Source: a virus (lineage: Duplodnaviria > Heunggongvirae > Uroviricota > Caudoviricetes). From it: DNA of 64,000 nucleotides. This document shows positions 1 through 64,000 of this stretch, piece after piece (positions within the stretch are counted from its first letter, which is position 1; every line of letters begins with the position of its first letter). Location of the stretch: the IMG/VR virus record IMGVR_UViG_3300035498_000944; one strand, 5' to 3'. Under the pieces are notes generated by a model. It saw only the letters and a list, made by a program, of their open reading frames with translations, ran no database searches and was not told the origin of the DNA. The translations under genes and the position numbers were made by a program.

Positions 1-43
1 CAGGCTCTCCAAAAGAAAAATATATCATAGATTCACTTCCTTT

Positions 44-556
44 TTAAAATATACAGCAATTAGCATTCAATTGCATCACAGCTCTTAAATAGTTGTAACG
101 TTCCTCGCAGTCATAGTACTGATCATATAAACTTTCAGACTTGAAGTAATTCATCCAGTCTTTTAAGATGCTCAAAGTCATATCAGCTTCCCCGAGAGCA
201 AGTTCAGTAGGAGCGGACTCGATAGAGTTTATAGCACTATTATAGGCATCAACAGCCGACTCATAACTAGTTCTTGCATTATAGAATTTCATATCTAATT
301 CATATTCTGGTTTTTCTACAGCTTCTATAAACAGATTAGCAAGTAACTTCTCAGCGAGAGTGTTTAACTCTATACTATCAGATTTTGTATGGAGTATAGC
401 TTGCAAATACAATATTGATTTGTAAGCATTTGCCTCACCTGATTCTAGTAACTCAGTACCTTCATCTAACAGAGTATACTCATCTGCAGACAGAGACTGT
501 ACATCTGTTCTTATCTGGCTAACGATTTCATTGATTCTTTCTGTAAGTGATTTCAT
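44..556 (-). CDS. hypothetical protein
   Basis: Complete ORF of 170 aa with no recognisable motifs. Confidence 0.4.
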   Translation of the reverse strand: MKSLTERINEIVSQIRTDVQSLSADEYTLLDEGTELLESGEANAYKSILYLQAILHTKSDSIELNTLAEKLLANLFIEAVEKPEYELDMKFYNARTSYESAVDAYNSAINSIESAPTELALGEADMTLSILKDWMNYFKSESLYDQYYDCEERYNYLRAVMQLNANCCIF

Positions 557-586
557 AATCTAGTACTTCCTTTCTTATATTCTTAA

Positions 587-1105
587 TCATTGCTCTTTTA
601 AACCAGCGATATCAAGATACCTATATGATATATGCATAGTAGGTATAAGATACTCCTGAGAAGTTCCTATATCTTTAGATAACTCATCCCATGGATCAGG
701 ATCATAAACACATTTATAATAAGGACCATAGTAGGAAAATTCAACATAACTTTCATTGGGATTTATAACGTGCTGATTTTTATTGTACACGTAAATACCA
801 TGAGCAAATGTATAAGAGTTATTTATATTACCATACAAACCCTTAGGATACAAATCTGAATATGTAGCCTTTGTGTAATGTACACACTGTAAGAAGCCTT
901 CCTCTTGAACCCATATATGTTCATTACCATGTTCCTGAATTATCTCATTTATTCTTTCATAAGTAGCATTTTCTTTAGGTATTGTTATACCCCAACCTAT
1001 AGCTAAATCCTCAGCAACGATAGGTTGTTTCTCTGGTATAAGACTAGCCCAATACTCATACTCCTTTGTATTCTCAGAAGCTATATAAGCATTTATCTGA
1101 AACAT
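587..1105 (-). CDS. hypothetical protein
   Basis: ORF of 172 aa, Tyr/Trp-rich, no recognised domain. Confidence 0.4.
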   Translation of the reverse strand: MFQINAYIASENTKEYEYWASLIPEKQPIVAEDLAIGWGITIPKENATYERINEIIQEHGNEHIWVQEEGFLQCVHYTKATYSDLYPKGLYGNINNSYTFAHGIYVYNKNQHVINPNESYVEFSYYGPYYKCVYDPDPWDELSKDIGTSQEYLIPTMHISYRYLDIAGLKEQ

Positions 1106-1133
1106 AAAATAATACCCCCTCTATAAATAAAGT

Positions 1134-1979
1134 TTATATATCGTATCTCATAGATGCTATTTCTGAAACATCTTTTTCTGTCCATCCTGAATATAATAAG
1201 ATATCACGTATATATGGTACACCATCTTTATCCAAGCCAAGATATACTTTCATATCGGCTACATAATAAGGTATATCATACTCGGCATCTTGTCTATGAT
1301 TAGACTTCACTCCACAAATCACAATTCCTTTTCTAGTATGTTTGATATCGAATATATTCGTAAAACTATGATATGCTACCTTATCTTCCTCTGTCTGATT
1401 TAGAGCGTCATAAGTACTCTCCCCAATCAAAAGTCTACCTTGGAAGATATAACGATCTGCACCATGATAGTTACACATTCCCGTAAAATTAATGAACCTA
1501 TTGCCACTAGAATCTTCTACGCTATTACCATAGCGATCAGTTGTTAATACAGTACATAAACTATCACCCTTGAGTAATCGGATCTTAGCAATATCTTCAG
1601 TAGTACCCCAAAACTCATACATAGCTTTGTGACTCTGAAATGTATTTCCTAAATGATCTACCGCAGGCATTTCAGATACAGGGATAACAGGCTCTGTTAG
1701 TGCCTTCTCTAAACTCATTCCAGTTTGCAATCTACGGCTCAAAATTTCCTTAGTGATATTGTAAGCATTACACAGATCCTCTACAGTATCATATGTATCA
1801 CCCTTGTGATCTGCAATATACTTACCAGTTGGAGAATCACCACTTAGTGCTTCACTGGGTGACCATCCCCACTTCAATCTTCTCTTATATAAATAATACG
1901 GAACTTCCCATATCTCACACATTATTTCTTCTGTAGGGTATGGATTTCCTAAAACATCATAAACCATAATTAAAGTCAT
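1134..1979 (-). CDS. hypothetical protein
   Basis: ORF of 281 aa. Its stop overlaps the start of the next gene by 4 nt, which suggests operon coupling. Confidence 0.45.
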   Translation of the reverse strand: MTLIMVYDVLGNPYPTEEIMCEIWEVPYYLYKRRLKWGWSPSEALSGDSPTGKYIADHKGDTYDTVEDLCNAYNITKEILSRRLQTGMSLEKALTEPVIPVSEMPAVDHLGNTFQSHKAMYEFWGTTEDIAKIRLLKGDSLCTVLTTDRYGNSVEDSSGNRFINFTGMCNYHGADRYIFQGRLLIGESTYDALNQTEEDKVAYHSFTNIFDIKHTRKGIVICGVKSNHRQDAEYDIPYYVADMKVYLGLDKDGVPYIRDILLYSGWTEKDVSEIASMRYDI

Positions 1980-2542
1980 CTCCCTTTTGTTAATCTCAAC
2001 TGCATTAATTTGTATTCATTGTGTTCATACAAATTACCTATAGTAGTAAAACCATACTTCTGTAATAATCGTCCTGAACGATCATCTACAGCAGTAGCAG
2101 TTATATCACTAATAGCATAATCATTTTTAATATTATGGTTTATAGCATCCAGCATTTTTAACATTAAGCTAGAGCCTATACCTCTTTCCTGATATTCTTT
2201 CCTGATAGCAACAGATAAGAGGTAAATATGATTATCAAAATCTTTATCTAAATCAGCTATATCGTGTGCACGAATATTGTTATTATAAAATCTGTCAGCA
2301 TCTGAAATACTATCATACAAACTGTCCGTTATAGGAAAATAACATATGTAGCCTATAAGCTCATTTTCGTAAATAGCAACTGTATATAAATTAGGGCAAG
2401 CTAAGAATCTGGTTAATATAGCATCGTCTGTGCCCTGAAGCTCTTTATTGTAAACTTCTTCATCCAATTTCTGGAGTTCATCCAAAACATTGATATCTGT
2501 ATGGATATTTGTTGTCATAAATTTCAATTTATTAAAATCCAT
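1976..2542 (-). CDS. GNAT-family N-acetyltransferase (putative)
   Basis: The segment IRKEYQERGIGSSLMLKML...LLQKYGF resembles the GNAT acetyl-CoA-binding motif Q/RxxGxG/A followed by a C-terminal YGF. Confidence 0.5.
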   Translation of the reverse strand: MDFNKLKFMTTNIHTDINVLDELQKLDEEVYNKELQGTDDAILTRFLACPNLYTVAIYENELIGYICYFPITDSLYDSISDADRFYNNNIRAHDIADLDKDFDNHIYLLSVAIRKEYQERGIGSSLMLKMLDAINHNIKNDYAISDITATAVDDRSGRLLQKYGFTTIGNLYEHNEYKLMQLRLTKGR

Positions 2543-2579
2543 ATGGCATAAATTTCTCCCTTTTCTTGTTCTTTAGTTC

Positions 2580-3254
2580 TCAATTATTAACCTTATAAGT
2601 TAACTGAATATATGAATTGTCAAGGACTTTACTCTCTAGCAATTCTAAAGTCCTCAAGTCACAAAGTGATGAAACACTTGGTCCATCTATTAAAGTAGGA
2701 GTGTCATTGCCTCCAATTAATATAGGAGCAACAACAATATTAATGTAATCAATCAAGCCTTGCCTCAATAACATAGAATTAATAGTGCCGCCTGTTTGTA
2801 TAGTTATGGCTTCACAACCATAAAAGAAATAGAGCTCTTCAAATGCCTGTCTAAAGTTATAAATATCTTGCTGTATAACATCAACATTCTCAAGCTCTAA
2901 CCATGTTGCAGGATGTCTATCATTCTGTGTTATTATTACAAGATTATTTGCTTTGTGACTTAACCATTCAACACCCCTAGATGTTAAATGTGTATTATCT
3001 ACAACTACAAAATTAACATCTGTCTTCTCAGGAAATGAGTTTGTATTTGCACCAATCTTAGCCATTACAGCTCCAGAATTAAATGACCAAATATCTGTTG
3101 TTTGCTCAATATCATAGTACTGTTGTAAACCCTCTCTAACTCCAGGTAATGTAGGCAAGTCCTGATCAAAATCAAAATAATTTGTAGCACCGGTACTTAT
3201 CTTACCATCAACAGAAGCTAATAGGAATAGTGTAGTTACAGGTCTTTTACACAT
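2580..3254 (-). CDS. RibD C-terminal / dihydrofolate-reductase-like reductase domain protein (putative)
   Basis: LLASVDGKIS near the N-terminus and VVAPILIGGN near the C-terminus match the pattern of the RibD_C/DHFR fold. Confidence 0.45.
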   Translation of the reverse strand: MCKRPVTTLFLLASVDGKISTGATNYFDFDQDLPTLPGVREGLQQYYDIEQTTDIWSFNSGAVMAKIGANTNSFPEKTDVNFVVVDNTHLTSRGVEWLSHKANNLVIITQNDRHPATWLELENVDVIQQDIYNFRQAFEELYFFYGCEAITIQTGGTINSMLLRQGLIDYINIVVAPILIGGNDTPTLIDGPSVSSLCDLRTLELLESKVLDNSYIQLTYKVNN

Positions 3255-3277
3255 ATCTTACTCCTCCAATCTTTTAT

Positions 3278-3670
3278 CTAGTATCCACCTCTTATATCAT
3301 ATTCTCTTCTGTAATACAAATCATCGTAGTCTACTTCTTCTACAATAGGTAATGCTTCAACATATATATTGCCATAAGGATATCGTTTACCTTTAACTAT
3401 GAGACACCTCAGTCCAAGATACCCTAAGCTTGCAATGACTCCTACCTCTTTAAAATAGCTATCTGTAAAGTTTAAATATGCATCATCAAAATACACAATT
3501 TCATCTATGAAACAATTACAACCATATGCATCTTTTATAGCATTTTTAGCAAAGACCAATATGTTATGATGATCTGCCTCAGACAATAGCCTGATTACTT
3601 CATCATTGCCCCATTTTTCATTACCCCTCCTAGACTCACCCTCATACGTGCATATTGACATAAATATCAA
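3278..3670 (-). CDS. hypothetical protein
   Basis: ORF of 130 aa. Confidence 0.4.
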   Translation of the reverse strand: MIFMSICTYEGESRRGNEKWGNDEVIRLLSEADHHNILVFAKNAIKDAYGCNCFIDEIVYFDDAYLNFTDSYFKEVGVIASLGYLGLRCLIVKGKRYPYGNIYVEALPIVEEVDYDDLYYRREYDIRGGY

Positions 3671-3685
3671 TCCTCCTCTTTTGTT

Positions 3686-4786
3686 CTATCTTAGTAACTG
3701 TTCTATTTGATTATTAATTACTTTACTCAAGATATTTAAACGTTCTTTAGACAGATTAACTGTGTTGCTCTCCTTTAAAGTTATACCTCGTATATTTAAT
3801 AATTTATTTCTGGTTTCATTTGTCATTATATATTTAGGTAAGTCTATAAAATTACCACAACCACTGTCTAACTTGTGGCCTTTAGCTGACATATAAGAAT
3901 ATGGATCTTTTAAAGAAGTCATTGTGGCATAGCACAATAATGATATATTATGATCAAATAATGGAGCTGGTCCTAATATTTCAAAAGTATCATTATCTAT
4001 CATAAATCCAAAGTTATTCATATGTCTATCCTCATTCATTATAATAGCATCAATAACTAACATATCACTTATAAACTGAGAGTATCCCCATTCTGTGTAT
4101 GTTTTTACAAGATCAGGCAGACCTGTAATGTGTTTGTTACGTCTAGAGAATGGTATAAATCCATATTTCTCTGAAGTGAACAAATTACAAGATGTGCAAA
4201 CTTTTTTGTTACGTAACATTATATCATAAGATACATGATTCACCCCAAAACAATCAAGTAAATATGAAGCATAGTATTCTGAATAAGGTTCTAATCCTGT
4301 GTTAGAAAATCCTTCTGAACCTCTCTTTAAAAGTTTTACAATACCATTCTCTCTCACCCAACATTTAGCAAAAGATCCATCTGTACTAAACTCTGGTGAA
4401 GTTGATGATAGTGTAATGTTATTTATACCACCATCGAAAGCTGTATTAGCTATAACGACATTAAAAGGATTCCTATATAAAGATACATTATCCCAGCGTA
4501 AGTCAAAATCACTATCACTTTTCACCCAAAGTGTATCATTAAGACTAAGAGCATGAGTTACTCTTAGATATCCTTCTAAAGAATTACAGTCATAAATTGA
4601 TAACAATTTAGCTATATGCTCTCTATGCTTAGGAGCACGTCTATCAACCAAGAACAAATAAATATTTGTAATCCAAGCAGGAAGTTGGGAATATATTTCT
4701 ACAAACTCTGCACCTTCTGTAGCCATCTCATGTGTAAGCTTGAAAGATGCTAATCGGGTATCTTTGTTCATTAAATAATATAACAT
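3686..4786 (-). CDS. hypothetical protein, possible HipA-like Ser/Thr kinase fold
   Basis: IIMNEDRHMNNFGFMID resembles the HipA_C catalytic D-x-H-x-x-N segment and FAKCWVREN...IVKLLKRG resembles the HipA ATP-binding lysine region. The match is weak. Confidence 0.3.
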   Translation of the reverse strand: MLYYLMNKDTRLASFKLTHEMATEGAEFVEIYSQLPAWITNIYLFLVDRRAPKHREHIAKLLSIYDCNSLEGYLRVTHALSLNDTLWVKSDSDFDLRWDNVSLYRNPFNVVIANTAFDGGINNITLSSTSPEFSTDGSFAKCWVRENGIVKLLKRGSEGFSNTGLEPYSEYYASYLLDCFGVNHVSYDIMLRNKKVCTSCNLFTSEKYGFIPFSRRNKHITGLPDLVKTYTEWGYSQFISDMLVIDAIIMNEDRHMNNFGFMIDNDTFEILGPAPLFDHNISLLCYATMTSLKDPYSYMSAKGHKLDSGCGNFIDLPKYIMTNETRNKLLNIRGITLKESNTVNLSKERLNILSKVINNQIEQLLR

Positions 4787-4816
4787 TATCCAAACCTCCT
4801 TGTTTGTTCTAGTTTA

Positions 4817-5089
4817 TCATAATTCTACATCAAACATACAATTAGAATCTTTCTTCACTTTGGGCTTTTCTACAATAATAAGGAAACCTTCAACTATAGC
4901 CTTAAGTTCTTCAACATAAGTCAATACGCTAGCAGTATCATGAGGGTCTATTTTGTTAGCCTTATCATGAAGAGCCAGCAACATTTCAGAATTTGTTTCA
5001 TACTCCTTACCATCATTTAGAGCATCCTTTATTCTTTCTATTCCAATTTCATCAAAAACCATTGTTACTTCATTCTCTGTAAAACTCAT
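4817..5089 (-). CDS. hypothetical protein
   Basis: Acidic ORF of 90 aa. Confidence 0.4.
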   Translation of the reverse strand: MSFTENEVTMVFDEIGIERIKDALNDGKEYETNSEMLLALHDKANKIDPHDTASVLTYVEELKAIVEGFLIIVEKPKVKKDSNCMFDVEL

Positions 5090-5116
5090 TATTTCTTCAT
5101 CCTTTCAAATTACATC

Positions 5117-6082
5117 TTATCCAATGTTATATTCTGCAAATGTTTTATCTATCTGGTCTGCAATCATTTCATCAACGTTGTCATAACCAGCTTCCTTAAG
5201 TGATGACTGTATATCCTCACTCGGAGAAATTCTTGTCATCAACACTACAAGATTCTTAGCCATACCACTGAGGAATGCTTTAGCATCTTTATCCTTCTCA
5301 TAGTTGTCAGCTAAGACATAAAAATACTCTGAATATTCTTTAAGTCCTTCATTTATATTGTCTACATCGTCAGCGCTTGCTACTGCAGCCATAATAGCTA
5401 TAGCAGGTTCAATACCGTTATTTTCTTTACCAGCTGAGATAGCCTTCTCTATAGAACTATCCAAATTATCAGCTTCTATGTTCACACCAAAGAAAGTTGC
5501 AACTACACCATCAGGCGTGGAAGTATCAGCATACACAGAAGTCGTATTATCAGCAACTTCTAAGGTAGATGATGACGTTACACCATCATCCACCTTTATG
5601 TTAAGTTCTTTAGTAGTGCCAGGAAGTGTAACTGTTTTCTTAACAGCATCCCAAACTACATCTATATCCTCATCTCTCAAAAAGCTTAAAGGAATATAAT
5701 TATAACCATTCTTGTTGATTACATCAACTTCCTTAGGAAGTTCTGTACTTATAAGATTAGTGGTCCATTTAGAGCCTTCACGAACTATACTGTAAACAAT
5801 TGACTTAAAGTCTTCAGTATCGGTTTTGTACACAGCAATAAAGTTAGGCACATTGAAATCATCAGTTGTAAATTCAACTGAGAATGTAGTACCATCTTGT
5901 AACGTAAAAGATCTAAACAAGTTCAGTGGTACATAAGTCTGCTCATTATGCAAAATAGCATCCTGTGCAACCTGACCACTAGCAGTGTTTACATAACACT
6001 TGATGTTCTTATCAACATCCTGTGCAAAGACTGGCATAACTGTAAAAGACGTAGCTAATAATAAACATAAAAACTTTTTCAT
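5117..6082 (-). CDS. secreted protein with copper-amine-oxidase-N-terminal-like (stalk) repeats
   Basis: N-terminal signal peptide MKKFLCLLLATSFTVMPVFAQD. The repeated YVPLNLFRSF and YIPLSFLRD motifs are typical of cu_amine_oxidN1-like domains of Firmicutes surface proteins. Confidence 0.5.
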   Translation of the reverse strand: MKKFLCLLLATSFTVMPVFAQDVDKNIKCYVNTASGQVAQDAILHNEQTYVPLNLFRSFTLQDGTTFSVEFTTDDFNVPNFIAVYKTDTEDFKSIVYSIVREGSKWTTNLISTELPKEVDVINKNGYNYIPLSFLRDEDIDVVWDAVKKTVTLPGTTKELNIKVDDGVTSSSTLEVADNTTSVYADTSTPDGVVATFFGVNIEADNLDSSIEKAISAGKENNGIEPAIAIMAAVASADDVDNINEGLKEYSEYFYVLADNYEKDKDAKAFLSGMAKNLVVLMTRISPSEDIQSSLKEAGYDNVDEMIADQIDKTFAEYNIG

Positions 6083-6096
6083 TTAGTGTTTCCTCC

Positions 6097-6603
6097 TTAT
6101 TTTAACTCATCTGAGTTTATTACATTATGATCTCCTATATTATACTCCAACATCTTTATGGCAGAATCATGTTGAGATGCACCCTGAGTGCAGGCACAAC
6201 AATCTTTCACTACTGTTGTAGATATACCTTTACCAAACGCATCAAGAGCTGTAGCCATGATACAGGCATTTGTTTCAAGTCCTACTAAATATAACTTGTC
6301 TATGTTGTTATCATTTATGAACTTGAGTACTTCCTTTGTTAGACAGCTATAACTTTCCTTATTGAAAACTCTTAATGGATAAGCATCAAACACTCTACAC
6401 AAAGCTCTTCCCTCGGCTGTAGTACAACCATAGTATTTAAGCTCGTCTGTATAGATACTATGTATATGATTGATAAATTTAGTGGCTATCATATAATCAA
6501 ATTTATGTCTATCCATAAGTCTTGTTATTCTATTAAGAATAGCTATAGTTTCATCTGTTATAAAATCCTGTTGCATATCTACAATAATTAAACATGTATT
6601 CAT
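6097..6603 (-). CDS. isochorismatase-family cysteine hydrolase (nicotinamidase-like)
   Basis: LIIVDMQQDF at the N-terminus and LVGLETNACIMATALDA carrying the catalytic Cys are hallmark isochorismatase/PncA family motifs. Confidence 0.7.
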   Translation of the reverse strand: MNTCLIIVDMQQDFITDETIAILNRITRLMDRHKFDYMIATKFINHIHSIYTDELKYYGCTTAEGRALCRVFDAYPLRVFNKESYSCLTKEVLKFINDNNIDKLYLVGLETNACIMATALDAFGKGISTTVVKDCCACTQGASQHDSAIKMLEYNIGDHNVINSDELK

Positions 6604-6663
6604 AAAATATATTAATTCCTTTCACTAACAATTACTACTTATCACTTGTACTTATTATATTTG

Positions 6664-6735
6664 ATGGGTATACTGGAATCGAACCAATGATACTGGAATT
6701 GTTAATTCTGTGCCTTACCACTTGGCTAATACCCA
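6664..6735 (-). tRNA. tRNA-like gene with canonical acceptor, D- and T-arms (GGTTCGATTCC) but an irregular anticodon stem. Formally the anticodon is AAC (Val), or this is a degenerate tRNA.
   Basis: Reverse complement reads TGGGTATTAGCCAAGTGGTAAGGCACAGAATTAACAATTCCAGTATCATTGGTTCGATTCCAGTATACCCAT. U8 is present, the T-loop TTCGATT is canonical and the acceptor stem pairs. The anticodon stem CAGAA/TTCCA has two mismatches (27-43 and 28-42). Confidence 0.55.
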
Positions 6736-6740
6736 ATATT

Positions 6741-6768
6741 AGGAGAGATACTTTTATATATCTCTCCT
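6741..6768 (-). other. perfect 10-bp hairpin (AGGAGAGATA / TATCTCTCCT, 8-nt loop) between the stop of the Cys-rich gene and the tRNA. Possible terminator or processing signal.
   Basis: The inverted repeat was seen directly in the sequence. It is not followed by a strong U-tract. Confidence 0.4.
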
Positions 6769-6777
6769 CATGTTAGA

Positions 6778-6963
6778 TCAACTATAAGATCTGCGTCTAT
6801 TTAAATCTCTTATAGTATTTAAATGACTATAAGAGTCACACATATGCTCAAGGCGATCTCTATCTTTCATTGCTTTCAACTCTTGTTTAAACTTAGCATA
6901 AATCTCACAGTGTGAGTGACAGCCTGAGTATCTTTTAGTACAATTTTTACAACCTGAGTTCAT
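6778..6963 (-). CDS. small Cys/His-rich protein (putative zinc-binding)
   Basis: 61 aa, with CKNC...C.S.C...H at the N-terminus and a basic C-terminus. Confidence 0.4.
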   Translation of the reverse strand: MNSGCKNCTKRYSGCHSHCEIYAKFKQELKAMKDRDRLEHMCDSYSHLNTIRDLNRRRSYS

Positions 6964-6989
6964 AGCAAAATTCCCTTTCTCTATGTATA

Positions 6990-7244
6990 TTAGACGGCTT
7001 TCTTTTTAGCCATCCACATAGCCTTTGTAGCAGCTGCACCTCTCTTAGCACTATCTGCTTTATTAAGTTTTAGTAATGCATCTACCTCACTATATAAACC
7101 ACTGTTAACCTTAGGCAGATCATGTCTAAAAACATTATGTAGCATACTCTTAGATATACCAGTTTCGGCAGATAATCTTCTAAGAGTATAATCACCACTT
7201 ACAAATAAAAACGCAAGTCTTTCAACATCGTCTTTAACCCTCAT
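6990..7244 (-). CDS. spoIIID: SpoIIID-like HTH transcriptional regulator
   Basis: 84 aa. GISKSMLHNVFRHDLPKVN...EV..LL..NK....RGAAATK follows the SpoIIID signature G.SKS.VH.DL...LP..N...EV.......K....RGG.ATK. Confidence 0.55.
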   Translation of the reverse strand: MRVKDDVERLAFLFVSGDYTLRRLSAETGISKSMLHNVFRHDLPKVNSGLYSEVDALLKLNKADSAKRGAAATKAMWMAKKKAV

Positions 7245-7270
7245 ATATTACAACCCCTTCTAAACTTGTA

Positions 7271-8602
7271 TTAATCTAAGAAAGGCTCATTAGCCTTTGC
7301 ATCAGCTTCAAGTTTCTTTTTAAGTAAGTCTGGGATATCAATACCAGTAGAAGATTTAATGATACTCATTACATTAGTAGCACCATCAAGAACTGCATTT
7401 GACATTTTTGAGATATTCTCTCCACCACCGACAACTGTAACATTATCTATAGCACTAAGAGGCTTAGCAACACTCTCAGCAACCTGTGGAAGCTTCTCAG
7501 CCACAATGTCAATCATAGCGGCAGAGCCATATTGCTTGTAAGCTTCTGCTTTGATCTTCATGGCTTTTGCCTCAGCTTCACCCTTAGCAAGTATAACAGC
7601 AGCTTCTGCATCACCCTTCATTTTTATAGCAGCAGCTTCTGCCTCAGCTTCGACTTTCTTTTGTTCTGCAATAGCTTGAGCTTCAATGATCACACGTTCC
7701 TTCTCTGCCTCTGCAGGTTTAATAACAGATGCAATAAGTTCCTTCTCTTTTGTCTGAGCCTGCTGTATAGCGAGTTGTTCTTCCTGCTTAGCAATTATCT
7801 CTTTCTGGCGAATGTCTTCAAGTACACCAGCTGCATCAGCTTTCTTTGTAGCTTCTGCTTGCTCACCACGATATTGCTCAAGACTAAGATGCTTATATTT
7901 AACTGAAGCAGCAATTTCTGTATCAGCTAGAAGCTTAGCCTTCTTACCATCTCTATCAGCCTGAGATGTCTGAATATCTGTATCTCTCTGCTTTTCAGCT
8001 GTAGCGATGTCAGCCTCTGCTTTAGATGCTGCTGTCTGCTGAGCAGCTTTGTTTTCAAGATACTTAGATGATGGAGTGGCAACTTTAGCCAGAGTATAGG
8101 ATATAAGCTCAAGACCCATCTTAGCCATATCATCAGCAGTACCTTGCTTTACATTAGCAGAAAACTTTTCCATGTCAGCAATGATATCATCAATTGTCAT
8201 AGTAGCAACAATTGAACGAAGCTGACCTATAAGAACTCTTGTTACAGATTCTGCTATCTTGTTCTTAGTATCCTTCTGAGAACCTTGACAGAATTGTTCT
8301 ACAGCAGTCGCAACAGCCTTAGGATTTGACGCAACTTTAACCATTGCTGTACCATACACGTCAACAAGAAGACCACCTTGTGAAGTTGACTCTTTAATCT
8401 CAACTGTAAGCGGTATAGATTCAAGTGATATAATACAAGTCTTTTCAATTCCAGGTATAATAAAAGAACCTTTACCTATGAGGGTACGAGGTTTTAAACC
8501 TGTAACCTGAATAGCTTCATCCGCATGTGGAGACCTCCAACAGATAATAAAAAATAAGATAACAGCTATGATTATAGTACCTGCAATAATAACATATAAC
8601 AT
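7271..8602 (-). CDS. flotillin-like SPFH/Band-7 protein (FloT-like)
   Basis: N-terminal TM segment, SPFH-like core, then a long Ala/Glu/Lys-rich coiled coil (AEAEAAAIKMKGDAEAAVILAKGEAEAKAMKIKAEAYKQYG) typical of flotillins. GGAGG RBS upstream. Confidence 0.7.
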   Translation of the reverse strand: MLYVIIAGTIIIAVILFFIICWRSPHADEAIQVTGLKPRTLIGKGSFIIPGIEKTCIISLESIPLTVEIKESTSQGGLLVDVYGTAMVKVASNPKAVATAVEQFCQGSQKDTKNKIAESVTRVLIGQLRSIVATMTIDDIIADMEKFSANVKQGTADDMAKMGLELISYTLAKVATPSSKYLENKAAQQTAASKAEADIATAEKQRDTDIQTSQADRDGKKAKLLADTEIAASVKYKHLSLEQYRGEQAEATKKADAAGVLEDIRQKEIIAKQEEQLAIQQAQTKEKELIASVIKPAEAEKERVIIEAQAIAEQKKVEAEAEAAAIKMKGDAEAAVILAKGEAEAKAMKIKAEAYKQYGSAAMIDIVAEKLPQVAESVAKPLSAIDNVTVVGGGENISKMSNAVLDGATNVMSIIKSSTGIDIPDLLKKKLEADAKANEPFLD

Positions 8603-8671
8603 AATATTAGTACCTCCTAAATATTAAATTTAAAAATGTTACTTCTGTATGTTTCTAAATTTATCTTATGA

Positions 8672-9616
8672 TTAGAATAAAGGTTTCCTTGCCCTTAGGT
8701 AATACTTAGAGATGGTTGGTCTACACTGAAATCCAAAGGTATTATCTTCACAATAATCTTTGAAATTATCTGGAGTTAATAGATCTTTCAACTTTAAACA
8801 CCATTCGAACATGTAGTTTGTAGTTTTAACATTAGACATATTGAAATTACAGATATCTAGGTATCCCAAATTCTCACAACCATCAAACATGCTCGACATA
8901 CTCTCAACCTTGGAGGTATCAAAGTTATAAAGCTCTAAATATTTTAAAGTACTACAATTCTTAAACATAGAATGCATGTCTGTTACTTTGGACGTATCAA
9001 AATGAAGAATATCTAGCCATTTTAAACTAGGACACTCCCAAAACATACAAGACATATCTTCAACATTAGAGGTGTCAAAACTACTAAGGTTTATAGTTTC
9101 TAGATTCCTACAATTCCAAAACATGCAAGACATATCTTTAACCTTTGAGGTATTAAAGCCAGATAAATCTAACTTATACAAACTATGACATCCAGCAAAC
9201 ATAAGCTTCATCTCCGTTACATTAGAAGTGTTAAAGTTGCTAAGATCTATATATTCCAAATGCATACAGGCATCAAACATACGTGACATACATGTTACAT
9301 TCGCTGTATTAAGATTATTAAGCTCAGCAGTAGTTAACTCAAAACAACTATAAAACATACCTCTCATGTTCTTAACATTGCTAGTATCTAACAAGTCATT
9401 TAAATTGACATGTTTCAAACTAGAACAATCTTTAAATAAATAAGAACAATCATCAGGCAGAATAACTTGATAACCATCCATAAATGCCGGGAGATCTATA
9501 TCTCGTACTTTCTTTTTCTTCACGAGCCTATTTATCTTTACCCAGCCATCACCATAAGTACTACTGAATATATTGTCAAATTGCTCACGAGACATCTTTG
9601 ACAATTTAATCAACAC
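8672..9616 (-). CDS. BspA/DUF285-like LRR repeat protein, paralog 1 (314 aa)
   Basis: Conserved N-terminal module (...GDGWVKINR...LPDDCSYLF) followed by 26-aa MF..C..L..LD.S.F.TS.V..M repeats. Confidence 0.75.
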   Translation of the reverse strand: MLIKLSKMSREQFDNIFSSTYGDGWVKINRLVKKKKVRDIDLPAFMDGYQVILPDDCSYLFKDCSSLKHVNLNDLLDTSNVKNMRGMFYSCFELTTAELNNLNTANVTCMSRMFDACMHLEYIDLSNFNTSNVTEMKLMFAGCHSLYKLDLSGFNTSKVKDMSCMFWNCRNLETINLSSFDTSNVEDMSCMFWECPSLKWLDILHFDTSKVTDMHSMFKNCSTLKYLELYNFDTSKVESMSSMFDGCENLGYLDICNFNMSNVKTTNYMFEWCLKLKDLLTPDNFKDYCEDNTFGFQCRPTISKYYLRARKPLF

Positions 9617-9626
9617 CTTTCTTTAT

Positions 9627-11189
9627 TTAGCGTCCGAACATCTTGTTGTTTTTCCAATCAGCACCTTTTAATTTTGCTGGACAACGTAAAAACATATTCT
9701 CACAATTAAATGGATTAGACAATACTTTTTCCATGTTAAAATTACTTAAGTCTAAATTGGACAAACTGCTACAATCTTGGAACATACCAGCGAAGTTTTC
9801 AACATTCTTTGTGTCAAATCTACTCAAATCAAGTTCTTTCAAATTGTAGCAATGAGCGAACATCCAATGCATATCTTTAACGTTTGTAGTGTAAAAACTA
9901 GATACATTTACACTCTCCAGATTTTCACAAGAGCAGAACATATAGTCCATATGTGTTACATATCCAGTATTGAAATTACTCAAGTCTAATGTTGTTAGAG
10001 ATTCACAGTTTGAAAACATGCCAGACATATTTCTAACCTCAGATGTATTAAACTTCTTAGTATCTATATGGGTTAACTTTTTGCAATCAGAAAACATATT
10101 ACCCATATCACATACTTTAGATGTTCTGAAACTACTTATATCTAATTCAACAAGATTCTTGCAGTTATAGAACATGTCATTCATAAAGTGTACATTTGAT
10201 GTATTAAAGTTAGATAAATCTAACTTGTTCAGTTTTTCGCATCCATGGAACATGCTGTTCATTTCTTCAACGCTTGATGTATCGAAAGAACTTATATTTA
10301 AGTCAGTTAAACTAGAACAATACATAAACATATTATACATAGTCTTTACATGCTGAGTATTGAAACTAGATAAATCCAATGCAGTTAAGTTCTCACATTT
10401 ATAGAACATATTAAACATGTGCTCAACACTTGATGTATTGAAATTAGCTAAATTTATATTAACTAATTTACTACAACCCTCAAACATAGATATCATAGTA
10501 GTTACCTTTGCTGAGTTAAAAGAACTTAAGTCTAAAGATGTCAAATTCTGACAACCGTTAAACATATTACACATATCCTCAACATTAGTAACATCAAAGC
10601 TGCTTAAGTCTATATCAGGTAAACTTTTACATTCTGTAAACATACCTCTCATGTCTGTTACTCTAGAAGTATTAAAACTACTCAAATCTAAAGATTTTAA
10701 ATTCGTGCAATGACTAAACATATATGACATATCTGTTACAGATGATGTATCCATACCTTCCAAGTTTACACTCTCTAAACTATTACAATCAAAGAACATT
10801 CCTGACATGTCTTTAACACTGTCTGTACGCAACTTATGTATATTCAAGTTACATAAACTAGAGCATTTACTAAACATCTTAGACATATCTGTGACATTAA
10901 TAGTTAATTTCATACCTATAGAAACATCTACTAATGAAGTACATCCCTCAAACATACTAGACATATTGGTTATGTTTTTCCAATCCAATACACCTCTAAG
11001 ATTTACAGATTTCAAATTCTTACATCCTGAGAAAAGATAAGAGCAATCATTAGGTAAAAATACTTGAAGGCCATCCATAAATATAGGCATAACTAATTCT
11101 TCAATGGATTTGTCTTTCACCTTAGTTACCTTGACCCAGTCATCACCACATTCGTATTCGAATAAGTCCATAAATTCCTGTACTTCCAA
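9627..11189 (-). CDS. BspA/DUF285-like LRR repeat protein, paralog 2 (520 aa)
   Basis: Same N-terminal module (YECGDDWVKVTKVKDK...LPNDCSYLF) plus about 17 repeats. Confidence 0.75.
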   Translation of the reverse strand: MEVQEFMDLFEYECGDDWVKVTKVKDKSIEELVMPIFMDGLQVFLPNDCSYLFSGCKNLKSVNLRGVLDWKNITNMSSMFEGCTSLVDVSIGMKLTINVTDMSKMFSKCSSLCNLNIHKLRTDSVKDMSGMFFDCNSLESVNLEGMDTSSVTDMSYMFSHCTNLKSLDLSSFNTSRVTDMRGMFTECKSLPDIDLSSFDVTNVEDMCNMFNGCQNLTSLDLSSFNSAKVTTMISMFEGCSKLVNINLANFNTSSVEHMFNMFYKCENLTALDLSSFNTQHVKTMYNMFMYCSSLTDLNISSFDTSSVEEMNSMFHGCEKLNKLDLSNFNTSNVHFMNDMFYNCKNLVELDISSFRTSKVCDMGNMFSDCKKLTHIDTKKFNTSEVRNMSGMFSNCESLTTLDLSNFNTGYVTHMDYMFCSCENLESVNVSSFYTTNVKDMHWMFAHCYNLKELDLSRFDTKNVENFAGMFQDCSSLSNLDLSNFNMEKVLSNPFNCENMFLRCPAKLKGADWKNNKMFGR

Positions 11190-11210
11190 TTTTATACCAA
11201 CACCTTTCTT

Positions 11211-11750
11211 TTACAGTCCATAACCAGAACAAACATTTATATTTACCAAACTATCACATCCATTAAACAGCCTAGAGAAATGTGTACAGATATTCTGTAG
11301 AAAACTTTCATCTATGACTATAGTGGTTAAATTACAATCTCCGCTGAATATTTCATTTCCGTTAAATTTGTTTAGGAATTCGAAATTACTCAAATCTATT
11401 GACATTAGATTTTCACAATCCATGAACATTCCAGATATATCTATGATGTTGGATGCATCAAAATAGCCAAAGTCCACACTTTCTAAATGTATACAAGAGG
11501 CAAACATAAATGACATGTTTGTGACATTTGAGGTATCAATTAAATCACTTAAGTCAAGATTTACTAATCTACGACATCCTGAAAATAAAGAACTACAGTT
11601 ATCAGGTAAGCACACTTGATAACCTTCTATATAGGATGGTATAACTATATCAGTAGCATATCTATCTTTGACTCTTGTTATCTGAACATAATCCTCACTG
11701 TAAGTACATTCGAATAAACTTTCAAATTCCTCATAGGGCATATCGTACAT
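11211..11750 (-). CDS. BspA/DUF285-like LRR repeat protein, paralog 3 (short, 179 aa)
   Basis: N-terminal module plus about 4 repeats. Confidence 0.7.
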   Translation of the reverse strand: MYDMPYEEFESLFECTYSEDYVQITRVKDRYATDIVIPSYIEGYQVCLPDNCSSLFSGCRRLVNLDLSDLIDTSNVTNMSFMFASCIHLESVDFGYFDASNIIDISGMFMDCENLMSIDLSNFEFLNKFNGNEIFSGDCNLTTIVIDESFLQNICTHFSRLFNGCDSLVNINVCSGYGL

Positions 11751-11766
11751 TCATAACAAATCCTTT

Positions 11767-12825
11767 CTAACATAGATGACTTATCATATTTCTGATAGCT
11801 TTAAATTCATATCCACTATCATAATTAGATATAATATCTGTTAAACTTGTACACCCATCAAATAAGCCATCTGAATGTGCTTTACTAGGTATTATAAAAT
11901 TCTTGCCTAAAGTCAGCTTTGATAGACTATAGCAATCCTCAAACATCTCACACATATCTGTAATATTAAGAGTGTTAAAGCTACTAAGGTCTAACTCTGT
12001 TAGACTCTGACACTCTGCAAACATTTCATACATGTATATGACTCTAGATGTGTTAAACTTGTTAACATCAAGTGATGTTAGGTTAGTACAATCTCTGAAC
12101 ATATAAGCCATATCTCCAACCATAGAAGTATCAAAATTTCTTATATCTAGAGAGTTTAGACTACTGCATCCGTAAAACATAGAGAACATATCTACAACTT
12201 TGGATGTATCAAAACTACTTATGTTTAAATCTGTCAGACTAACGCATCTAGCAAACATGGCAACTGCATATACTAAATTAGATGTATTAAAGTTACTTAA
12301 ATCTAGGCTTTGCAAATTACTGCAATCCTTAAACATTCTAGACATACCTGCAACGTTAGTAGTATTAAAGTTGCTTAAGTCAAGTTCTTTAAGACTTTTA
12401 CACTTACAGAACATATCAGACATATCAGTTACCTTAGAGGTGTCAAAGTTGCTAAGATCTAGCTCTTGCAGAAGATAGCAAGAACTAAACATTGATCGCA
12501 TATCTGTAACATTTGATGTATTAATATTACATAATTTTACAACCTCCAGCAACTTACAAGATGAAAACATGTAAGCCATATCTACAACATTGGATGTATC
12601 AACTATATAATTAAAATCAATATAACGTAGGTTATGACAAACCTGTAGCAGATTTGTACAGGCGTTAGGTAGAAATACTTGCAGACCCTCTACATGTGAT
12701 GGAATTGTTAATCCCTGTATTGGAATATCCTTCACTTTAACTATTTGTACACGATCTTTACTACTTTCATACTCAAATAGTCTATCAAACTCTTCAAAAG
12801 ATATTTCTAACATTTTAGACATCAC
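11767..12825 (-). CDS. BspA/DUF285-like LRR repeat protein, paralog 4 (352 aa)
   Basis: N-terminal module plus repeats. Confidence 0.75.
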   Translation of the reverse strand: MMSKMLEISFEEFDRLFEYESSKDRVQIVKVKDIPIQGLTIPSHVEGLQVFLPNACTNLLQVCHNLRYIDFNYIVDTSNVVDMAYMFSSCKLLEVVKLCNINTSNVTDMRSMFSSCYLLQELDLSNFDTSKVTDMSDMFCKCKSLKELDLSNFNTTNVAGMSRMFKDCSNLQSLDLSNFNTSNLVYAVAMFARCVSLTDLNISSFDTSKVVDMFSMFYGCSSLNSLDIRNFDTSMVGDMAYMFRDCTNLTSLDVNKFNTSRVIYMYEMFAECQSLTELDLSSFNTLNITDMCEMFEDCYSLSKLTLGKNFIIPSKAHSDGLFDGCTSLTDIISNYDSGYEFKAIRNMISHLC

Positions 12826-12843
12826 CTTTCTTGTTGATATACT

Positions 12844-13995
12844 TTATTTGCAGGTAATAGTAGCGTTGCATCCTTCAAGTAACTCTGGTATATAAAATTC
12901 TATATTAGACATTGTGGATTTATTTAAACCTAAGTCCGTTAAGCTTACACAAAATTCAAACATGGAATTCATATTTCTTACATTAGAGGTATCAAAGTTA
13001 CTTAAGTCTAAACATGATAAACTCTCACATTCATAAAACATATTTGACATAGTTTCAACATTAGGAGTATTAAAACTACTTATATCTAAATCTGTTAAAT
13101 TTGTACAACCAGCAAACATCTCTGACATATAAATAACATTAGAGGTATCAAAGTTACTTAAATCTAAACATGATAAACTTCTGCAACTATGAAACATATT
13201 AGACATGTCAATAACACTAGAAGTATCAAGGTTCTTAATATTTAAATCGCATAAGCTTGTGCAACCTCCGAAAATGTAATTCATGTCTATAACATTTGAT
13301 GTGTTTAGATTACTTAAGTCCAAATATGTTAAACTACTACAACCTTCAAACATTTGTGCCATATTTGTGACATTAGTAGTATTAAGGCTACTAATGTCTA
13401 TAGCTGTTAATTTAGGACAGCTGAAAAACATACCAGACATATCTGAGGCATTTGATGTGTTAAAATCATTTAAGTTCACAGATTCTAAATTATAACAACA
13501 ACCAAACATATGCCTCAGACTCTTGATATTAGAAGCATTCAACTTACTCAAATCAATAGCCTTTAAACTATGACACCAAAAGAACATATTAGACATGTCA
13601 GTAACATTAGCAGTATTGAAATTGCTTATATCAACTTCTGCTAGATTCATACAGCTTTCAAACAAACTATGCATGTTAATTACGTTAAATGTGTTAAAGC
13701 TGCCAAAGTTTATCCTTGACAACTTATCACATTCACTAAACATTGCATACATGTTCTTCACGTTTGAAGTATCTATAACGTTACTCAAATCTATATGTTC
13801 TAACTCACGGCATCTAGAGAACAGATAGGAGCAGTCATCTGGTAAATACACTTGCAAACCATCTACATAGGAAGGAACTGTCATCTCCTCAATCTCAGAA
13901 TCCTTTAGTTTGATTATTTGCATCCTGTCTTCCAAATAGGCATACTCGAACAAATTCTCAAAATCATGTAATAACATTTTAATCATTTTAATCAA
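12844..13995 (-). CDS. BspA/DUF285-like LRR repeat protein, paralog 5 (383 aa)
   Basis: N-terminal module plus repeats. Confidence 0.75.
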   Translation of the reverse strand: MIKMIKMLLHDFENLFEYAYLEDRMQIIKLKDSEIEEMTVPSYVDGLQVYLPDDCSYLFSRCRELEHIDLSNVIDTSNVKNMYAMFSECDKLSRINFGSFNTFNVINMHSLFESCMNLAEVDISNFNTANVTDMSNMFFWCHSLKAIDLSKLNASNIKSLRHMFGCCYNLESVNLNDFNTSNASDMSGMFFSCPKLTAIDISSLNTTNVTNMAQMFEGCSSLTYLDLSNLNTSNVIDMNYIFGGCTSLCDLNIKNLDTSSVIDMSNMFHSCRSLSCLDLSNFDTSNVIYMSEMFAGCTNLTDLDISSFNTPNVETMSNMFYECESLSCLDLSNFDTSNVRNMNSMFEFCVSLTDLGLNKSTMSNIEFYIPELLEGCNATITCK

Positions 13996-14034
13996 TCACC
14001 TTTCATCAAATAAAAAATTTTCTTGCGTATTTCT

Positions 14035-15477
14035 TTATCCCCAATAAACTCTAGTAGGACAATCCCTAAACATGTTATCAGAGTTCCTCACATTAGAGGT
14101 ATTAAAATTAATCAAATCCAGATATGTTAAACTCTTACAATTTTCAAACATGGATTGTATGTATCTGACATTTGATGTATCAAAGTTCTTTATATTTAAG
14201 TCAGTTAAGCTTCTACATTCAAGAAACATACAACACATATTTATGACTTTAGAAGTATCAAAACTTCCTACATCTAAATCAGCTAGGTTGTAACATTCTG
14301 CAAACATAAAAGACATATCCTCAACATTAGAGGTGTCAAAGTTAGAGAGATCAAGACTCTTTATACTTTTACAAGCAGAAAACATTCCTGCCATGTCTGT
14401 AACATTTTCTGTGTTGAAATTGCTTATATTTAATTTAACTAACTCTGAACAGTTTGCAAACATAACTTTCATGTTCATAACATTGCTTGTATTGAAATTG
14501 CTCAAATCCAAATTCATTATATCACTACAATTATAAAACATACAGGACATATCTCTAACAGCAGAAGTATCAAAACTAGATAAATTTAAATTAGTTAAGC
14601 TAACACATTCCTCAAACATACATTCCATATCTATCACATTAGATGTATTAAAATTACTTAGGTACAGATTATATAAATCTGTACAGTAGTAAAACATATG
14701 AGACATACTTATTACATTAGAGGTATCAAAGTTGCTTATATCTAGAGACTCCAACCTTCTGCAGGTAGAGAACATTGATATCATATTTGTTACATTTGAA
14801 GTATCAAAGTTACTCAAATTTAAAGTTTCTATGGAACTATTCTGAAACATGCTTGACATATCTGTGACACTTGAAGTATCAAAACTACTGAGGTCCAGTT
14901 CTGACTGCCCATAATTGGCAAACATAGAAGTCATATCTCGAACATTTGAAGTATTGAAATTACTCAAATCCAAATGTGTTAAATCTTGACAACCACAGAA
15001 CATACAGTTCATATCTTTGACATTCGAAGTGTCGAAACTGCTTAAGTTTATAGAAGTTAAACTATTACATCCTGCAAACATGCAAGCCATGGTCTCAACT
15101 TTAGATGTGTTAAAACTACTCAAGTTTAATTTTATTAAACTGCTACAGCTTCTGAATACTCCAAACATATTTGTGACGTTCTCTGTATTAAAGTTGCTCA
15201 AATCTATTGTTTGGGCATTGGTACACCCTGAAAACATAGCTGTCATCTTGGTAACATTTGAAGTATCGATAATATGACTTAAATCTATGTCTTGAGCATA
15301 ACGACAGTTTTTAAACAATCGTGTACAATTTTTAGGCAGATATACCTGATGACCTTCAACATACGAAGGTATAACAACACTGCCATACAATTGCTGTATG
15401 GCAGTTATTTTTACCCAGTCATCACCTAAAGTATATCTGAACATTTTGTCAAATTCTTTAAATGACATTTCAAACAT
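14035..15477 (-). CDS. BspA/DUF285-like LRR repeat protein, paralog 6 (480 aa)
   Basis: N-terminal module plus about 16 repeats. Confidence 0.75.
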   Translation of the reverse strand: MFEMSFKEFDKMFRYTLGDDWVKITAIQQLYGSVVIPSYVEGHQVYLPKNCTRLFKNCRYAQDIDLSHIIDTSNVTKMTAMFSGCTNAQTIDLSNFNTENVTNMFGVFRSCSSLIKLNLSSFNTSKVETMACMFAGCNSLTSINLSSFDTSNVKDMNCMFCGCQDLTHLDLSNFNTSNVRDMTSMFANYGQSELDLSSFDTSSVTDMSSMFQNSSIETLNLSNFDTSNVTNMISMFSTCRRLESLDISNFDTSNVISMSHMFYYCTDLYNLYLSNFNTSNVIDMECMFEECVSLTNLNLSSFDTSAVRDMSCMFYNCSDIMNLDLSNFNTSNVMNMKVMFANCSELVKLNISNFNTENVTDMAGMFSACKSIKSLDLSNFDTSNVEDMSFMFAECYNLADLDVGSFDTSKVINMCCMFLECRSLTDLNIKNFDTSNVRYIQSMFENCKSLTYLDLINFNTSNVRNSDNMFRDCPTRVYWG

Positions 15478-15501
15478 TTTGCGTTTTAACCCTTTCGTAA
15501 T

Positions 15502-17130
15502 TTAATCTGAAGTTTCCCAATTAAAGTAATCTATAGCTGGATAGCTTCGAACAAGTTCTCCATCATCATATACATGTATAGTTAAATTCTGGAAATTATC
15601 TATAATCCTCATGTCGGAATGTGATGTCACACGTAATTTTTTATCATATTTTATCATATCTTCAAGTGCCTTATTTATACATAAATCATTTAATGTACTA
15701 CAGCCACTCAGTAGATTATACGCATAAGTAATATTAAGATTGGAAAGATCTAGATATACTAGACTCTCACATCCACTAAACATAGCATCCATACACATGG
15801 TATTAGAAGTATTAAAGCTACTAACATCTAGAGACTTCAGTTCTTTGCAACAAGCAAACATACCAGACATGTCTACTACACGTGAAGTATCAAAGCTACT
15901 AATATCCAAATTTACCATATTATCACACCATGAAAACATAGACCACATAATTGTAACATTACTTGTATTAAAATTACTAAGATCCAAATATGTTAAACTA
16001 CTACAACCTTCAAACATCTCTGCCATAGCTGTAACATTTGATGTATCAAAACTACTAAGATCCAAAGATGTTAAACTACTACAACCTGAGAACATCCCAC
16101 CCATCTCTACAACCCTAGAAGTATCGAAATTGGAAAGGTCTAGATATGTTAAACTCGCACAGTCAAACATAGCACCCATATCTGTAACATTTGATGTGTC
16201 GAAATTACTAACATCCAAAGATGTTAAACTACTACAACCTGAGAACATACAACGCATATTAGTAATATTAGAAGTATCAAAACTACTTAAGTCTAAACAT
16301 GATAAACTCTTACAACCATAAAACATATTAGACATGTTAGTAACATTAGACGTGTTAAAGTTACTAATGTTTAAGTCTGTTAAGCTTTCACAACTACAGA
16401 AAATGTGATTCATATCAGTAACATTAGAAGTATTAAATTTACTAAGATCTAGATATGTTAAGCTTCTACATTCATAAAACATATTTGACATACTTGTAAC
16501 ATTGGTAGTATCAAAATTACTAATGTCTAAATTACATAAGCTCTCACAGTTATAAAACATATAAGACATATCTTCAACCCTAGATGTATCAAAATTGGAA
16601 AGATCTAGACTAGATAATAGTTCACATACTGAAAACATACCTGACATGTCTGTAACACCTGCTGTATTGAAATTTCTGAGATTTAATGATTCTAGACAAG
16701 GACACATACTGAACATATACGACATATCAGTTACATTAGTAGTATTAAAGTTACCAAATTTTATAGATTTCAAAAATATGCATGCATCAAACATAGCTGA
16801 CATGTTAGTAACATTAGATGTATCTATAACATTACTTAAATCAATATATTCATATTTTAAATTATGAAACAGGCCCTCGCAATTATCAGGAAGATATACC
16901 TGATAACCCTCTACATAAGATGGTATAATAAATGAACCACACGCTATTTCTTGACAACGTATGGCCTTCTCTATCCAATCATCATCATATAAACGCCTAA
17001 GTATACTACTAGAAGTATCCTTATCCTTTAATCTAGTTATCTGAACCCAATCATCACCATATGTGTATTCAAATATCTCATTAAAGGTTTCAAAAGACAT
17101 CTCACTCATTTTAAAACAACTCCTTTTCAA
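15502..17130 (-). CDS. BspA/DUF285-like LRR repeat protein, paralog 7 (542 aa) with conserved C-terminal cassette
   Basis: N-terminal module with an insertion, repeats, then the C-terminal module ...KLRVTSHSDMRIIDNFQNLTIHVYDDGELVRSYPAIDYFNWETSD shared with paralogs 8 and 11. Confidence 0.75.
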   Translation of the reverse strand: MKRSCFKMSEMSFETFNEIFEYTYGDDWVQITRLKDKDTSSSILRRLYDDDWIEKAIRCQEIACGSFIIPSYVEGYQVYLPDNCEGLFHNLKYEYIDLSNVIDTSNVTNMSAMFDACIFLKSIKFGNFNTTNVTDMSYMFSMCPCLESLNLRNFNTAGVTDMSGMFSVCELLSSLDLSNFDTSRVEDMSYMFYNCESLCNLDISNFDTTNVTSMSNMFYECRSLTYLDLSKFNTSNVTDMNHIFCSCESLTDLNISNFNTSNVTNMSNMFYGCKSLSCLDLSSFDTSNITNMRCMFSGCSSLTSLDVSNFDTSNVTDMGAMFDCASLTYLDLSNFDTSRVVEMGGMFSGCSSLTSLDLSSFDTSNVTAMAEMFEGCSSLTYLDLSNFNTSNVTIMWSMFSWCDNMVNLDISSFDTSRVVDMSGMFACCKELKSLDVSSFNTSNTMCMDAMFSGCESLVYLDLSNLNITYAYNLLSGCSTLNDLCINKALEDMIKYDKKLRVTSHSDMRIIDNFQNLTIHVYDDGELVRSYPAIDYFNWETSD

Positions 17131-17157
17131 TCACCAAGTACCTGAGATATAATTTTC

Positions 17158-18456
17158 TCAACTAAGGTACTCTATAGCTGGATAGCTTCGAACAAATTCT
17201 CCGTTACCATATACATGTATATTCAGATGCTGGAAATCAGCTATAATCCTCTGGTCGGAAAATTGTGTCCCACGTAATTTTTGGTCCAATTTTATTCTGT
17301 CTTCAAGTTCCTCATTTATATACAAATCGTTTAATGAATTACAGTTATATAACATATTACACATTAGCTGTACATTTGAAATATCAAAATTGCTTATATC
17401 TAGACTGTCAAGACTCTCACATCTATAGAACATACCACTCAGATCATCAACCTTAGAAGTATCAAAGTTGCTGATATCTAAATAGTTTAGTGACTCACAT
17501 CCAGAAAACATACCACCTATGTGTGTGACATTAGAAGTATCAAAGCTACTAACATCCAAAGATGTTAAACTACTACAACCTGAGAACATATAATCCATAC
17601 ACGTAACATTAGAAGTATTGAAGTTACTAACATCTAAAGATGTTAAACTACTACAATCTGCAAACATACGAATCATATCTGTAACATTAGAAGTATTGAA
17701 GTTACTAAGATCTAGAGATGTTAAACTCTCACAACCATAAAACATATCATACATGTTGTTTACATTTGAAGTATCAAAATTTCTTATGTCTAAATATGTT
17801 AAATTCTCACAATAACTAAACATTCCCTGCATATCAATGACACTGGAAGTATTAAGACTACTAACGTCTAAACATGATAAACTCTCACAATTAGCAAACA
17901 TTTCTGACATAGTTTCGACATTAGATGTATTGAAATTACTAATGTTTAAAGATGTTAAACTACTGCAATTGTCAAACATGTAAGACATAGATGTAACATT
18001 TGAAGTATCAAAATTGGAAAGATCTAAACTATATAACTGTGTACAGTCTAAAAACATACCAGCCATGGCTGTAACGCTCGACGTATCGAAACTGCTAAGA
18101 TCCAGGAACTCTAGACGATAACACCTATTAAACATATATGACATCTCAGTTACGTTAGTAGTATTAAAATTACCAAAATTTATAGATTTCAAAAATCTGC
18201 ATACAGCAAACATACCGTTTGTACGTATTACATTAGATGTGTCTATAATATTACTTAAATCAATAGAATTGAAAGATGTTTCACTAAACAATGCTAGGCA
18301 ATCATCAGGAAGATAAACCTGGTATCCCTCTACATAAGATGGTATAACTAACACTCCACCTGTATTCTTATACTTTAATTTAGTTATCTGTATCCAATCA
18401 TCACCACATGTATATTCAAATATTCTACCAAATTTATCAAAAGACATTTCACTCAT
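17158..18456 (-). CDS. BspA/DUF285-like LRR repeat protein, paralog 8 (432 aa) with C-terminal cassette
   Basis: N-terminal module MSEMSFDKFGRIFEYTCGDDWIQITKLK..., repeats, and the shared C-terminal module. Confidence 0.75.
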   Translation of the reverse strand: MSEMSFDKFGRIFEYTCGDDWIQITKLKYKNTGGVLVIPSYVEGYQVYLPDDCLALFSETSFNSIDLSNIIDTSNVIRTNGMFAVCRFLKSINFGNFNTTNVTEMSYMFNRCYRLEFLDLSSFDTSSVTAMAGMFLDCTQLYSLDLSNFDTSNVTSMSYMFDNCSSLTSLNISNFNTSNVETMSEMFANCESLSCLDVSSLNTSSVIDMQGMFSYCENLTYLDIRNFDTSNVNNMYDMFYGCESLTSLDLSNFNTSNVTDMIRMFADCSSLTSLDVSNFNTSNVTCMDYMFSGCSSLTSLDVSSFDTSNVTHIGGMFSGCESLNYLDISNFDTSKVDDLSGMFYRCESLDSLDISNFDISNVQLMCNMLYNCNSLNDLYINEELEDRIKLDQKLRGTQFSDQRIIADFQHLNIHVYGNGEFVRSYPAIEYLS

Positions 18457-18508
18457 TATAAAACAACACCTTTCTCTGAGTGTTAACTTTTCTCTATAAT
18501 TTATCTTA

Positions 18509-19381
18509 TTAATAAATATCTTTTAAGTAACACTCATGTATAAGATCTCCATTTGAATACTTAGCGATAACCATATGATCATCACAGCCATCCAGGAGAT
18601 AATTTACAGGAGTGTAATCATTAAAGTTGATATCTATATTGAGTCTTTCTAAACATATACAGTTATAAAACATCTGACACATGTTTACTACGTTTAAAGT
18701 TTTAAAATTCTGTATATCTAATGATATTAATTCAGAACAATCAGCAAACATACTAGAAATGTAATTAACACTGCATGTGTTAAAGTTACTCAAATTTAAC
18801 CGAGATAACTTCTTACAATTAGCGAACATAGAAGACATATCTTTTACGTTACTTGTATCAAAATTATGGATATCTATATGTTCTAGACTCTCACAATTCT
18901 CAAACATACTATGCATACCTATCACATTATGAGTTTTAAAATTACTTAGATATAAGGATTTTAAACAATCACAATCAGAAAACATTCTAGACATGTCAGT
19001 CACATTTGAAGTATCAAAACTGCTAAGATTTAGAGAATCAATTGCAGTGTATTGGAACATACTAAACATGTCAGTTACATTTGATGTATTAATATCACTT
19101 AGATTTATGGACTCCAAGGATAGACAATAGTAGAACATCTGGGACATGTTATTAACATTTGATGTATTAATACAACTCAGATCTATTGAAGTTAAGTTTT
19201 CACAACAAGCAAATAATTTAGAACAGTCATCAGGAAGATATACTTGATAACTTCCAATGTATGATGGTATTACAATATCTCCATATACAAATCTATCGTT
19301 TACAGATGTTATTTGTATCCATCTATCTCCATATATGTAATTAAAGATTTTATCAAATTCATCAAAAGTCAGTTTATACAT
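18509..19381 (-). CDS. BspA/DUF285-like LRR repeat protein, paralog 9 (290 aa)
   Basis: N-terminal module plus repeats. Confidence 0.75.
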   Translation of the reverse strand: MYKLTFDEFDKIFNYIYGDRWIQITSVNDRFVYGDIVIPSYIGSYQVYLPDDCSKLFACCENLTSIDLSCINTSNVNNMSQMFYYCLSLESINLSDINTSNVTDMFSMFQYTAIDSLNLSSFDTSNVTDMSRMFSDCDCLKSLYLSNFKTHNVIGMHSMFENCESLEHIDIHNFDTSNVKDMSSMFANCKKLSRLNLSNFNTCSVNYISSMFADCSELISLDIQNFKTLNVVNMCQMFYNCICLERLNIDINFNDYTPVNYLLDGCDDHMVIAKYSNGDLIHECYLKDIY

Positions 19382-19401
19382 CTTCCTAACAACTCCTTCA
19401 T

Positions 19402-19518
19402 TTATTCTTCACAATCCAAGTGAACCATGTATCCCATCTTCGTAAGCCTATATCTATCAGAGTCATATATATGCTGTCCACATATATGACAATAACATAT
19501 AAACTTCTGTTTAGGCAT
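19402..19518 (-). CDS. small zinc-ribbon-like protein of 38 aa (MPKQKFICYCHICGQHIYDSDRYRLTKMGYMVHLDCEE). Not in the supplied ORF track.
   Basis: ORF in the 210-nt gap between LRR paralogs 9 and 10. The C.C..CG...Y...........H..C pattern is paralogous to the ORF at 23437..23574. A weak RBS (AAAGGAG) lies further upstream. Confidence 0.35.
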   Translation of the reverse strand: MPKQKFICYCHICGQHIYDSDRYRLTKMGYMVHLDCEE

Positions 19519-19591
19519 ATAACCATATAGTATCTTCATTTTGTCTCATGTTTTCTCCTTTACTCATTTTAATGACTCTACTAAGCTAATA

Positions 19592-20458
19592 CTATAGCTC
19601 CGCAAACATATACCGCTCTATATAGTGCATAATTGTGTTTGTAAGGTTAAAACAACCAGCAAACATTTTAAACGTATCAGTAATATTGGAAATATCGAAA
19701 TTGCGAGGATCTAAGTATCTAAGATTATGACATCCATAAAACATATATGACATGTCAGTGACTCTGGAAGTGTTGAAATTACTAACACCTAAATATTCTA
19801 TGTTTTCACAACCCGCAAACATGCTGGCCATACACGCAACATTGTGAGTATTGAAATTGCTGAGATCCAAAGATTCTAAACTCTCACAATAGCTAAACAT
19901 GGAAGACATGCTCATAACATTGGAAGTGTCGAAGTTACTAACATCCAAATACCTTAACTTCTTACAATTGTTGAACATAGCACCCATATCTGTAACATTT
20001 GATGTGTCAAAATTGCTAACGTCAATACTTATCAAACTTGAACAGGTATCAAACATTCCTGTCATATCAATGACATTAGAAGTATCGAAACTTCTGATGT
20101 CCAGGGATTCTAAACAAAGACAGCGGCCAAACATATAACGCATATCTGTTACATTTGTAGTATTGAAGTTATTAAGATTCAAGGATTTAAGATTATCACA
20201 TCCATAAAACATATAGAACATGTTAGTAATATTTGATGTGCCTATAACATTACTTAAATCTAGAGATTCCAAGCTTCTACACTCATAGAATAATTTTTCA
20301 CAGTTATCAGGAAGATATACCTGATAACCCTCTACATAAGATGGTACTATCAAACTGCCTGGCATACTCTTATCCTTTAATTCAGTAATTTGTATCCAAT
20401 CATCACCATATGTGTATTCAAATATCTTATTAAATTCATCAAAAGACATTTTAAACAT
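19592..20458 (-). CDS. BspA/DUF285-like LRR repeat protein, paralog 10 (288 aa)
   Basis: N-terminal module plus repeats. Confidence 0.75.
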   Translation of the reverse strand: MFKMSFDEFNKIFEYTYGDDWIQITELKDKSMPGSLIVPSYVEGYQVYLPDNCEKLFYECRSLESLDLSNVIGTSNITNMFYMFYGCDNLKSLNLNNFNTTNVTDMRYMFGRCLCLESLDIRSFDTSNVIDMTGMFDTCSSLISIDVSNFDTSNVTDMGAMFNNCKKLRYLDVSNFDTSNVMSMSSMFSYCESLESLDLSNFNTHNVACMASMFAGCENIEYLGVSNFNTSRVTDMSYMFYGCHNLRYLDPRNFDISNITDTFKMFAGCFNLTNTIMHYIERYMFAEL

Positions 20459-20478
20459 TTAAAACAACTCCTTTTCAA

Positions 20479-21885
20479 TTACCAAATACCTGAGACACAA
20501 GTTTCCCAATTAAAGTAATCTATAGCTGGATAGCTTCGAACAAGTTCTCCATCATCATATACATGTATAGTTAAATTCTGGAAATTATCTATAATCCTCT
20601 CATTAGAAAATTGTGTTCCACGTAATTTTTGATCACATTTTAATCTATCTTCAAGTTCTTCATTTATATACAAATTGTTTAATGAACTACAGTTATACAA
20701 CATATTACACATTAAATTTATATTTGAAATATCGAAGTTGCTTATGTTTAAACTGTCAAGACTCTCACATCCAAAAAACATATCTGTCATATTAGTGACT
20801 TTAGAAGTATCAAAACTATTCAAATCCAAGTATTTCAATTTACAGCAATTACAAAACATTCCTGCCATATCTGTAACATTTTCCGTATTGAAATTGCTTA
20901 TATCTAAAGAGTTTAGATTACTACATCCGGAGAACATAGCAACTGCATATATTAAATTAGATGTGTTAAAATTATTTATGTTTAAACATGCTAAACTCTT
21001 ACATTTAGCAAACATAGCAATTGCATACACTAAACTAGACGTATCGAAGTTACTTAAGTCTAGGCTTTGCAAATTACTGCAATCCTCAAACATTCTAGAC
21101 ATATCTGTTACACTAGAGGTATTGAAATTACTTAAATCTAAATATGTTAAACTACTACAACCTTCGAACATACTTGACATGCTTGTAATATTTGAAGTGT
21201 TGAAGTTACTTAAGTCTAAATAGACTAAACTACTACAACCGTCAAACATTTCAGACATATTTGTAACATTAGTGGTATCAAAATCATTAATGTCTATAGC
21301 TGATAATCTCTCACAATGATAAAACATGCTAGTCATCTCTATAACATTAGAGGTATTGAAATTACTAATGTTTAAAGATGACAAGCTTGCACAATTATAA
21401 AACATATAAGATGTATCTGTAACCCTAGAAGTATTGAAATCGGAAAGGTCTAGATTAGATAACTTGTTACATTCCTTAAACATACCTGCCATATCTGTAA
21501 CATTTGATGTGTCAAAACTACTGAGATCCAAAAATTCTAGACAAGGACACTCACTAAACATGTATGCCACAGCTGTTACATTAGTAGTATTAAAACTGCC
21601 TAAGTTTATAGAGATTAGTCTATAACATTCATAAAACATAGCGGTTGTATCAATTACATTAGATGTATCTATGATATCACTTAAATCTAGGGATTCCAAT
21701 CTGTCACACCAAGCAAATAATCTAGAACAGTCATCTGGAAGATATACTTGATAGCCCGCAACATAAGTTGGTACTATCAAACTACCTGACATATCTGTAT
21801 CCTTTACTTTAGTTATCTGAATCCAATCATCACCATATGTATATTCAAATATTTTACCAAAATCATCGAAAGACATTTCACTCAT
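20479..21885 (-). CDS. BspA/DUF285-like LRR repeat protein, paralog 11 (468 aa) with C-terminal cassette
   Basis: N-terminal module, repeats, and the shared C-terminal module. The 3' 100 nt are identical to paralog 7. Confidence 0.75.
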   Translation of the reverse strand: MSEMSFDDFGKIFEYTYGDDWIQITKVKDTDMSGSLIVPTYVAGYQVYLPDDCSRLFAWCDRLESLDLSDIIDTSNVIDTTAMFYECYRLISINLGSFNTTNVTAVAYMFSECPCLEFLDLSSFDTSNVTDMAGMFKECNKLSNLDLSDFNTSRVTDTSYMFYNCASLSSLNISNFNTSNVIEMTSMFYHCERLSAIDINDFDTTNVTNMSEMFDGCSSLVYLDLSNFNTSNITSMSSMFEGCSSLTYLDLSNFNTSSVTDMSRMFEDCSNLQSLDLSNFDTSSLVYAIAMFAKCKSLACLNINNFNTSNLIYAVAMFSGCSNLNSLDISNFNTENVTDMAGMFCNCCKLKYLDLNSFDTSKVTNMTDMFFGCESLDSLNISNFDISNINLMCNMLYNCSSLNNLYINEELEDRLKCDQKLRGTQFSNERIIDNFQNLTIHVYDDGELVRSYPAIDYFNWETCVSGIW

Positions 21886-21905
21886 TCTAAAACAACTCCT
21901 TTCTT

Positions 21906-22550
21906 TTAGGGTAGATTCATATCTTGTTCAAATTGAGTTTGTAATGTATCATTACCATATAAGTCTTTTAAACTACTACAGTCTCTAAACATATTCTCCA
22001 TAGTATCAACCTTAGAAGTGTCAAAACTACTTAAATCTAGTTTTCTTAGATGTTTACATTTAACAAACATATGCGACATTTCATTGACGCTAGAAGTATT
22101 AAAACTACTTAGGTTCAAAGATTTTAAACTCATGCAATCCGCAAACATACCAGACATATCAGTAACATTATGAGTATCAAAATTGCTGACATCTAAGGAT
22201 GTTAAACTATCACACCACCTAAACATACCAGACATATCAGTAACATTAGAAGTATTGAGATTGCTAACATCTAAGAATGTTAAATTATGACAACCTCCAA
22301 ACATCTCACACATGTTAGTAACATTTGAAGTGTCTATAACATCACTTAAATATAGAGATTTCAATCCTTCACAGTTAAAAAACAGATCAGAACAATCGTC
22401 AGGTAAATAAACTTGATAGCCCTCAACATGAGAAGGTACCATAAGTGTACCTTGCATATCTTTATTTTTCACCTTAGTGATCTGAACCCAATCATCACCA
22501 TATGTATAGTCAAATATTCTATTGAATATTTCAAAAGACATTTCATTCAT
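21906..22550 (-). CDS. BspA/DUF285-like LRR repeat protein, paralog 12 (214 aa)
   Basis: N-terminal module plus about 6 repeats. Confidence 0.75.
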   Translation of the reverse strand: MNEMSFEIFNRIFDYTYGDDWVQITKVKNKDMQGTLMVPSHVEGYQVYLPDDCSDLFFNCEGLKSLYLSDVIDTSNVTNMCEMFGGCHNLTFLDVSNLNTSNVTDMSGMFRWCDSLTSLDVSNFDTHNVTDMSGMFADCMSLKSLNLSSFNTSSVNEMSHMFVKCKHLRKLDLSSFDTSKVDTMENMFRDCSSLKDLYGNDTLQTQFEQDMNLP

Positions 22551-22580
22551 TCTGTATCAACTCCATTATGTATATAATTA

Positions 22581-23411
22581 TTATTTCCAATAAACTTCTG
22601 CAGGACAGCCGTCGAACGTAGACATGGCTGATATTCTTTTATGTCTAACAAAGTTGCTAAAATTAATTTGTTTCAGACTCTCACAATAGGCAAACATTTC
22701 AGATATGTCTGTAACACTTGATGAGTCGAAACTACTTAAATTCAAATAGGTTAACTTTTCACAATAACCGAACATTCCAATCATGTTTGTGACATTAGAG
22801 GTGTTAAAGTAATTTACATATAAACACTCTAACTCGTGACAACGATAAAACATGTAATACATATTTTGTACATTTGATGTTATGAAATTATCAAGATTTA
22901 AACTCTTTAATCTTTTACACCACATGAACATGTAACTCATATCTGTAACATTAGAAGTATCGAAGTTGGATAAATCAAGATATGTAAGATTACTACAACC
23001 GTAAAACATCTCTGACATATCAACAACATTAGATGTATTTAAGCTGACTAAATCTAAATCTGCTAGAGAGGTACAATGAGAAAACATAGCATGCATATTA
23101 CTAACATTAGAAGTATCGAAGTTGCTAATGTTTAATACCTCTAAACTACAACAGTTAAAGAACATTCTAGATGCGTTAGTGACATTAGATGTATCTACAA
23201 TATTATGTAAATCGATTTCCTTTAACTGTGTACCTTCAGCAAATAGATCTGTGCAATCATCTGGTAAATAGACCTGATAATCATCTACATATGAAGGAAC
23301 AACTAGTCTAGTTAGTTTACCATCATTCTTAAATTCAGTTATCTGAATCCAATTATCTGCACATGTGTATTCAAATAACCTTCCAAATTCATCGAAAGTC
23401 ATATTGTTCAT
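22581..23411 (-). CDS. BspA/DUF285-like LRR repeat protein, paralog 13 (276 aa)
   Basis: N-terminal module plus repeats. Confidence 0.75.
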   Translation of the reverse strand: MNNMTFDEFGRLFEYTCADNWIQITEFKNDGKLTRLVVPSYVDDYQVYLPDDCTDLFAEGTQLKEIDLHNIVDTSNVTNASRMFFNCCSLEVLNISNFDTSNVSNMHAMFSHCTSLADLDLVSLNTSNVVDMSEMFYGCSNLTYLDLSNFDTSNVTDMSYMFMWCKRLKSLNLDNFITSNVQNMYYMFYRCHELECLYVNYFNTSNVTNMIGMFGYCEKLTYLNLSSFDSSSVTDISEMFAYCESLKQINFSNFVRHKRISAMSTFDGCPAEVYWK

Positions 23412-23436
23412 TTTGTATCAAATCCTTTCTTTTTTA

Positions 23437-23574
23437 TTATTTACTAGTACATTCTTTGTGACGTATAAAACCCCCATCACTGTATGTATAAACTTCATAA
23501 CCATATACAGGCTCACCACAAATATCACAGTAACCCTTTATAATAGGTTTAGGTGTTGCAATAAAAACTGACAT
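23437..23574 (-). CDS. small zinc-ribbon-like protein of 45 aa (MSVFIATPKPIIKGYCDICGEPVYGYEVYTYSDGGFIRHKECTSK). Not in the supplied ORF track.
   Basis: Strong RBS GAGGAGG lies 9 nt upstream of the ATG. The CxxC...HxxC pattern is paralogous to the ORF at 19402..19518. Confidence 0.55.
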   Translation of the reverse strand: MSVFIATPKPIIKGYCDICGEPVYGYEVYTYSDGGFIRHKECTSK

Positions 23575-23602
23575 GATTAAGTACCTCCTCTTTAGCTAAT
23601 AA

Positions 23603-24592
23603 CTAACAGAGTTTATATCCACAATTAGGACAGAAGTTAGCACCTGTAGTTTTACTTCCACAATTAGGACAGAAATTTGGTATCTGTCCAGACTGCTGGA
23701 AATTATTTACCTGCTGATTTGACTGACCTTGCTGAGGCATAGACATAGGATTACTATTCATCATATGTTGAGCCATTTGCATACCCATCATTAACCCAGC
23801 CATATCTCTAGCTGTACCACTAGCAACATTTCCGCCTGACGGCTTTGTTAAGCTATCGAGCATCTGCATCTGTGAATATCTCTGCATATCTCCTACCATA
23901 GAGTAGGAAGCATTCTTTTGTACCATTGCTTGAACTTCATCTGGATATGTAACACTGCCAATATTGAACTGTCTTATAGAAATACCAGTATCAACAATGT
24001 TCATATCAAGTTCCTTCATAATACCTTGTCCAATCTCAGATGAATTTGCCTGAATGTTGAACATGTCTTTACCCTCTTTTACAATCCACTTACTAAGAAG
24101 TTGATCAAGAACAGATGTTATACGAATCTTAATATCATCAACACAATAAGAGTCTTTTACACCTGCAATTCTTTCAACTGTTGCAGTATAGTTTGTGAGT
24201 TTAAATACTAGGGTGCCATTTGCTCTTATAGGCATACCACCTGGCATATTTGGATTAGGTATATTAATTGGTTGTTTAGTTCCCCATCTTATGGTGAACT
24301 CTCGTGTATTTATAAAAAGAACCTCTGCTCTCATACCTGTATTAAATCCAAACTTAAAACCTTTAAGCTTAGATAAAAATGGTATGATTTGAGATTCAAT
24401 ATCAAACTCTCCTGTTTCTGTGAAGATGCCTTCTATTTTACCCTGATACATAAATATAGCATTCTGACCAGGTCTTATTATAAGTCTACTTCCTTTTTTG
24501 ATTTCATTGTTATGCCACTTGTAGAATATTTGGTCATCCCTATATTCTTCCCACTCTACAACGTTAGCTAACTGACTTGTAAAAAATCCCAT
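23603..24592 (-). CDS. SPFH/Band-7 domain protein with C-terminal zinc ribbon (COG4260 / B. subtilis YdjI-like)
   Basis: SPFH-like core, Met/Gln-rich linker, and a C-terminal CPNCGSKTTGANFCPNCG zinc ribbon. Last gene of the PspA operon, as in pspA-ydjGHI. Confidence 0.65.
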   Translation of the reverse strand: MGFFTSQLANVVEWEEYRDDQIFYKWHNNEIKKGSRLIIRPGQNAIFMYQGKIEGIFTETGEFDIESQIIPFLSKLKGFKFGFNTGMRAEVLFINTREFTIRWGTKQPINIPNPNMPGGMPIRANGTLVFKLTNYTATVERIAGVKDSYCVDDIKIRITSVLDQLLSKWIVKEGKDMFNIQANSSEIGQGIMKELDMNIVDTGISIRQFNIGSVTYPDEVQAMVQKNASYSMVGDMQRYSQMQMLDSLTKPSGGNVASGTARDMAGLMMGMQMAQHMMNSNPMSMPQQGQSNQQVNNFQQSGQIPNFCPNCGSKTTGANFCPNCGYKLC

Positions 24593-24612
24593 AAGGAATC
24601 TCCTTTCTTATT

Positions 24613-25335
24613 TTAAAAATGTCCGCCACCATGGCTTCCACCTCCACCTCCACCATATCCACCTGAACGATTACTACTCTTTCTAGTCTTCCTTATATCA
24701 GTCCAAGTGTAATCCATACGGAGTAGTGTAGCATTGCTTTTAGAGGTATCAAGAAAAGTCTCACCTGTGGCTCTTTTAATACCTGTAGACTCTTTGTATT
24801 GAAACCACAATATTATCATAGAACTTATTAGAGCTACACAAAAGAAGAATAAAGCTATAGGAACTATCCATATGGAAAATCCTGTAAGCTTAGGATGTTT
24901 CACACATTTATTCTCTAGCTCTAGAAATTTCATACATCCCTTGTAGTATGTACCTTTTGTGAACTTACTACGAATGCATTGATATATTAAGGTATCAATA
25001 TCAGTTGTTATTTTATCTTTAAGCAAACCATAAGCAGACACATCAATATATCTATCGTTCATGTTAACATATAACATAACACAATCAGGACTGTTAGAGT
25101 GTTGACTGTAGAAACTAGTTGCTTCAGTCTCATGCTTAGTAGTGTTGGTATTATTTGTATATATTATGACATCTATGTTTTGTTTACTCATTACTGACTT
25201 ATCATAGAAAGTTATAAGTTGAGACTCCTCCTCATTTGTCAATAATGTAGCATCATCAGCTATAAGAATGGTAGCATGAGTTGTTGTTGCAAATGTAACT
25301 ATAAAAAACAATGTTATAAAAATCTTTTTTATCAT
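24613..25335 (-). CDS. TPM-domain (YgcG/YdjH-like) membrane protein with Gly-rich tail
   Basis: Signal/TM segment, a TPM-like core (ILIADDATLLTNEEESQL...DRYIDVSAYGL), a TM segment and a C-terminal GGYGGGGGGSHGGGHF tail. Confidence 0.55.
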   Translation of the reverse strand: MIKKIFITLFFIVTFATTTHATILIADDATLLTNEEESQLITFYDKSVMSKQNIDVIIYTNNTNTTKHETEATSFYSQHSNSPDCVMLYVNMNDRYIDVSAYGLLKDKITTDIDTLIYQCIRSKFTKGTYYKGCMKFLELENKCVKHPKLTGFSIWIVPIALFFFCVALISSMIILWFQYKESTGIKRATGETFLDTSKSNATLLRMDYTWTDIRKTRKSSNRSGGYGGGGGGSHGGGHF

Positions 25336-26447
25336 GACTTTTTAGCACCTCCCGGATCCTTAGATTTTGAACGGAAGGGTTTATAATATAAATAGTATAT
25401 AACAACTGCGATTATAGAGAATACTGCCAAACATAAAGCAGACTTCCAATCAATTGCAAATCCAGCACACAAGTAGTAGATGTATCCTACTGGTATATAA
25501 CAAAGTGTTGCTATTGCTACTGTTCTAAAAACCTTTGTTGGACTTATAGGAGTCTCACCTGCGATACAGCCAGATTGACCATTCATATAAAACTTATAAG
25601 TCTTACCATCTACGTTACAACTGAATATGTATAATGGGTAATAGATTAAGTTTATTTGATTGTTTCGTTTTATAACAGCATCTGCTTTTATGTTAGCAAC
25701 TTTATAACCCTGTATACGTTGTGAGAAATAATCTACGACGAACCTTTCATTTATAGTATCAGCAACATGCTTTACTTGGCGATTATCATAATCATACCGC
25801 TTAGATCTTGTACCAGATAAAACACATGGATCAAAGTTAGTAATGTTATCATTATTAAATGGAGTTATAGCTTCCATATAATCATCATCTAATTCTTCCA
25901 TACCATCAGCAGGAATATAATTAGTTATAACATTACCAATAACTTCAGCATCAAAATGTTTTATTTCAGTTATTATATAATCACCTGAAGAATGTTTTGT
26001 AGTAGTCGTAACATCAAATAACATACTTCCACTATTTTCATAATCAAAACACCAAAATGGCATAAGATATTTATTAGTCTTTGTTATATGTATAGATTTT
26101 CTTAATTCATTTGATACAAGTGGTCTAGTTTTTAGCCAGGCTTTAAACTTCTTTTCTGCTTCTTTATCATCAAATTCAAAGGGAGCAATAAAATCAGGAG
26201 TTTGCATTGAATCTAGAACATCTGTATGTATAACCGATCTTTCACATGCTTCACAAAATCCAGATAAGATATTACCATGTGAATCAATAGGAGAACCACA
26301 ACTTATACAAAGCTGTGATTCTCCAGTATCTTTAGGCTCAATATCCAACAAACTGAAGTGTGAATTACATGAAGTACAGATCATGTCATCTGTTTGTTTC
26401 ACATAAATTAATTCTCCACCACAACTGGGACATTGATAGCTTAGCAT
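25332..26447 (-). CDS. double zinc-ribbon membrane protein (YdjG-like)
   Basis: Two zinc ribbons (CPSCGG...CTSCNSHF and CISCGSP...CEACERS) and two C-terminal TM helices. Start and stop are coupled to the flanking genes. Confidence 0.5.
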   Translation of the reverse strand: MLSYQCPSCGGELIYVKQTDDMICTSCNSHFSLLDIEPKDTGESQLCISCGSPIDSHGNILSGFCEACERSVIHTDVLDSMQTPDFIAPFEFDDKEAEKKFKAWLKTRPLVSNELRKSIHITKTNKYLMPFWCFDYENSGSMLFDVTTTTKHSSGDYIITEIKHFDAEVIGNVITNYIPADGMEELDDDYMEAITPFNNDNITNFDPCVLSGTRSKRYDYDNRQVKHVADTINERFVVDYFSQRIQGYKVANIKADAVIKRNNQINLIYYPLYIFSCNVDGKTYKFYMNGQSGCIAGETPISPTKVFRTVAIATLCYIPVGYIYYLCAGFAIDWKSALCLAVFSIIAVVIYYLYYKPFRSKSKDPGGAKKS

Positions 26448-26449
26448 AG

Positions 26450-27130
26450 TTATTTACCTGCTTTCATAGCTGCAAGCTCTGCTTCTATATCATCAGCATC
26501 ACTTGAGGCTTCACTGTCATACTTAGCTATCAATTCTGCAGTATCATCAATACGAGATGTGCTAAGTTCAGCCATAGCATTAGCTCTATCTATCATATTG
26601 TTTGCCCGTTCTTCTATTCTATCAAAGGCACCTATAGATGTTGATGCACCTGAAAGAGAAGAACCTATATTATTAATTTTCTCCTGTGTCTTAGCAACAG
26701 CTATCTTAGCCTTTATTTCCTGTCTACGGCTATTTAAATTGGATATATCTTTTACAAGCTTATCATGCATTTGACGCATCTGTTCTGCTTTTGCTTTAGC
26801 ACTTTCATGTACAGCCTTAGCAGATTCAATTCTTTTGTTAGTTTCATTCTTAAGTGCAAGAAATCTTTTTGCATCGTCATCATTGCCAGCATCAACAGCT
26901 TTCTGAGCATAATCTTTATATTTATTTGCTTCAGCTTCAAGAGCTTCAACATCTCTTCTTGTTCTCTGCTCTTCTGCCATTATAGCTGCTGTTTCAGCCT
27001 TCACATTACCAAGATCTTTCTCAAGATTTCTCATTACCTGATCAATCATTTTAGAAGGATCTTCTGCCTTGTCAAGCAAAGCATTTATATTACTTTCCAT
27101 AATGTCTTTAAAACGTGTTAAAATACTCAT
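26450..27130 (-). CDS. pspA: PspA/IM30 family protein (phage-shock protein A / LiaH-like)
   Basis: 226-aa coiled coil. MSILTRFKDIMESNINALLDKAEDPSKMIDQVMRNLEKDL is a typical PspA/Vipp1 N-terminus. Confidence 0.75.
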   Translation of the reverse strand: MSILTRFKDIMESNINALLDKAEDPSKMIDQVMRNLEKDLGNVKAETAAIMAEEQRTRRDVEALEAEANKYKDYAQKAVDAGNDDDAKRFLALKNETNKRIESAKAVHESAKAKAEQMRQMHDKLVKDISNLNSRRQEIKAKIAVAKTQEKINNIGSSLSGASTSIGAFDRIEERANNMIDRANAMAELSTSRIDDTAELIAKYDSEASSDADDIEAELAAMKAGK

Positions 27131-27149
27131 TTAAATAGCCTCCCTTTAT

Positions 27150-27626
27150 TTATAGAATATGTCTTATCTGCATCAAAGCCTTACCTAAAAGATTCTGACC
27201 GCTCCATCTTTCAGGATAAAATCTGTTAGGGCTTGACATAGAAAGTCCTATACCCCATATTTTGTCATGTACAGCACATTCAGCTAGTATAGCATTTCCG
27301 GTGTTTTTCAACATTTGACAAAGTTCTGGGTTTTGTTTAAACTTAAAATAATTACCTCTTAACACGACCTGAAATCTTTTATCAGACCATGTCTTCTCAT
27401 CATAGTGAACAACTTTTCTACCAAGTGCTTTTATAGCTTTTACATTGTTGCTTTCTAAAATTCTATTGGCTATGAATTGATCATTAAAGGTTATAGCTTT
27501 CTGATACATCATGTACTGCTCAACAGAATTAAAAGTAATTCCATCTGCAGTAAAATTGGATTTATACCAATTACTTAAAAAGCCATTTGGTTCATCTGGA
27601 TTATGAAAACAAATTACATTACTCAT
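27150..27626 (-). CDS. NADAR-domain (YbiA-like) ADP-ribose-processing N-glycosidase
   Basis: GFLSNWY...F.SVEQYMMYQKA...W...R...V..GN..KF.QNPEL...L..TG...L.E.....D.IWGIG matches NADAR/DUF1768 conserved blocks. Confidence 0.7.
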   Translation of the reverse strand: MSNVICFHNPDEPNGFLSNWYKSNFTADGITFNSVEQYMMYQKAITFNDQFIANRILESNNVKAIKALGRKVVHYDEKTWSDKRFQVVLRGNYFKFKQNPELCQMLKNTGNAILAECAVHDKIWGIGLSMSSPNRFYPERWSGQNLLGKALMQIRHIL

Positions 27627-28482
27627 TAGAAACTATCCTTTCCTCTATAAAGTTTGATAGATAATCATATGCATTAGACAATGCTATGTCATAGGATATA
27701 TTATTATCTATATAGTTAGTTAAACGATCATACAGTATTTTCTGCAGATCATATAAATCGTTAATATATTTATCTGAAACGTCATTGGTAAAATTACAAC
27801 ACAAATCATAGACTGTATCATATAAGAATTTGTCAGGTTGATATTTGTATAGATTTGCTACAGAAGTTGGTAAAGTGCTACATATAGAATCTGTTGGGTA
27901 AAATATATCGTTAAGAATAAGGCATAATCCTTCATTACGGAACGATGTATTATCTTTAGGAACATATGTCATTGATAAAGAATGATTATTATAAGATTCA
28001 TTTATGTCATTATAAATTGCTCTACCAATATCGCTACCTTTAAAGAACATGATACATATGCAATCATTCCATGTAGCAAACAGTTCTTTATGTGCCTCTA
28101 CTTTATCATTATAAGTTCTACTTAACGCTGGTTCTTTTAGGAGTTTTATAATACTTCGTTCTGATATGGAGTTTGAATTATTTAATAAATCATACAAATC
28201 CTCAATGTACTCTCCTGAATGTTTAGGATATATAGCTATTATATTATAATCCCCTGATTCCATACAGCAACTTTCAGGTACAGAAGAATTATCAATATGA
28301 GCAGACATTAACAACATATTAACTTTGTCATTATTTACATAATAATCAGAGCCTATGTTTAAATTCTTTAACAACTTTTGAGTTACCTCTGGTTCAATAT
28401 CATCAGAAGAGCCAAAGTTTAAACCAACATATTGACCTGTGTTATCATTCCATAAAATCTCTTTTCCTTTTAATCCGAACAT
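27619..28482 (-). CDS. hypothetical protein
   Basis: ORF of 287 aa. Confidence 0.4.
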   Translation of the reverse strand: MFGLKGKEILWNDNTGQYVGLNFGSSDDIEPEVTQKLLKNLNIGSDYYVNNDKVNMLLMSAHIDNSSVPESCCMESGDYNIIAIYPKHSGEYIEDLYDLLNNSNSISERSIIKLLKEPALSRTYNDKVEAHKELFATWNDCICIMFFKGSDIGRAIYNDINESYNNHSLSMTYVPKDNTSFRNEGLCLILNDIFYPTDSICSTLPTSVANLYKYQPDKFLYDTVYDLCCNFTNDVSDKYINDLYDLQKILYDRLTNYIDNNISYDIALSNAYDYLSNFIEERIVSNE

Positions 28483-29133
28483 TTACTTATCAACTCCTGT
28501 CTCAATTTCTATTTCTGTTGTCTTATGTGAAATTCCAAATACTTTTCTGATAGCCACTATCAATATAATTAACCAGCAAATACCCATAAAAATATATTGA
28601 TCTCTAGCACGTGCTAACTCTTTATTATACACATCATCTGGAGTGTAACCAATATACAAATAATGAACCTTTTCAGAATCTGACTTATTATAATTCATAA
28701 AAGTACAAGGAGTACCTGAATAAATTGTATAAGTCTTAGTTGTGTCATCTGAAATCCATTTAAGTTTAGAAGTATAATCTCCAACTATATCTAGCACATC
28801 CCAGTTTGGTTTATATCCACTAAAACTTGCATTGGTTCCAGGAGTTACTTCTCTACCAACTTCCATGTCATTATAGCTATAATGACCCTTTGTAAAAGTA
28901 TGATACTCTACATCTATTGTATAGGCTATATTATCAGAACTTTCTGCTGTGAAATAGCCAACACTCTCATCACTTGCACTATATAGGTAACCATTAGCCT
29001 CCACATTATCACACAACGTTCTTATGTGATCTATATTAGTCTGTATCCTTAAATGTATCTTATAAGAGAATAATAACAGCCATGCAAGTGCTACTATAAT
29101 TACTGCACGTTTTGTACCTATAGAGGATTTCAC
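28483..29133 (-). CDS. membrane-anchored protein (paralog A of a duplicated pair)
   Basis: N- and C-terminal TM helices. Shares VTPGTNASFSGYKPNWD and TPCTF blocks with 29173..29805. Confidence 0.45.
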   Translation of the reverse strand: MKSSIGTKRAVIIVALAWLLLFSYKIHLRIQTNIDHIRTLCDNVEANGYLYSASDESVGYFTAESSDNIAYTIDVEYHTFTKGHYSYNDMEVGREVTPGTNASFSGYKPNWDVLDIVGDYTSKLKWISDDTTKTYTIYSGTPCTFMNYNKSDSEKVHYLYIGYTPDDVYNKELARARDQYIFMGICWLIILIVAIRKVFGISHKTTEIEIETGVDK

Positions 29134-29172
29134 TGAATAAGAACCTCCTGCTCACAGAACTTTATAGAGGAT

Positions 29173-29805
29173 TTAATCCACATTTTCTGTTTTAGATTTG
29201 TCACGTAAATTAGCAATTAATGCAAGGAAATCTATTATTGCAAATATAGATAAGACAATCTCAATAAAAAGACATCCTTTATTTATATCACTTGATATAG
29301 TATTGTGTACAGTGTCAGGATCATTGTTTATGTAGATTCTATGCAGATTATAGTCAGGAGAACTATAATAAACAAATACACAAGGAGTATCATTATTTAT
29401 AGTATAAGTAACTTCCTTAGTTCCTGCAAGTGTGTTGTTACTAACTGCAGAATCTCCATAGAAATCTAACGAATTAAAATCAGGTATAAACCCATCAAAA
29501 CTAGCATTAGTTCCTGGCATTATATCTCTGTAGGATTCTGTATAATCTATACTATTTCTGTTAAAATAGCGGTCATAATATAAAGTTATGGAGTAGGTTG
29601 TATTAGCATCACTTGTGGATTTAAAATAACCCACTCCATTCTCATTAGGATCAAAATTATCTCCATCAAGTACCACAGCATTAAATAGGTTATTCACAAT
29701 GTCTAATCTCTCATTCTTCATATTTTCCATATAGACGAGACCTCTCATCAATAATAGAAGTACAACTGCTGATATGGTACACTTAATCCACTTAGTAGAT
29801 TTCAT
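29173..29805 (-). CDS. membrane-anchored protein (paralog B)
   Basis: IMPGTNASFDGFIPDFN and TPCVF blocks, with the same topology as paralog A. Confidence 0.45.
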   Translation of the reverse strand: MKSTKWIKCTISAVVLLLLMRGLVYMENMKNERLDIVNNLFNAVVLDGDNFDPNENGVGYFKSTSDANTTYSITLYYDRYFNRNSIDYTESYRDIMPGTNASFDGFIPDFNSLDFYGDSAVSNNTLAGTKEVTYTINNDTPCVFVYYSSPDYNLHRIYINNDPDTVHNTISSDINKGCLFIEIVLSIFAIIDFLALIANLRDKSKTENVD

Positions 29806-29820
29806 TTAACTTAGTGCCTC

Positions 29821-30570
29821 CTAAATATAAAGTTCTTTTGTCATTACTTCTGAAAAAGCTATATGATTCACAGATGATTTGTTTGGTATAGTGTATACTG
29901 CAATAGGACAGTAGATATACTCTTTGAATAATCTAGCTACAGTGTAGGGGTCCTGCTTAAATATACCACAACCAAATGCACCTAGAATTGCTACATCAAT
30001 CTTCTGATCGATGATCACATTAGATATATGCTTTATTCTTGATTCAAGAGCTTTTAAATTATCTTCATAGGAAATACCCTCTTTATAGGCATAACGCCAA
30101 TTAGGGGCTGCACAGGTTAAAACATCACACTTTACAATTCCATCTTCTTGTGGAAATATTATATCTGGAGTATAAACTAATCTATCTTCATATAAAGCAT
30201 TTTGCTGCATAGCTTTATTTTCTTTATAGTACAGGGGACATCTTGATAAAACATTGTACAAAGTAGATGCATGACATAAAGATTCCTCTTGTGTTGTTCT
30301 ACCCTTTAAAAATCCACCACCTGGATGTTTAAAAGATGCAAAGTTTAGTATGGCTTTCTTTCCATTTTTGTATCTTAGCATAGCAGATACAGAATCTTTA
30401 TCATCAAGAATAGTAAACTGTCTCTCTGGTAATTTTGATTTTCTCATATATCCAGTAGGATAAATTAGGGATCTTTCTACTGAAGACTTAATTTCTTCAC
30501 TGAAGTCTTTATCCATCTGTGCAACATGTTCATAAGCTTTCTTTACAAATGATTCTCTTTTTGAATCCAA
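29821..30570 (-). CDS. bacterial-type PARG-like macrodomain protein (DUF2263/TIGR02452-like)
   Basis: ILNFASFKHPGGGFLKGRTTQEESLCHASTLY matches the LNFA..PGGG....AQEE.LCR.S.L signature of microbial poly(ADP-ribose) glycohydrolase-like macrodomains. Confidence 0.55.
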   Translation of the reverse strand: MDSKRESFVKKAYEHVAQMDKDFSEEIKSSVERSLIYPTGYMRKSKLPERQFTILDDKDSVSAMLRYKNGKKAILNFASFKHPGGGFLKGRTTQEESLCHASTLYNVLSRCPLYYKENKAMQQNALYEDRLVYTPDIIFPQEDGIVKCDVLTCAAPNWRYAYKEGISYEDNLKALESRIKHISNVIIDQKIDVAILGAFGCGIFKQDPYTVARLFKEYIYCPIAVYTIPNKSSVNHIAFSEVMTKELYI

Positions 30571-30581
30571 TTATATACACC

Positions 30582-30851
30582 TCACTTCTTCTCATTCCAG
30601 TATTTACTTAAATCTCTGATCTTCCACGTAGCGAAATATTTATCTTCACAAATACATACATTTCTTTCAATACAACCATACCAAGCAGGATCGTACTCTG
30701 ATTGTTCGGCTATAGCATATATTTCTTTGTAAAATCGTGGATCGGAGTCTTTCTTCAACTTAAGAATCTTATCATAAGTTTCTTTAGATATTTCAACTTC
30801 TACAGGTGTAAAAGTCTGTAATTCTTCTACTGTTGGCAGTCTGTTTGACAT
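30582..30851 (-). CDS. small protein, tandem duplicate copy 1 (89 aa)
   Basis: About 60% identical to 30990..31241. Near-identical 5' leader. Confidence 0.45.
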   Translation of the reverse strand: MSNRLPTVEELQTFTPVEVEISKETYDKILKLKKDSDPRFYKEIYAIAEQSEYDPAWYGCIERNVCICEDKYFATWKIRDLSKYWNEKK

Positions 30852-30989
30852 AAGAACATCTCCTTATATTTATTATATCTAACACTAATAAAGTTAACAA
30901 TTTGGTTTACTTTCTCCTCATAAAACCAATTTAAGGATTCTAAATAATTATATAAATCATTTAATAATTTGGTCTCCTCTCTTAATCTA

Positions 30990-31241
30990 TCAATCACTTA
31001 CTTCTTTAATTTTCCATGTAGCAAAATATCTGTCACCGCAGACACGTATATCCCTTTCAAAACAACCATGCCAAGCTGGCTCAAATCCTGACTGATCCGC
31101 TATAGAGTATATCTCTGAATAAAATTGTGGATCTGATTCTTCCTTTAATTTTAAAATCTTATTATAAGTCTTTTCAGGTATCTCAACTTTTATAGATACA
31201 AAATCTTGTGATTCTTCTGTTGTGTGCAATCTGTTTGACAT
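30990..31241 (-). CDS. small protein, tandem duplicate copy 2 (83 aa)
   Basis: MSNRL.T.EE.Q.F......I...TY.KILKLK..SDP.FY.EIY.IA.QS...PAW.GC.ER....C.D.YFATWKI is shared with copy 1. Confidence 0.45.
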   Translation of the reverse strand: MSNRLHTTEESQDFVSIKVEIPEKTYNKILKLKEESDPQFYSEIYSIADQSGFEPAWHGCFERDIRVCGDRYFATWKIKEVSD

Positions 31242-31258
31242 AAGAACATCTCCTTATA

Positions 31259-31975
31259 TTAGTCTATTGATTCAATTATATAATTTGTTAATTTATCAAA
31301 ATCTTCTACTACTGCCGTGCTACCAATCTTAGGTATAACTATAACCTTACAATTAGCCAAATGACTTAACATGTCATTCAACTTCTTCTTAGTAACAATT
31401 TTGTCCTTCTCACCTAAAATCATAGTAATGTCATTACTATACTGACCTACAAGTTTCCAATCATCAAAAGTTAATTCATAGAGAGTTTGCATACCTACAT
31501 CTGGATTCATTCTCTTAATATCTTCAACCATTAAAGAGTCAATACACTTTGTATCATTAACCATAGGCTTAAGAAAGTGATTTAGCACCTTGTCATTATT
31601 TTTGATTAAATGTGTAAATAAAAACCTAGATAATGACTTTTTATTAGCTAATGATTTATTTACTGGAATTCCATTATAGGCAGGACTTAAGAGTATTATC
31701 TGAGTATGTAATGATAATTTAGACAACAACCTTAATATTATATTACCACCCATTTCATGAGCTATAATGACATCTGGTTTATAATGATCAATTTTATCAA
31801 GAAGTGCTTGACTATACCTAGGTATTAAGTCAGTTTCATGTATAGGAGGAGTATCACCAAATCCGGGGAACTCATGAAGTAAAACATCAAAGTTATGTTG
31901 TGTTAAAAATCCACTTAATCTCTGATATCTATCAGCTGATTGACCCCAACCATGAACTATCAGTATTCTCATCAA
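31259..31975 (-). CDS. alpha/beta-hydrolase-fold protein with atypical nucleophile elbow (AHEMGG)
   Basis: RILIVHGWGQS oxyanion region, and IIAHEMGGNII where Ser of the GxSxG motif is Glu. Confidence 0.5.
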   Translation of the reverse strand: MMRILIVHGWGQSADRYQRLSGFLTQHNFDVLLHEFPGFGDTPPIHETDLIPRYSQALLDKIDHYKPDVIIAHEMGGNIILRLLSKLSLHTQIILLSPAYNGIPVNKSLANKKSLSRFLFTHLIKNNDKVLNHFLKPMVNDTKCIDSLMVEDIKRMNPDVGMQTLYELTFDDWKLVGQYSNDITMILGEKDKIVTKKKLNDMLSHLANCKVIVIPKIGSTAVVEDFDKLTNYIIESID

Positions 31976-31985
31976 TATAACCTCC

Positions 31986-32270
31986 TTAGTTAGGTAAGCT
32001 TACTACATTCTGTTCGTATTCCTTGGATCTTCTGTTATAATTTATGTATTGAAAATAACGAATAAGTTTGTTATAATCTGAACCACCATAAGCAACAACT
32101 TCCTTCATATTTTTACTAGTACATAAAACACCAGTTATACATTTAGCATTATCATCTTCATAGATTACAACTTCTTTAATATCAGTTGGTACTTTACCTG
32201 CCAACTTAACGCCAGCATCAATTAATTGTGTAATCATTTCTATATCATTCTCATTAGCAGGACGAATCAT
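31986..32270 (-). CDS. hypothetical protein
   Basis: ORF of 94 aa. Confidence 0.35.
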   Translation of the reverse strand: MIRPANENDIEMITQLIDAGVKLAGKVPTDIKEVVIYEDDNAKCITGVLCTSKNMKEVVAYGGSDYNKLIRYFQYINYNRRSKEYEQNVVSLPN

Positions 32271-32689
32271 TACATAACCTCCAAATTTAATTTTATATTT
32301 GTTTGTATATTCTTTTGTTTTAACACCTCATTAGCACAGTATAGACAATCCTTAGCCATCTTTCCAAATTCTTTCAGCTCTGTGGAAGATAAAGTCAGGC
32401 TATCTTGAATTGATATATAGGAATAACATCTACTTAACTGACCTAACAACCATTTATCTAAATAGAATGGAAGTAGATCACTATATTGCACACAGAGGTA
32501 CCAATAATATAGTGAAGTATTTGCTTCATCAAGATTATTGTCACATAAATGGTTTATACTTTTTAAAGATGATAAACATACAGCATAGACATCCTTTATG
32601 AATTCATCAGCATCTATCACTTGATTAGAATGCTCAAAAGCCTCAACAGCATCATTAAATAATTCTAAAGCCCTACTCATAATAATCAC
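32270..32689 (-). CDS. hypothetical protein
   Basis: ORF of 139 aa. Confidence 0.4.
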   Translation of the reverse strand: MIIMSRALELFNDAVEAFEHSNQVIDADEFIKDVYAVCLSSLKSINHLCDNNLDEANTSLYYWYLCVQYSDLLPFYLDKWLLGQLSRCYSYISIQDSLTLSSTELKEFGKMAKDCLYCANEVLKQKNIQTNIKLNLEVM

Positions 32690-32711
32690 CTTCTCTTCTT
32701 ATTTTATATAG

Positions 32712-32792
32712 TGTACCTGATGGGATTCGAACCCACACGCCTATTAGCATTGGAACCTAAATCCAACGTGTCTACCATTCCACCACAGGTAC
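32712..32792 (-). tRNA. tRNA-Leu (anticodon UAG), type II with long variable arm
   Basis: Reverse complement reads GTACCTGTGGTGGAATGGTAGACACGTTGGATTTAGGTTCCAATGCTAATAGGCGTGTGGGTTCGAATCCCATCAGGTACA. 7-bp acceptor stem, U8, anticodon stem TTGGA/TCCAA with loop TTTAGGT, 13-nt variable arm, T-loop TTCGAAT. Confidence 0.75.
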
Positions 32793-32796
32793 AGAT

Positions 32797-32816
32797 AGAG
32801 GAGACAGATCTCCTCT
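32797..32816 (-). other. 8-bp hairpin AGAGGAGA/TCTCCTCT overlapping the stop of the upstream gene, 4 nt before the tRNA-Leu 5' end
   Basis: Inverted repeat seen directly. Analogous to the hairpin preceding the other tRNA. Confidence 0.35.
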
Positions 32817-33094
32817 TATGTATTTTTCTTTCTTCCTAGTTTCCAAAGTAGTTTAATTATGAACAAACTTATTATTGCCATATAATATAGAATTATAGCC
32901 AGCATAGAGAATATGATAATTATAAATCCATAAAGCTTACCAAACCAATTACTGCTTTTCATATAACTACATATCCACTCCCACAAACTGTGCTTACGAA
33001 AATCTTCATCAATTGCAATACACAGCAATACTATAAAGTTCCACATTATTATGACTAAAGTAGCAACATCAACTGGACCAATGTTAATTGTCAT
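32816..33094 (-). CDS. small membrane protein (2-3 TM)
   Basis: Hydrophobic ORF of 92 aa. Confidence 0.4.
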   Translation of the reverse strand: MTINIGPVDVATLVIIMWNFIVLLCIAIDEDFRKHSLWEWICSYMKSSNWFGKLYGFIIIIFSMLAIILYYMAIISLFIIKLLWKLGRKKNT

Positions 33095-33110
33095 TTGTTA
33101 TACACCCTCT

Positions 33111-33719
33111 TTATGATACTACACTTCTAGCGTAAAGTACAGTAGAGAAATCATAGTAATCACCATATGAACTTACAATGTCTTTGTCCAAGTTATAAGA
33201 ACTAAATGCCTTAGTAATTTTGCGTAATGTAAATGATCCAACCATCTTGAACTTAGAGAGAATCTCTATAGCTTCCAAGAGACGAAGAACATTAACATTA
33301 GAGTTTGTAATGGCACACTGAGTCTCTATGAGCTGCACACCATAATTTTCAATAATCAAGTGCTTCATTTGATCAGAGTATTTGTTTGTATAAACTATCA
33401 ATTCCCCTGGGACTCTGTCACATAATCCTATATCACTTATCAGTCCAGCACCGGCTTCATATCCAAATACTTCACCTGTTACATCATTTTTGATAAACAA
33501 TCTCTGTATTACACTCACTGGATCAAACTCATTTTCTTCATCTGGAATATAGTAAATATTTTTGTCTATAATTTCTGGACATTTATCGTACTTTATCATC
33601 AAACCTGAGTTCACAAGTTTGTCTGCTGCTCTTTTAGATATCTTAAGTGATTTTAAATCTTCAGCGAGAAAAGCCTTGTTGTAACCTATAGTATCAACCA
33701 ATTTCTCAAAATCTTTCAT
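33111..33719 (-). CDS. hypothetical protein
   Basis: ORF of 202 aa. Confidence 0.4.
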   Translation of the reverse strand: MKDFEKLVDTIGYNKAFLAEDLKSLKISKRAADKLVNSGLMIKYDKCPEIIDKNIYYIPDEENEFDPVSVIQRLFIKNDVTGEVFGYEAGAGLISDIGLCDRVPGELIVYTNKYSDQMKHLIIENYGVQLIETQCAITNSNVNVLRLLEAIEILSKFKMVGSFTLRKITKAFSSYNLDKDIVSSYGDYYDFSTVLYARSVVS

Positions 33720-33958
33720 AAATAAAACACTCCTTCCAAAAAGTCATAGAGAGTATGAATAACTCTCTTCTGTAGTTTAATAAAAAAGTTTTTGTAATTT
33801 TATATTAGTTTTAGAACCACTACTAAATACAATAGCTGCTAGAGACAGTTACAGTATTATATTAAGTAGTGGCAAATAGTCATAATCCTTGATAGTCAAT
33901 TCTTTTAAATCTATCTTACATTCACAATTTCAATTACACAAATATTTAAAAGATATTA

Positions 33959-34255
33959 TCAGTCATCAAAGATAGTTGTTATAGATTCTTCACACTGAAA
34001 GAATGTATTAGTATAATCCTCAGAATCCAATATAATCTTGCTATCACTATATGAATCCTTTACTTTAACCAAAGCTTCTTCAATACTGTCGGCTTCAACC
34101 TCAACATTACGTTGTAATTGCTCAGTTATCATCACATTAAACGTTTGCATGATATTACCTCCTTTCCTTAAAACTGTATGATATGTATCCTCCAATTGGA
34201 CTTGGTTAATCAGCCATAAAACTGATGTCTCCTTTAACCTTGATAGCCCAAACAC
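33959..34255 (-). CDS. hypothetical protein
   Basis: Acidic ORF of 98 aa, preceded by a 239-nt non-coding gap at 33720-33958. Confidence 0.4.
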   Translation of the reverse strand: MFGLSRLKETSVLWLINQVQLEDTYHTVLRKGGNIMQTFNVMITEQLQRNVEVEADSIEEALVKVKDSYSDSKIILDSEDYTNTFFQCEESITTIFDD

Positions 34256-34335
34256 TTCCGCAACGTTTTGAACCGATTTGACCTAACGAACACGATTCTT
34301 TACCGAAGTAGTTATTTTAGTTAATATTTCTAATT

Positions 34336-34854
34336 TTAGCTTAACATTTCATAGTAGAGATCATTTATATTATTCTCTACCTCAGATGACCATTGTGACC
34401 AATTACCTGGACAGTAAACTTTACCTATAGAGGAAATGGTGTATCTACCATTCTTGAAGTGGACATTTTTAATATTACTTCCAAAAGCTCTGATACTTTC
34501 ACCTATACTGTCATAGTAAGCATAGCCACCCTTAGAGCTAGTTAGACCATAAGCATTGTTTCTACTCAAGCCAGTTCCAGCACAGCCCAAAGAGGTCTCT
34601 TCTTTAGCAACAGCTAAAATGAAAAAAGCATTAACATCATTTGCTTTTTCTGTTTCTAATATAACTTGCTCATACCCTTCGAAACGAGTTCCTTTAGTTA
34701 CTTTTCGTAACTGTGCAACAGTAGCATGAGAGTAACTATTTACACCTCTAGTAAGGGTAGTATCTGCATTTACAGGTGAGCAAGTAATAAGTATTGTAGC
34801 GATTAGCATAATCACTATCTTCGTAAATTTATTCATAAGTTTGTATCCTTTCAT
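34336..34854 (-). CDS. secreted glucosaminidase-like (FlgJ/Lyz2-type) cell-wall hydrolase (putative)
   Basis: Signal peptide, ILAVAKEETSLGCAGTGLSRNNAYGL resembling the Glucosaminidase domain core. Confidence 0.45.
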   Translation of the reverse strand: MKGYKLMNKFTKIVIMLIATILITCSPVNADTTLTRGVNSYSHATVAQLRKVTKGTRFEGYEQVILETEKANDVNAFFILAVAKEETSLGCAGTGLSRNNAYGLTSSKGGYAYYDSIGESIRAFGSNIKNVHFKNGRYTISSIGKVYCPGNWSQWSSEVENNINDLYYEMLS

Positions 34855-34949
34855 TACAAATTGCCTTAGTTGGCAACACCTTAGTTTTCCGTTTGAAGAG
34901 GATACATATCATAGGTTTTGGTTTTAACGACTTTTCCTTGTCAAATATT

Positions 34950-35795
34950 TTATTTCTCTTCTTTCATTATATATGGCAGGTTGAGTGTTATTTTGTCTGA
35001 GATTTTTATAATTTTTGTAGAACGCCATATATACTTATCATAATCTGTAGATGAACACTTAAGACTATTAAACGTATACCAATCCTTAAAATTGTAATAC
35101 TCTAAAAAGTCATCACTTTTAAGAAAATATGCTGAACTGTAACCGTTTACTTCAGCATTGGCTATATCACTTGTAAGGTCTATGTTGTACCATTTGCCAT
35201 CTAACTGAACTGTATTCCAAATATGATTCATAGAATCACTCATGGCAGCAGAATTATTTATTCCAAGGTTGTTCAAAATATAACCATAAGCATATGTAAT
35301 ACCCTCGCATACAACAGATTTGTTAACTAAAGCATTATACATATCATGATTCTGATAGGAGTAATCATATTTTATATTATAAACGAACCAATCATGGACA
35401 TATAGGAGTTTCTGATAGTCTGTAGTATATTTATTAGCACCATTGATAATCTCTAAAGCTACATCATTCAACTCTTTTATTTTAGAAGGTAATTCATCCT
35501 TATCAACAGTATACTTAAAATCTATAGATTTTAATATTCCATAATCAGGATAACAAACACCACTAACCTGCTTGTCAACATAAAAATATTTAGGTTGACC
35601 AAACAGTAGTTTTGTAGCTAAATTACCAATGTCTTCAGTAGGAACTTTATATTGAGAAATATCTACACTAGGTAAGTAATTCTCAACACCAAGTCTCAAT
35701 GTATTTAGCACAGCTTGTTCGTCATATGCAAAAACATTATTAACACAACAAGCTATGCTAATTACTACTGAAATTATGCACTTTAATAATTTCAT
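34950..35795 (-). CDS. secreted transglutaminase-like cysteine-protease-fold protein
   Basis: Signal peptide, and the Cys-His-Asp arrangement VCEGITYAYGYILNNLGI...NHIWNTVQLDGKWYNIDLT typical of the transglutaminase-like core. Confidence 0.5.
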   Translation of the reverse strand: MKLLKCIISVVISIACCVNNVFAYDEQAVLNTLRLGVENYLPSVDISQYKVPTEDIGNLATKLLFGQPKYFYVDKQVSGVCYPDYGILKSIDFKYTVDKDELPSKIKELNDVALEIINGANKYTTDYQKLLYVHDWFVYNIKYDYSYQNHDMYNALVNKSVVCEGITYAYGYILNNLGINNSAAMSDSMNHIWNTVQLDGKWYNIDLTSDIANAEVNGYSSAYFLKSDDFLEYYNFKDWYTFNSLKCSSTDYDKYIWRSTKIIKISDKITLNLPYIMKEEK

Positions 35796-35796
35796 C

Positions 35797-36078
35797 TTAC
35801 TTTCGCCTCACACATCTAGCCCAATAATCTAGATATAGTTCTAAAGTTGGATATTGTCTTTTAAAGTAATCATTTGTACATCTCAGCGTATACTCTTTAA
35901 TAGCATCACGTTTGGTCCATAGCCACTTATAGTCACAAATATTCCAAGATTGGTAAATCCTCTTATAGGAAGAACCACTTGGAATATTTAAGTGCCTACG
36001 GACTCTTTTGTTAGCAAAGCGTTTATGCTTTCTATTATGGTCTTTTATATAAGGTGACCTATTGTAACTGTGCATCAT
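35797..36078 (-). CDS. small highly basic protein
   Basis: 93 aa, rich in Lys/Arg/Tyr/Trp. Possibly nucleic-acid binding. Confidence 0.4.
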   Translation of the reverse strand: MMHSYNRSPYIKDHNRKHKRFANKRVRRHLNIPSGSSYKRIYQSWNICDYKWLWTKRDAIKEYTLRCTNDYFKRQYPTLELYLDYWARCVRRK

Positions 36079-36096
36079 AAGTCATCTCCTTTTAGA

Positions 36097-36576
36097 TCAA
36101 GCATCTTGGAATTCTATAGCATTATATATCCATCTTGGTGGTAGATTATCCTCCTTATAGAAAACATAACCAGCATGATTATCTCCATAAACACAATAAT
36201 ACAAATTATCAGTGTCTTCTGGAATACTGCCGGTTATTACTCTTAGTCTATCAGAACACACTTCATTAAACAAGTCATTTATATTATCCCAAGCATCCTG
36301 ACTGTATGGATCAAATAAATATATGCCCTTGCCGAATGATCCCGAATTACTTCCAGCCTCTAAACCATTTCTTAATATGTCTTGTACGCTATCAGATTTA
36401 GTTATATGATAGAAGTCAAAAGAATACGGATAAGGCATTAGTATTAATACTGGATCTTCCAAATGAAGACTTTCAGCTAATTCATCAAATTCTTCATACG
36501 TAGCATCTACATATTCCGATAAATACATAATGACATTGTCATCTTGATATTCAAGTTTATAGTATACATCTAGCAT
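36097..36576 (-). CDS. hypothetical protein
   Basis: Acidic ORF of 159 aa. Confidence 0.4.
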   Translation of the reverse strand: MLDVYYKLEYQDDNVIMYLSEYVDATYEEFDELAESLHLEDPVLILMPYPYSFDFYHITKSDSVQDILRNGLEAGSNSGSFGKGIYLFDPYSQDAWDNINDLFNEVCSDRLRVITGSIPEDTDNLYYCVYGDNHAGYVFYKEDNLPPRWIYNAIEFQDA

Positions 36577-36590
36577 ACATTCAACTCCCT

Positions 36591-39500
36591 TTATGAAATC
36601 TTTAACTCACTTACCATAACTTTAGTTTCATCAATAGGACTTTGATAAATCTTAAATTTGAAAGTTGAGTTATCTTTATAAAGCAATGCCATTCTCGCAA
36701 TATCCGGATCCTGAGACAACTTAGTACACTTACCTGTTTCACAAAGTGCATAAGATGTGTTTTCATCTGACTGGGCACAAATCCTATTACCTATGAATGG
36801 TAAGAAGGAGTTAAATGCTTTAGCAAGCTTAGCAACAATTATAAAATGAATACCTAAACTTGCACACTTTTGAAGCATGTCTTTAAATTTATCAGTCGTA
36901 TTCCAATCTTCACCTACACCTATACCTACAAGTTTGTCCCACATCAATCCAAATACAAAGATTGGTGTATTTGTTTTACTTGGATCTTCGGTTCTAGCAT
37001 TCATTTCCTCTTCAACAAATGCTAAAAGATCATCAGCAGGATTTGGACTTATGTATTTCTGATATTCCGGTTTTACACGTTTTGTTAAGTCTAACAGATC
37101 AGCTAACTCTGGGTCTGGACATGATACAATAAATTCAATATTGTGTGACTCACAACCGTATAAAAATGTATTAGCTAGATTAAATCTATCATCTCGGTTA
37201 TTACCACAAATCATGACATGTTCACCATCAGCTTTCTGTAAGATAACATGCAATGGAATTTTATCTTCACTAAAGTAGGTACGTTCACCTACAAGTATAA
37301 GTGTATTTAGTTTCTGTACTTCAGTTCTAGCATACCAAGCAGTTGTATCTGTCAATGGATGCTTACGCTTTTCATCATAGAAAAGTGCACCATATTCAAT
37401 GTGACCTTTAACCTTTTCACCTTTAAAGTTGGTCCAAACATCTTCTTTAGTCTTTCTAGCTAATTTAGCTAAATATTCCTTAATGTAATCGTTAGGAGCA
37501 AATGGTATTACATATCTGTGATTAGAGGTTAATTTACCCTTATCACAGTTAGTGTAGATAGCACCTCTACCTCTAAGTTTTTCATATGCAGCTGGGTTAC
37601 CAAGCACATCATCTGATACATCTTTAGAACATCTAAGACAAGCTCTCAACATGAACTGATCCAAAATATCTTGTGACATTGTACCTTTCATAGACTGAGA
37701 TGTAAACCACAAATGACAACCTGCGAAACGAGCAAGCTTTGATATAGAAGTAATCTGTATCTTGATCTGATCTACTATTCTGTCCTCTACTTCGGTAAAC
37801 ATAACCTGGAACTCATCACAAAGAATTATAAGACGAGGCATTATAGACTTGCCATCAGCAATCATCCTTTGTTTCAAATCCCATTTTGTTTTCTCCTTTC
37901 CAGACATATTATTAACATCCTTAGGCTGGAAAGTTATAGTACTGTTCCAGTCGGCTATTGACTGGAACTGATATATACCCAATTCTGACTGACGCCTACG
38001 CATTTCACGAAGAGCATATTCAAATACAGAAAGAGCATATTCACCATCTGTTGTACCTGCAATGATTCTTGCATGAGGTATAATAGATGGAGGTGTTACA
38101 TTAGGATTGGATTTATCTGTATACATACCAAACTCAACGTTCTTGAAGTCAATCATTATCAATGACAATTCTTCAGGTGAGTACATATGTAAAAGATTAG
38201 CCAATACTTGGTTTATGGTAGCAGATTTACCGGCACCTGTCTCACCACACATTAGACAATGAACAGGCTTAACGCCATCTGAACCAAACCACTCTGGATT
38301 GTTATCACTTCTGTCACCTTCAAAGAATCCAAAATGTAATTCAATACCGGGTGCGGAAGAATAAGTCCATATTTTATTATCAGGTATGAATACTGTCCTA
38401 TATTCTTCCTCATACCAAATAATGTCAGGTTTACGCTTACGCATTGTTAATTCAAATTCTTTAACTGCATTTTGTACTGTATAAGTATCAGCAGTCAGAC
38501 GTTGTTCAAAAGTACTTGTTTTATATAGTGGTATTGATGTGCCATCATTTACAATGGCAACATCATCACTCTTTATAACAATAGGGAAATCTAAAAGGAC
38601 TGGAATATCTGGTGGAATCTTACCTTCTTTATCAGTGAAGTTAGACTCATCAGCATGCAGTAACCATATCCAAACACCCATATCTGTAGAGTATTTTTTG
38701 AACTCTTGGAATACCTTATTAGAAGCCAAACCAGATGATGATAATATAATAACAAGAGTATACTCAAGTGTTGTTTTATTTTCATTTGAGTTATCTTCAT
38801 TATACTTATTAAAGGATTTATTGCCTATAACCATCATATTTGATTTAGCTTTCTCATATAATTGCTCAAGCACTTTTGTATAATCTGTTGTAACAACACG
38901 GATATATTTTTGAGTATCTTTATTTAAAAATTCACTCAAATCCTTACCTAGACCTTCAGGATCAATGATAGTCACATCAAGAAAGTTTTCTCGTACGTTA
39001 GCTAACATAGAACATAAGAATAACCTTATCTGATCTAATCTATCTGATCTATCTGGTAAATCATGCCACTGGAATAATATATTCTTGTAAGGAAGAGTTA
39101 CTCTATTATATCCATATATTAACTCACCTGATCTATCTGTAATCTTTGTTGTAGTAAATGATGTGTCTAAGAAATAATTTATAGTAACTGGTATTCCTGG
39201 ACCACCTAATAGCTTAGCACGATTAAGAAGATCTTGAACTTTTTGCTTTGCTTTAACTTTATCTTTTTCTGACTTCTTTATATCAGACATAAGATCATCA
39301 AAATAAAGGTCGTTTCTAGAAGTTGAATTGTATTTAGCAACTTCCATCATACGGCTATTAAGTTCCTTAGCAACGCCTAAGAAATATTCATTATAGGCTG
39401 AGAACTTTCGCTTATATTCAGCAGTGAATCGCTCATAAAGACCATTAACCTGTGACTTGTACTTTATCATACAAGTTGCATTAGTAGCCTCATTTATGGT

Positions 39501-47776: not shown

Positions 47777-48625
47777 CTACTTTAAATTTTTTCTAAGCTT
47801 CATAAACTTCTCCAAAGTCTTAGTTGCAAGAAGTGCTTCAAATTGAGCAGATGTAAGAATAGGAACTCCACCCTTTAGAGCAGCTTCATATTTCTTATGA
47901 CCTCTCATATCAGAATCTGTTACGAGAAAGTCTGCACTCTGTTTAGCACCTACTTGTTTTAATGTATAATCTTTACCATATTTTGAATTCATTAGAGGAA
48001 TAAAGTTATTTCTATTTGAAACACCACGAATAGATCCTGTTATGCTAACTTCTATAATCTTATTAGAATAATTATATTGTATATTAAAATACTTTTCAAT
48101 ATCCTTAATATACTTAAAATAAAGTTTAGCTACTGTCCATTCTGCATGTGTTAATTTAGCGGGAGTATCCTTAGCTGCAACTTCATCAACTGTTATAGAT
48201 GTACCAACAATCTTTAACCATTCTGTCTTTAAACCTGGTATGAATAAGTAATAAAACAACTTCCAATATTCTATAGTAGGCTCTGATGACATATATTTAA
48301 TGAAGGCGTTATACTTAACATCTTTATAAGGATAATCTGCTATCTTCTCAAGATTGAATATTTCCAACACATTTGAGCACTGTGTATATCGTATCAAGTC
48401 TTTAGCAAATGAAGGACCTAAAGATTTAAATCCCAAGTCCTTAAATATAATATTGGCTCTTTCTGACAAATGTTCAGGACAAGCATTATTATAACATCTC
48501 ACGTGCTTAAGATTATCTGAATATAGAAGTGGGCTTCCACATACACAATACCATTGTAAATCTTTAGCCAACCTCATAGGAACCATATCTGTATTTACTA
48601 AGTTCTCCATAGTAAGCCATGTCAT
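47777..48625 (-). CDS. LigA C-terminal-like protein (Zn-finger plus HhH-like plus BRCT) lacking an adenylation domain
   Basis: CVCGSPL...RCYNNACPEHL matches the NAD-ligase C4 zinc finger, and the C-terminal ITGSIRGVSNRNNFIPLMNSKYGKDYTLKQVGAKQSADFLVTDSDMRGHKKYEAALKGGVPILTSAQFEALL matches a BRCT domain. There is no KxDG motif. Confidence 0.5.
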   Translation of the reverse strand: MTWLTMENLVNTDMVPMRLAKDLQWYCVCGSPLLYSDNLKHVRCYNNACPEHLSERANIIFKDLGFKSLGPSFAKDLIRYTQCSNVLEIFNLEKIADYPYKDVKYNAFIKYMSSEPTIEYWKLFYYLFIPGLKTEWLKIVGTSITVDEVAAKDTPAKLTHAEWTVAKLYFKYIKDIEKYFNIQYNYSNKIIEVSITGSIRGVSNRNNFIPLMNSKYGKDYTLKQVGAKQSADFLVTDSDMRGHKKYEAALKGGVPILTSAQFEALLATKTLEKFMKLRKNLK

Positions 48626-49290
48626 ATTAGATATCCACCTCTTATTAAAAATACTAACAATCCAACTAGAAATAAAAATACCAATACTGATATTATTCTT
48701 TCTGCTTTAGAGAAAAGTATAAAATCAGAATAATCTTTCTTTATGATAACACTTATAATAGAACCAGGTTTCTTCTTAGTATTTATTGTAAAATTAGAAA
48801 GTGTCTTACCTGTATCTAATTGTATAGTGTTTTCATCAATTACTTTAGCTTTGGTTAATTTTCCACCAACTATCATATAAGCATAAAGCGGACCATATAA
48901 TATGAACAACATACAGAATCCAACGATAGTTAGTATAGTTAAATTTCTGTATATTTTTATATCATCTTTTTCTAACAGGTCTCCATAATTACGCTTAAGC
49001 ATAATCTTCTCTGAATCTGTATTAGAATAATAGATGTGTAAAACTGATCCCGTTGCTAGATCTTTGTTACGAGTTCTATAAACTCCAACAATATCTTTAT
49101 CAGCTACCTTATAAGAGAACTGCAAGACATAACCATTATCTGTTCTAGAGACATCTGTTATATCTGCAGTACTCTCAGTAGAATTTGCAAGAAATGCTTT
49201 ATACTCAACAATTAGTGCATAATAAGATAAGGATGCAGCAATTAGCATGGCTGCTATTATGATGGATAGTGTTCTTATAACTAAACGCAT
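48622..49290 (-). CDS. multi-pass membrane protein
   Basis: 222 aa with N-terminal, central and C-terminal hydrophobic helices. Confidence 0.4.
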   Translation of the reverse strand: MRLVIRTLSIIIAAMLIAASLSYYALIVEYKAFLANSTESTADITDVSRTDNGYVLQFSYKVADKDIVGVYRTRNKDLATGSVLHIYYSNTDSEKIMLKRNYGDLLEKDDIKIYRNLTILTIVGFCMLFILYGPLYAYMIVGGKLTKAKVIDENTIQLDTGKTLSNFTINTKKKPGSIISVIIKKDYSDFILFSKAERIISVLVFLFLVGLLVFLIRGGYLI

Positions 49291-49301
49291 ACCTTCACTC
49301 C

Positions 49302-50198
49302 TTAACTGTCAACCATCTTTACATTAGTATAAAATTCTGCATTATATCGTTTGATGTAATCATAAGATATTTTTATGTTACCTGTTTCATCCAAACTATA
49401 ATACTGGTCAGGTGTTACAACGACAAACAAAGTTACATCTGTATTAGGAATCTTAACCTTAATTGTTGGCTGATATCCTTGCATAGGAATCTTATAGTAA
49501 TCTACAAGACAACTTGAAGAGTAATAATCAGCTTCCTGTATATTTTTATCAACAACCTGTATAGGAAGACCAAACATACTATTTGCCAAAACATATCGAT
49601 ATGCTTCATCAGGACTATCGGTTGAGTTACGCAATAAATTTTTATAAACCTGTGAGTACTTATCATACAGTTCTTCACGAGACTTATTTACTAAATCATC
49701 TACTGGCGTCTCAGAAGATTGCGCACTTTCGATTTCATCAGCTGAATATCCCCAATAGCGGAGAGTACTCCAATCATCTTGACTGTATGCAAATGTTGAA
49801 ATCTCTGTTGTAGGTTCTTCAACTATTACAGGTTCTTCAACATATTCTTCTGTTGTTTCTTCCTCTACTTCTTCAGAGGATTTATTCTTTGCAACAGCCA
49901 TAATTATTATCAGTAGAAGTACTAACACTATACAAGCAATACCTACTATGATAGTTTTATTGTCCTTTATTTTATCAAGAAGTGTTTCTTCATAATCCTC
50001 ATCTGGACCATCATCCTCGACATCATCTGTAGAATTTATTTCGTTGAACATTTCATCTAACGTCGCGGGTCTAGGTGTATCATCGCCTGTAAGTGATGCA
50101 CGACGTCTGGGTTTCTCACCGGGTGTAGAAAAACTTTCTTCCTCATAGTGAGTACCCTGTTCATACTGTTCATTATTAGCCAATGTTTTCACCTCCAT
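49302..50198 (-). CDS. acidic membrane-anchored protein
   Basis: 298 aa with an acidic N-terminal region, a single TM (IIVGIACIVLVLLLIIIMAVA) and an acidic C-terminal region. Confidence 0.4.
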   Translation of the reverse strand: MEVKTLANNEQYEQGTHYEEESFSTPGEKPRRRASLTGDDTPRPATLDEMFNEINSTDDVEDDGPDEDYEETLLDKIKDNKTIIVGIACIVLVLLLIIIMAVAKNKSSEEVEEETTEEYVEEPVIVEEPTTEISTFAYSQDDWSTLRYWGYSADEIESAQSSETPVDDLVNKSREELYDKYSQVYKNLLRNSTDSPDEAYRYVLANSMFGLPIQVVDKNIQEADYYSSSCLVDYYKIPMQGYQPTIKVKIPNTDVTLFVVVTPDQYYSLDETGNIKISYDYIKRYNAEFYTNVKMVDS

Positions 50199-53100
50199 TA
50201 TAACTAACTGTGTGTTCTTTTATCCAATCAGTCAATTGTTCTTCATCAATTTTATCAACACGCCTTTGTGTATCAATTATGTCACCATTCTTATAGAACA
50301 TAATTCTAATGTAAGCATTATCTCTATGATGTAAATCAACAAGATGAAGTAAGTCATCCAAACATGCAGGATCCACTTTACTTATATCTAACAGCAACAT
50401 ATTGAATAAACTCCACACTAATGGCATTTCATAATTTGTAAGATGATTTATTTCTTGAGCGTCATTATCACTCATATTAACTTTTAGGATATCTTGTTTA
50501 TCTTCTTCAGATATAAGTTCATTACCCTCGTCATCTGTATTGATAACCAATTCACACAAGTTGTCAATATCTTCTTCAGAGAGTTCTGTATAAGACAAAC
50601 TCTCTTCCTCAGTATCTGTATTTAAATCAAGACCTTGTCTGAACTTCATATATTCTTCTGTAGCATAAGCTATAGAATCTATATGAGACAATTTACCATG
50701 AACCTTTTTATGTTCTTTACTTTGAGGAAATCTAGCAATCAAATCATGAGTAAGTGTATCATGTCTTACATGTTCGGAAATTACTTTAGGGTCTGTGGAG
50801 TTGTATTCTTTTATAAGACCTTCCATATAATCAATAATCTCTTTTTCACGAAACTCATCATTCAACTTTAACTGATCAGCAACAGGATCTGCAAATGCTT
50901 CATGCCATTTACCTTCCTCATTATATTCTCTTATCATCTGATTTCTTAAATCAGGTGGTAAGCCATACTTATCAGCTTTAGCATCACCTAAGTTAGCAAC
51001 AACAGCTGGAATAGCGTAGAATGGAGGAGCACCTTCGATTTCGACTTCCATACAATCCTGTAACATAATGTATACTTCAACCAGTGGCACACTCTTATGT
51101 ACACACAAAAGTATCTCGTCATGAATTGTAAGGGCTATACGTACTAATGGGAATTTTCCTTGAGGGGTATCTACAAGTTTATCCCAACCTTTACGCTCAA
51201 TCCACTCTTGCACATGAACCTGTGCATTTTTCATAATGTCAGCACAAGTACCCTGAACCGGTAGATTGTTAGCCTGTCGTATAAGTGCTTCTTTATCTTT
51301 GTTAGCAATGCCTGGATTAAATATTTTCTCAAAGTGTCTTACTCTACCAAAATAAGTAGACATATATCCATCTTTTAGCACACGATTTCTATTATCATGA
51401 AGAAACTGTGCTATATTACGGAATCTAAACATAAATGCTTTCTGACCTGCATCAGCTTGAGCAATTTGTTCTTTTGTCGGTGATGCACCATATAACTGTT
51501 CAGCAAGACCATACTTTGTTATAAGATAAGGAATACCAAAATTTACTCTTTTCTGGAAACCTCTATCCTCTTTAGATACAGCCCATTGTGGAGTACCATC
51601 TATGATAGATTTACAACCACGATGTATATCATAGTTAATATCTTTTTCAGCCTCTATCAAGTCCTCTTGATGTGCAAGCCAAGCCATAGCTCTTAACTCC
51701 ATACAAGAGTAGTCTGTGTCAACAAATACATGATCATCTGAATCTGGTAAGATATCATATTTTACTGGACCTGGTAACTGATGCATAGGGGAAGATTCTC
51801 TTCCTGACGCTGTACCATTTTGCTGTATCCAAGAAAAATATCTATCTCCTCTAGAACCCTCAAAGAGTCTATTATAGAAGCCACTTACCAGTTTATTATA
51901 GACTTTCCATTTCAGAAGAAGTCTACATTCTGGATACTTTGCAGTGTTCAATTCTTGCGCAGTACAAATCAAGTTACCATTGTTATCAACGATATTTGAT
52001 TTTACAATATTTGTAGGATTCTCTCGATTCTCACGAGCAAGACGTTTTATAGCTTTGACACCAACAGATGGCTGTCCTTTATCTGTATAAGAATATATAG
52101 GACGACCTAATCTTTTATACAAAAGCTCTTGCATCTGTATAGATGATGTAAGCTTTACTTCACTTCTTGTAAGTTTGTGTATTAAATCCTCAAGATAATT
52201 TTGTACTGCTTTTACATTATCAAACTCAGAAATGAAATGCTCTTTGTTCAATCTATAGCCATACCATTCTTTACCCGCTGATATATAGCAGAGTTTTGAT
52301 TCCATCTCAAACAAACCTATCTGTGGTTCTGTTAATTGAGGATACATTTTCAGGAATAACTGCAATGTTCCATCAGCATCAGGACAAGCATAATAACGAA
52401 CTATTTCTTTAGGGAGAACTTTAAAATCGATTTTAGATTTATCTGTAAAAATCTCATCAAGTTCAAGATAATGTTCTCCTGTCATTTTAAACTCAAGAGT
52501 CTTCAAGGCATGGGTACCTCTTGTTCTCTCAGAGTTTAATAACTGTGATAGTGTCTGCGTACAATAATCCATGCGTAATGGTATATTACAATGAATGTTA
52601 ACTGTGTTCTCATATTTAGAGTTGTGAGCTATTGTTTTTGCACCAATCTCTTTTATACAGTCTACAATTTCATTCATAAACTCATAAGGCAAATTATCAA
52701 ATGCATTATGAAGAAATGGAAAATATCTAGAAAAGTCTTTCTTATGTGAGAGTACTAAACCTACAATCTTAGCATCTTCATTTCCACGAACGAAATCAAG
52801 TGTTGTGGTTTCGTAGTCATATCCTAATAAGGCAGGTTTTTCTTTTCTCAATAAATCAAGATATTCTCTAGCTTCATCAATATTATCAATGACTTTATAA
52901 TCTTTATGGTCCATCCATGATAAATCATATCTAGAGCGTAACACATCCATAGAGTAATATGGAAGTGTAGAACTTTCTAAAGCCATCTTTGTTAATTTAC
53001 TGGATGAATACTGGTTTAGAGTTAATGGCGGTAAATCAAAGTCCAGATCTTTTTCATATTTAAAAAGAGCGACTTGCACTCCATCATATGTAGATAGTTC

Positions 53101-53451
53101 TTCTGAAAATACATTGTTAATTGTTACTAACTTATAGTAACTTTTGGAGGCAGCATCATCTTTTATTTGTGATACTATGAATTTACCATTATCCCATTTA
53201 TTCTCTAAATTAGTTTTAACATCTATACTCTTAGCAAATGATATGGTGTTATTAAAAAGTTTACCTAATCTCTTATCACCATATGTGTAAAATTTACCAC
53301 GTTTTGTATATTCACCATAGAGTAGATTAGTATCAAGTTGATTGAACTTCTCTCCCTCAGAGACAATGTCCAATCTTCGTGTTTCTTTTGTCTCCAAAAT
53401 AAACACTGAATATTTATCTGTTTGGGTTCTGAGCTCCCCATACTTTAACAT
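50176..53451 (-). CDS. family-A DNA polymerase (PolA-like) with 3'-5' exonuclease domain and long acidic C-terminal extension
   Basis: Exo I LGYDYETTTLD, motif A DYSCMELRAMAWLA, motif B FQKRVNFGIPYLITKYG, motif C TIHDEILL. About 300 aa follow motif C. GGGAGGG RBS. Confidence 0.85.
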   Translation of the reverse strand: MLKYGELRTQTDKYSVFILETKETRRLDIVSEGEKFNQLDTNLLYGEYTKRGKFYTYGDKRLGKLFNNTISFAKSIDVKTNLENKWDNGKFIVSQIKDDAASKSYYKLVTINNVFSEELSTYDGVQVALFKYEKDLDFDLPPLTLNQYSSSKLTKMALESSTLPYYSMDVLRSRYDLSWMDHKDYKVIDNIDEAREYLDLLRKEKPALLGYDYETTTLDFVRGNEDAKIVGLVLSHKKDFSRYFPFLHNAFDNLPYEFMNEIVDCIKEIGAKTIAHNSKYENTVNIHCNIPLRMDYCTQTLSQLLNSERTRGTHALKTLEFKMTGEHYLELDEIFTDKSKIDFKVLPKEIVRYYACPDADGTLQLFLKMYPQLTEPQIGLFEMESKLCYISAGKEWYGYRLNKEHFISEFDNVKAVQNYLEDLIHKLTRSEVKLTSSIQMQELLYKRLGRPIYSYTDKGQPSVGVKAIKRLARENRENPTNIVKSNIVDNNGNLICTAQELNTAKYPECRLLLKWKVYNKLVSGFYNRLFEGSRGDRYFSWIQQNGTASGRESSPMHQLPGPVKYDILPDSDDHVFVDTDYSCMELRAMAWLAHQEDLIEAEKDINYDIHRGCKSIIDGTPQWAVSKEDRGFQKRVNFGIPYLITKYGLAEQLYGASPTKEQIAQADAGQKAFMFRFRNIAQFLHDNRNRVLKDGYMSTYFGRVRHFEKIFNPGIANKDKEALIRQANNLPVQGTCADIMKNAQVHVQEWIERKGWDKLVDTPQGKFPLVRIALTIHDEILLCVHKSVPLVEVYIMLQDCMEVEIEGAPPFYAIPAVVANLGDAKADKYGLPPDLRNQMIREYNEEGKWHEAFADPVADQLKLNDEFREKEIIDYMEGLIKEYNSTDPKVISEHVRHDTLTHDLIARFPQSKEHKKVHGKLSHIDSIAYATEEYMKFRQGLDLNTDTEEESLSYTELSEEDIDNLCELVINTDDEGNELISEEDKQDILKVNMSDNDAQEINHLTNYEMPLVWSLFNMLLLDISKVDPACLDDLLHLVDLHHRDNAYIRIMFYKNGDIIDTQRRVDKIDEEQLTDWIKEHTVSYNGGENIG

Positions 53452-53932
53452 AAGGATTCCCTCCCGTACTTCGTGGATTATCTATAAAAATATGACCACC
53501 ATGTTCACATCTATAAACACCACCCACAATGTTCTGTAGCAATATACTATATGAGTTTACGTAAATACTACATGGTCTTATAACATCTCGTATTATATCG
53601 AATTTCCCATCATGCAGAACATACATATAATTTACATATTTCTGAAATAGAGGGGATTTGTCATAAATGTTTAATATAGCCTCAGCATACTGATCATCAT
53701 CTTCAACATTACCTGTTAAAGCTATAACCAAATATTTACGTATCTCTTTTAAATTAAACGAACTATTTTCTTCAGGATATAAATACCTTAAAGTATTTAA
53801 CATATGTTCTTCAATCGCATAAAACAAATCGAAAACATACAATGTGGTCCCTTTATCTTTATTGACAGTCTCTATAAAATTAACTGTCATTTTCAGACCA
53901 AGTTTGCTCTCCATAAGTTCTGCAGCCATCAT
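53414..53932 (-). CDS. hypothetical protein
   Basis: ORF of 172 aa. Confidence 0.4.
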   Translation of the reverse strand: MMAAELMESKLGLKMTVNFIETVNKDKGTTLYVFDLFYAIEEHMLNTLRYLYPEENSSFNLKEIRKYLVIALTGNVEDDDQYAEAILNIYDKSPLFQKYVNYMYVLHDGKFDIIRDVIRPCSIYVNSYSILLQNIVGGVYRCEHGGHIFIDNPRSTGGNPYVKVWGAQNPNR

Positions 53933-54010
53933 TTTCCTCCCGTATTACCTGAATACATTCATCGTTTTCAAGAGCTTTATTTATTAGTTCTTCGGTTAGT
54001 TCATTCTCAT

Positions 54011-55399
54011 TTACTTCCATATCAACCATACTCCCCAATCTTTTATAGCACCACTTGAACTCTGAATGCTACCTCTAAGTCGTGATGCCATATACTGTCT
54101 TGCCCACTCTGGAGATAAGTATTCTTCAAGTAACTTATTTTCTTTATACAAGAACAGATAACCTGATTTATGCATAATAGCTACTCTCTTTGGATTGCCA
54201 GGTTGAGGCTTATATAAATTAGAGACATCAATTAATTTAATAGCTCCACTATGGGACATTAAGTAGCCATCATCTGACCATAGTGGAAGCTCTTTAGGAA
54301 TTAATCCATAATTCATATACATAGAGTACATTTCTTGACTATAAGGAGCATCTGTAAAAGATGTATTGTTGCATGCTAAGATAAACTGCTCCATAGAATT
54401 CAGTTCTACCTTTTTAATCTGGTCTTCTAAATTAAAATCAGCACGAAGATAAGCTGAAAGTGAAGTATTATTTATTATGCTTCTTACACTTGAACTCAAC
54501 AAATTATTAGGCTTAAATGACGCCCACACATTTCTAGATACTAACTCAGAATTAGGGGTTATATAATCTGATACTAGAGTATCTATATAATCCTGATCAT
54601 ATTCTCTTGGATCAATATTTCTTATATCAATATTTAAAGTTATGAGAATGTAGATGAAATCCTGTAAGTCTCTATATGCGATATTATAAGGATCTTGACC
54701 TGACAACCACTTAAGCAAGTACTTCATATTATCATTTTGTTTGTGTATCACTTGAATACATTTACCAGTGGTCTTATTCATATTCCAAATATGATAATCG
54801 CCTATATCACTCCACTGATACTTTTTCTTTCCAAAACCTGAATTCTGCATAGCTGATACACAAGATATTACAGAGTATCCTATTGATTTGCCAAAGTCAT
54901 GTAAGCTCTTCAATAGGACAGGTAATCTTGAACGCATACGTTCTATATCTATAGAATCTAGAATGTGTTCCTCTTCAAGTAATTCACTCTCAGAGATTTC
55001 TTGATCCTCGTCATCTGTTATTACACGGATTTCCTGATATCTCTTCTGAAAAGCTTGCTTTGTATAAAACGCTTTATTATGAGCATAGAAGCTATAAATC
55101 AAATTCTCTAAGTACTTTTGTATAGCACCCTGCTGATTAGGATGTAATATAGGACCACATGGTCTACCTTGATTGTCAAGTTGCTTAGTTGGATTGAAAT
55201 CTGCGCAATCATGTAATATATAATCACAGAATCTATCAAAATCCATTTCATCGCCACGTGTTTTTATAAACTGATACATTTTTTCATAATATCCTGTAAA
55301 TGGAGTTCCCTCTGCAGGTTGGTATTGTGGTGAGATTAATACGCGATATATAACCTTACCTTCAGTAAACACAGATCGTTTAGTTGACTGTAGTATCAT
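54011..55399 (-). CDS. hypothetical protein
   Basis: 462 aa. A weak HD-like H..D motif (ILHDCAD) is not convincing. Confidence 0.4.
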   Translation of the reverse strand: MILQSTKRSVFTEGKVIYRVLISPQYQPAEGTPFTGYYEKMYQFIKTRGDEMDFDRFCDYILHDCADFNPTKQLDNQGRPCGPILHPNQQGAIQKYLENLIYSFYAHNKAFYTKQAFQKRYQEIRVITDDEDQEISESELLEEEHILDSIDIERMRSRLPVLLKSLHDFGKSIGYSVISCVSAMQNSGFGKKKYQWSDIGDYHIWNMNKTTGKCIQVIHKQNDNMKYLLKWLSGQDPYNIAYRDLQDFIYILITLNIDIRNIDPREYDQDYIDTLVSDYITPNSELVSRNVWASFKPNNLLSSSVRSIINNTSLSAYLRADFNLEDQIKKVELNSMEQFILACNNTSFTDAPYSQEMYSMYMNYGLIPKELPLWSDDGYLMSHSGAIKLIDVSNLYKPQPGNPKRVAIMHKSGYLFLYKENKLLEEYLSPEWARQYMASRLRGSIQSSSGAIKDWGVWLIWK

Positions 55400-55571
55400 T
55401 TCTATGCACTTCCTCCATTCTATTCAATAATTGTTTCAATACTCTAGGATTGTTTATGTATTTAATATAAGGTTCAAAGTCTATGAAGCTTTCTACTGTA
55501 TCAAAGGATAACATAGAAGCTAGAGCTAAACTATCGTCCTCTATATCGGTTAATAAACTTAAGTCTTTCAT
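55380..55571 (-). CDS. hypothetical small protein
   Basis: ORF of 63 aa. Confidence 0.3.
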   Translation of the reverse strand: MKDLSLLTDIEDDSLALASMLSFDTVESFIDFEPYIKYINNPRVLKQLLNRMEEVHRNDTTVN

Positions 55572-55875
55572 GATATCTCCTCCTAAGATCTACAATAGAC
55601 TCTTTTGTGTAACAACTACCAATTGCTGTCTCTACAGCATAGTCCAGATTTAAATACTGTAATAGGCTACATATATTTTGGACATCACTAACTGATCCTA
55701 CACATTTAGCCATAGGACGTAATAACATAGCATCAGTTCTACTAGAGGATTCTTTCTTAAAATTAATCATAGAGTAATATGCCTGATTCTTTATTAGAGC
55801 TTCATTCTTCAAAAATGCAGGACATGAGGTATATAAATCTTTCAATCTTATTGGTACTAAAGAATAAACTAACAT
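55531..55875 (-). CDS. hypothetical protein
   Basis: ORF of 114 aa. Confidence 0.35.
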   Translation of the reverse strand: MLVYSLVPIRLKDLYTSCPAFLKNEALIKNQAYYSMINFKKESSSRTDAMLLRPMAKCVGSVSDVQNICSLLQYLNLDYAVETAIGSCYTKESIVDLRRRYHERLKFINRYRGR

Positions 55876-56333
55876 AATTGAGTCACACCCTTATGCATTG
55901 CAATGGCAGTAGTAGCCAATTCATCAGCTTTATTGTTACCGGCATTTGTCGAATGTCCTTTTACCCAAACCCATTCAACCTGCAACTTTGAGTTTAAAAA
56001 GTCAAGCTGTTGCCAAAGATCTACATTTAAAACCTCACTCTTATCTGCCTTTCTCCAACCACGCTTTTTCCAATTTTTAATCCATGATGTTATACCATCA
56101 TGTACATACTTAGAATCTGTATGCATTATAATATCATAATCTGTATATTTACTTGCTAGAACTGTAAGTGCTCTTATAGCACCTGATAGTTCCATACGAT
56201 TATTTGTGGTTGATGGGTCATAAGCAGAATGTAGAAGTGTTCTACCAAATGGCATTTCAATTACCACACCATAGCCACCTGGTCCTGGATTTCCAGAGCA
56301 GGCGCCATCTGTATAAACATTTATAATAGACAT
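55869..56333 (-). CDS. rnhA: ribonuclease HI
   Basis: VYTDGACSGNPGPGGYGVV, TDSKYV, KGHSTNAGNNKADELA are classic RNase H type 1 motifs. Confidence 0.85.
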   Translation of the reverse strand: MSIINVYTDGACSGNPGPGGYGVVIEMPFGRTLLHSAYDPSTTNNRMELSGAIRALTVLASKYTDYDIIMHTDSKYVHDGITSWIKNWKKRGWRKADKSEVLNVDLWQQLDFLNSKLQVEWVWVKGHSTNAGNNKADELATTAIAMHKGVTQLC

Positions 56334-56393
56334 GTCGTTTTACTCCTTTCAATTTATCAATACGGCGAATCTGAATTTATAGAAATATCAATA

Positions 56394-57227
56394 TTACCAG
56401 ATAGGTGTCCCCTCCTCAATAATGAGCCCTTCTGGCCTGCATTTGCGTTGTCGTTCTGCAAAGAGTTCGTCTTCATCTCTGTAGACTCCTCTTGAGTTGT
56501 AGACACTTTCTGTCTCGGAGGAACTTGACGCGGAGGAATTGTTGACTGTTCCACTGGAGCTGCTACTTCCTGGTCTTGGTCTTTCTTGCTTAGAGGATTC
56601 CAAGTCTGAGGTATCTTTCTTGGTATCTTCCTTATTGGATTCGGTATTGGATTCTGTCTTGGTTCCTGTTGACTCTGTGGCTTCTCTTCCTGTACTAGAC
56701 CCAGAGTCAGTATCATTAATGCTGTCGCTAGATTCGTTGCTGCTATTACCACTGCTAGCAGGATCAGCAATATCCCTAGCGATTCTACTGTTAGAATTAT
56801 TATTGCTGTCGTAATTGCTCCTAATAATGCTGGAGTATATATCTTGTTTTCCACAAGCAATCTCAACTTCTCCTCCATTATCACCCACATCCTTTCTATA
56901 GACTATAAAATATACACATAAACTAATTATTACAAGTACATCATCAACATATCCAAGTAAAGATTTTATGAACATTTCTGGAAGAATATCTATAGAGGAG
57001 AATACATAGAATAACGATAATACCAGTGCAGGTATAAATTTATACTTTATGTTAAATCTATGTAGATCTCCAACTATAGAAGAACACTTCTTTGTATTCA
57101 CTTTAGGCTTAGAGGGTTTATGAGCTTTCTTAGATTTCTTATGCTTCTTTTTATTTGTATGCAAAGCTTTACTAGCCTTATCAGCATAATCATCTAATTT
57201 ATTTAGAATATTTTTATCAGTTGACAT
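56394..57227 (-). CDS. DUF1232 (YkvA-like) membrane protein with Ser-rich disordered tail
   Basis: SIDILPEMFIKSLLGYVDDVLVIISLC matches the DUF1232 core. C-terminal S/T/N-rich low complexity. Confidence 0.45.
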   Translation of the reverse strand: MSTDKNILNKLDDYADKASKALHTNKKKHKKSKKAHKPSKPKVNTKKCSSIVGDLHRFNIKYKFIPALVLSLFYVFSSIDILPEMFIKSLLGYVDDVLVIISLCVYFIVYRKDVGDNGGEVEIACGKQDIYSSIIRSNYDSNNNSNSRIARDIADPASSGNSSNESSDSINDTDSGSSTGREATESTGTKTESNTESNKEDTKKDTSDLESSKQERPRPGSSSSSGTVNNSSASSSSETESVYNSRGVYRDEDELFAERQRKCRPEGLIIEEGTPIW

Positions 57228-58557
57228 TTAGAGAGATCACCTCTTGCTTACCTAAAGGTTCTCTAGCTTGTGCGGTTATAACACCACTTGGTGATACCGA
57301 TATAGAGAGTAAAATCAAACCTTGTTGGGCTTCTTTCTCTTCTCTAAAGTTGTATAATAAATCACCAATAAAATAATTGTTTCTAGCCAATCTGTCATTA
57401 CCCTGAACTATTCTCAAAGTTAATTGTCTGGCTCTATTCGGATTTGTTACTAACACATTATTGGATATAGGCAGCTTAGAGCTAGGCTCTATAATTCTTA
57501 ATGTCGTACCATTGGACATCTCGATACCTATACCCTTTGTTATGTCAGATACCATAGTTACATCAAGACCCTGCTCTATAAGATAAGCATAATATGCAGC
57601 ACCCATAGCAACTACAGTATCAGGATTATAGATTGAATCTGTAGTTTCATACTGCTTATAATCTGCTATAATATCCCTTAAGTATGGGTCTCTTGTTGAA
57701 CCACCAACCAATAATAATTTTAATTCAGATAAAGGATAGCCGGAATTTTTGACTACCTTGGACATTATACGAATTGTCTTACCAAAAGTGCTATAAACAA
57801 TAGACCTGTACTCATCTGGCGTAAGCTCAAGTCTATCTACTTCAAAAGCTGGTCTTAATGATTCTGACAATTCTATAATTCCATTTGTATGATTTTGCTG
57901 TATGAATCGTTTTATTATTTCACACTGCTCAATCATAGACCTATCTGTATTATCTTCAAACAAATGACGTTTGTGCTCATACTTATTTAAAAGATATTCA
58001 TAGATAGCTCTGTTTAAATCGTCACCACCAAGTTTAATACCATCAGTGCTCTGTACATCTGATATACCAAAAGATGTATCAATTACAGTAACATCAAATG
58101 TACCTCCACCTAAATCGTACACCACAAACTTTCCGGGTCTACCTTTGCTGAAATACATAGCTGCCGCTGTAGGCTCATTGATTAAAGCCCTTACATTTAA
58201 ACCAGCAGCTTCAGCAGCTTTCTTTGTAGCAGACCTCTGGTCATTGTGGAAATAGGCAGGGACTGTGATTACAACATCTTTACTCTCTGTCATGTATTTA
58301 GAGAGTTCAGAGAGAACACATGAGGATGCGAATACAGAAATCTTTCCTGAACTAGATTCTGAAATATTTATTTTATAAGAAGATACAATATCCTTATTCA
58401 TGTTTATCAGATTAGTTCTTTGTTCCGTACCAACCTCCTGCGTTACCATGTTTACAAAAGATGGAACTAATGGTGACAAGTTTTCGACTGTATCAGTTTC
58501 AGAATTATATTTTGAAACTAATGAGTTTGTTGTACCTAAATCAATACCATAAATCAT
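57217..58557 (-). CDS. Hsp70-family ATPase, truncated (nucleotide-binding domain only; DnaK-like)
   Basis: IYGIDLGTTNSLVS phosphate-1, DLGGGTFDVTVID phosphate-2, LLVGGSTRDPYL adenosine motif. 446 aa, lacking most of the substrate-binding domain. Confidence 0.8.
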   Translation of the reverse strand: MIYGIDLGTTNSLVSKYNSETDTVENLSPLVPSFVNMVTQEVGTEQRTNLINMNKDIVSSYKINISESSSGKISVFASSCVLSELSKYMTESKDVVITVPAYFHNDQRSATKKAAEAAGLNVRALINEPTAAAMYFSKGRPGKFVVYDLGGGTFDVTVIDTSFGISDVQSTDGIKLGGDDLNRAIYEYLLNKYEHKRHLFEDNTDRSMIEQCEIIKRFIQQNHTNGIIELSESLRPAFEVDRLELTPDEYRSIVYSTFGKTIRIMSKVVKNSGYPLSELKLLLVGGSTRDPYLRDIIADYKQYETTDSIYNPDTVVAMGAAYYAYLIEQGLDVTMVSDITKGIGIEMSNGTTLRIIEPSSKLPISNNVLVTNPNRARQLTLRIVQGNDRLARNNYFIGDLLYNFREEKEAQQGLILLSISVSPSGVITAQAREPLGKQEVISLNVN

Positions 58558-58629
58558 AAGTTTAAACTCCTTTCTTTATTCTCATTATATATGACTAGTA
58601 GATTAAATATTTCTCACATTATTTTATTT

Positions 58630-59115
58630 TTACACATAACCCTCTATTATGTGAAATATATAATCTAGATAAGGAGTAAAATTACCATCAGCTTTTGATA
58701 ACAAAAGTCTTCCCCTGCGTATTGTTAGATATATGGTTGCACCATGAGGCTTTATTATAATAAGTCCATCCTCAACAGAAACTTCTATGAAGAATTTGGA
58801 TCTATCTAATTCCTCATGCAATCTACAGAAGTACTGATAAATTAGAGGGCAATCCTCAACCATTACGATATTATGATACCTGTATGATAAGTATGGTTCT
58901 TCAAATTGTTTCTCTATAGACCAATCTACAGGTAGGGGATCAGTAGGAAACTCCAAATCTTCAGGAACATTATAGTTAAGACTTGAAGATAAAACCTTCT
59001 CTACTCTACCTTCATTCCATAAAAACATCTGCATAGTGCCATCATCAAGTACAGCCACTGACTTGTTATCAGAGATCACATAATGCGTCAATACTGCCAC
59101 TCCTCTCAAGTGCAT
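58630..59115 (-). CDS. hypothetical protein (start uncertain; possible TTG start after AGAGGAG)
   Basis: The track ORF overlaps the upstream gene by 47 nt. Confidence 0.35.
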   Translation of the reverse strand: MHLRGVAVLTHYVISDNKSVAVLDDGTMQMFLWNEGRVEKVLSSSLNYNVPEDLEFPTDPLPVDWSIEKQFEEPYLSYRYHNIVMVEDCPLIYQYFCRLHEELDRSKFFIEVSVEDGLIIIKPHGATIYLTIRRGRLLLSKADGNFTPYLDYIFHIIEGYV

Positions 59116-60097
59116 GTAACATGTTCTTCAGTATTCTAAGGAATGACCAATGAAGATCTTCCTTATTATATGAACCGAAAATGCTCTTTATCGCTTTAGG
59201 CGTTACTTCTACAAATATCTTATCATCAACCTTAAGCTTTGTCTTCGTACAAGAAATAGAATGTTCTTTAAACTTGTTATTTCTACGAAGTATATCTGCC
59301 AAAATGTTCATATAACTTGATATTAGCAAATTAGGTCTAACAGCAGTATCACATGGAATTAATACTTCTGATTCAGCCAACTCAATATTATTGTTTGTTA
59401 CAATTATAGGAATATGATTTGTCTGTGCTACCAAAAGCTGATTTCTGTTACATCTAAAAATATAGTATTTTATATTATCTTCTGAAGTCAATATGCAATA
59501 ATCTGACGTCTTATCAATAGAGGTCATAACCATAGCTGTCTTGAGGTTATTGATAAGGTACTGCATATTTTCCTCCAAAGTCTTTCCGTTATTGTTACTG
59601 TATTGTAATATAGCGTTAGATATCTTTCCATATGCAACATTGTAAGCTACAATGTTTGAATCGTAAATCATGTCACAGTGTCCTTTTTTCATCTTCATAA
59701 GATAAAAAGATAATCCTTCTTTTGTTATTATCTCATAGGTATAATTACCATGACGAACAACTTTGTGATAAAGATTAGGAAATAATGTGTTGAGATAATA
59801 ACTTCTTGCAGAGTTGTCTATTCTAGACACTAACTGATCAAGTGTAATGTAAGGAGTCTCACCATCATTAAGAATAGCTGTAACTTCCTCATCATATCTG
59901 TAAGCCTGATATAAAGACTTTCTGATTCTGTACTCAACCTCAAGTGGATTAATCTCTGAAAGGTCAAGTCTTGTAGATGTGTTATCAAATATGAGGTTTA
60001 TAATGTTACCACTTACCTCATAGCGGAATTTCTTATTTAACACATCACATATTTCTGTTAACGAATATAAATATTTAAATACCATTGAGCATAACAT
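59069..60097 (-). CDS. hypothetical protein
   Basis: ORF of 342 aa. Confidence 0.4.
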   Translation of the reverse strand: MLCSMVFKYLYSLTEICDVLNKKFRYEVSGNIINLIFDNTSTRLDLSEINPLEVEYRIRKSLYQAYRYDEEVTAILNDGETPYITLDQLVSRIDNSARSYYLNTLFPNLYHKVVRHGNYTYEIITKEGLSFYLMKMKKGHCDMIYDSNIVAYNVAYGKISNAILQYSNNNGKTLEENMQYLINNLKTAMVMTSIDKTSDYCILTSEDNIKYYIFRCNRNQLLVAQTNHIPIIVTNNNIELAESEVLIPCDTAVRPNLLISSYMNILADILRRNNKFKEHSISCTKTKLKVDDKIFVEVTPKAIKSIFGSYNKEDLHWSFLRILKNMLHALERSGSIDALCDL

Positions 60098-61226
60098 TTT
60101 TATTCATCTCCTCCTGTCTTATAAGATCTAGATACTCCTGACTATTATCTCTGTAAATTAATTGCAATTGTCTAGTCATATCCAGATCAATATCTGCAAT
60201 AGCATGTGACCTCATAACAAAAGCCACAGGCGAATCTTTATAAAGATTATTTGACAATATTCGTTCTATATTGTCTATATCCAAGACTGATTGTGTACTA
60301 CCTATAGCAGTCTTTACTGGATATATTTGTAACTGTATACCAAAATATAAAGGAGCATTGGAATATCTATAACCAGTGACAAAACTCTTGTAATAGGGCT
60401 CTGCCCAATTATAAATTCTAAATGCATATTTACTTTCAGATGGTAACTCATTTGGTCTAACAACACATCCATCAGTTAAGTAGCCTAACGTATTCTTAAT
60501 ATCTGAAAGTTTCTTAACAGTATTCATAACATCAAAAGCTGTTGTTAAAAATGTTACTGTATCGAACTTACAACGATATAGAGTATCCATCATTTCAGAC
60601 ATAGTTTTAAACTTAACTGTATCACTATCCATATAGAAAGTCATAACTTTCATGTCCTTAGCAAGTTCTGGTTTTGATAATGCTGTAGCAACTGATGATC
60701 TCTGAGAGACATTGGAATATAATCTTTGTATCTTAGAGAACAAGTCATTTGGGACAACAGCTTCACCATAGACTCTTACTTTTCCTTTTATAGGAATTGT
60801 TTGTGGAAACACTGGTTTAAGAGCACTCGCATCAATAGCATCTGAGGAGCGTCCTCTTGTTAAAATACATATGAGTCTACCATCAAGATAGTCAGCCTGT
60901 ACATTGAACCCATCGGCTTTTACAGAGCAAAATACATTAGACATACTAGATGCTATTTTAGATGCTTCTGTAAGAGTTGTTATACTGGGTATAGATTCAG
61001 ACTTATTTGTGTTTATAACCACATTATGCATCCAGTGGGTTAAATTATACTTCTTGAGTAACTCATATGGACATGTATCTAATGACCAGGAAGTTGCTGC
61101 AAAATCATGTGTCTGTGGATCTTTTAAAAATCTTTGATGTAGTAAAGACCACTCGTAATCTGAAATAAATTCTTGACCTATACTATAAGCCCATCTGGCT
61201 AATATATATTTATCGAAGTCATTCAT
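60075..61226 (-). CDS. hypothetical protein
   Basis: ORF of 383 aa. Confidence 0.4.
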   Translation of the reverse strand: MNDFDKYILARWAYSIGQEFISDYEWSLLHQRFLKDPQTHDFAATSWSLDTCPYELLKKYNLTHWMHNVVINTNKSESIPSITTLTEASKIASSMSNVFCSVKADGFNVQADYLDGRLICILTRGRSSDAIDASALKPVFPQTIPIKGKVRVYGEAVVPNDLFSKIQRLYSNVSQRSSVATALSKPELAKDMKVMTFYMDSDTVKFKTMSEMMDTLYRCKFDTVTFLTTAFDVMNTVKKLSDIKNTLGYLTDGCVVRPNELPSESKYAFRIYNWAEPYYKSFVTGYRYSNAPLYFGIQLQIYPVKTAIGSTQSVLDIDNIERILSNNLYKDSPVAFVMRSHAIADIDLDMTRQLQLIYRDNSQEYLDLIRQEEMNKNVMLNGI

Positions 61227-61707
61227 TTAACTCATCCTTTTCAATTTGGTGTACTAATTTATAGACTTTACGTTTTGTGTCTGTTATTAATGTAGGCACT
61301 TCCAGAGTGTACTTAGTTTTAAAATAATCAGCTGATGTATACAAATCTCTCATATGGAAAGGTATATATGATGAAAACTCTTTGTTAACACAAACAGTTA
61401 TTGCATTCATTTTCCTTTCAAGAAGATTAACAAATCTTACATCATCAACATCATCTATAATGATTGTTTCATAACTCTCTGGTAAAAATGCTAATTTTAC
61501 CTTTATAGAATCGATAAAGAAATTCTTTCTAATAGATAGGATTTTGTCTAATAAAACTTTATGGTCTTCAGCCTTATGACCAGGATACACCCAATCTAAA
61601 ATTGCGTACATACTGATAATGTAGCAGTTAGGAATCTCCTGTGCCATTAATTGAGAGACCAGAGTTTTTCCTTGTTTATGTGCACCACAGATAGCAATTA
61701 TACGCAA
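61219..61707 (-). CDS. P-loop NTPase / small nucleotide kinase-like protein
   Basis: Walker A MRIIAICGAHKQGKT at the N-terminus. Confidence 0.4.
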   Translation of the reverse strand: MRIIAICGAHKQGKTLVSQLMAQEIPNCYIISMYAILDWVYPGHKAEDHKVLLDKILSIRKNFFIDSIKVKLAFLPESYETIIIDDVDDVRFVNLLERKMNAITVCVNKEFSSYIPFHMRDLYTSADYFKTKYTLEVPTLITDTKRKVYKLVHQIEKDELNE

Positions 61708-61710
61708 TTG

Positions 61711-62202
61711 TTAGCCCTCCTTAAACCCGCCTAAGATTATACTGCAAGTTGTTTCTTTAGCACCTTCCCCGGAATCGATATATGCGATTGCTGGAATACT
61801 TATCTTGTTTAAAATAGTTTCTCTCTTTGTTACATTAGATGAAGAAATTTGTTTATTTCTGACACGCACCTGTACTGAAAACTGGGAATCCAATTCTACT
61901 AAAAGGTCTACATAGGGATTCTCTTCTAAGAAATAGTTCTTTATGAAGAGACTGTTATTCATAACAGTAATATTACATGTGTCATATTTTGGATCCTTCA
62001 ATTCTTTTTGTAAGGTTTCTGGCAAATCACCTTTCACCTGGACTGTACTTAATCCTAAGTACACTGCCTTCTCCAACTTATCAGAGATTTCACCTTTATA
62101 CTCTGATAATGTGTTTTCTCTAATATTATAGGAGAAATACAAGTTATCAATTTTTACAATAGTGTCATCATTACTATTTGTAAACACATCGGTTATACGC
62201 AT
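61711..62202 (-). CDS. hypothetical protein
   Basis: ORF of 163 aa. Confidence 0.4.
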   Translation of the reverse strand: MRITDVFTNSNDDTIVKIDNLYFSYNIRENTLSEYKGEISDKLEKAVYLGLSTVQVKGDLPETLQKELKDPKYDTCNITVMNNSLFIKNYFLEENPYVDLLVELDSQFSVQVRVRNKQISSSNVTKRETILNKISIPAIAYIDSGEGAKETTCSIILGGFKEG

Positions 62203-62214
62203 AGTTTGTCCTCC

Positions 62215-63171
62215 TTACTTAAATAGTCTGCTTGGGTCACTATTAACTTTCTGTAAAAATAAAGCAAAGTGACAATAACTGTTTGGTTTTAGATTACCAA
62301 TTTTAGCTCCTTGCTTAATGGACTGATGAGCTTTAACGTCTATGGTATCTAAATGTCCATATAAAGTCTGTATGTTGAATCCATGAGATACAATAACATA
62401 TTTACCTAACTCCTCAGATTCTCCTATTTTACAAACAATACCATTTAGAGCACTGTTCACTTGTGTATTATCTGTAGCAAGAAAATCTATACCCTTATGA
62501 TTTATTAAAGTATCATCTCTTTTTGTTGTACCATACACTGTTGATATTTTAGAGTCTGGCACTGGATAAGCTATCTTACTAGTCTGTCCTATATCATACT
62601 GATTTAGATACTGAGCATATATTTTTAAAGAGCCTTCGTAAGTATTTTTAGATTGATAAAACATATCTTCTGTAATTGTGTCATCAGACTCTATTATAGA
62701 GGCTAATACATATTTATCATAAGCATCTTTCAATGCAGCTGTAGCCTCATTTAATTCATCACGTGCTTTTACATAATCTTCTTCAATACTAAAAATTTCA
62801 TCTATATCTGCATCAGCATTAACAGCAGCTACAAGAAGTTCTTCTAAATCGGATTTCTTTTCTGTTAGAGAATCCACATCTAGAGACTTCTCTGTATTTT
62901 CATATTCAGCATATAAAATAGGAGCAATCTTCTCCTCAGCCACTTTTGAATAATACATATCTTTGTAACTATTGTATGTTACATAAAGGTCTGAGAGAGA
63001 CTCTTTGGTTATGGGATTCTCAGCTTTGCTAGAAATCAATCCATAATCAAAGAGAAGGTCTTCCTCAGTAGAGGCATAGCACATTGTAGTACTTATTAAG
63101 CAAATTGCTAATGCAGAAGTTAAAAATCTTAACTTCAATAGATTACCTCCTTTAAATGAGAGTGTCCTCAT
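62215..63171 (-). CDS. secreted M23-family peptidase (peptidoglycan endopeptidase-like)
   Basis: Signal peptide. C-terminal HKGIDF, YGHLDT and CHFALF blocks match the LytM/M23 HxxxD and HxH zinc sites. Confidence 0.65.
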
Positions 63172-64000
63172 TATTAAGTATATTAATTCTCTCAGACAGG
63201 AATGAAGAGTACTGTGTTCCTGACTTAGGTGCTAAGCCCATCAACAATCTTGAAAATGCAGAATTAAGTTCATCCGTCTTACTGAACAAAACAGCTGAAG
63301 AAAATACCTGCTTGAAGTTTTGGAAAGATAAACCTGATAAGAAGTCATTTCCATATAATGGTGTATCCTTAGTACTAAGAATAGTTGGCTCAAGTTCATA
63401 ATTACAACTGTCCAAATTAGCAACCTCTTGATTAGTTAGAACAGTACCAATTGGAACTTTGCAATTATTTGACTTGTGATTTACAACAATCCATCTTGTC
63501 ATTTCTGACGCCAAAATCTCAGCATGTATAGGTGCAACAGAAGCTTGACTGAAATAAATTGTAAATATAGAATTTACAATATATCTCTGTGCTGTAGTTA
63601 TACCACCATACCTCAATAACTCACCAACATCAAGATTACCCTGAGATAAAGATAAGCCTTCACCTTTGTGCACGTAATCTTTTAAAACAGGATAACCATC
63701 AAGGCGTAACTTTCTATTACTATCACCAATCATAACAATAGTAGAGTTACCATCCTGTTCAGAGAATACCTCACCCTCAGCCCAAGATACAGGATCATAA
63801 TAAGGATTACTTGCTGTAACTTTAGTTAAGTTAATAATATCTTTAATCTTATCAAAGTCAGATGTGATATCAGCCTTAGAAGCTACACCACCCTTTTGGA
63901 AGTTTCTCATGGCTAACTGAGTACCAGGTTCACCAATTGACTGAGCAGCTATGAATCCAATAGGAAGTCCACGTATTGCTCTTCTATGAATAGAAAGATC
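63152..64000 (-). CDS. multisubunit RNA polymerase beta-prime-like subunit, C-terminal part (5'-partial; the gene continues beyond the window end)
   Basis: The reading frame is open upstream of the track's ATG to position 64000. It translates as ...[38 protein letters not shown], matching the bacterial RpoC trigger-loop block [25 protein letters not shown]. Confidence 0.75.

Follow-up and report, generated by a model that had tools for sequence, protein, structure and literature searches.

In Bacillus, PspA is encoded together with YdjG, YdjH and YdjI, and this pspA-ydjGHI operon (Scholz 2021, PMC8581546; Popp 2022, PMC9239133) was used as the reference in the present work. The YdjI and FloT proteins of B. 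subtilis occupy different membrane regions (Scholz 2021, PMC8581546). In B. cereus the CBASS cyclase is conjugated by Cap2 specifically to PspA, and CBASS was impaired by PspA at low expression (Kruger 2024, PMC11153139).

The DNA analysed here, called the window, is a stretch of 64 kb with about 83 densely packed ORFs, mostly ORFans, all but one small ORF being on the minus strand. Between positions 6990 and 27130 the minus strand carries the genes of a SpoIIID-like HTH protein and a FloT-type flotillin, 13 LRR paralogs, two 45-aa ORFs and a four-gene Psp module (Table 1). The genes named in an earlier note on this DNA are all present, and their identifications were confirmed by Pfam. With moderate confidence, we interpret this 20-kb stretch, part of the accessory arm in a large element, as a mosaic composed of three cargo modules of separate evolutionary histories: the Psp module (27130 to 23603), the LRR array (23574 to 8672) and the flotillin pair (8602 to 6990). 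In short, host-derived membrane-maintenance cargo would have been combined with cytoplasmic LRR proteins that multiplied within this lineage.

Table 1. Features of the 20-kb stretch and its flanks.
Feature	Position	Strand	Evidence and remarks
tRNA-Val (anticodon AAC)	6663..6735	-	ARAGORN; flank, just downstream of SpoIIID-like gene and a 61-aa ORF
SpoIIID-family HTH protein, 84 aa	6990..7244	-	Pfam PF12116 7.8e-10, 39.2 bits (cutoff 27)
FloT-type flotillin, 443 aa	7271..8602	-	Band_7 4e-20; Flot 29.1 bits (cutoff 27)
LRR paralog 1, 314 aa	8672..9616	-	DUF285 3.4e-55
LRR paralog 2, 520 aa	9627..11189	-	DUF285 1.6e-140, LRR_5 3.2e-33
LRR paralog 3, 179 aa	11211..11750	-	DUF285 7.2e-11; shortest
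LRR paralog 4, 352 aa	11767..12825	-	DUF285 7.9e-100
LRR paralog 5, 383 aa	12844..13995	-	DUF285 7.1e-67
LRR paralog 6, 480 aa	14035..15477	-	DUF285 2.8e-135
LRR paralog 7, 542 aa	15502..17130	-	DUF285 2.5e-123
LRR paralog 8, 432 aa	17158..18456	-	DUF285 4.5e-74
LRR paralog 9, 290 aa	18509..19381	-	DUF285 3.7e-41
Mini zinc-ribbon ORF (CxxC...HxxC), second, 45 aa	19402..19539	-	sequence reading; inside LRR array
LRR paralog 10, 288 aa	19592..20458	-	DUF285 1.1e-50
LRR paralog 11, 468 aa	20479..21885	-	DUF285 2e-78; TIGR02167 6e-103, 11 stretches
LRR paralog 12, 214 aa	21906..22550	-	DUF285 1.1e-36; N-terminus not hydrophobic
LRR paralog 13, 276 aa	22581..23411	-	DUF285 2.6e-54; leaderless
Mini zinc-ribbon ORF (CxxC...HxxC), 45 aa	23437..23574	-	sequence reading; between ydjI-like gene and LRR array
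YdjI-like SPFH protein, 329 aa	23603..24592	-	Pfam Band_7_1 9e-45; C-terminal Zn_ribbon_3 4.5e-08
YdjH-like TPM-domain membrane protein, 240 aa	24613..25335	-	Pfam TPM_phosphatase 1.2e-08, 35.4 bits (cutoff 22.1)
YdjG-like membrane protein, 371 aa	25332..26447	-	N-terminal CxxC zinc ribbons; weak DZR / Zn_ribbon Pfam matches
PspA/IM30 (ESCRT-III-like), 226 aa	26450..27130	-	Pfam PspA_IM30 6.9e-36, 124 bits (cutoff 33.9); first gene of module
NADAR-domain protein	27150..27626	-	Pfam NADAR 7.2e-50; PADLOC PDC-M42C 1.2e-71; directly upstream of pspA
Microbial PARG-like protein	29821..30570	-	PARG_cat_microb; TIGR02452 4.4e-48

The YdjG-like protein has two C-terminal TM segments (at 310-348), the YdjH-like protein has hydrophobic segments at its N-terminus and in mid-protein, and in the YdjI-like protein no TM segment was found; the ydjH-like gene overlaps the stop of the ydjG-like gene by 4 nt. 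For comparison, 80 bacterial ydjI loci were taken with their 10 kb neighbourhoods. The order pspA-ydjG-(ydjH)-ydjI is kept on one strand in 77 of them, with a median ydjG-ydjI gap of 911 nt, and the PspA of the window has a median identity of 52% to the PspA proteins of these 77 loci. The YdjG-like protein is about 25% identical to the tblastn matches lying between pspA and ydjI in 77/80 loci, and the YdjI-like protein is 58-64% identical to bacterial YdjI (Bacillus, Anaerocolumna, Lachnospiraceae). The module thus appears to be an intact operon of host origin. Since there is no sigmaW-type promoter (no sigmaW consensus was found in the 64-kb window) and pspA, starting 19 nt after the NADAR gene, is fused into a long co-directional gene train, the host stress control of the module seems to have been lost, and therefore its expression presumably follows the element's own schedule.

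If the proteins work as in B. subtilis, YdjG and YdjH, both membrane proteins, would anchor YdjI, which in turn would nucleate PspA at the membrane. The module may act on the host membrane by stabilising or repairing it, and may preserve the proton motive force while a long infection proceeds; it could counter damage to the envelope, holins that leak too early, and abortive-infection effectors that attack the membrane. The physiological roles suggested here are transferred from B. subtilis proteins of 25-64% identity. Alternatively, the PspA module could serve mainly against host immunity. Extra PspA would maintain the type II CBASS cyclase in a conjugated, inactive state, or membrane-depolarising abortive-infection effectors would be neutralised, and the LRR paralogs would form a set of binders directed at various defence proteins. 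This agrees with the link between PspA and the CBASS cyclase (Kruger 2024, PMC11153139), with the arms-race pattern that a diversified tandem binder family suits, and with the location of the module directly behind the NADAR and PARG-like genes, whose products are ADP-ribosylation reversal enzymes; in L007, a related contig of 184 kb, a PARG homolog of 38% identity likewise precedes the Psp module. However, PspA alone would suffice as a decoy, yet four genes including the membrane anchors were retained, and the Psp, flotillin and LRR proteins match no PADLOC family. We consider a mainly anti-defence function unlikely.

The earlier note had suggested that flotillin, the YdjI/PspA module and the LRR family may form one unit, in which the two SPFH scaffolds, flotillin and YdjI, organise membrane microdomains and recruit there the LRR proteins, or the host proteins bound by these. 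The genes indeed lie close together, and no terminator was found between the genes of the stretch. They are also co-oriented, as had been pointed out, but this is uninformative, because the same holds for practically the whole 64-kb window. The related elements gave a divided answer. In L016/L017, a relative of 45 kb, a flotillin that is sister to that of the window (68% identity) is found within about 10 kb together with one leaderless BspA-type LRR_5 protein (8.9e-52) and a rearranged Psp module (PspA, YdjI, YdjG, YdjH). Since no flotillin is found near ydjI in the 80 bacterial loci, the flotillin-ydjI linkage appears to be specific to these elements. On the other hand, L016 shows an inverted gene order with glucosaminidase, NTase/HEPN and ORFan genes in between, and its LRR protein, which is aligned with the DUF285 family of the window over 15 columns with an hhalign probability of 58%, is a member of a different LRR family. 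L007 has the same order, PARG...PspA-YdjG-YdjH-YdjI, followed by DUF3592 and dUTPase genes, and contains neither an LRR array nor a flotillin gene within 10 kb of the module; in L011, a short contig of 4 kb, YdjI only is present, followed by unrelated genes. Some of these relatives thus have a part of the components only, which counts against the single unit, and the Psp module (or YdjI) is the sole part found in all related elements. Flotillin is linked with the Psp module in 2 of the 3 elements having enough sequence to judge. These are too few for functional coupling to be shown, and the order is inverted and unrelated genes lie in between. Together with the different membrane regions of YdjI and FloT in B. 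subtilis (Scholz 2021, PMC8581546) and the lack of any membrane-targeting feature in the LRR proteins, these data leave the single unit weakly supported and, in our opinion, improbable. The linkage in L016/L017 exceeds what would be expected for independent modules; it concerns only two elements, which share ancestry.

With regard to the mosaic of three modules, the sequence relationships of the element-borne copies were compared. The L007 proteins are 59% (PspA), 39% (YdjG), 28% (YdjH) and 73% (YdjI) identical to those of the window, whose PspA is 47% identical to the L016 copy and whose YdjH-like protein is 24-28% identical to the copies of L007 and L017. The three YdjI copies of the related elements (66-73% identical to that of the window) form with it an exclusive clade in the NJ tree, and the flotillins of the window and L016 are sisters. 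The YdjG copies on the elements are 38-39% identical to each other versus about 25% to the bacterial ones. This difference suggests that they were long retained in the lineage.

The flotillin has an N-terminal membrane anchor (TM segment at 1-19). It is 68% identical to the L016 copy, 64-66% to L018, a bacterial-looking contig, and about 44% to Clostridium flotillins. Its score with the NCBIfam FloT model is 254 bits, under the equivalog cutoff of 700 bits; judged from its sequence, it is a host-derived flotillin of the FloT type, and it may control membrane fluidity or microdomains. In case of the neighbouring HTH protein, identity with a SpoIIID ortholog was rejected (NCBIfam equivalog 41 bits, cutoff 111.5), and no tblastn match was found in the phage collection. 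This SpoIIID-family protein might interfere with mother-cell gene expression.

The 13 consecutive DUF285/PARCEL (BspA-type) LRR genes span 8672-23411 (DUF285 E-values 7e-11 to 1.6e-140), with a repeat unit of 26 aa or 78 nt (TIGR02167 PARCEL repeat). In alignment the paralogs are mutually 36-50% identical; paralogs 7, 8 and 11 have a common non-LRR C-terminal tail, also seen as DNA repeat D7, and paralog 7 has a 24-aa insertion in its N-terminal cap. The AlphaFold2 model of paralog 13 (pLDDT 94.4) is an LRR solenoid, the best PDB matches being the BspA-like LRR proteins 4gt6 and 4fs7 and TpLRR 6mlx. The two mini zinc-ribbon ORFs are paralogs with the common motif YC.ICG...Y...G[FY]..H..C, and the one next to ydjI was also called as a 45-aa gene on the independent contigs L001 and L003-L006. 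Since none of the 13 LRR proteins has a signal peptide, lipobox or TM segment, the description of them as surface-focused could not be maintained; more plausibly they are cytoplasmic protein-binding solenoids, their partners being probably host or defence proteins.

A signal peptide is not required in structural proteins, and the LRR proteins could be virion components, alternative receptor-binding or decoration modules docking by the conserved cap and unrelated to the adjoining membrane genes. Conservation is highest in the N-terminal 57 aa (mean column identity 62% versus 38% overall), beyond which repeat numbers and C-termini vary, a pattern known from multi-RBP phages; DUF285 repeats are also present within very long phage proteins (phrog_22899, 17273, 9915; PAU gp103), and other jumbo phages carry several DUF285 copies. 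However, the LRR proteins are small (179-542 aa), the array lies amid non-structural cargo (NADAR, PARG, Psp, tRNA) with no structural gene nearby, and the cap is an ordinary BspA-type block: searched against 1.84 billion representatives, its profile matched only 43 proteins, mostly at internal blocks of giant BspA-type proteins, and such blocks lie within bacterial surface proteins. A virion role is therefore quite doubtful. No close relative of this DUF285 subfamily was found anywhere, and the array appears to be a lineage-specific tandem expansion of leaderless, acidic DUF285/PARCEL proteins with a common BspA-type cap and variable repeat number.

The element, which is large (at least 123 kb) and low in GC, is most likely a jumbo phage infecting a spore-forming Firmicute. 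Since the 64-kb window contains no capsid, terminase, tail or other virion gene, we infer the phage label from the other genes: PolA with an exonuclease domain, NAD-dependent ligase, a split RNAP beta'-like fragment, an FtsK/SpoIIIE-like ATPase (FtsK-like PHROG), other PHROG matches and two scattered tRNAs. The same lack of virion genes would suit a megaplasmid, a conjugative element or a part of a bacterial genome, with the Psp operon and flotillin as the replicon's own housekeeping or stress genes. The FtsK/SpoIIIE-like ATPase, an M23 peptidase of the window and the T2SSE ATPase of L007 are known from conjugative elements too, the IMG/VR scans gave no copy of the YdjI and flotillin of the window, and the best matches of PolA in the plasmid collection were 350-kb B. 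thuringiensis plasmids. Nevertheless, a Firmicute-type YdjI was found in none of 72,556 plasmids, a true chromosomal flotillin context is exemplified by L018, and the replication and transcription genes, tRNAs and PHROG matches among mostly ORFan, one-strand genes, as well as the dUTPase in L007 and guanylate kinase in L011, speak against a non-phage replicon, which we hold to be unlikely.

Compared with known genomes, the gene set stands apart. Within 10 kb of the 80 bacterial ydjI loci neither flotillin nor DUF285, SpoIIID, NADAR or PARG was found. IMG/VR scans gave no Firmicute-type PspA or YdjI, and in INPHARED they occur on unverified fragments only. By tblastn, flotillin-like genes were detected in 10, PspA in 2 and YdjI in 1 of 50,697 phage records; since such matches are so rare, the set is more than chance. 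No paper and no catalogued phage was found to show this ensemble, in agreement with the earlier note, which had called it not a described phage system. The part that merits follow-up is the Psp operon on a phage, the gene order and domain architectures of which are, in all four genes, those of the Bacillus pspA-ydjG-ydjH-ydjI operon.

Both the gene order and the domain architecture of the four Psp genes were those of the bacterial pspA-ydjGHI operon, and the genes all lay on the minus strand, with intergenic gaps of 2, -4 and 20 nt. For comparison, 80 bacterial ydjI loci were fetched with the YdjI alignment and their neighbours were inspected within 10 kb. In 77 of them pspA and ydjG were present upstream on the same strand, and the distance between ydjG and ydjI in these loci (778-1388 nt, median 911) left room for a ydjH-sized gene. 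The identity to the bacterial homologues was 58-64% (about 60%) in the case of YdjI, approx. 52% for PspA, ~25% for YdjG and ~22-24% for YdjH. Judged from its sequence, the module is a complete pspA-ydjGHI operon. In B. subtilis the membrane recruitment of PspA, an ESCRT-III-like protein, depends on the SPFH protein YdjI together with the membrane proteins YdjG and YdjH (PMC8581546; PMC9239133). The identifications made in the earlier note for these genes, as well as for the others of the 20-kb stretch, all proved to be correct at their coordinates.

Features identified in the window, with their coordinates, strand and the observations on which the assignments are based
Feature	Coordinates	Strand	Remarks
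Cu_amine_oxidN1-domain protein	5117-6082	-	
tRNA-Val	6663-6735	-	unusual anticodon AAC; isolated, same orientation as ORFs
SpoIIID-family HTH protein, 84 aa	6990-7244	-	PF12116 39.2 bits vs 27
Flotillin (FloT type), 443 aa	7271-8602	-	N-terminal anchor, TM 1-19; Band_7 73 bits, Flot 29.1 bits, both above gathering scores
13 DUF285/BspA-type LRR genes	8672-23411	-	179-542 aa
Paralogous CxxC...HxxC mini zinc-ribbon ORF, 45 aa	19402-19539	-	inside LRR array
CxxC...HxxC mini zinc-ribbon ORF, 45 aa	23437-23574	-	head of LRR array; called as gene on five independent metagenomic contigs
YdjI-like protein	23603-24592	-	Band_7_1 SPFH and C-terminal zinc ribbon, no TM (Pfam, hydropathy)
YdjH-like membrane protein	24613-25335	-	TPM domain (Pfam, hydropathy)
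YdjG-like protein	25332-26447	-	N-terminal zinc ribbons, two C-terminal TM segments (Pfam, hydropathy)
PspA_IM30 protein	26450-27130	-	Pfam
NADAR protein	27150-27626	-	directly upstream of pspA; strong PADLOC candidate PDC-M42C match
Microbial PARG-like protein	29821-30570	-	
tRNA-Leu (TAG)	32711-32792	-	isolated, same orientation as ORFs
Glucosaminidase-like and transglutaminase-like proteins	34336-35795	-	
PARP-like protein	36097-36576	-	weak match
FtsK/SpoIIIE-like protein, 1,303 aa	36591-40502	-	phrog_1358
Family-A DNA polymerase (PolA) with exonuclease domain	50176-53451	-	phrog_17
M23 peptidase	62215-63171	-	
RNAP beta'-like C-terminal fragment, 252 aa	63152-63910	-	weak Rpb1_5 (Pfam), phrog_25354, tblastn matches to beta' genes
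NAD-dependent ligase			encoded in window
Hsp70-like protein			encoded in window

A sigmaW-type site (TGAAAC-N15-18-CGTA) was absent throughout the window; sigmaW control is a regulatory trait of B. subtilis and not of the gene family. Since pspA starts 19 nt past the NADAR gene and no such site is present, the host stress control seems to have been replaced by read-through in the gene train of the element. The scan for sigma-70-like promoters gave fewer or no more matches than shuffled sequence did, and every terminator-like match was located within coding sequence.

In database-wide protein searches only three YdjI proteins stood closer to that of the window than the bacterial ones did; for the flotillin there were two such relatives. 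On the related 184-kb contig L007 the order was that of the window, i.e. PARG (38% identity), located likewise upstream of the Psp module, then PspA (59%), YdjG (39%), YdjH (28%) and YdjI (73%), followed downstream by DUF3592, dUTPase and T2SSE-ATPase genes. On the 4-kb contig L011, YdjI (73%) was followed by unrelated genes. The 45-kb contig L016/L017 (Logan SRR33454263_35211) carried, in this order, flotillin (68%), a 198-aa ORF, a glucosaminidase, a leaderless LRR_5 protein and three ORFs, and then (L017 7673-13981) PspA (47%), a 205-aa ORF, an NTase/HEPN pair, YdjI (66%), YdjG (38%), an 86-aa ORF, a second YdjG and YdjH (24%), thus the Psp module is rearranged there. A second Polbeta/HEPN pair was observed on L017, 5 kb beyond the rearranged module. 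In the neighbour-joining tree the four element-borne YdjI proteins formed an exclusive clade, while the flotillins of the window and L016 were sisters and that of the bacterial-looking contig L018, which has an ordinary chromosomal setting (MutS2, NrdD, MiaA), was next to them. As far as the sequences tell, the Psp module is an ancestral cargo of this element group. At least three large elements of this group, although deeply diverged, have preserved the four-gene module, which implies that it is beneficial to the element.

The earlier note had joined the flotillin, the LRR family and the YdjI/PspA module into one membrane-microdomain unit. The proposal gains from L016, where a flotillin and a BspA-type LRR gene also stand near the Psp genes; this LRR gene is a single copy and belongs to a family different from the DUF285 array of the window. 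The other relatives, however, carry only some of the components: neither an LRR array nor a flotillin was found within 10 kb of the Psp genes on L007, none of the best 120 flotillin matches was on that 184,105-bp contig, and L011 likewise lacked both nearby. Similarly, none of the 80 bacterial ydjI loci had a flotillin, DUF285, SpoIIID, NADAR or PARG gene within 10 kb. The flotillin is thus common to two elements (the window's and L016/L017), and the DUF285 array is found only in that of the window. Since the partial presence of the components was the very outcome which the earlier note had named as speaking against a block, the block hypothesis is not upheld, with some probability left to it by L016. 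The components belong to known families and it is their carrier that is unusual; the data do not establish the ensemble as a system. The idea of a single membrane/surface island also holds up poorly on the side of the LRR proteins, which have no export signal.

The repeat unit of the array was found to be the 26-residue (78-nt) PARCEL repeat (TIGR02167; 11 stretches, 6e-103). The Pfam/NCBIfam matches, the 78-nt periodicity, the AlphaFold2 model and the PDB matches all indicated the PARCEL/DUF285 repeat and an LRR solenoid. The model of 22581-23411 was such a solenoid with a pLDDT of 94.4, and its best structural matches were BspA-like proteins of gut bacteria (4gt6, 4fs7) and TpLRR. The family is named "surface protein" or "surface lipoprotein" in NCBIfam and NCBI records, and 40 of the 120 closest database homologues had a hydrophobic N-terminus, some of the others being apparently 5'-truncated. 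A signal peptide, lipobox or TM segment was absent in 13/13 paralogs, as judged by a hydropathy heuristic and not by SignalP (the maximum 12-residue hydropathy in the first 40 aa was at most 1.07). The LRR proteins are therefore binding proteins of the cytoplasm (or of the virion) and are not exported to the cell surface. An association with the virion is the alternative to an intracellular place, and it agrees with the missing export signals as well.

The conserved 57-aa N-terminus of the paralogs was considered as a novel targeting domain and rejected, since its profile matched only 43 proteins among 1.84 billion representatives, namely those of the window itself, four DUF285 proteins that are short and leaderless, and giant BspA-type surface proteins in which internal blocks were matched. 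The recurrence of the block inside the latter means that it is an ordinary BspA-type cap. An origin of the array by recent duplication or gene conversion was likewise rejected: the paralogs, which are acidic and contain ~5% Cys, are 36-50% identical to each other, and the DNA repeats are mostly 60-70% identical, 86-92% being confined to the 5' ends and one tail. Three paralogs (15502-17130, 17158-18456 and 20479-21885, minus strand) have a common non-LRR C-terminal tail of ~70 aa (...LNDLYINEELEDR...VRSYPAI[DE]Y), the DNA of which (17110-17409 vs 20458-20757) reaches 86% identity over 300 nt and is among the most conserved stretches of the array. In the 8000-24000 region the AT skew is positive over the array (+0.03 to +0.10) and negative elsewhere in the window, and the GC content decreases to ~30%; this shift is probably a compositional effect of the amino acid content of the repeat.

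The flotillin showed the full FloT architecture, i.e. an N-terminal anchor, the SPFH domain and the Flot C-terminal region; its NF058507 score was 254 bits vs the equivalog cutoff of 700. No NfeD-family match was recorded among its neighbours, the next downstream gene being the SpoIIID-like one. The latter is a distant family member, below the level of orthology (TIGR02844, 41 bits vs the cutoff of 111.5).

The ~83 ORFs of the window (~32% GC) are densely packed and, except one small ORF, all on the minus strand; most of those outside the families described here were assigned to no family. Phage-type replication and transcription genes, scattered tRNAs and dense unidirectional ORFans, which together characterize jumbo phages, were all present. 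The RNAP beta'-like fragment suggests, by its sequence matches, that a multisubunit RNAP is encoded in split form, a feature of some jumbo phages. Major capsid, portal or terminase genes were not detected among the screened ORFs of the 64-kb window. The element is compatible with a jumbo phage of a spore-forming Firmicute, although the window has no virion gene; the alternative is a non-phage replicon, with which the lack of virion genes would agree, while the phage-type gene set argues for the phage. For PolA, the top matches in the plasmid collection were 349.6-kb Bacillus thuringiensis plasmids (27.6% identity, with 62% of the query aligned) and every match in the phage collection was below 26% identity. 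The sporulation- and cell-wall-flavoured cargo (5117-6082, 6990-7244, 34336-35795, 36591-40502 and 62215-63171) agrees with the sporulation genes reported in gut phages. Upstream of the Psp module two tandem paralog pairs were observed, one of ~210 aa with hydrophobic N- and C-terminal segments (28483-29133/29173-29805, minus strand, 31% identity) and one of ~85 aa (30582-30851/30990-31241, minus strand, 61% identity).

The records of P0001 and P0121 give 123,558 bp as the length of the parent contig. Exact look-ups for it with 63152-63910, 62215-63171 and a 60-mer gave no match, and that with 587-1105 returned a 10.9-kb contig only. The genes were also met as identical copies in several metagenomes, on short contigs, at least one of which terminates within the LRR array.

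The Psp response takes its name from phage stress, and its genes were seldom met in phage records. Among 50,697 GenBank phage records, the tblastn matches of the Firmicute-type PspA were confined to two "Bacteriophage sp." scaffolds (4 and 22 kb) that are unverified and unannotated, and YdjI was present on one of these as well. In the same records the flotillin was found in 10, including the complete genome of csAssE-Sib, where the gene is annotated as flotillin, so that phage precedent is rare; DUF285 matched 130 records, several jumbo phages included, and the SpoIIID-like protein matched none. With the whole 20-kb stretch, megablast gave no match in the phage collection. Scans of IMG/VR with YdjI (as a single protein and as an alignment) and with the PspA alignment revealed no relative. 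The corresponding flotillin scan gave one 37-residue partial match (locus L012) and nothing related, and that with an LRR paralog two loci with generic DUF285 genes without the cap. In the homologue search with an LRR paralog the matches listed were dominated by generic DUF285 proteins, and the query itself was not among them. YdjI had no match above 30% identity on 72,556 plasmids. No paper dealing with PspA or SPFH systems of phages came up in the full-text literature search, and a Psp effector operon in its complete form was found neither in a report nor in any catalogued phage genome.

We infer membrane maintenance to be the best-supported reading. The element would express a host-type PspA recruitment complex and, separately from it, a flotillin, through which the host membrane would stay intact, fluid and energised while the infection runs; the LRR proteins would be binders inside the cell, a family that expanded independently. 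An anti-defence role, possibly via the PspA-CBASS link (PMC11153139), is an alternative to which the ADP-ribose genes draw attention, as the NADAR, PARG and PARP-like set may be anti-defence cargo. PADLOC, on the other hand, gave no match for the SpoIIID-like protein, the flotillin, two LRR paralogs, YdjI, YdjH, YdjG or PspA; since it recognized only the flanking NADAR (candidate PDC-M42C), the island was rejected as a known defence system. A wider proposal, which we regard as improbable, extends membrane maintenance to a lineage of large Firmicute phages. These would keep an ESCRT-III/SPFH toolkit of their own (PspA-YdjG-YdjH-YdjI, and flotillin in some) on the phage schedule in order to remodel or armour the host membrane. 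This could help to sustain a long jumbo-phage cycle, to set up or shield an infection compartment associated with the membrane, or to weaken immunity that targets membranes or is linked to PspA (CBASS). The leaderless BspA-type LRR proteins, which stand next to the module in two elements, would be exchangeable adaptors and bring host targets to it.

The complete phage-borne Psp operon is the most interesting component. Provided that it is expressed in the course of infection, it would be a clear example of host membrane-repair machinery taken over by a virus, and would offer a handle on the membrane stress of long jumbo-phage infections and on the reported PspA-CBASS link. The LRR family poses a separate, tractable question, that of the binding partners of cytoplasmic BspA-like proteins.

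Compared with the pspA-ydjG-ydjH-ydjI operon of B. subtilis (PMC8581546; PMC9239133), the module of the window has the identical four-gene order, strand and domain make-up. It differs from that chromosomal operon in being located on a phage-like element, directly behind a NADAR gene, and from the bacterial operons generally in that the element-borne copies form their own clade, with YdjG and YdjH only ~22-25% identical to the bacterial proteins. The flotillin resembles FloT (YuaG), with ~44% identity to Clostridium flotillins and 64-66% to the L018 copy, but it is ~40-60 aa shorter than the typical protein. Both spoIIID and spoIIIE are listed among the sporulation genes carried by gut phages (Schwartz et al. 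2023, PMC10294663), and the window shares with those phages the SpoIIID-family and FtsK/SpoIIIE-like genes, although its SpoIIID-like protein is a distant relative and not an ortholog. The LRR proteins have the repeat, the N-terminal block and the fold of the DUF285/PARCEL surface proteins of Mycoplasma, Listeria and gut Bacteroidales/Clostridia, yet they are short, acidic and leaderless and make up a 15-kb tandem family. DUF285/BspA-like repeats also occur at several places per genome in other large phages, among them Sphingomonas phage PAU, Aeromonas D3/D6/LAh10, the Lak megaphages and Butyrivibrio virus Arian, where none was seen adjoining PspA or SPFH genes; unlike the small tandem genes of the window, the inspected PAU copy lies within a single protein of great length (gp103, 1,857 aa).

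What the first reader, a model, noticed from the sequence alone, without database searches (positions are those of the whole stretch)
8672..23411. Thirteen tandem paralogous BspA/DUF285-like LRR genes with a shared N-terminal module and shuffled C-terminal cassettes
About 14.7 kb of the window is one multigene family. Each gene opens with a roughly 60-aa conserved module (M.(E)MSF.EF..IFEYTYGDDWIQIT..KDK...VIPSYVEGYQVYLPDDCS.LF) followed by 3 to 19 copies of a 26-aa repeat (LDLSNFNTSNVTDMSxMFxxCxSL). Three paralogs (15502-17130, 17158-18456, 20479-21885) also share a C-terminal module (KLR.T.FSD.RIIDNFQNLTIHVYDDGELVRSYPAIDYFNWET). A 100-nt stretch is identical between 15511-15610 and 20500-20599, which implies recent gene conversion. 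None has a signal peptide or TM segment. In a phage-like genome this looks like a diversifying family of target-binding proteins (virion-delivered or cytoplasmic effectors that each recognise a different host factor). This is inference, not demonstrated. I do not know of a described phage system of this kind.
Basis: partly seen in the sequence, partly recalled or inferred. Interest (0 to 1): 0.8.

Follow-up and report, generated by a model that had tools for sequence, protein, structure and literature searches.

The report
Thirteen tandem LRR genes, probable jumbo phage
A probable giant bacteriophage carries thirteen back-to-back, diverged copies of a known leucine-rich-repeat "surface protein" gene (PARCEL/DUF285) that have no export signal; the expansion resembles one known in a giant algal virus, and what the proteins bind is unknown.

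Summary
Window 8672-23411 (- strand) holds 13 co-oriented genes, each with a ribosome-binding site. Each encodes an N-terminal cap, 2-16 units of a 26-residue repeat (128 units, none elsewhere in the window) and a variable C-terminus.

The repeat is the known PARCEL/DUF285 repeat (PF03382 E to 1e-140; TIGR02167 E to 1e-124). AlphaFold gives a confident LRR solenoid (pLDDT 91.5) closest to BspA-type LRR crystal structures.

The "shared N-terminal module" is not a new domain. It is a lineage-specific version of the canonical BspA N-terminal cap.

The shared C-module marks one subfamily (g7, g8, g11) and carries a 101-nt identical gene-conversion tract.

A related 202-kb element (FtsK-like protein 77% identical) has its own array of at least 10 genes, with no one-to-one orthologues and one pseudogene. 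That indicates birth-and-death turnover. Positive selection is not demonstrable because dS is saturated.

PARCEL genes occur in 130 phage records, and a 38-gene DUF285 family is described in Aureococcus virus. I found no description of a tandem array of short, signal-less copies in a phage.

Function is untested. My best guess is cytoplasmic binders of host factors. Virion-displayed adhesins is the close rival.

The parts
22581..23411 (-). g13, PARCEL/DUF285 LRR gene: 276 aa, 7 repeat units, 'CPAEVYWK' C-cap. First gene of the array.
21906..22550 (-). g12, PARCEL LRR gene: 214 aa, 5 units.
   Evidence: Identical in four other metagenome contigs.
20479..21885 (-). g11, PARCEL LRR gene: 468 aa, 13 units, C-module.
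   Evidence: AF2 model pLDDT 91.5.
19592..20458 (-). g10, PARCEL LRR gene: 288 aa, 8 units.
18509..19381 (-). g9, PARCEL LRR gene: 290 aa, 7 units.
17158..18456 (-). g8, PARCEL LRR gene: 432 aa, 12 units, C-module.
15502..17109 (-). g7, PARCEL LRR gene: 535 aa from the RBS-served ATG, 14 units, C-module. Its N-cap has a 24-aa insertion.
14035..15477 (-). g6, PARCEL LRR gene: 480 aa, 16 units, 'CPTRVYWG' C-cap.
12844..13986 (-). g5, PARCEL LRR gene: 380 aa, 11 units.
11767..12813 (-). g4, PARCEL LRR gene: 348 aa, 9 units.
11211..11750 (-). g3, short degenerate member: 179 aa, 2 clear units.
9627..11189 (-). g2, PARCEL LRR gene: 520 aa, TTG start, 16 units, 'CPAKLKG' C-cap.
8672..9595 (-). g1, PARCEL LRR gene: 307 aa, 8 units. 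Last gene of the array.
15510..15610 (-). 101-nt tract in the g7 C-module, identical to 20499-20599 in g11. It is a gene-conversion tract and a crossover or assembly-ambiguity point.
20499..20599 (-). Partner copy of the 101-nt identical tract, in the g11 C-module.
23437..23574 (-). 45-aa Cys-rich (CxxC...HxxC) ORF with a strong RBS, immediately upstream of g13. Whether it belongs to the system is uncertain.
19402..19518 (-). 38-aa paralogous Cys-rich ORF in the only long intergenic gap of the array. Whether it belongs to the system is uncertain.

Best explanation
The region is a lineage-specific, tandemly expanded family of PARCEL/DUF285-type leucine-rich-repeat proteins in a probable jumbo phage of a Bacillota host.

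Each gene encodes one capped LRR solenoid: a BspA-type N-cap, 2-16 units of 26 residues, and a C-cap. Ten positions per unit (L1, L3, F6, T8, V11, M14, M17, F18, C21, L24) form the conserved core. Nine positions (12, 13, 15, 16, 19, 20, 22, 25, 26) are hypervariable, so every unit and every paralogue presents a different surface. All of this is shown.

The array changes by unequal crossing-over between paralogues, because duplication units span gene boundaries. It also changes by local gene conversion (the 101-nt tract) and by decay (a pseudogene in the relative), so related phages carry non-orthologous sets. This is shown by comparison.

The following steps are inferred. The proteins have no signal peptide or TM segment, so they are made and stay in the cytoplasm of the infected cell. 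I think they most likely act there as a repertoire of binding modules, each sequestering or blocking a different, variable host protein (host takeover or counter-defence). This would parallel the repeat-protein multigene families of giant viruses. The tight spacing (10-52 nt) suggests co-transcription as one or two operons.

The confidence value of 0.4 refers to the functional commitment. The structural and evolutionary parts alone I would rate at about 0.9.
For: Family and fold:
- DUF285 E 1e-11 to 1e-140.
- TIGR02167 'PARCEL repeat' E to 1e-124.
- AF2 pLDDT 91.5, pTM 0.88.
- Best PDB matches are the BspA-type LRRs 4fs7 and 4h09, plus TpLRR.

Scaffold and variable positions:
- Conserved versus hypervariable pattern established from 106 full-length units, all unique.

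No export signals:
- Hydrophobicity test negative for all 13.

Turnover:
- The related 202-kb element has FtsK-like protein at 77% and NADAR at 59% identity.
- Its 10 or more PARCEL genes are only 36-51% identical to any window paralogue.
- Window paralogues are 38-62% identical to each other.
- The relative has a fragmented copy.

Duplication mechanism:
- Homology spans gene junctions: g8 end/g7 start matches g11 end/g10 start, and g7/g6 matches g11/g10.
- The 101-nt identity tract is confirmed.
- One metagenome contig crosses from g7 to g10 exactly through that tract.

Accessory or counter-defence neighbourhood:
- NADAR and microbial PARG lie 4-7 kb away.
- GNAT and HipA-like genes are nearby.

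Viral LRRs used as intracellular recognition modules:
- BFVD structural matches include Aureococcus virus and Megaviridae PARCEL-LRRs fused to an E3 ligase and to a protein kinase.
Against: - No experiment or expression data exist.
- In bacteria this family is overwhelmingly extracellular (lipoproteins, surface proteins; PMC2996958).
- Two DUF285 proteins are in Aureococcus virus particles (PMC7507832).
- LRR domains are attached to virion fibre proteins in phage Goslar (bioRxiv 10.64898/2026.04.21.720040). A virion or adhesin role is therefore nearly as likely.
- No LRR anti-defence protein of a phage is known to me.
- PADLOC gives no hit for the LRR proteins.
- Positive selection could not be shown.
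- The same strain seen in six samples is 99.96-100% identical in the array, so no short-term diversification is visible.
- Phage identity of the element rests on indirect markers. No capsid, terminase or tail gene lies in the window.
Confidence: 0.4

Rival explanations
1. Virion-displayed adhesins or accessory receptor-binding proteins. The proteins are made in the cytoplasm (so no signal peptide is needed) and assembled onto the capsid, tail or fibres. There, the variable LRR surfaces bind different host-cell or environmental (mucus, polysaccharide) ligands. The conserved N-terminal cap or C-module would serve as the common docking element.
For: - Bacterial PARCEL/BspA proteins are surface adhesins (PMC2996958; NCBIfam name 'PARCEL repeat-containing surface protein').
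- Aureococcus virus packages two DUF285 proteins (PMC7507832).
- Goslar carries a paralogous family with a common N-terminal module and variable C-terminal carbohydrate-binding or LRR domains, proposed as a host-recognition 'fibre cloud'.
- Giant PARCEL ORFs exist in jumbo phages pir03 (19 kb) and PAU gp103 (1857 aa).
- Butyrivibrio phages Arian and Bo-Finn carry two adjacent PARCEL genes in the late region, upstream of the endolysin.
Against: - The N-terminal module is the ordinary LRR cap, not a recognisable virion-anchoring domain.
- The array sits among accessory or host-interaction genes, not next to any structural gene in 64 kb.
- The proteins are short (179-535 aa) single-domain solenoids.
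- PHROG families with this repeat are all 'unknown function'.
Confidence: 0.3
2. Sequence reservoir or largely neutral repeat expansion. Most copies have no individual function. The array persists because PARCEL coding repeats duplicate easily, and it serves at most as donor material for recombination into one or a few expressed copies. This is the 'reservoir' idea of Roske et al. 2010.
For: - PMC2996958 proposes that untargeted PARCEL ORFs act as reservoirs.
- Gene conversion is seen.
- There is a degenerate member g3, a frameshifted g11 variant in one sample and a pseudogene in the relative.
- Omega is about 0.8 at variable positions, compatible with neutrality.
Against: - All 13 ORFs are intact despite dS of 0.5 to above 2 between paralogues.
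- Scaffold positions are under strong purifying selection (omega about 0.05).
- Every gene keeps its own Shine-Dalgarno site and start codon.
- 14.7 kb of dead weight is unlikely to persist in a packaged genome.
Confidence: 0.1
3. Membrane-proximal scaffolds working with the flanking membrane-maintenance genes (flotillin, SPFH-zinc-ribbon, TPM, PspA). For example, they might recruit host envelope proteins to phage-organised membrane microdomains.
For: The array is inserted between a flotillin gene (7271-8602) and an SPFH/Band_7_1-zinc-ribbon gene (23603-24592). The latter is followed by TPM and PspA genes.
Against: - In the related 202-kb element the array is preceded by SpoIIID, NADAR and small ORFs, with no SPFH, flotillin, TPM or PspA gene in the 10 kb upstream.
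- The proteins have no amphipathic or TM membrane anchor.
- No co-occurrence is known.
Confidence: 0.07
4. The element is not a phage but a very large plasmid-like or conjugative element, and the LRR proteins act for that element. They might be delivered to recipient cells or exposed by a non-classical route.
For: - No capsid, terminase or tail gene is in the window.
- A 1303-aa FtsK/SpoIIIE ATPase, M23 peptidase, glucosaminidase and a weak DpnD-PcfM hit in the relative resemble Gram-positive conjugation modules.
- The lineage is absent from IMG/VR and INPHARED.
- PARCEL ORFs are associated with ICEs and plasmids in PMC2996958.
Against: - A separate ORF for the C-terminal part of RNAP beta' points to a split multisubunit RNAP, typical of jumbo phages (own knowledge: phiKZ, AR9).
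- Two tRNAs, PolA, NAD ligase and RNase H are present.
- No relaxase or VirB4 was found in the ORFs scanned.
Confidence: 0.08

Closest known systems
PARCEL / DUF285 (PF03382, TIGR02167) repeat proteins of Mollicutes, Listeria, lactic acid bacteria and others (Roske et al. 2010, PMC2996958; e.g. LppQ)
   Same: Same 25-26-residue repeat (HMM E to 1e-140). Same pattern of conserved hydrophobic and hypervariable polar positions, with every unit unique. Multicopy in some genomes and associated with mobile elements. An 'untargeted' class without signal peptide is described.
   Different: The bacterial proteins are mostly lipoproteins or membrane-anchored surface proteins dispersed in the genome. Here there are 13 contiguous signal-less genes on a probable phage, all with a BspA-type N-cap. 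The coding-sequence dyad symmetry reported for PARCELs was not detectable by my test.
DUF285 multigene family of Aureococcus anophagefferens virus / Kratosvirus quantuckense (PMC7507832, PMC10720644, PMC5917014)
   Same: A virus-encoded, massively duplicated DUF285 LRR family (38 genes, about 13% of coding regions) clustered in repetitive genome regions. A 'genomic accordion' origin is proposed and the function is unknown. Structural matches were found to my model.
   Different: It is a eukaryotic giant virus. Some members are fused to an E3 ligase domain. Two are virion-packaged. The host alga also carries about 90 DUF285 loci. Here the host is bacterial, the proteins are LRR-only, and no host copies are known: there was no hit to the N-cap variant in 185,579 species genomes.
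BspA-like LRR proteins (PF13306 LRR_5; structures 4fs7, 4h09; TpLRR 6mlx)
   Same: LRR solenoid fold. The N-terminal 'F.Y...I T.Y.G....vvIPs.v.G..V' cap unit is homologous.
   Different: The repeat is the 26-residue DUF285 type rather than the roughly 23-residue LRR_5 type. LRR_5 is above threshold in only 2 of 10 proteins. There is no signal peptide, dockerin, Big or cell-wall anchor.
Goslar/Chimalliviridae DUF7941 paralogue family (bioRxiv 10.64898/2026.04.21.720040)
   Same: A jumbo-phage paralogous family with a common N-terminal module and variable C-terminal binding domains, including LRR or beta-helix.
   Different: The genes are scattered, and virion location is shown by mass spectrometry.
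Single PARCEL/BspA genes of cultured phages (Vibrio pir03 ORF200, Sphingomonas PAU gp103, Butyrivibrio Arian/Bo-Finn, Lak megaphages, Synechococcus S-SKS1)
   Same: Same repeat family in phage genomes (130 records). Arian has two adjacent PARCEL genes that share a C-terminal module.
   Different: These are one to three genes, often giant (up to 19 kb) multi-domain ORFs. They are not a 13-gene array of short capped solenoids.

Membership tests
PARCEL / DUF285 (PF03382; TIGR02167) | Tandem 25-26-residue repeat matching the family HMMs above curated cut-offs | tested here: met
   PF03382 scores 42-461 bits against a cut-off of 25 in 10 of 10 proteins scanned. TIGR02167 scores 49-404 bits against a cut-off of 30 in 5 of 5, including g11-g13.
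PARCEL / DUF285 (PF03382; TIGR02167) | Periodic conserved hydrophobic core positions with hypervariable polar positions; units nearly all unique | tested here: met
   Entropy is below 1.1 bits at positions 1, 6, 8, 11, 14, 17, 18, 21 and 24, and above 2.7 bits at positions 12, 13, 15, 16, 19, 20, 22, 25 and 26. All 106 full-length units are unique.
PARCEL / DUF285 (PF03382; TIGR02167) | Dyad symmetry (palindromy) of the repeat-coding DNA | tested here: inconclusive
   No reverse-strand self-match at E of 1e-3 or better in 8001-24000. Long antisense ORFs are no longer than in synonymous-codon shuffles. The MEME palindrome method of the original paper was not reproduced.
PARCEL / DUF285 (PF03382; TIGR02167) | Membrane targeting (lipoprotein signal, SP or TM). 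This is common but not universal in the family. | tested here: not met
   No hydrophobic N-terminal core or TM-like segment in any of the 13. They correspond to the 'untargeted' category H of PMC2996958.
BspA-like LRR (PF13306 LRR_5) | LRR_5 HMM above gathering threshold | tested here: inconclusive
   Above the cut-off only in g1 (43 bits) and g2 (115 bits) of the ten scanned. It is absent from the others, where DUF285 dominates.
BspA-like LRR (PF13306 LRR_5) | Right-handed LRR solenoid fold like the solved BspA-type proteins | tested here: met
   AF2 pLDDT 91.5. Foldseek top hit 4fs7 (E 4e-8, TM 0.49/0.58). 4h09 and 6mlx also match.
BspA-like LRR (PF13306 LRR_5) | N-terminal 'F.Y...It.Y.G....vvIPs.i.G..V' cap unit preceding the LRR block | tested here: met
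   The N-module profile matches this unit 3-8 times per protein in large BspA-type proteins, with E 1e-14 to 1e-4. An example is P0126.
Virus-encoded DUF285 multigene family (Aureococcus virus type) | Many paralogous DUF285 genes clustered in a viral genome and arisen by duplication | tested here: met
   13 contiguous paralogues with junction-spanning duplications. A second array is in a related element. Viral nature of the element is probable, not proven.
Virus-encoded DUF285 multigene family (Aureococcus virus type) | Some members packaged in virions; low constitutive expression | not testable with these tools
   This needs virion proteomics and an infection transcriptome.
Diversity-generating retroelement or cassette-switching hypervariation system | Reverse transcriptase plus near-identical template and variable repeat pair, or an invertase with silent cassettes | tested here: not met
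   No RT or recombinase domain in any ORF scanned by Pfam or PHROGs. The only near-identical tract lies in the conserved C-module, not in the variable LRR positions.

The most novel reading that the evidence does not exclude
The array is a germline-encoded recognition repertoire of a jumbo phage. Each cytoplasmic LRR paralogue would bind and neutralise a different host immune protein, or a different allele of a variable host factor. The phage would then carry an LRR-based 'counter-immunity library' that expands and contracts by unequal crossing-over as hosts change. This would be a bacterial-virus analogue of LRR-based recognition in eukaryotic immunity and of giant-virus repeat-protein families.
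Probability: 0.15. Interest if true: 0.8.

Novelty: new variant of a known kind. Interest (0 to 1): 0.45.

Why it matters
Large phages carry many accessory genes of unknown role. A 14.7-kb block made of one repeat-protein family is unusual for a phage and mirrors the paralogue expansions of eukaryotic giant viruses.

If the proteins bind host factors, the array would be a ready-made panel of natural binders pointing to the host proteins that matter during infection. It would also give a tractable case of 'genomic accordion' evolution in a bacterial virus.

If they are virion adhesins, the array would instead be a host-range or niche-adhesion determinant.

In either case the proteins themselves belong to a known family (PARCEL/DUF285), so the novelty lies in the arrangement and context, not in the fold.

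Tried and rejected
1. Nucleotide similarity to known phages gave nothing (megablast of 8000-24000 and 36000-60000).

2. Searches for relatives largely failed.
- IMG/VR searches with the flanking SPFH and flotillin proteins and with the FtsK-like protein found nothing useful.
- JGI metagenome contigs gave one false positive, a ParM-like gene.
- GTDB species genomes gave no hit.
- The search for homologous proteins with the FtsK-like protein returned nothing at E of 1e-50 or better, although a 77% identical homologue exists. I treat this as a limit of the word index.

3. A full-length homologue search with g11 was swamped by long repeat-rich proteins and said nothing about close relatives.

4. 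The C-module profile found only fragments of this same element. The C-module has no detectable relatives elsewhere.

5. Antisense ORFs and PARCEL 'palindromy'. There was no inverted self-similarity. Antisense ORF lengths are explained by composition. I reject these ORFs as genes.

6. Promoter and terminator scans were uninformative. Fewer sigma-70-like sites were found than in shuffles.

7. dN/dS. dS is saturated, and site classes were chosen by variability, so the test cannot show positive selection.

8. DGR or cassette inversion is rejected. No reverse transcriptase, invertase or template/variable repeat pair was found.

9. Defence-system membership. PADLOC gave no hit for the LRR proteins or the membrane-stress neighbours.

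10. Sample and run accessions were not found in the paper library, so the environment is unknown.

11. Two exact look-ups aimed at extending beyond the window end found nothing.

Full report
**Observation**

The window is AT-rich (30-37% G+C), and essentially all long ORFs lie on the - strand. Between 8672 and 23411 there are 13 consecutive - strand ORFs.
- Each is preceded by a GAAAGG/AAGGAG ribosome-binding site at a constant distance from the start codon. This moves four starts inward to 9595, 12813, 13986 and 17109.
- Intergenic gaps are 10-52 nt, except a 210-nt gap at 19382-19591.
- All 13 proteins share an N-terminal stretch of about 58 residues. F9, F13, P39, Q46, V47, L49, P50, C53 and L56 are invariant (numbered on g11).
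- A repeat HMM built from the family finds 128 units of 26 residues, all between 8786 and 23210 on the - strand and none elsewhere in the 64 kb. Copies per gene run from 2 (g3) to 16 (g2, g6), not 3-19.
- The identical tract is 101 nt (15510-15610 equals 20499-20599), against a paralogue background of 67-74% nucleotide identity.
- None of the proteins has a hydrophobic signal-peptide core or a TM-like segment, and all are acidic.

**What the proteins are**

The repeat is the PARCEL/DUF285 repeat.
- PF03382 matches with E values from 7e-11 (g3) to 1.6e-140 (g2).
- NCBIfam TIGR02167, 'PARCEL repeat-containing surface protein', matches with E to 2.5e-124.
- The family was defined by Roske et al. 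2010 (PMC2996958). They describe a 25-residue, tandemly arrayed, sequence-variable repeat that is sporadically distributed, often on mobile elements and mostly in membrane-targeted proteins. They also describe an 'untargeted' class of unknown meaning.

AlphaFold2 of g11, using the 13 paralogues as alignment, gives pLDDT 91.5 and pTM 0.88.
- The model has one short beta strand per repeat, an N-terminal helix plus beta-hairpin, and a C-terminal helix-hairpin-helix.
- Foldseek places it nearest the BspA-type LRR structures 4fs7 and 4h09, and TpLRR 6mlx.
- Among viral models it is nearest to PARCEL/BspA proteins of Aureococcus virus, Megaviridae, Aeromonas and Klebsiella jumbo phages, and probably the Butyrivibrio phage protein.

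Across 106 full-length units the scaffold positions are nearly invariant (Cys21 is invariant). Positions 12, 13, 15, 16, 19, 20, 22, 25 and 26 carry 2.7-3.6 bits of entropy, and no two units are identical.

**The N-terminal module**

A profile of the first 60 residues was run against 1.84 billion representative proteins and found only 39 matches at E of 1e-3 or better.
- Two are the window's own g12 and g3.
- Five are other short, signal-less PARCEL proteins.
- The rest are very large BspA-type proteins in which positions 11-47 of the module match 3-8 times each. P0126 shows that this is the familiar 'FEYEVYDDTVTITDYNGRESEVIIPSTIDGYTVTEIG..AF' unit that opens each LRR_5 block.

The module is therefore the BspA N-terminal cap in a lineage-specific form (QVYLPDDC in place of V..IG..AF). 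It is not a separate targeting or effector domain. g7 carries a 24-residue insertion in it that repeats 'DDDWIE'.

**The C-termini**

g7, g8 and g11 share the C-module and are also each other's nearest paralogues overall (53-62% identity). The module therefore marks a subfamily.
- Its profile finds nothing outside this element in 5.8 billion sequences.
- g2, g6 and g13 end in '..C-P-x-x-(V/L)-(Y/K)-W/G'.
- Similar 'NCP...' endings close the genes of related arrays, so this is probably the ancestral cap.

I see no need for cassette shuffling. The data fit descent, truncation and one clear gene-conversion event.

**How the array evolves**

Self-comparison shows homology that runs across gene boundaries.
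- g8 end plus g7 start matches g11 end plus g10 start (17020-18091 versus 20369-21439).
- g6 start plus g7 end matches g10 start plus g11 end (14845-16521 versus 19817-21522).

Duplication units were therefore multi-gene segments, as expected from unequal crossing-over.

Besides the 101-nt tract there are exact matches of 35-44 nt between g7 and g5, g8 and g10. These are longer than about 70% identity would give by chance.

Synonymous divergence between the closest pairs is 0.5 to above 2. Gene-wide dN/dS is about 0.2-0.3. It is 0.05 at scaffold positions and about 0.8 at the positions I had pre-selected as variable. The duplicates are old and their frameworks are under purifying selection. 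Positive selection can be neither shown nor excluded.

**Comparison with other genomes**

The same element occurs at 99.96-100% identity in contigs from six samples: SRR11792607, SRR11792166, and JGI 3300035495, 3300035497, 3300035499 and 3300043077. Within the array I found only two differences.
- A 1-nt deletion at window 20993 frameshifts g11 in one contig.
- Contig L050 runs from g8 and g7 into g10 exactly through the 101-nt tract. This is either the junction expected from an unequal-crossover duplication of g10-g7 or an assembly chimera.

These contigs are one strain and say little about long-term variation.

A real relative exists. It is a 202,269-bp contig from SRR26717865, whose FtsK/SpoIIIE-like protein is 77% identical over all 1303 residues and whose NADAR protein is 59% identical.
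- Downstream of SpoIIID and NADAR genes it carries its own PARCEL array. That array has a fragmented copy, then genes of 210, 549, 313, 303, 329 and at least 290 aa running into the contig end.
- A second contig from the same run adds genes of 152, 326 and 518 aa.
- Their N-caps are extended ('FD..GYS....CEAF.F....I..INK.F.GDIHIPSYI.G.QVYLPDDCS.LF').
- Every window paralogue is closer to another window paralogue (38-62%) than to any gene of the relative (36-51%).
- Two further short contigs carry tandem genes of the same type.

The family is thus conserved as a family in this lineage, but its members turn over. Either the arrays expanded independently or they are homogenised within genomes.

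**What the element is**

No capsid, portal, terminase or tail gene was found in the window by PHROGs or Pfam. There is no similarity to INPHARED phages at the DNA level.

Several features point to a jumbo phage.
- Two tRNA genes are present.
- A family A DNA polymerase, an NAD-dependent ligase and RNase H are present.
- ORF 63152-63910 is a free-standing C-terminal piece of RNA polymerase beta' (E 2e-10 to Thermus beta' residues 1238-1477). Split multisubunit RNA polymerases are typical of phiKZ-like and AR9-like jumbo phages (my own knowledge).
- The relative's contig is at least 202 kb.

A SpoIIID-like regulator and a copper-amine-oxidase-N domain protein suggest a Bacillota (Clostridia-like) host. 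A plasmid-like or conjugative nature is not excluded, given the FtsK-like ATPase, the M23 peptidase and the glucosaminidase.

The neighbourhood of the array is accessory.
- On the low-coordinate side lie flotillin, SpoIIID, isochorismatase, a HipA-like protein and GNAT.
- On the high-coordinate side lie SPFH-zinc ribbon, TPM, PspA, NADAR and a microbial-type PARG. The NADAR also matches PADLOC PDC-M42C.

**What is already known**

PARCEL/DUF285 proteins are not new to viruses.
- tblastn finds them in 130 phage records, including Butyrivibrio phages Arian and Bo-Finn, Sphingomonas phage PAU, Lak megaphages, Synechococcus phages and Aeromonas jumbo phages.
- In Arian, two adjacent PARCEL genes share a C-terminal module.
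- Vibrio jumbo phage pir03 has an annotated 19-kb PARCEL ORF (PMC7765460).
- PHROGs holds five families with the repeat, all of unknown function.
- The closest precedent for a viral multigene family is Aureococcus anophagefferens virus. It has 38 DUF285 proteins (about 13% of coding regions) in repetitive regions, with low steady expression. Two are in virions, and a 'genomic accordion' origin is suggested (PMC7507832, PMC5917014, PMC10720644).
- In phage Goslar, a paralogous family with a common N-terminal module and variable C-terminal binding domains, including LRR, is proposed as host-recognition fibres.

In the library searched I found no description of a tandem array of many short, signal-less PARCEL genes in a bacteriophage.

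**Interpretation**

The following is established. This is a known repeat family and a known fold. It is expanded into 13 intact, individually translatable, old and diverged paralogues. It evolves by unequal crossing-over, gene conversion and decay, and it is lineage-specific in content.

Function is inferred. My preferred reading (confidence about 0.4) is cytoplasmic binding of variable host proteins, that is, host takeover or counter-defence. The reasons are:
- the lack of export signals;
- the accessory, ADP-ribose-hydrolase-containing neighbourhood;
- the turnover between relatives;
- the use of the same LRR type as a recognition module fused to E3-ligase and kinase domains in giant viruses.

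Virion-displayed adhesins or receptor-binding accessories (about 0.3) is the main rival. It is favoured by what the family does in bacteria and by the virion data from Aureococcus virus and Goslar. Reservoir or neutral expansion, a membrane-scaffold role with the flanking SPFH/PspA genes, and a non-phage element are lesser alternatives.

**Verdict**

The finding is genuine and well delimited.

It is a new variant of a known kind: a viral PARCEL/DUF285 multigene family, here in a probable jumbo phage of bacteria. Interest is moderate at 0.45. It would rise sharply if the paralogues were shown to bind distinct host defence proteins.

Noticed in passing
window 23437-23574 (-) and 19402-19518 (-): Two small paralogous Cys-rich ORFs of 45 and 38 aa, with pattern C-x2-C-G-x2-[IV]-Y-x13-16-H-x2-C, which looks zinc-ribbon-like. 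One sits just upstream of the first array gene and has a strong RBS. The other sits in the only long gap inside the array. Neither has a PHROG hit, and neither is found next to the related arrays.
   Followed up: partly
window 63152-63910 (-): A free-standing ORF encodes only the C-terminal 250 residues or so of RNA polymerase beta' (E 2e-10 to Thermus beta' residues 1238-1477). This suggests a split multisubunit RNAP, as in phiKZ/AR9-type jumbo phages.
   Followed up: partly
window 27150-27626 (-) and 29821-30570 (-): A NADAR gene (Pfam E 7e-50; PADLOC PDC-M42C E 1e-71) and a microbial-type PARG gene lie a few kb from the array. Both remove ADP-ribose, so they may counter ADP-ribosylating host defences.
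   Followed up: no
window 7271-8602, 23603-24592, 24613-25335, 26450-27130 (all -): A set of membrane-stress or membrane-organisation genes (flotillin, SPFH/Band_7_1 with C-terminal zinc ribbon, TPM domain, PspA/IM30) brackets the array. No SPFH, flotillin, TPM or PspA gene lies in the 10 kb upstream of the array in the related 202-kb element.
   Followed up: partly
L050 (JGI 3300035499 contig) versus window 18545-15510 and 20499-19536: The contig switches from g7 to the g11 tail and g10 exactly within the 101-nt identical tract. It is either an unequal-crossover duplication variant of g10-g7 or an assembly chimera.
   Followed up: partly
window 20993 (L043, JGI 3300035497): A single-base deletion (TTT to TT) frameshifts g11 to a 297-aa product in one metagenome contig. 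The contig is otherwise identical over 2.6 kb.
   Followed up: partly
L048 9363-9569 and 9659-9985: In the related 202-kb element the first array member is split into a 68-aa N-cap fragment and a 108-aa repeat fragment, so it is a pseudogene.
   Followed up: partly
window 15740-16321 (+), 20675-21223 (+), 12200-12478 (+) and others: Long antisense ORFs overlap the LRR genes. Synonymous-codon shuffles give equally long ones in 30 of 300 trials, so they are by-products of composition and not genes.
   Followed up: yes
window 44088-44400: Tandem 12-27-nt repeats lie inside ORF 44076-44489 (-). From the repeat consensus they look as if they encode a Gly/Pro-rich, collagen-like tract, but I did not translate the ORF. 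It has no family hit.
   Followed up: no
window 6990-7244 (-) and 5117-6082 (-): A SpoIIID-like regulator and a copper-amine-oxidase-N-domain protein point to a spore-forming Bacillota (Clostridia-like) host. A SpoIIID gene is also present in the related element.
   Followed up: no
window 36591-40502 (-): A 1303-aa FtsK/SpoIIIE-family ATPase is 77% identical, without gaps, to its counterpart in the related element. It has no close relative in the phage or plasmid collections (26% identity or less over the ATPase core).
   Followed up: partly

What the first reader, a model, noticed from the sequence alone, without database searches (positions are those of the whole stretch)
23603..27130. Complete PspA / zinc-ribbon / TPM / SPFH operon on a phage-like genome, collinear with B. 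subtilis pspA-ydjGHI
Four tightly coupled minus-strand genes. In transcription order they are a PspA/IM30 coiled-coil protein, a double zinc-ribbon protein with two TM helices, a TPM-domain membrane protein with a Gly-rich tail, and an SPFH/Band-7 protein ending in a CPNCG...CPNCG zinc ribbon (COG4260-like). To my recollection this is the gene order of the Bacillus subtilis pspA(ydjF)-ydjG-ydjH-ydjI membrane-stress operon, in which YdjI recruits PspA to the membrane. A mobile element carrying the whole module suggests it manages host membrane integrity during infection, for example delaying lysis, protecting against holin leakage or abortive-infection membrane effectors, or building a membrane-associated replication or assembly site.
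Basis: partly seen in the sequence, partly recalled or inferred. Interest (0 to 1): 0.8.

Follow-up and report, generated by a model that had tools for sequence, protein, structure and literature searches.

The report
Virus-like element carrying PspA membrane-repair operon
A large, probably viral, mobile element of Firmicutes-type bacteria carries its own intact copy of the four-gene PspA membrane-repair system that bacteria normally keep on their chromosome. This suggests the element actively keeps its host's membrane sealed while it replicates.

Summary
**Observation: confirmed.**
- Window 23603-27130 (minus strand) holds four translationally coupled genes.
- They encode PspA/IM30; a YdjG-type protein (two Cys4 zinc ribbons, two TM helices); a YdjH-type TPM protein (Gly-rich tail); and a soluble YdjI-type SPFH protein (C-terminal zinc ribbon).
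- Each is homologous to its counterpart in the Bacillota pspA-ydjGHI (samGHI) operon. The order is identical in about 78 of 80 bacterial genomes checked.

**Carrier: not a chromosome.**
- It codes on one strand only and about half its larger ORFs match no family. It has PolA and two tRNAs.
- Just past the window's right edge it encodes beta and beta' RNA polymerase subunits. Beta' is only about 27% identical to any cellular rpoC.
- No capsid, terminase or portal gene was found, so "phage" is likely (about 0.8) but unproven.

**The block is not a recent capture.**
- Four divergent elements carry it, one with the order rearranged and ydjG duplicated.
- Their copies are monophyletic: YdjI 199/200, YdjG 200/200, PspA 161/200 bootstraps.
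- Codon composition matches the element.
- PspA and YdjI keep 79-95% of the residues that are near-invariant in bacteria. YdjG keeps under 50%.
- No sigma-W promoter is present.

**Prior art.** Lone phage PspA homologues are already known. A complete receptor, adaptor and polymer module, plus a flotillin, on such an element is new.

**Function.** The proposed role, preserving host membrane integrity during infection, is inferred and not shown.

The parts
26450..27130 (-). pspA: PspA/IM30 (ESCRT-III-type) protein, 226 aa, with no TM helix. The N-terminal amphipathic helix is conserved (MSILTRFKDIMESNINALLDKAEDP). So is the Lys in AVAKTQE, which is equivalent to B. subtilis K147.
   Evidence: PF04012: E 6.9e-36, 124 bits. 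End-to-end match to solved PspA/Vipp1 structures 8qbw and 6zvr, E 1e-20. Median 52% identity to the syntenic PspA of 77 Bacillota loci. Conserved motifs.
25332..26447 (-). ydjG-type gene, 371 aa. It encodes two Cys4 zinc ribbons (C6/C9/C24/C27 and C47/C50/C65/C68), a conserved alpha+beta core with the motif FYMNGQSG.I.G..P, and two C-terminal TM helices (310-328, 336-354).
   Evidence: Matches the ORF between pspA and ydjH in 78 of 78 bacterial loci at 21-27% identity, E <= 1.1e-26. Alignment A4. TM prediction. AF2 model with mean pLDDT 75.7 and a core of roughly 75-94. Bacterial-type homologues carry PF08271 TF_Zn_Ribbon.
24613..25335 (-). ydjH-type gene, 240 aa. It has an N-terminal signal or anchor (7-25), a TPM domain (26-139), a TM helix (157-175) and a Gly-rich C-terminal tail. 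It overlaps ydjG by ATGA.
   Evidence: PF04536: E 1.2e-8, 35.4 bits against a cut-off of 22.1. Profile-profile match to bacterial YdjH-position ORFs that BLAST missed: probability 99.7%, E 7.8e-27, 233 columns. Topology.
23603..24592 (-). ydjI-type gene, 329 aa. It encodes a soluble SPFH/Band_7_1 protein with a Q/M-rich low-complexity region and a C-terminal CPNCG...CPNCG zinc ribbon.
   Evidence: PF13421: E 9e-45. Zn_ribbon_3: E 4.5e-8. 57-64% full-length identity to chromosomal YdjI of Bacillus, Planococcus, Paenibacillus, Lachnospiraceae and Clostridium, several of which their sources name 'ydjI'. No TM helix.
7271..8602 (-). A second SPFH protein about 15 kb downstream: a flotillin (Band_7 + Flot domains, N-terminal TM 2-20). 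It is not contiguous with the block, but it is co-retained with the psp genes in sister element L092/L094.
   Evidence: PF01145: E 4e-20. PF15975: E 1e-6. 68% identity to the L092/L094 copy, 66% to a chromosome-like contig (L095), and 42-46% to Clostridium species.
63152..64000 (-). C-terminal 283 codons of a 1126-aa beta'-like RNA polymerase subunit. The gene continues beyond the window. This is the marker for what kind of element carries the block.
   Evidence: L100 is 100% identical to window 60898-64000 and extends 7.7 kb further. It encodes beta' (Rpb1 domains 1, 2, 4, 5) and a beta-like subunit of at least 1180 aa (Rpb2 domains 3, 6, 7). Beta' is only 26-30% identical to bacterial rpoC and 22-28% to the beta' of 130-207 kb phages.

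Best explanation
**What it is (shown).** The block is an intact copy of the Bacillota pspA-ydjG-ydjH-ydjI (samGHI) membrane-stress module. It has been resident on the element for a long time.

**What carries it (likely, not proven).** The carrier is a large, low-GC, virus-like element. Its contig is at least 123 kb and a sister contig is 184 kb. It encodes its own PolA, beta and beta' RNA polymerase subunits and tRNAs. It is most likely a jumbo-type phage of Clostridia-like Bacillota.

**How it works (inferred from B. subtilis).**
- The membrane proteins YdjG and YdjH form a receptor.
- That receptor recruits the soluble SPFH protein YdjI.
- YdjI nucleates and stabilises PspA (ESCRT-III-type) assemblies on the inner face of the membrane. 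These seal or stiffen damaged patches and preserve the proton-motive force.

**What differs on the element (shown).**
- The block has no sigma-W promoter and no flanking terminator. It sits inside a co-directional gene train next to PARG and NADAR, two enzymes that reverse ADP-ribosylation.
- It is therefore probably expressed on the element's schedule and not in response to host envelope stress.

**Why the element keeps it (inferred).**
- The element pre-loads the infected cell with membrane-repair capacity, helped by its own flotillin.
- The membrane would then stay energised through a long replication cycle.
- It would also resist premature permeabilisation by membrane-targeting abortive-infection effectors, by holin leakage or by envelope stress.
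- The polymer and the adaptor are strongly conserved while the receptor YdjG is heavily remodelled. This fits unchanged output with rewired input.
For: **Identity of the four proteins and their order**
-.
- Literature: PMC8581546, PMC9239133, PMC11237479 and bioRxiv 10.64898/2026.02.06.704340.

**Not a chromosome**
- All ORFs of 120 aa or more that are not shadows of a longer minus-strand ORF lie on one strand. There are two lone tRNAs.
- No ribosomal, aminoacyl-tRNA-synthetase or central-metabolism family appeared among about 70 ORFs scanned.
- PolA is only about 25% identical to its best phage-collection matches.
- Beta and beta' RNAP lie in an element contig 100% identical to the window. 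Beta' is about 27% identical to any cellular rpoC.

**Long residence and selection**
- Four divergent elements carry all four genes: the window, L093, L007 and L092. L092 has a rearranged order and a duplicated ydjG.
- Element copies are monophyletic: YdjI 199/200 among the 120 closest proteins of 5.8 billion; YdjG 200/200; PspA 161/200.
- GC3 of the block is 0.19-0.28, against 0.257 +/- 0.037 for the element. The bacterial ydjI median is 0.43.
- Retention of residues near-invariant in bacteria: YdjI 88-95%, PspA 79-95%, YdjG 41-48%.

**Regulation**
- No TGAAAC-N16/17-CGTA motif occurs anywhere in the window.
- Only 19 nt separate the NADAR gene from pspA. No flanking terminator was found.

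**Membrane theme**
- The flotillin is co-retained in L092/L094.

**Relevance to infection**
- The host operon is induced by SPP1 infection (PMC11153139).
- An anti-Abi role has been proposed for a lone phage PspA (PMC9409062).
Against: - No virion or packaging gene was recognised anywhere in about 129 kb of element DNA examined. The carrier could therefore be a non-viral element.
- It is absent from IMG/VR and INPHARED.
- There are no expression, localisation or phenotype data. Every functional step is transferred from B. subtilis.
- In B. subtilis, loss of pspA itself gives mild phenotypes, and SamGHI also affects transcription and differentiation. The selected function may not be membrane repair as such.
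- The strongly diverged YdjG might no longer bind YdjI or YdjH.
- The trees are neighbour-joining on a similarity-selected sample, not maximum likelihood with broad sampling.
Confidence: 0.5

Rival explanations
1. **Host-benefit cargo.** The element is a temperate phage, a phage-plasmid or a megaplasmid. On this reading the module, with the flotillin, raises the carrier cell's tolerance to envelope stress such as alkali, bile, antimicrobial peptides or solvents. It would be selected through host fitness and not through the lytic cycle.
For: - No virion genes were seen.
- Many neighbouring genes look like accessory cargo: 13 DUF285/LRR paralogues, acetyltransferase, isochorismatase, RibD_C and a SpoIIID-like regulator.
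- The bacterial module is a stress-tolerance system.
Against: - No integrase, plasmid replication or partition gene, relaxase or T4SS family was detected among about 70 window ORFs and 46 sister ORFs.
- Own RNAP, PolA, RNase H and ligase point to a lytic-style replication programme.
- Nearly all Bacillota already have a chromosomal copy (554 confirmed loci in one scan). A second, diverged copy adds little for the host.
- PLSDB plasmids do not carry the module.
Confidence: 0.2
2. **Membrane remodelling for the element's own morphogenesis.** PspA is an ESCRT-III-type membrane-bending polymer. With the SPFH scaffolds it could build or maintain an intracellular membrane structure, such as early-infection vesicles, a membrane-associated replication or assembly platform, or non-lytic release. 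On this reading it would not be repairing damage.
For: - PspA and Vipp1 form rings and rods that bud or fuse membranes (review PMC7619361).
- Two different SPFH scaffolds (YdjI and the flotillin) are retained together.
- The element has an FtsK-like 1303-aa membrane ATPase and many bitopic membrane proteins.
Against: - There is no evidence of membrane-containing virions or compartment genes.
- No chimallin- or PhuZ-like families were detected.
- The module is so close to the bacterial repair module in PspA and YdjI that a new activity is not required.
Confidence: 0.1
3. **Anti-CBASS sink.** In Bacillus, Cap2 conjugates the CBASS cyclase onto PspA, mainly at K147, and this delays CBASS activation. 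A surplus of element-encoded, membrane-localised PspA could hold the cyclase inactive for longer.
For: - PMC11153139: the cyclase is conjugated to PspA at K147 in the peptide WAVAKTQER. YdjI co-purifies. Deleting pspA speeds up CBASS activation.
- The Lys in AVAKTQE is conserved in all four element PspAs.
- The neighbours PARG and NADAR are plausible counter-defence enzymes.
Against: - The same Lys is conserved in 68 of 81 PspAs overall, so it is not an element-specific adaptation.
- The reported effect of PspA on CBASS is subtle.
- A decoy would not need YdjG and YdjH to be retained in every element.
Confidence: 0.08
4. **Superinfection exclusion or defence.** The module would harden the membrane of an already infected or lysogenic cell against lysis-from-without, or against DNA-injection damage by competing phages.
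For: - The host Psp response is triggered by phage infection.
- Mobile elements often carry exclusion genes.
- L092 has a HEPN/MNT pair inserted inside the block.
Against: - None of the four proteins, nor the flotillin, matches any PADLOC defence model. Only the neighbouring NADAR does.
- No effector-like partner is present.
Confidence: 0.07
5. **Passive hitchhiker.** The block would be a recently captured host chromosomal fragment with no selected role. Alternatively, the window would itself be bacterial chromosome.
For: - All four proteins have clear chromosomal homologues in Bacillota.
Against: - The copies are monophyletic across four divergent elements.
- All ORFs are intact with translational coupling.
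- Codon composition is ameliorated to the element.
- The nearest bacterial YdjG is only 21-27% identical, against 38-47% between elements.
- No housekeeping genes are present, and RNAP beta' is about 27% identical to cellular rpoC.
Confidence: 0.03

Closest known systems
Bacillus subtilis pspA-ydjG-ydjH-ydjI operon, renamed pspA-samGHI (PMC8581546; bioRxiv 10.64898/2026.02.06.704340; architecture in PMC11237479)
   Same: - The same four proteins in the same order.
- The domain architectures match: PspA; 2x zinc ribbon + core + TM; TPM + TM + Gly-rich tail; soluble Band_7_1 + low-complexity region + zinc ribbon.
- Identity to the bacterial counterparts is 50-58% for PspA, about 25% for YdjG, about 24% for YdjH and about 60% for YdjI.
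   Different: - It is carried on a virus-like element, not on a chromosome.
- It has no sigma-W promoter and no flanking terminator, and it is embedded in a long gene train.
- YdjG lacks the inter-ribbon linker of about 26 aa and has a second TM helix. It keeps under 50% of the residues conserved in bacteria.
- The element copies form a separate clade.
Lone phage-encoded PspA homologues: phrog_1203 in Kuttervirus Salmonella phage SeF3a (PMC9409062), and the pspA-like gene next to terD in Jug jumbo gut phages (PMC12880540)
   Same: - A PspA-family gene on a phage genome.
- An anti-abortive-infection or stress role has been proposed for it.
- The window's PspA hits phrog_1203 weakly, at E 2.2e-5.
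   Different: - Those are single genes, distantly related to cellular PspA. tblastn with the window's PspA at E 1e-5 does not detect them.
- They have no YdjG, YdjH or YdjI partners.
- Here the whole receptor, adaptor and polymer module is present, and it is close to the Firmicutes type.
E. coli PspF-ABCDE system and the Bacillus LiaIH system
   Same: A PspA/IM30 effector is recruited to the membrane by dedicated membrane partners under envelope stress.
   Different: - The partners differ: PspB/PspC/PspF, or LiaI.
- The window's PspA scores far below the equivalog cut-offs for E. coli PspA (93 bits against 243) and for LiaH (55 against 380).
Bacterial flotillins FloT and FloA (SPFH family)
   Same: The window's second SPFH protein (7271-8602) has the flotillin architecture: an N-terminal TM helix plus Band_7 and Flot domains. 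The literature describes both flotillins and YdjI as stress-responsive SPFH proteins.
   Different: - No NfeD or YuaF-type partner gene is adjacent to it.
- It is element-borne, at 42-46% identity to Clostridium flotillins.
Unsplit beta/beta' RNA polymerase genes of large phages such as Rhizobium phages RHph_Y65/TM30 (about 207 kb), Vibrio phage 1.031.O, Yersinia phage GN1 and Cobetia phage Carin-5
   Same: The carrier encodes full-length beta and beta' homologues that are very divergent from cellular RNAP.
   Different: - Identity to those phages is only 22-28%, and there is no other shared gene content.
- Beta and beta' are separated by two genes.
- The host range is probably Clostridia-like, not Proteobacteria.

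Membership tests
Bacillota pspA-ydjGHI (samGHI) module | The first gene encodes a PspA/IM30 (ESCRT-III fold) protein. | tested here: met
   - PF04012: 124 bits against a cut-off of 34, full length.
- Residues 1-224 align to residues 1-215 of solved PspA 8qbw and 6zvr, E 1e-20.
- Median 52% identity to the syntenic PspA of 77 loci.
Bacillota pspA-ydjGHI (samGHI) module | YdjG: two N-terminal zinc ribbons, a conserved globular core and C-terminal TM segment(s). | tested here: met
   - Two invariant Cys4 ribbons and the FYMNGQ.G motif.
- E <= 1.1e-26 to the syntenic ORF in 78 of 78 loci.
- Two TM helices.
- Pfam ribbon hits are sub-threshold for the window protein itself.
Bacillota pspA-ydjGHI (samGHI) module | The YdjG core has an NTF2-like, YpeB-related fold, as stated in PMC11237479. 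| tested here: inconclusive
   - AF2 model: mean pLDDT 75.7, core blocks roughly 75-94.
- Foldseek against PDB: no hit at E <= 0.001.
- The AFDB library was unavailable.
Bacillota pspA-ydjGHI (samGHI) module | YdjH: a membrane-anchored TPM domain followed by a TM helix and a low-complexity (Gly-rich) tail. | tested here: met
   - PF04536: 35.4 bits against a cut-off of 22.1.
- hhalign: 99.7%, E 7.8e-27, over 233 columns, against bacterial YdjH-position ORFs.
- TM helices at 7-25 and 157-175. The tail ends GGYGGGGGGSHGGGHF.
Bacillota pspA-ydjGHI (samGHI) module | [quoted passage not shown] | tested here: met
   - PF13421: 153 bits. Zn_ribbon_3: 32.7 bits.
- No TM helix.
- 57-64% full-length identity to chromosomal YdjI.
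Bacillota pspA-ydjGHI (samGHI) module | The gene order is pspA, ydjG, ydjH, ydjI in one transcription direction, tightly spaced. | tested here: met
   - Window junctions are 2 nt, a 4-nt overlap and 20 nt.
- About 78 of 80 bacterial loci have the same order.
Bacillota pspA-ydjGHI (samGHI) module | Control by a sigma-W promoter. This is the B. subtilis regulation and is not necessarily family-wide. | tested here: not met
   - No TGAAAC-N16/17-CGTA motif occurs anywhere in the 64 kb.
- Only 19 nt separate the upstream NADAR gene from pspA.
Bacillota pspA-ydjGHI (samGHI) module | PspA is recruited to the membrane in a way that depends on YdjG/YdjH and YdjI. | not testable with these tools
   This needs localisation or two-hybrid experiments. 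It is known only for B. subtilis (PMC8581546).
Jumbo or large tailed phage (identity of the carrier) | Virion and packaging genes: major capsid protein, portal, terminase and tail. | tested here: inconclusive
   - None was recognised by Pfam or PHROGs in the window, in L100, or in the sister loci L007, L092 and L094. L105 has only precomputed Pfam annotation.
- However, only about 75 kb of a contig of at least 123.5 kb could be read. The loci examined all lie in accessory, replication or transcription regions.
Jumbo or large tailed phage (identity of the carrier) | The element has its own multisubunit RNA polymerase, its own DNA replication genes and scattered tRNAs. | tested here: met
   - Beta and beta' subunits.
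- PolA, RNase H and a NAD-ligase domain.
- tRNA-Val and tRNA-Leu.
Jumbo or large tailed phage (identity of the carrier) | Genome larger than 200 kb. | not testable with these tools
   The longest contigs are 123,558 bp for the window's element and 184,105 bp for the sister. Completeness is unknown.
Catalogued anti-phage defence systems (PADLOC-DB v2) | The component proteins match a defence-system model. | tested here: not met
   - YdjG, YdjH, YdjI, the flotillin and PARG give no hit.
- PspA gives only coiled-coil noise (E >= 0.001).
- Only the neighbouring NADAR matches, to PDC-M42C at E 1e-71.
Lone phage PspA family (phrog_1203) | A significant match to the PHROG profile. | tested here: inconclusive
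   The match is E 2.2e-5, 25 bits, over residues 1-160. That shows homology at superfamily level only. The window's PspA is far closer to cellular Firmicutes PspA.

The most novel reading that the evidence does not exclude
A lineage of jumbo-type phages of Clostridia-like bacteria encodes a self-contained membrane-repair machine of the ESCRT-III type. It consists of a membrane receptor (YdjG/YdjH), an SPFH adaptor (YdjI) and a PspA polymer, with a flotillin alongside. The lineage has kept this machine through deep divergence as a counter-defence. The machine would keep the infected cell's membrane sealed against pore-forming or depolarising abortive-infection effectors and against premature lysis. 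The receptor would have been re-tuned to respond to viral signals, not host signals. This would be the first complete virus-encoded Psp system.
Probability: 0.35. Interest if true: 0.75.

Novelty: new variant of a known kind. Interest (0 to 1): 0.6.

Why it matters
**The open question.** The Psp response was discovered because phage infection induces it. Whether PspA activity helps the host or the phage during infection is still unclear.

**Why this helps.**
- An element that carries the entire PspA-YdjGHI module, and has kept it under selection, argues that membrane repair can be a virus-side asset.
- It supplies a natural set of diverged but intact components for testing that idea: conserved polymer and adaptor, remodelled receptor.
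- It links to the growing list of defence systems that kill by membrane disruption. It also links to the finding that PspA buffers CBASS activation.

**Wider significance.**
- It extends the known repertoire of jumbo-phage host-takeover genes to ESCRT-III and SPFH membrane biology.
- It points to an unsampled lineage of large elements with their own RNA polymerase. That lineage is missing from IMG/VR and INPHARED.

Tried and rejected
**Searches for relatives of the carrier**
- Megablast of window 20-32 kb against INPHARED found no match.
- Five IMG/VR scans found no relatives: YdjI alone, PolA, the YdjI alignment motifs, beta' and beta.
- Two concatenated-protein tblastn searches against INPHARED (five large proteins, then eleven mid-sized ones) gave only DnaK-like or isolated single-gene hits. 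No related genome was found.
- The single metagenome scan, using window 62215-63171, returned two unrelated contigs, L096 and L097. It was wasted.
- Searching the literature for the sample accessions found nothing.

**Searches for the module elsewhere**
- PLSDB tblastn with the concatenated module gave only partial, distant matches of 28% identity or less. The module is not a plasmid trait.
- The two INPHARED records with PspA or YdjI (MT835668.1, MT839532.1) are UNVERIFIED fragments. Their genes are closer to bacterial copies (about 61%) than to the window's, and they lack YdjG and YdjH. I rejected them as evidence of phage carriage.

**Searches for hallmark genes**
- PHROGs and Pfam on every window ORF of 120 aa or more, and PHROGs on 46 sister-locus genes, found no virion, terminase, relaxase or T4SS family.
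- Two exact-protein look-ups at the window's right edge were not on record before the third succeeded.

**Other tests**
- No sigma-W promoter motif was found.
- The sigma-70 and terminator consensus scans were not above shuffled expectation. The best promoter-like site lies inside pspA, so I did not interpret it.
- PADLOC gave no defence-system membership for the block.
- Rfam found only the two tRNAs.
- The first phylogeny script timed out. I redid it with a vectorised version.

**Readings considered and rejected**
- A bacterial chromosome or a reduced symbiont genome. There are no housekeeping genes, and beta' is about 27% identical to cellular rpoC.
- A recent host capture. The element copies are monophyletic, their composition is ameliorated, and YdjG is only about 25% identical to any bacterial copy.

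Full report
**1.

Window 23603-27130 contains four minus-strand ORFs of 226, 371, 240 and 329 aa, at exactly the coordinates given.

Pfam assigns three of the four proteins:
- The first is PspA_IM30 (E 6.9e-36, 124 bits against a 34-bit cut-off, full length).
- The third is a TPM domain (E 1.2e-8, 35.4 bits against 22.1).
- The fourth is Band_7_1 (E 9e-45, 153 bits) with a C-terminal Zn_ribbon_3.
- The second gives only sub-threshold double-zinc-ribbon hits.

NCBIfam places the PspA far below the equivalog cut-offs for E. coli PspA and for LiaH. It is a PspA-family protein, but not of either of those subtypes.

- PspA and the SPFH protein are soluble.
- The zinc-ribbon protein has two C-terminal TM helices (310-328, 336-354).
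- The TPM protein has an N-terminal anchor (7-25), a TM helix (157-175) and a Gly-rich tail.

The gene junctions are a 2-nt spacer, an ATGA overlap, and a 20-nt spacer with a Shine-Dalgarno site.

**2. Each protein is a true homologue of its B. subtilis-type counterpart.**

- *Literature.* The operon is described as pspA-ydjG-ydjH-ydjI. YdjG has two zinc ribbons, an uncharacterised core and a TM segment. YdjH has a TPM domain and a low-complexity tail. YdjI is a soluble band-7 protein with a C-terminal zinc ribbon. YdjG, YdjH and YdjI are all required to bring PspA to the membrane (PMC8581546, PMC9239133, PMC11237479). The operon was recently renamed samGHI.
- *YdjI.* The window protein is 57-64% identical over its full length to chromosomal proteins of Bacillus, Planococcus, Paenibacillus, Lachnospiraceae and Clostridium. 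Several of these are named 'ydjI' by their sources.
- *PspA.* It has a median 52% identity to the syntenic PspA. It aligns end to end with solved PspA/Vipp1 structures.
- *YdjG.* It is only 21-27% identical to bacterial copies. It nevertheless matches the ORF in the YdjG position in 78 of 78 loci at E <= 1e-26. Both Cys4 ribbons and a FYMNGQ.G motif are invariant.
- *YdjH.* This was the weakest link, because BLAST found it in only 30 loci. A profile-profile comparison used bacterial YdjH-position ORFs that BLAST had missed. It gives 99.7% probability and E 7.8e-27 over the whole length.
- *YdjG fold.* An AlphaFold model of YdjG is confident in its core. It has no detectable solved relative. 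The published 'NTF2-like' assignment could therefore not be tested here.

**3. Synteny.**

I analysed the best 80. In about 78 of them the order is PspA, YdjG, an ORF of 0.8-1 kb with a signal peptide and a Gly-rich tail, then YdjI.

**4. Local organisation differs from the bacterial operon.**

- The sigma-W consensus TGAAAC-N16/17-CGTA does not occur anywhere in the window.
- pspA starts 19 nt after the stop of a NADAR gene.
- No terminator-like hairpin flanks the block.
- The block sits in an uninterrupted co-directional train. In order: an 89-aa ORF, PARG, two paralogous bitopic membrane proteins, an unknown gene, NADAR, pspA-ydjGHI, a 45-aa Cys-rich mini-ORF, and then 13 DUF285/LRR paralogues.
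- I infer, without having shown it, that expression follows the element's programme and not host envelope stress.

**5. What carries the block.**

*The window is not chromosome-like.*
- The 64 kb is 30-38% GC.
- Every ORF of 120 aa or more that is not a shadow of a longer minus-strand ORF lies on the minus strand.
- It contains two isolated tRNAs.
- No ribosomal, tRNA-synthetase or central-metabolism family appeared among about 70 ORFs scanned.
- The families that did appear include a family-A DNA polymerase, RNase H, a NAD-ligase adenylation domain, an FtsK-like 1303-aa protein, an Hsp70-like protein and an M23 peptidase. PARG, NADAR, a flotillin and a SpoIIID-like regulator were also found.
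- About half of the larger ORFs match no family.
- The polymerase is about 25% identical to its best phage-collection matches.

*The decisive clue came from an exact-protein look-up.*
- Contig L100 is 100% identical to window 60898-64000 and runs 7.7 kb further.
- It encodes a 1126-aa beta'-like subunit and a beta-like subunit of at least 1180 aa.
- The window's last ORF is the C-terminus of that beta'.
- Beta' is only 26-30% identical to bacterial rpoC, and 22-28% identical to the unsplit beta' genes of genuine 130-207 kb phages.
- That is far outside the cellular range. It excludes a bacterial or symbiont chromosome.
- To my knowledge an element-encoded multisubunit RNAP is a jumbo-phage trait and not a plasmid trait.

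*Evidence against calling it a phage.*
- No capsid, portal, terminase or tail family was recognised. This covers the window, L100 and L105 (about 75 kb), and about 54 kb of sister loci.
- The element has no relatives in IMG/VR or INPHARED.

I put 'virus-like, probably a jumbo phage' at about 0.8.

*Host.* The flotillin's nearest cellular relatives are Clostridium species. One chromosome-like contig carries a copy at 66% identity. This suggests a Clostridia-like host.

**6. The block is an old, conserved resident of this element lineage.**

*Other elements that carry it.*
- L093 has the same order. Identities to the window are PspA 60%, YdjG 47%, YdjH 39% and YdjI 80% (the YdjI is partial).
- L007, from a 184-kb contig, has the same order. 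Identities are 59, 39, 27 and 70%.
- L092/L094, from a 45-kb contig, has a rearranged order. It runs pspA, an unknown gene, an MNT/HEPN pair, ydjI, ydjG, an 86-aa ORF, a second ydjG, then ydjH.
- L092/L094 also carries a flotillin 68% identical to the window's, a glucosaminidase, an LRR protein and PARG.
- Outside these genes the loci share almost nothing with the window.

*Phylogeny.*
- In neighbour-joining trees the element copies are monophyletic.
- YdjI: 199/200 bootstraps, among the 120 closest proteins of a 5.8-billion-protein database.
- YdjG: 200/200. PspA: 161/200.

*Rarity.*
- An exhaustive HMMER search of 1.84 billion representatives with YdjG shows a sharp gap.
- Five clusters lie at 37-47% identity and one at 32%. 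About 3,100 lie at or below 30%.

*Composition and conservation.*
- GC3 of the four genes is 0.19-0.28. That is inside the element's range of 0.257 +/- 0.037. The bacterial ydjI median is 0.43.
- The element copies keep 88-95% (YdjI) and 79-95% (PspA) of the residues that are near-invariant in bacteria. For YdjG the figure is only 41-48%.
- The element YdjG copies also lack an inter-ribbon linker of about 26 aa. In the window and P0122, YdjG has gained a second TM helix.

**7. Prior art and rarity.**

- Among 50,697 phage records, only two UNVERIFIED faecal fragments carry a detectable PspA or YdjI. Their genes are closer to bacterial copies, and both lack YdjG and YdjH.
- IMG/VR has no YdjI-type gene, even when scanned with conserved motifs.
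- PLSDB plasmids do not carry the module.
- Lone, distant PspA homologues on phages have been reported. One is phrog_1203 in a Kuttervirus, with an anti-Abi hypothesis (PMC9409062). Another is a pspA-like gene next to terD in Jug phages (PMC12880540).
- A 2025 review of bacterial ESCRT-III systems mentions no virus-encoded system.
- What is new is the complete module, its co-retention with a flotillin, and its carriage by an unsampled lineage of large elements that have their own RNA polymerase.

**8. Mechanism.**

*Shown:* an intact set of receptor, adaptor and polymer genes that are conserved and translationally coupled.

*Transferred from B. subtilis:*
- YdjG and YdjH in the membrane recruit YdjI.
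- YdjI stabilises focal PspA assemblies that protect the membrane.

*Inferred:*
- The element expresses the module on its own schedule. This would keep the infected cell's membrane sealed and energised.
- It would counter membrane-targeting abortive infection, premature holin action or envelope stress.
- Two observations fit. The host operon is induced by SPP1 infection. The neighbours PARG and NADAR are plausible counter-defence enzymes.

*Rivals.* These are host-benefit cargo on a temperate or plasmid-like element; membrane remodelling for the element's own compartment or egress; a sink for Cap2-conjugated CBASS cyclase; superinfection exclusion; and passive hitchhiking.
- For the CBASS idea, the acceptor Lys context AVAKTQE is conserved in all four element PspAs. 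It is also conserved in 68 of 81 PspAs overall.
- Against a defence role, no PADLOC model matches the block.
- Passive hitchhiking is effectively excluded by section 6.

**9. Verdict.**

The gene identities, the collinearity and the mobile, non-chromosomal carrier are right. 'Phage' is likely but unproven. The functional ideas are untested.
- As a system this is a new variant of a known kind: a viral-type clade of pspA-ydjGHI with a remodelled receptor and rewired regulation.
- Interest is moderate to high (0.6). It is a concrete, testable case that a virus-like element invests in ESCRT-III/SPFH membrane maintenance. The idea of a phage PspA as an anti-Abi factor is already in print, and no functional data exist.

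Noticed in passing
window 8672-23411 (minus strand): Thirteen tandem DUF285/BspA-type LRR paralogues, 179-542 aa each. All start with a conserved N-terminal module of about 60 aa (..F.EF..IFEYTYGDDWIQITKVKD...VPSYVEGYQVYLPDDCS.LF). None has a signal peptide. Together they take up about 15 kb directly downstream of the psp block.
   Followed up: partly
window 7271-8602 (minus strand); L092/L094; L095: A flotillin (Band_7 + Flot domains, N-terminal TM helix). It is 68% identical to the copy in sister element L092/L094 and 66% identical to a copy in a chromosome-like contig that also carries MutS2, NrdD, MiaA and PspC. It is 42-46% identical to Clostridium flotillins. No NfeD-type partner gene lies next to it.
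   Followed up: partly
L100 2-8574 (equivalent to window coordinates 63152 to about 71725): Unsplit beta-like (at least 1180 aa) and beta'-like (1126 aa) RNA polymerase subunits. They are separated by a YdjM-like membrane protein and a 323-aa unknown. Beta' is about 27% identical to both cellular and phage homologues.
   Followed up: partly
window 29821-30570 and 27150-27626 (minus strand): A microbial-type PARG and a NADAR protein lie in the same gene train just upstream of pspA. NADAR matches PADLOC model PDC-M42C at E 1e-71. PARG also lies near the psp genes in L007 and L092.
   Followed up: partly
window 28483-29133 and 29173-29805 (minus strand): Two paralogous bitopic membrane proteins, 31% identical, each with an N-terminal and a C-terminal TM helix. 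They match no family and lie between PARG and NADAR.
   Followed up: no
window 23437-23574 (minus strand): A 45-aa mini-ORF with a CxxC...HxxC pattern and a strong Shine-Dalgarno site, directly after ydjI. Gene callers call it in several exact-copy contigs. It is not present at that position in sister element L007.
   Followed up: no
window 6663-6735 and 32711-32792 (minus strand): Two isolated tRNA genes: tRNA-Val with the unusual anticodon AAC, and tRNA-Leu(TAG).
   Followed up: no
window about 6950-7205 (minus strand): An 84-aa SpoIIID-family HTH protein lies immediately downstream of the flotillin gene. It is a homologue of a sporulation regulator, carried on the element.
   Followed up: no
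window 3686-4786 (minus strand); L007 2582-3694 and 14721-15491; L092 16055-16795: A multi-copy family (phrog_8728) shared between the window and the sister elements. By my reading it carries a HipA-like kinase motif (..NEDRHMNNFGF..). It is 39% identical to an unannotated faecal 'Bacteriophage sp.' contig, MT835732.1.
   Followed up: no
L092 8215-9013 and 10001-12305: In sister element L092 a nucleotidyltransferase/HEPN pair is inserted between pspA and ydjI. In the same element ydjG is duplicated in tandem.
   Followed up: partly
window 36591-40502, 57217-58557 and 60075-61226 (minus strand): Three further genes: a 1303-aa FtsK/SpoIIIE-like protein with a long N-terminal extension; a 446-aa Hsp70/actin-fold protein (phrog_22485, E 2.6e-54); and a 383-aa protein with only the NAD-ligase adenylation domain.
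   Followed up: no

Follow-up and report, generated by a model that had tools for sequence, protein, structure and literature searches.

This locus raises the question of why a phage should encode, a short distance apart, two enzymes predicted to remove ADP-ribose: a NADAR-family glycosidase and a PARG-like macrodomain. The window, by which we mean the whole stretch of 64,000 nucleotides analyzed, is most likely part of a huge phage genome (the source contig measures 123.5 kb), the host is probably a gut or rumen Bacillota, and all the genes discussed below lie on the minus strand. According to the original prediction, the two enzymes form a kit for reversal of ADP-ribosylation. The explanation that we favor is looser, and we give it an even chance of being right: the phage would carry two independent, catalytically intact ADP-ribose erasers, which would belong to a loose anti-defence island together with an apparently orphan AbiEi-like antitoxin.

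The gene at 27150-27626 encodes a predicted stand-alone NADAR-family ADP-ribosyl N-glycosidase of 158 amino acids, with AGGAAAGG upstream of its ATG. The protein matches PF08719 over profile positions 2-162 of 163 (E 7.2e-50; 169.9 bits, cut-off 35.1), as well as TIGR02464 (E 4.4e-43; 147 bits, cut-off 73.7), the PHROG family phrog_1017 (E 4e-45) and the PADLOC model PDC-M42C (E 1.2e-71). The closest solved structure in a PDB sequence search was the Phytophthora NADAR 8BAU (E 2e-24). When the two sequences were aligned, the catalytic residues E36 and K43 were found to be retained, with the E/K pair in register and the same 7-residue spacing, and the superfamily Glu was present as E116. The residues with the corresponding roles are E43 and K50 in PnNADAR and E36 and K43 in T4 AdfN (PMC11543638, PMC11825919). 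The full-domain profile match, the Glu/Lys pair and the superfamily Glu place the protein in the NADAR superfamily, and both the predicted domain and its conserved Glu are thus borne out.

Two traits separate this protein from the DarT1-associated NADARs (DarG1). No adjacent DarT was detected with Pfam, NCBIfam or PADLOC, and two residues ahead of E116 a Leu (L114) is found in place of the catalytic Asp of the DarT1-associated NADARs, which is D171 in E. coli C7 (their conserved Lys is K115). The lack of a D171-type Asp speaks against an anti-DarT1 reading. The top phage matches are two faecal phage fragments (51-56% identity), with Lak megaphages just below (44-47%), and the closest NADAR relatives, MT837160 and MT836087, have no further cassette gene in common with the window. 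Guanine-ADPr is hydrolyzed by 8BAU (PMC11543638) and, in vitro, by every NADAR subtype tested (PMC11125620). Phage orphan NADARs (AdfN) from three independent lineages neutralize DarTG1 (PMC11825919), while the T4 NADAR by itself, outside infection, does not rescue DarT1 toxicity (PMC11125620). The gene had been described as lying directly downstream of pspA; because all genes are on the minus strand, it is in fact transcriptionally upstream of pspA.

The second enzyme, encoded at 29821-30570, is a predicted stand-alone macrodomain of the bacterial PARG type (249 amino acids), with a TTG start preceded by GAGGTG. Assignment to TIGR02452/DUF2263 and the presence of the Gly-rich loop were both confirmed. 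The protein matches TIGR02452 with E 4.4e-48 (164.1 bits, cut-off 50) and PF10021 with E 1.8e-25 (90.5 bits, cut-off 23.5), the latter being the Pfam family PARG_cat_microb and not Macro. The catalytic loop GGG-x7-QEE (G84-G85-G86, Q94-E95-E96) and the diphosphate-binding loop GAFGCGIF (G197-AFGCGI-F204) are intact, and in an alignment of 27 homologs their columns are invariant or nearly so, with the exception of G86, which varies. In the same alignment, the N-terminal 60 residues are common only to gut Bacillota and phage homologs. Among solved structures, it is related to D. radiodurans PARG 5ZDA (E 4e-23, residues 62-219 aligned) and T. curvata PARG 3SIG (E 3e-18).

The macrodomains of DarG and PARG had been treated as one class, a view that does not hold. 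The PDB sequence search returned bacterial-type PARGs only, with no solved DarG relative among them. The bacterial-type PARG family cuts ribose-ribose bonds in PAR, ADPr at the 2'-OH of RNA and 5'-phosphate ADPr, and does not cut thymidine-ADPr; bacterial PARGs also reverse the 2'-OH RNA ADP-ribosylation caused by RhsP2 and shield cells from that toxin (PMC11833690). PHROGs contains no family for this protein. An IMG/VR scan with the single sequence yielded no relatives, and a scan with the alignment yielded 241. In the phage database, it is matched best by proteins of Lak megaphages, of other huge phages and of Bacillus phage G. No paper testing a phage-encoded bacterial-type PARG was found in the literature searched.

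When we examined whether the two genes travel together, the answer was negative. Their gap in the window is 2.2 kb, in keeping with the 2 kb originally given. Of 168 PARG loci, not one has a NADAR near PARG: 88 from phages, viral contigs and Logan were inspected out to 10 kb or less, and 80 from bacteria out to 6 kb. Clustering of the 88 loci of the first group revealed no conserved partner gene beside PARG. The sole phmmer match to a NADAR near PARG, in locus L095, was rejected as spurious since it is non-collinear. In Lak megaphages, the two genes share a strand and a genome region. Such closeness as here is conserved nowhere else examined. By a rough estimate, the chance expectation of a 2.2 kb spacing on a 123 kb contig is about 5%, so that the proximity may be accidental. 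Hence, NADAR and PARG are neither a conserved pair nor a co-evolved operon.

The counter-defence role that we infer for NADAR and PARG, with its substrates and expression timing, would be as follows. Both genes lie within a co-directional block of accessory genes, and their bond chemistry would be complementary. NADAR would act as an AdfN-like orphan antitoxin, releasing ADP-ribose from nucleobases of phage DNA or RNA (at guanine N2, perhaps also on cytosine) by cleavage of the N-glycosidic bond, and would undo the action of host toxins of the DarT1 or ScARP type. PARG may cut O-glycosidic ribose-ribose bonds, such as those of PAR chains and of RhsP2-type ADP-ribose on the 2'-OH of RNA, and may act also on 5'-phosphate ends, so that RNA would be protected against ART toxins of another class. 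Much of the predicted kit is compatible with this scheme: the family assignments, the motifs, the likely phage context and the match of the NADAR to AdfN as an anti-DarT protein (PMC11825919). The DarG-class macrodomain, the conserved pairing and the module of intervening genes found no support.

Three further genes, none of them mentioned in the original prediction, bear directly on the interpretation: an orphan antitoxin and two ART-fold proteins. The gene at 33111-33719, which lies 2.5 kb upstream of PARG, encodes an AbiEi-like antitoxin of 202 amino acids (PADLOC PDLC02236, E 4.8e-19, profile positions 4-192 of 207). It is considered a probable orphan because no AbiEii toxin partner was found among the scanned neighbors, which cover part of the ORFs of the window. 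The use of orphan antitoxins in counter-defence has been described before, and the presence of this gene is in line with it.

The gene at 36097-36576 encodes a small, very acidic protein of 159 amino acids (net charge about -23) with a predicted ART fold. A PDB sequence search gave noise only, and tblastn against phages gave nothing. An AlphaFold model of a single ART-like sequence was discarded (pLDDT 45), and the prediction was repeated with 21 remote homologs. The conserved His (H57, beta1) and Tyr (Y86, beta2-3) of the H-Y-E clade are present; in the 21 homologs, the position expected for the catalytic Glu (beta5) is occupied by an invariant Gly (G136), preceded by H134. A paralog of 172 amino acids is encoded at 587-1105; it was the hit of an hmmsearch with the A3 profile among 95 window ORFs (E 2e-7), and alignment A5 shows a complete H-Y-E set (CVHYTK, HGIYVY, SQEYLI), with Q-E-Y where its relative has G136. 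A Tpt1/KptA role in RNA repair was discarded for the ART-fold protein, which is strongly acidic and has no conserved Arg tetrad.

Because the phage encodes ART-fold proteins of its own, the erasers could have an internal role instead. The H-Y-E protein (587-1105) and its H-Y-G relative (36097-36576) would modify host or phage targets, while NADAR and PARG would limit collateral modification or self-modification, or recycle the mark. Such an arrangement has a parallel in T4, whose Alt, ModA and ModB ADP-ribosylate targets, and in T4-like phages NADAR and the phage's own ARTs are expressed early and together (PMC9503650). Phages, moreover, commonly encode small ART-fold proteins that are uncharacterised. 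However, the nearer of the two genes has an invariant Gly in place of the catalytic Glu, which together with the strong negative charge makes modification of nucleic acids unlikely; the H-Y-E paralog is 26 kb away from NADAR; and no member of this ART family is found near PARG in the 168 other loci. We therefore regard an internal cycle of writing and erasing as unlikely.

A role in metabolism or RNA repair must also be weighed. Both enzymes might clear soluble derivatives of ADP-ribose, such as NAD-derived immune signals or by-products of RNA repair, and the substrates of NADAR could be reactive intermediates of riboflavin synthesis, as is the case for YbiA. TIGR02464, which the NADAR matches at twice the cut-off score (147 bits versus 73.7), bears the name 'riboflavin biosynthesis intermediates N-glycosidase'. 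RibD_C, isochorismatase/nicotinamidase-like and NAD-ligase-like proteins are encoded in the same window, and an isochorismatase-like gene directly adjoins PARG in six other loci. On the other hand, the NADAR resembles YbiA (E 1.6e-6) far less than it resembles PnNADAR (E 2e-24), and YbiA itself hydrolyzes G-ADPr in vitro (PMC11125620). No other gene of the riboflavin pathway was seen, and the ART-fold proteins lack the Arg-His-Arg-Arg tetrad of Tpt1, without any conserved Arg in A3. Housekeeping of this kind thus seems quite improbable.

The genes that separate the two enzymes had been proposed to belong to the same module, and the three predicted ORFs do exist. The one at 27619-28482 encodes an acidic, soluble protein of 287 amino acids; it abuts a membrane protein gene upstream and overlaps the start of NADAR by 8 nt. 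No match was found in Pfam, NCBIfam, PHROG or PADLOC, no relative in IMG/VR and no homolog among 5.8 billion proteins, so that it is the sole sequence of its kind. The genes at 28483-29133 (216 amino acids) and 29173-29805 (210 amino acids) encode membrane proteins that are indeed paralogous (31% identity, E 1e-23). Since the TM scan predicts two transmembrane segments in each, one N-terminal and one C-terminal (with a central domain of about 150 amino acids), they are not strictly bitopic, as had been thought. This pair likewise lacks relatives in IMG/VR and matches in Pfam, NCBIfam, PHROG and PADLOC.

The case for a single functional unit of five genes, running from PARG through the three intervening genes to NADAR, would be their tight co-directional packing (gaps of 15, 39, 0 and -8 nt) and the absence of a terminator-like site between them. 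The same packing, however, is found all along the 23.6-32 kb block and outside it, and carries for this reason no information; in a scan of positions 22.5-37 kb, counts of promoters and terminators were no higher than in shuffles, so that no operon boundaries can be drawn. Nothing ties the intervening proteins, devoid of homologs and domains, to ADP-ribose, and in no other genome examined is PARG linked to NADAR or to these genes. A five-gene unit is therefore highly improbable, and the three intervening genes, an ORFan and two membrane paralogs, would be unrelated lineage-specific cargo. Directly 3' of NADAR, the block 23603-27130 is devoted to membrane maintenance and is not related to ADP-ribose. 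Pfam matches and the TM scan identify in it PspA (26450-27130), a Zn-ribbon membrane protein (25332-26447), a TPM-domain membrane protein (24613-25335) and an SPFH plus Zn-ribbon protein (23603-24592). The SPFH and Zn-ribbon pair was found again in two other loci, L150 and L163.

Because no structural phage gene is found in the 64 kb window, assignment to a phage is indirect. The GC content of NADAR and PARG matches that of the surrounding genome, and the surroundings of the nearest PARG homologs resemble large phage genomes. The two tRNAs of the window were the only Rfam finding. A plasmid, an ICE or a segment of bacterial chromosome, in which the enzymes would provide immunity against ART toxins of competitors or act as orphan antitoxins, is scarcely tenable: the lack of virion genes, the FtsK/SpoIIIE-like protein, M23 peptidase, glucosaminidase and many DUF285/LRR surface-type proteins (also found on conjugative elements) and the frequency of PARG relatives in Lachnospiraceae genomes would suit it, but a split RNA polymerase beta' (a separate ORF encodes its C-terminal part only), the PolA, RNase H and ligase-like genes, the tRNAs, one-strand coding across 64 kb, the many ORFans, the match of the DUF285 proteins to PHROGs of large phages and the top or near-top rank of Lak megaphages among phage-collection matches of both enzymes all point to a phage.

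Two ADP-ribose erasers in a loose anti-defence island thus remain our preferred reading. Both enzyme types were already known, and as phage NADAR counter-defence (AdfN) is established, the NADAR half is merely another example. The PARG half is the more useful one; large uncultured phages often carry relatives of this enzyme. A tentative and rather doubtful extension is that bacterial-type PARGs might be an unrecognised class of phage counter-defence, found mainly in large and huge phages (the 241 IMG/VR relatives, Lak, phage G). They would guard phage or host RNA against O-linked ADP-ribosylation at the 2'-OH by host ART toxins; the island that would house the gene in this phage would also contain an orphan AbiEi, an AdfN-like NADAR and a new family of ART-fold proteins that are small and acidic. 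More speculatively, the target of a phage PARG might be Thoeris-type signals (2'cADPR or 3'cADPR), whose ribose-ribose O-glycosidic bond it would open. If phage PARGs act in this manner during infection, host defences that ADP-ribosylate RNA ribose would be implied, a class not yet described in anti-phage immunity. Through this locus a concrete PARG gene becomes available for testing, along with two newly recognised small ART-fold proteins that are candidates for its partners.

Comparison with known systems places the NADAR closest to AdfN (T4 gp30.3, Bas32, Bas60; PMC11825919): both are stand-alone phage proteins of about 150-160 amino acids with E36 and K43, unlinked to DarT. The likeness noted here is one of size and residues. 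Among its phage-database matches, this NADAR is most similar to the faecal phage fragments and Lak megaphages cited above; the host differs, being probably a Bacillota species. DarT1-associated NADARs differ in their D171-type Asp. The PARG shares its domain, GGG-x7-QEE loop and GAxGCGxF loop with DUF2263/TIGR02452 proteins from T. curvata (3SIG), D. radiodurans (DRB0099, 5ZDA) and S. coelicolor (SCO0909), but those are bacterial and this one is phage-encoded; nor does it lie beside a PARP or in an operon like the ligase/PARG/kinase-phosphatase operon of Deinococcus. DarG-like antitoxin mimics of a Vibrio phage (PMC11481870) and of a chimallivirus (DarG2-like, PMC13309987) share the concept of a phage macrodomain hydrolase directed against an ADP-ribosylating defence. 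However, they are of the DarG/TARG1 type and remove thymidine-ADPr, while the protein described here is of the PARG type and, judging from its sequence, would be expected to have O-glycosidic specificity.

Among phages, Lak megaphages possess both genes (PARG 36-39% and NADAR 44-47% identical), yet they carry them 19-21 kb apart and not 2.2 kb, with no neighbors in common around PARG, and the rest of the window is not Lak-like: when 20 kb were compared by megablast with the phage collection, nothing matched, and the FtsK-like protein has no match in Lak phages, so that this phage and Lak are not closely related. In Bacillus phage G, the PARG homolog is gp114. T4, with Alt, ModA, ModB and the gp30.3 NADAR, offers a parallel as a large phage that combines ART-fold writers with an ADPr eraser; in the phage studied here, the ART-fold proteins are small and acidic and form an uncharacterised family of their own, and a PARG is present in addition.

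The product of 27150-27626 on the minus strand (-), 158 aa, is a full-length NADAR: Pfam PF08719 is matched from position 2 to position 162 of its 163 (E 7.2e-50), and TIGR02464 (E 4.4e-43), phrog_1017 (E 4e-45) and PADLOC PDC-M42C (E 1.2e-71) are matched as well. The closest solved structure is the Phytophthora NADAR 8BAU (E 2e-24), with E. coli YbiA far below (E 1.6e-6). Mutated in earlier work on E. coli C7 NADAR and T4 AdfN (PMC11543638, PMC11825919), the Glu-Lys pair with its spacing of seven residues is retained as E36 and K43, and so is the superfamily glutamate, E116; loss of the catalytic residues had been set beforehand as a finding that would overturn the original prediction, and no such loss is seen. 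Relatives in the phage collection amount to 730 records, the top matches being faecal fragments (51-56% identity) and Lak megaphages (44-47%). All NADAR subtypes tested cleave guanine-linked ADP-ribose (ADPr) on DNA and RNA, and do not act on thymidine (PMC11543638, PMC11125620, PMC11833690); a 2026 paper adds cytidine as a target (PMC12945103). Phage orphan NADARs of three lineages neutralise DarTG1 (PMC11825919). The 27150-27626 protein is predicted to be a further phage NADAR resembling AdfN, which acts against DarT1.

The second enzyme, a bacterial-type PARG of 249 aa (29821-30570, (-); PF10021, E 1.8e-25; TIGR02452, E 4.4e-48), starts with TTG, with GAGGTG ahead, and has the D. radiodurans (E 4e-23) and T. 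curvata (E 3e-18) PARGs as solved relatives. The Gly-rich loop expected of a macrodomain is present: G84-G85-G86 is followed after seven residues by Q94-E95-E96 (GGG-x7-QEE), and a second loop reads G197-AFGCGI-F204. Except for G86, which is variable, all of these columns are invariant or nearly so in 27 homologs. The protein is an addition to DUF2263/TIGR02452 and not a DarG-type macrodomain, so the reversal of thymidine-linked ADPr that had been expected of it does not follow. Bacterial PARGs are the sole hydrolases found to reverse 2'-OH RNA ADP-ribosylation by RhsP2; they also cleave 5'-phosphate ADPr and shield cells from the RhsP2 toxin (PMC11833690). Only 20 records in the phage collection are PARG relatives: 15 belong to Lak megaphages (36-39% identity), two to uncultured huge phages, two to Bacillus phage G (gp114, the one genome having two records) and one to a faecal fragment. 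When IMG/VR was scanned with an alignment, 241 relatives were detected, most of them carried by contigs 100-340 kb long. The literature searched yielded no study on a bacterial-type PARG encoded by a phage, and such an enzyme offers a testable point.

A full-length AbiEi-like antitoxin (33111-33719, (-); PADLOC, E 4.8e-19) is encoded 2.5 kb upstream of the PARG. No AbiEii toxin was found among its scanned neighbours, and the protein appears to be an orphan antitoxin on a phage. The interpretation that we favour, giving it about an even chance, is that NADAR and PARG are two independent erasers of complementary bond specificity which, together with the orphan AbiEi, would make up a loose anti-defence island. 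NADAR would remove N-glycosidic, base-linked ADPr, and PARG would remove O-glycosidic, ribose-linked ADPr.

Two further proteins admit another explanation, namely a phage-internal writer-eraser system that makes use of both. The first is a small ART-fold protein (36097-36576, (-)) encoded 5.5 kb upstream of the PARG, with a weak PARP-catalytic match and 21 remote homologs in an exhaustive HMMER search of 1.8 billion representatives. H57, G82-x-G84-x-Y86, C128, G131, H134, G136 and Y137 are conserved in the alignment, and AlphaFold supplied with the homologs gives a pLDDT of 88. An invariant Gly is found where the catalytic Glu is expected, and the net charge is about -23. The second (587-1105, (-); family profile, E 2e-7) retains the H-Y-E pattern. 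Both are predicted to be paralogs of an uncharacterised small ART-fold family. No member of this family lies near PARG in the other 168 loci, and comparable small ART-fold proteins, also uncharacterised, are frequent in phages; we consider the writer-eraser system unlikely. The next gene upstream of the one for the acidic ART-fold protein, 36591-40502 (-), encodes 1303 aa, with an FtsK/SpoIIIE ATPase domain in the centre and a long N-terminal half of coiled-coil/TM character.

Clearance of soluble ADPr derivatives or of riboflavin intermediates is a quite doubtful alternative. The TIGR02464 match of the NADAR speaks in its favour, and so do RibD_C and nicotinamidase-like genes nearby. The RibD_C (reductase/DHFR-like) protein (2580-3254, (-)), which draws attention because NADAR/YbiA acts on riboflavin intermediates, is encoded 24 kb from the NADAR, and the isochorismatase/nicotinamidase-like gene (6097-6603, (-)) lies 23 kb from the PARG.

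Six mutually unrelated loci of our survey (L116, L130, L115, L099, L067 and L070) have a homolog of the latter gene that directly adjoins PARG in the same orientation, and a functional link between PARG and nicotinamidase may exist. The window also encodes a GNAT acetyltransferase (1976-2542, (-)) and a HipA/CtkA-like kinase (3686-4786, (-); PADLOC PDC-M03A, E 8e-12; PDB 3AKJ, E 0.002), whose homologs occur near PARG in L162, L099 and L091.

When the surroundings of PARG were searched with tblastn and phmmer (E up to 10), no NADAR was detected in 88 loci with flanks of at most 10 kb (80 from IMG/VR contigs, five from Logan or NCBI contigs, two from Lak phages and one from phage G). The same was true of 80 bacterial loci, 6 kb on each side; a lone phmmer match there was non-collinear and was discarded as spurious. 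Clustering of neighbouring ORFs in the 88 loci yielded no conserved PARG partner, the recurrent neighbours being DNA methyltransferases, metallophosphatases and small unknown proteins. The nearest NADAR relatives have no other gene of the cluster in common with the window. Hence, the spacing of 2.2 kb, for which we estimate a chance expectation of about 5% on a 123 kb contig, is specific to the phage of the window and does not argue for a co-evolved module.

The original prediction had suggested that the module may include three unknown genes lying between NADAR and PARG, one soluble and two a duplicated membrane pair. These ORFs are real: an acidic, soluble 287-aa protein (27619-28482) with no homologs among 5.8 billion proteins, and two membrane paralogs (28483-29133 and 29173-29805; 31% identity, E 1e-23), each with one N-terminal and one C-terminal TM segment and with no relatives in IMG/VR. 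ORFs in and around the region are all on the minus strand and tightly packed; the flanking genes are packed just as tightly as the five, and a promoter and terminator scan gave chance-level results only. With PARG loci that lack NADAR, unspecific packing and intervening genes devoid of homologs, the module claim was an over-reading, and a five-gene module is highly improbable. The observation is correct, its components are ordinary and its context is of modest interest.

Just upstream of the PARG, two small paralogs of 89 and 83 aa (30582-30851 and 30990-31241, (-); 61% identical) with conserved Cys residues are separated by a 56-aa ORF; neither has a family match. A membrane-maintenance block (23603-27130, (-)) encodes, besides PspA, a Zn-ribbon protein with two TM segments at its C-terminus, a membrane protein that has a TPM domain, and an SPFH/Band_7 protein that also bears a Zn-ribbon. 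The SPFH and Zn-ribbon pair is found together again in two Ruminococcus MAG loci (L150 and L163), and a flotillin-like SPFH protein is encoded at 7271-8602.

All 64 kb are coded on a single strand, with about 32% GC, and no DNA-level relatives were found in the phage collection. The exact proteins are also present on a JGI contig of 123,558 bp (sample 3300035497) and on contigs that Logan assembled from SRR11792607. Other genes include a family A DNA polymerase, RNase H, a ligase-like protein, an Hsp70-like protein, tRNA-Val(AAC) (6663-6735, (-)) and tRNA-Leu(TAG) (32711-32792, (-)), the latter lying inside the accessory block at a distance of 2 kb upstream from the PARG. About twelve DUF285/LRR (BspA-like) paralogs of 179-542 aa occupy some 15 kb (8672-23411, (-)) and match large phage PHROGs. 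Of RNA polymerase beta', a separate ORF of 252 aa (63152-63910, (-); Thermus residues 1238-1477, E 2e-10) covers the C-terminal portion alone, which implies a putative split multisubunit phage RNAP; jumbo phages typically have split multisubunit RNAP genes. The window looks like part of a huge phage, although the 64 kb contain no virion gene and the assignment is therefore an inference; the chance that it is a non-phage element seems very slight. The host is likely a member of the Bacillota, since bacterial PARG relatives (30-46% identical) come mostly from gut or rumen Lachnospiraceae, Selenomonadaceae and Erysipelotrichaceae, and the window has a SpoIIID-like gene.

That NADAR and Macro domains occur together in large DNA viruses was described previously (PMC9503650). 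In Lak phages, both genes are on the same strand, 19-21 kb apart; however, the neighbours of their PARG differ from those in the window.
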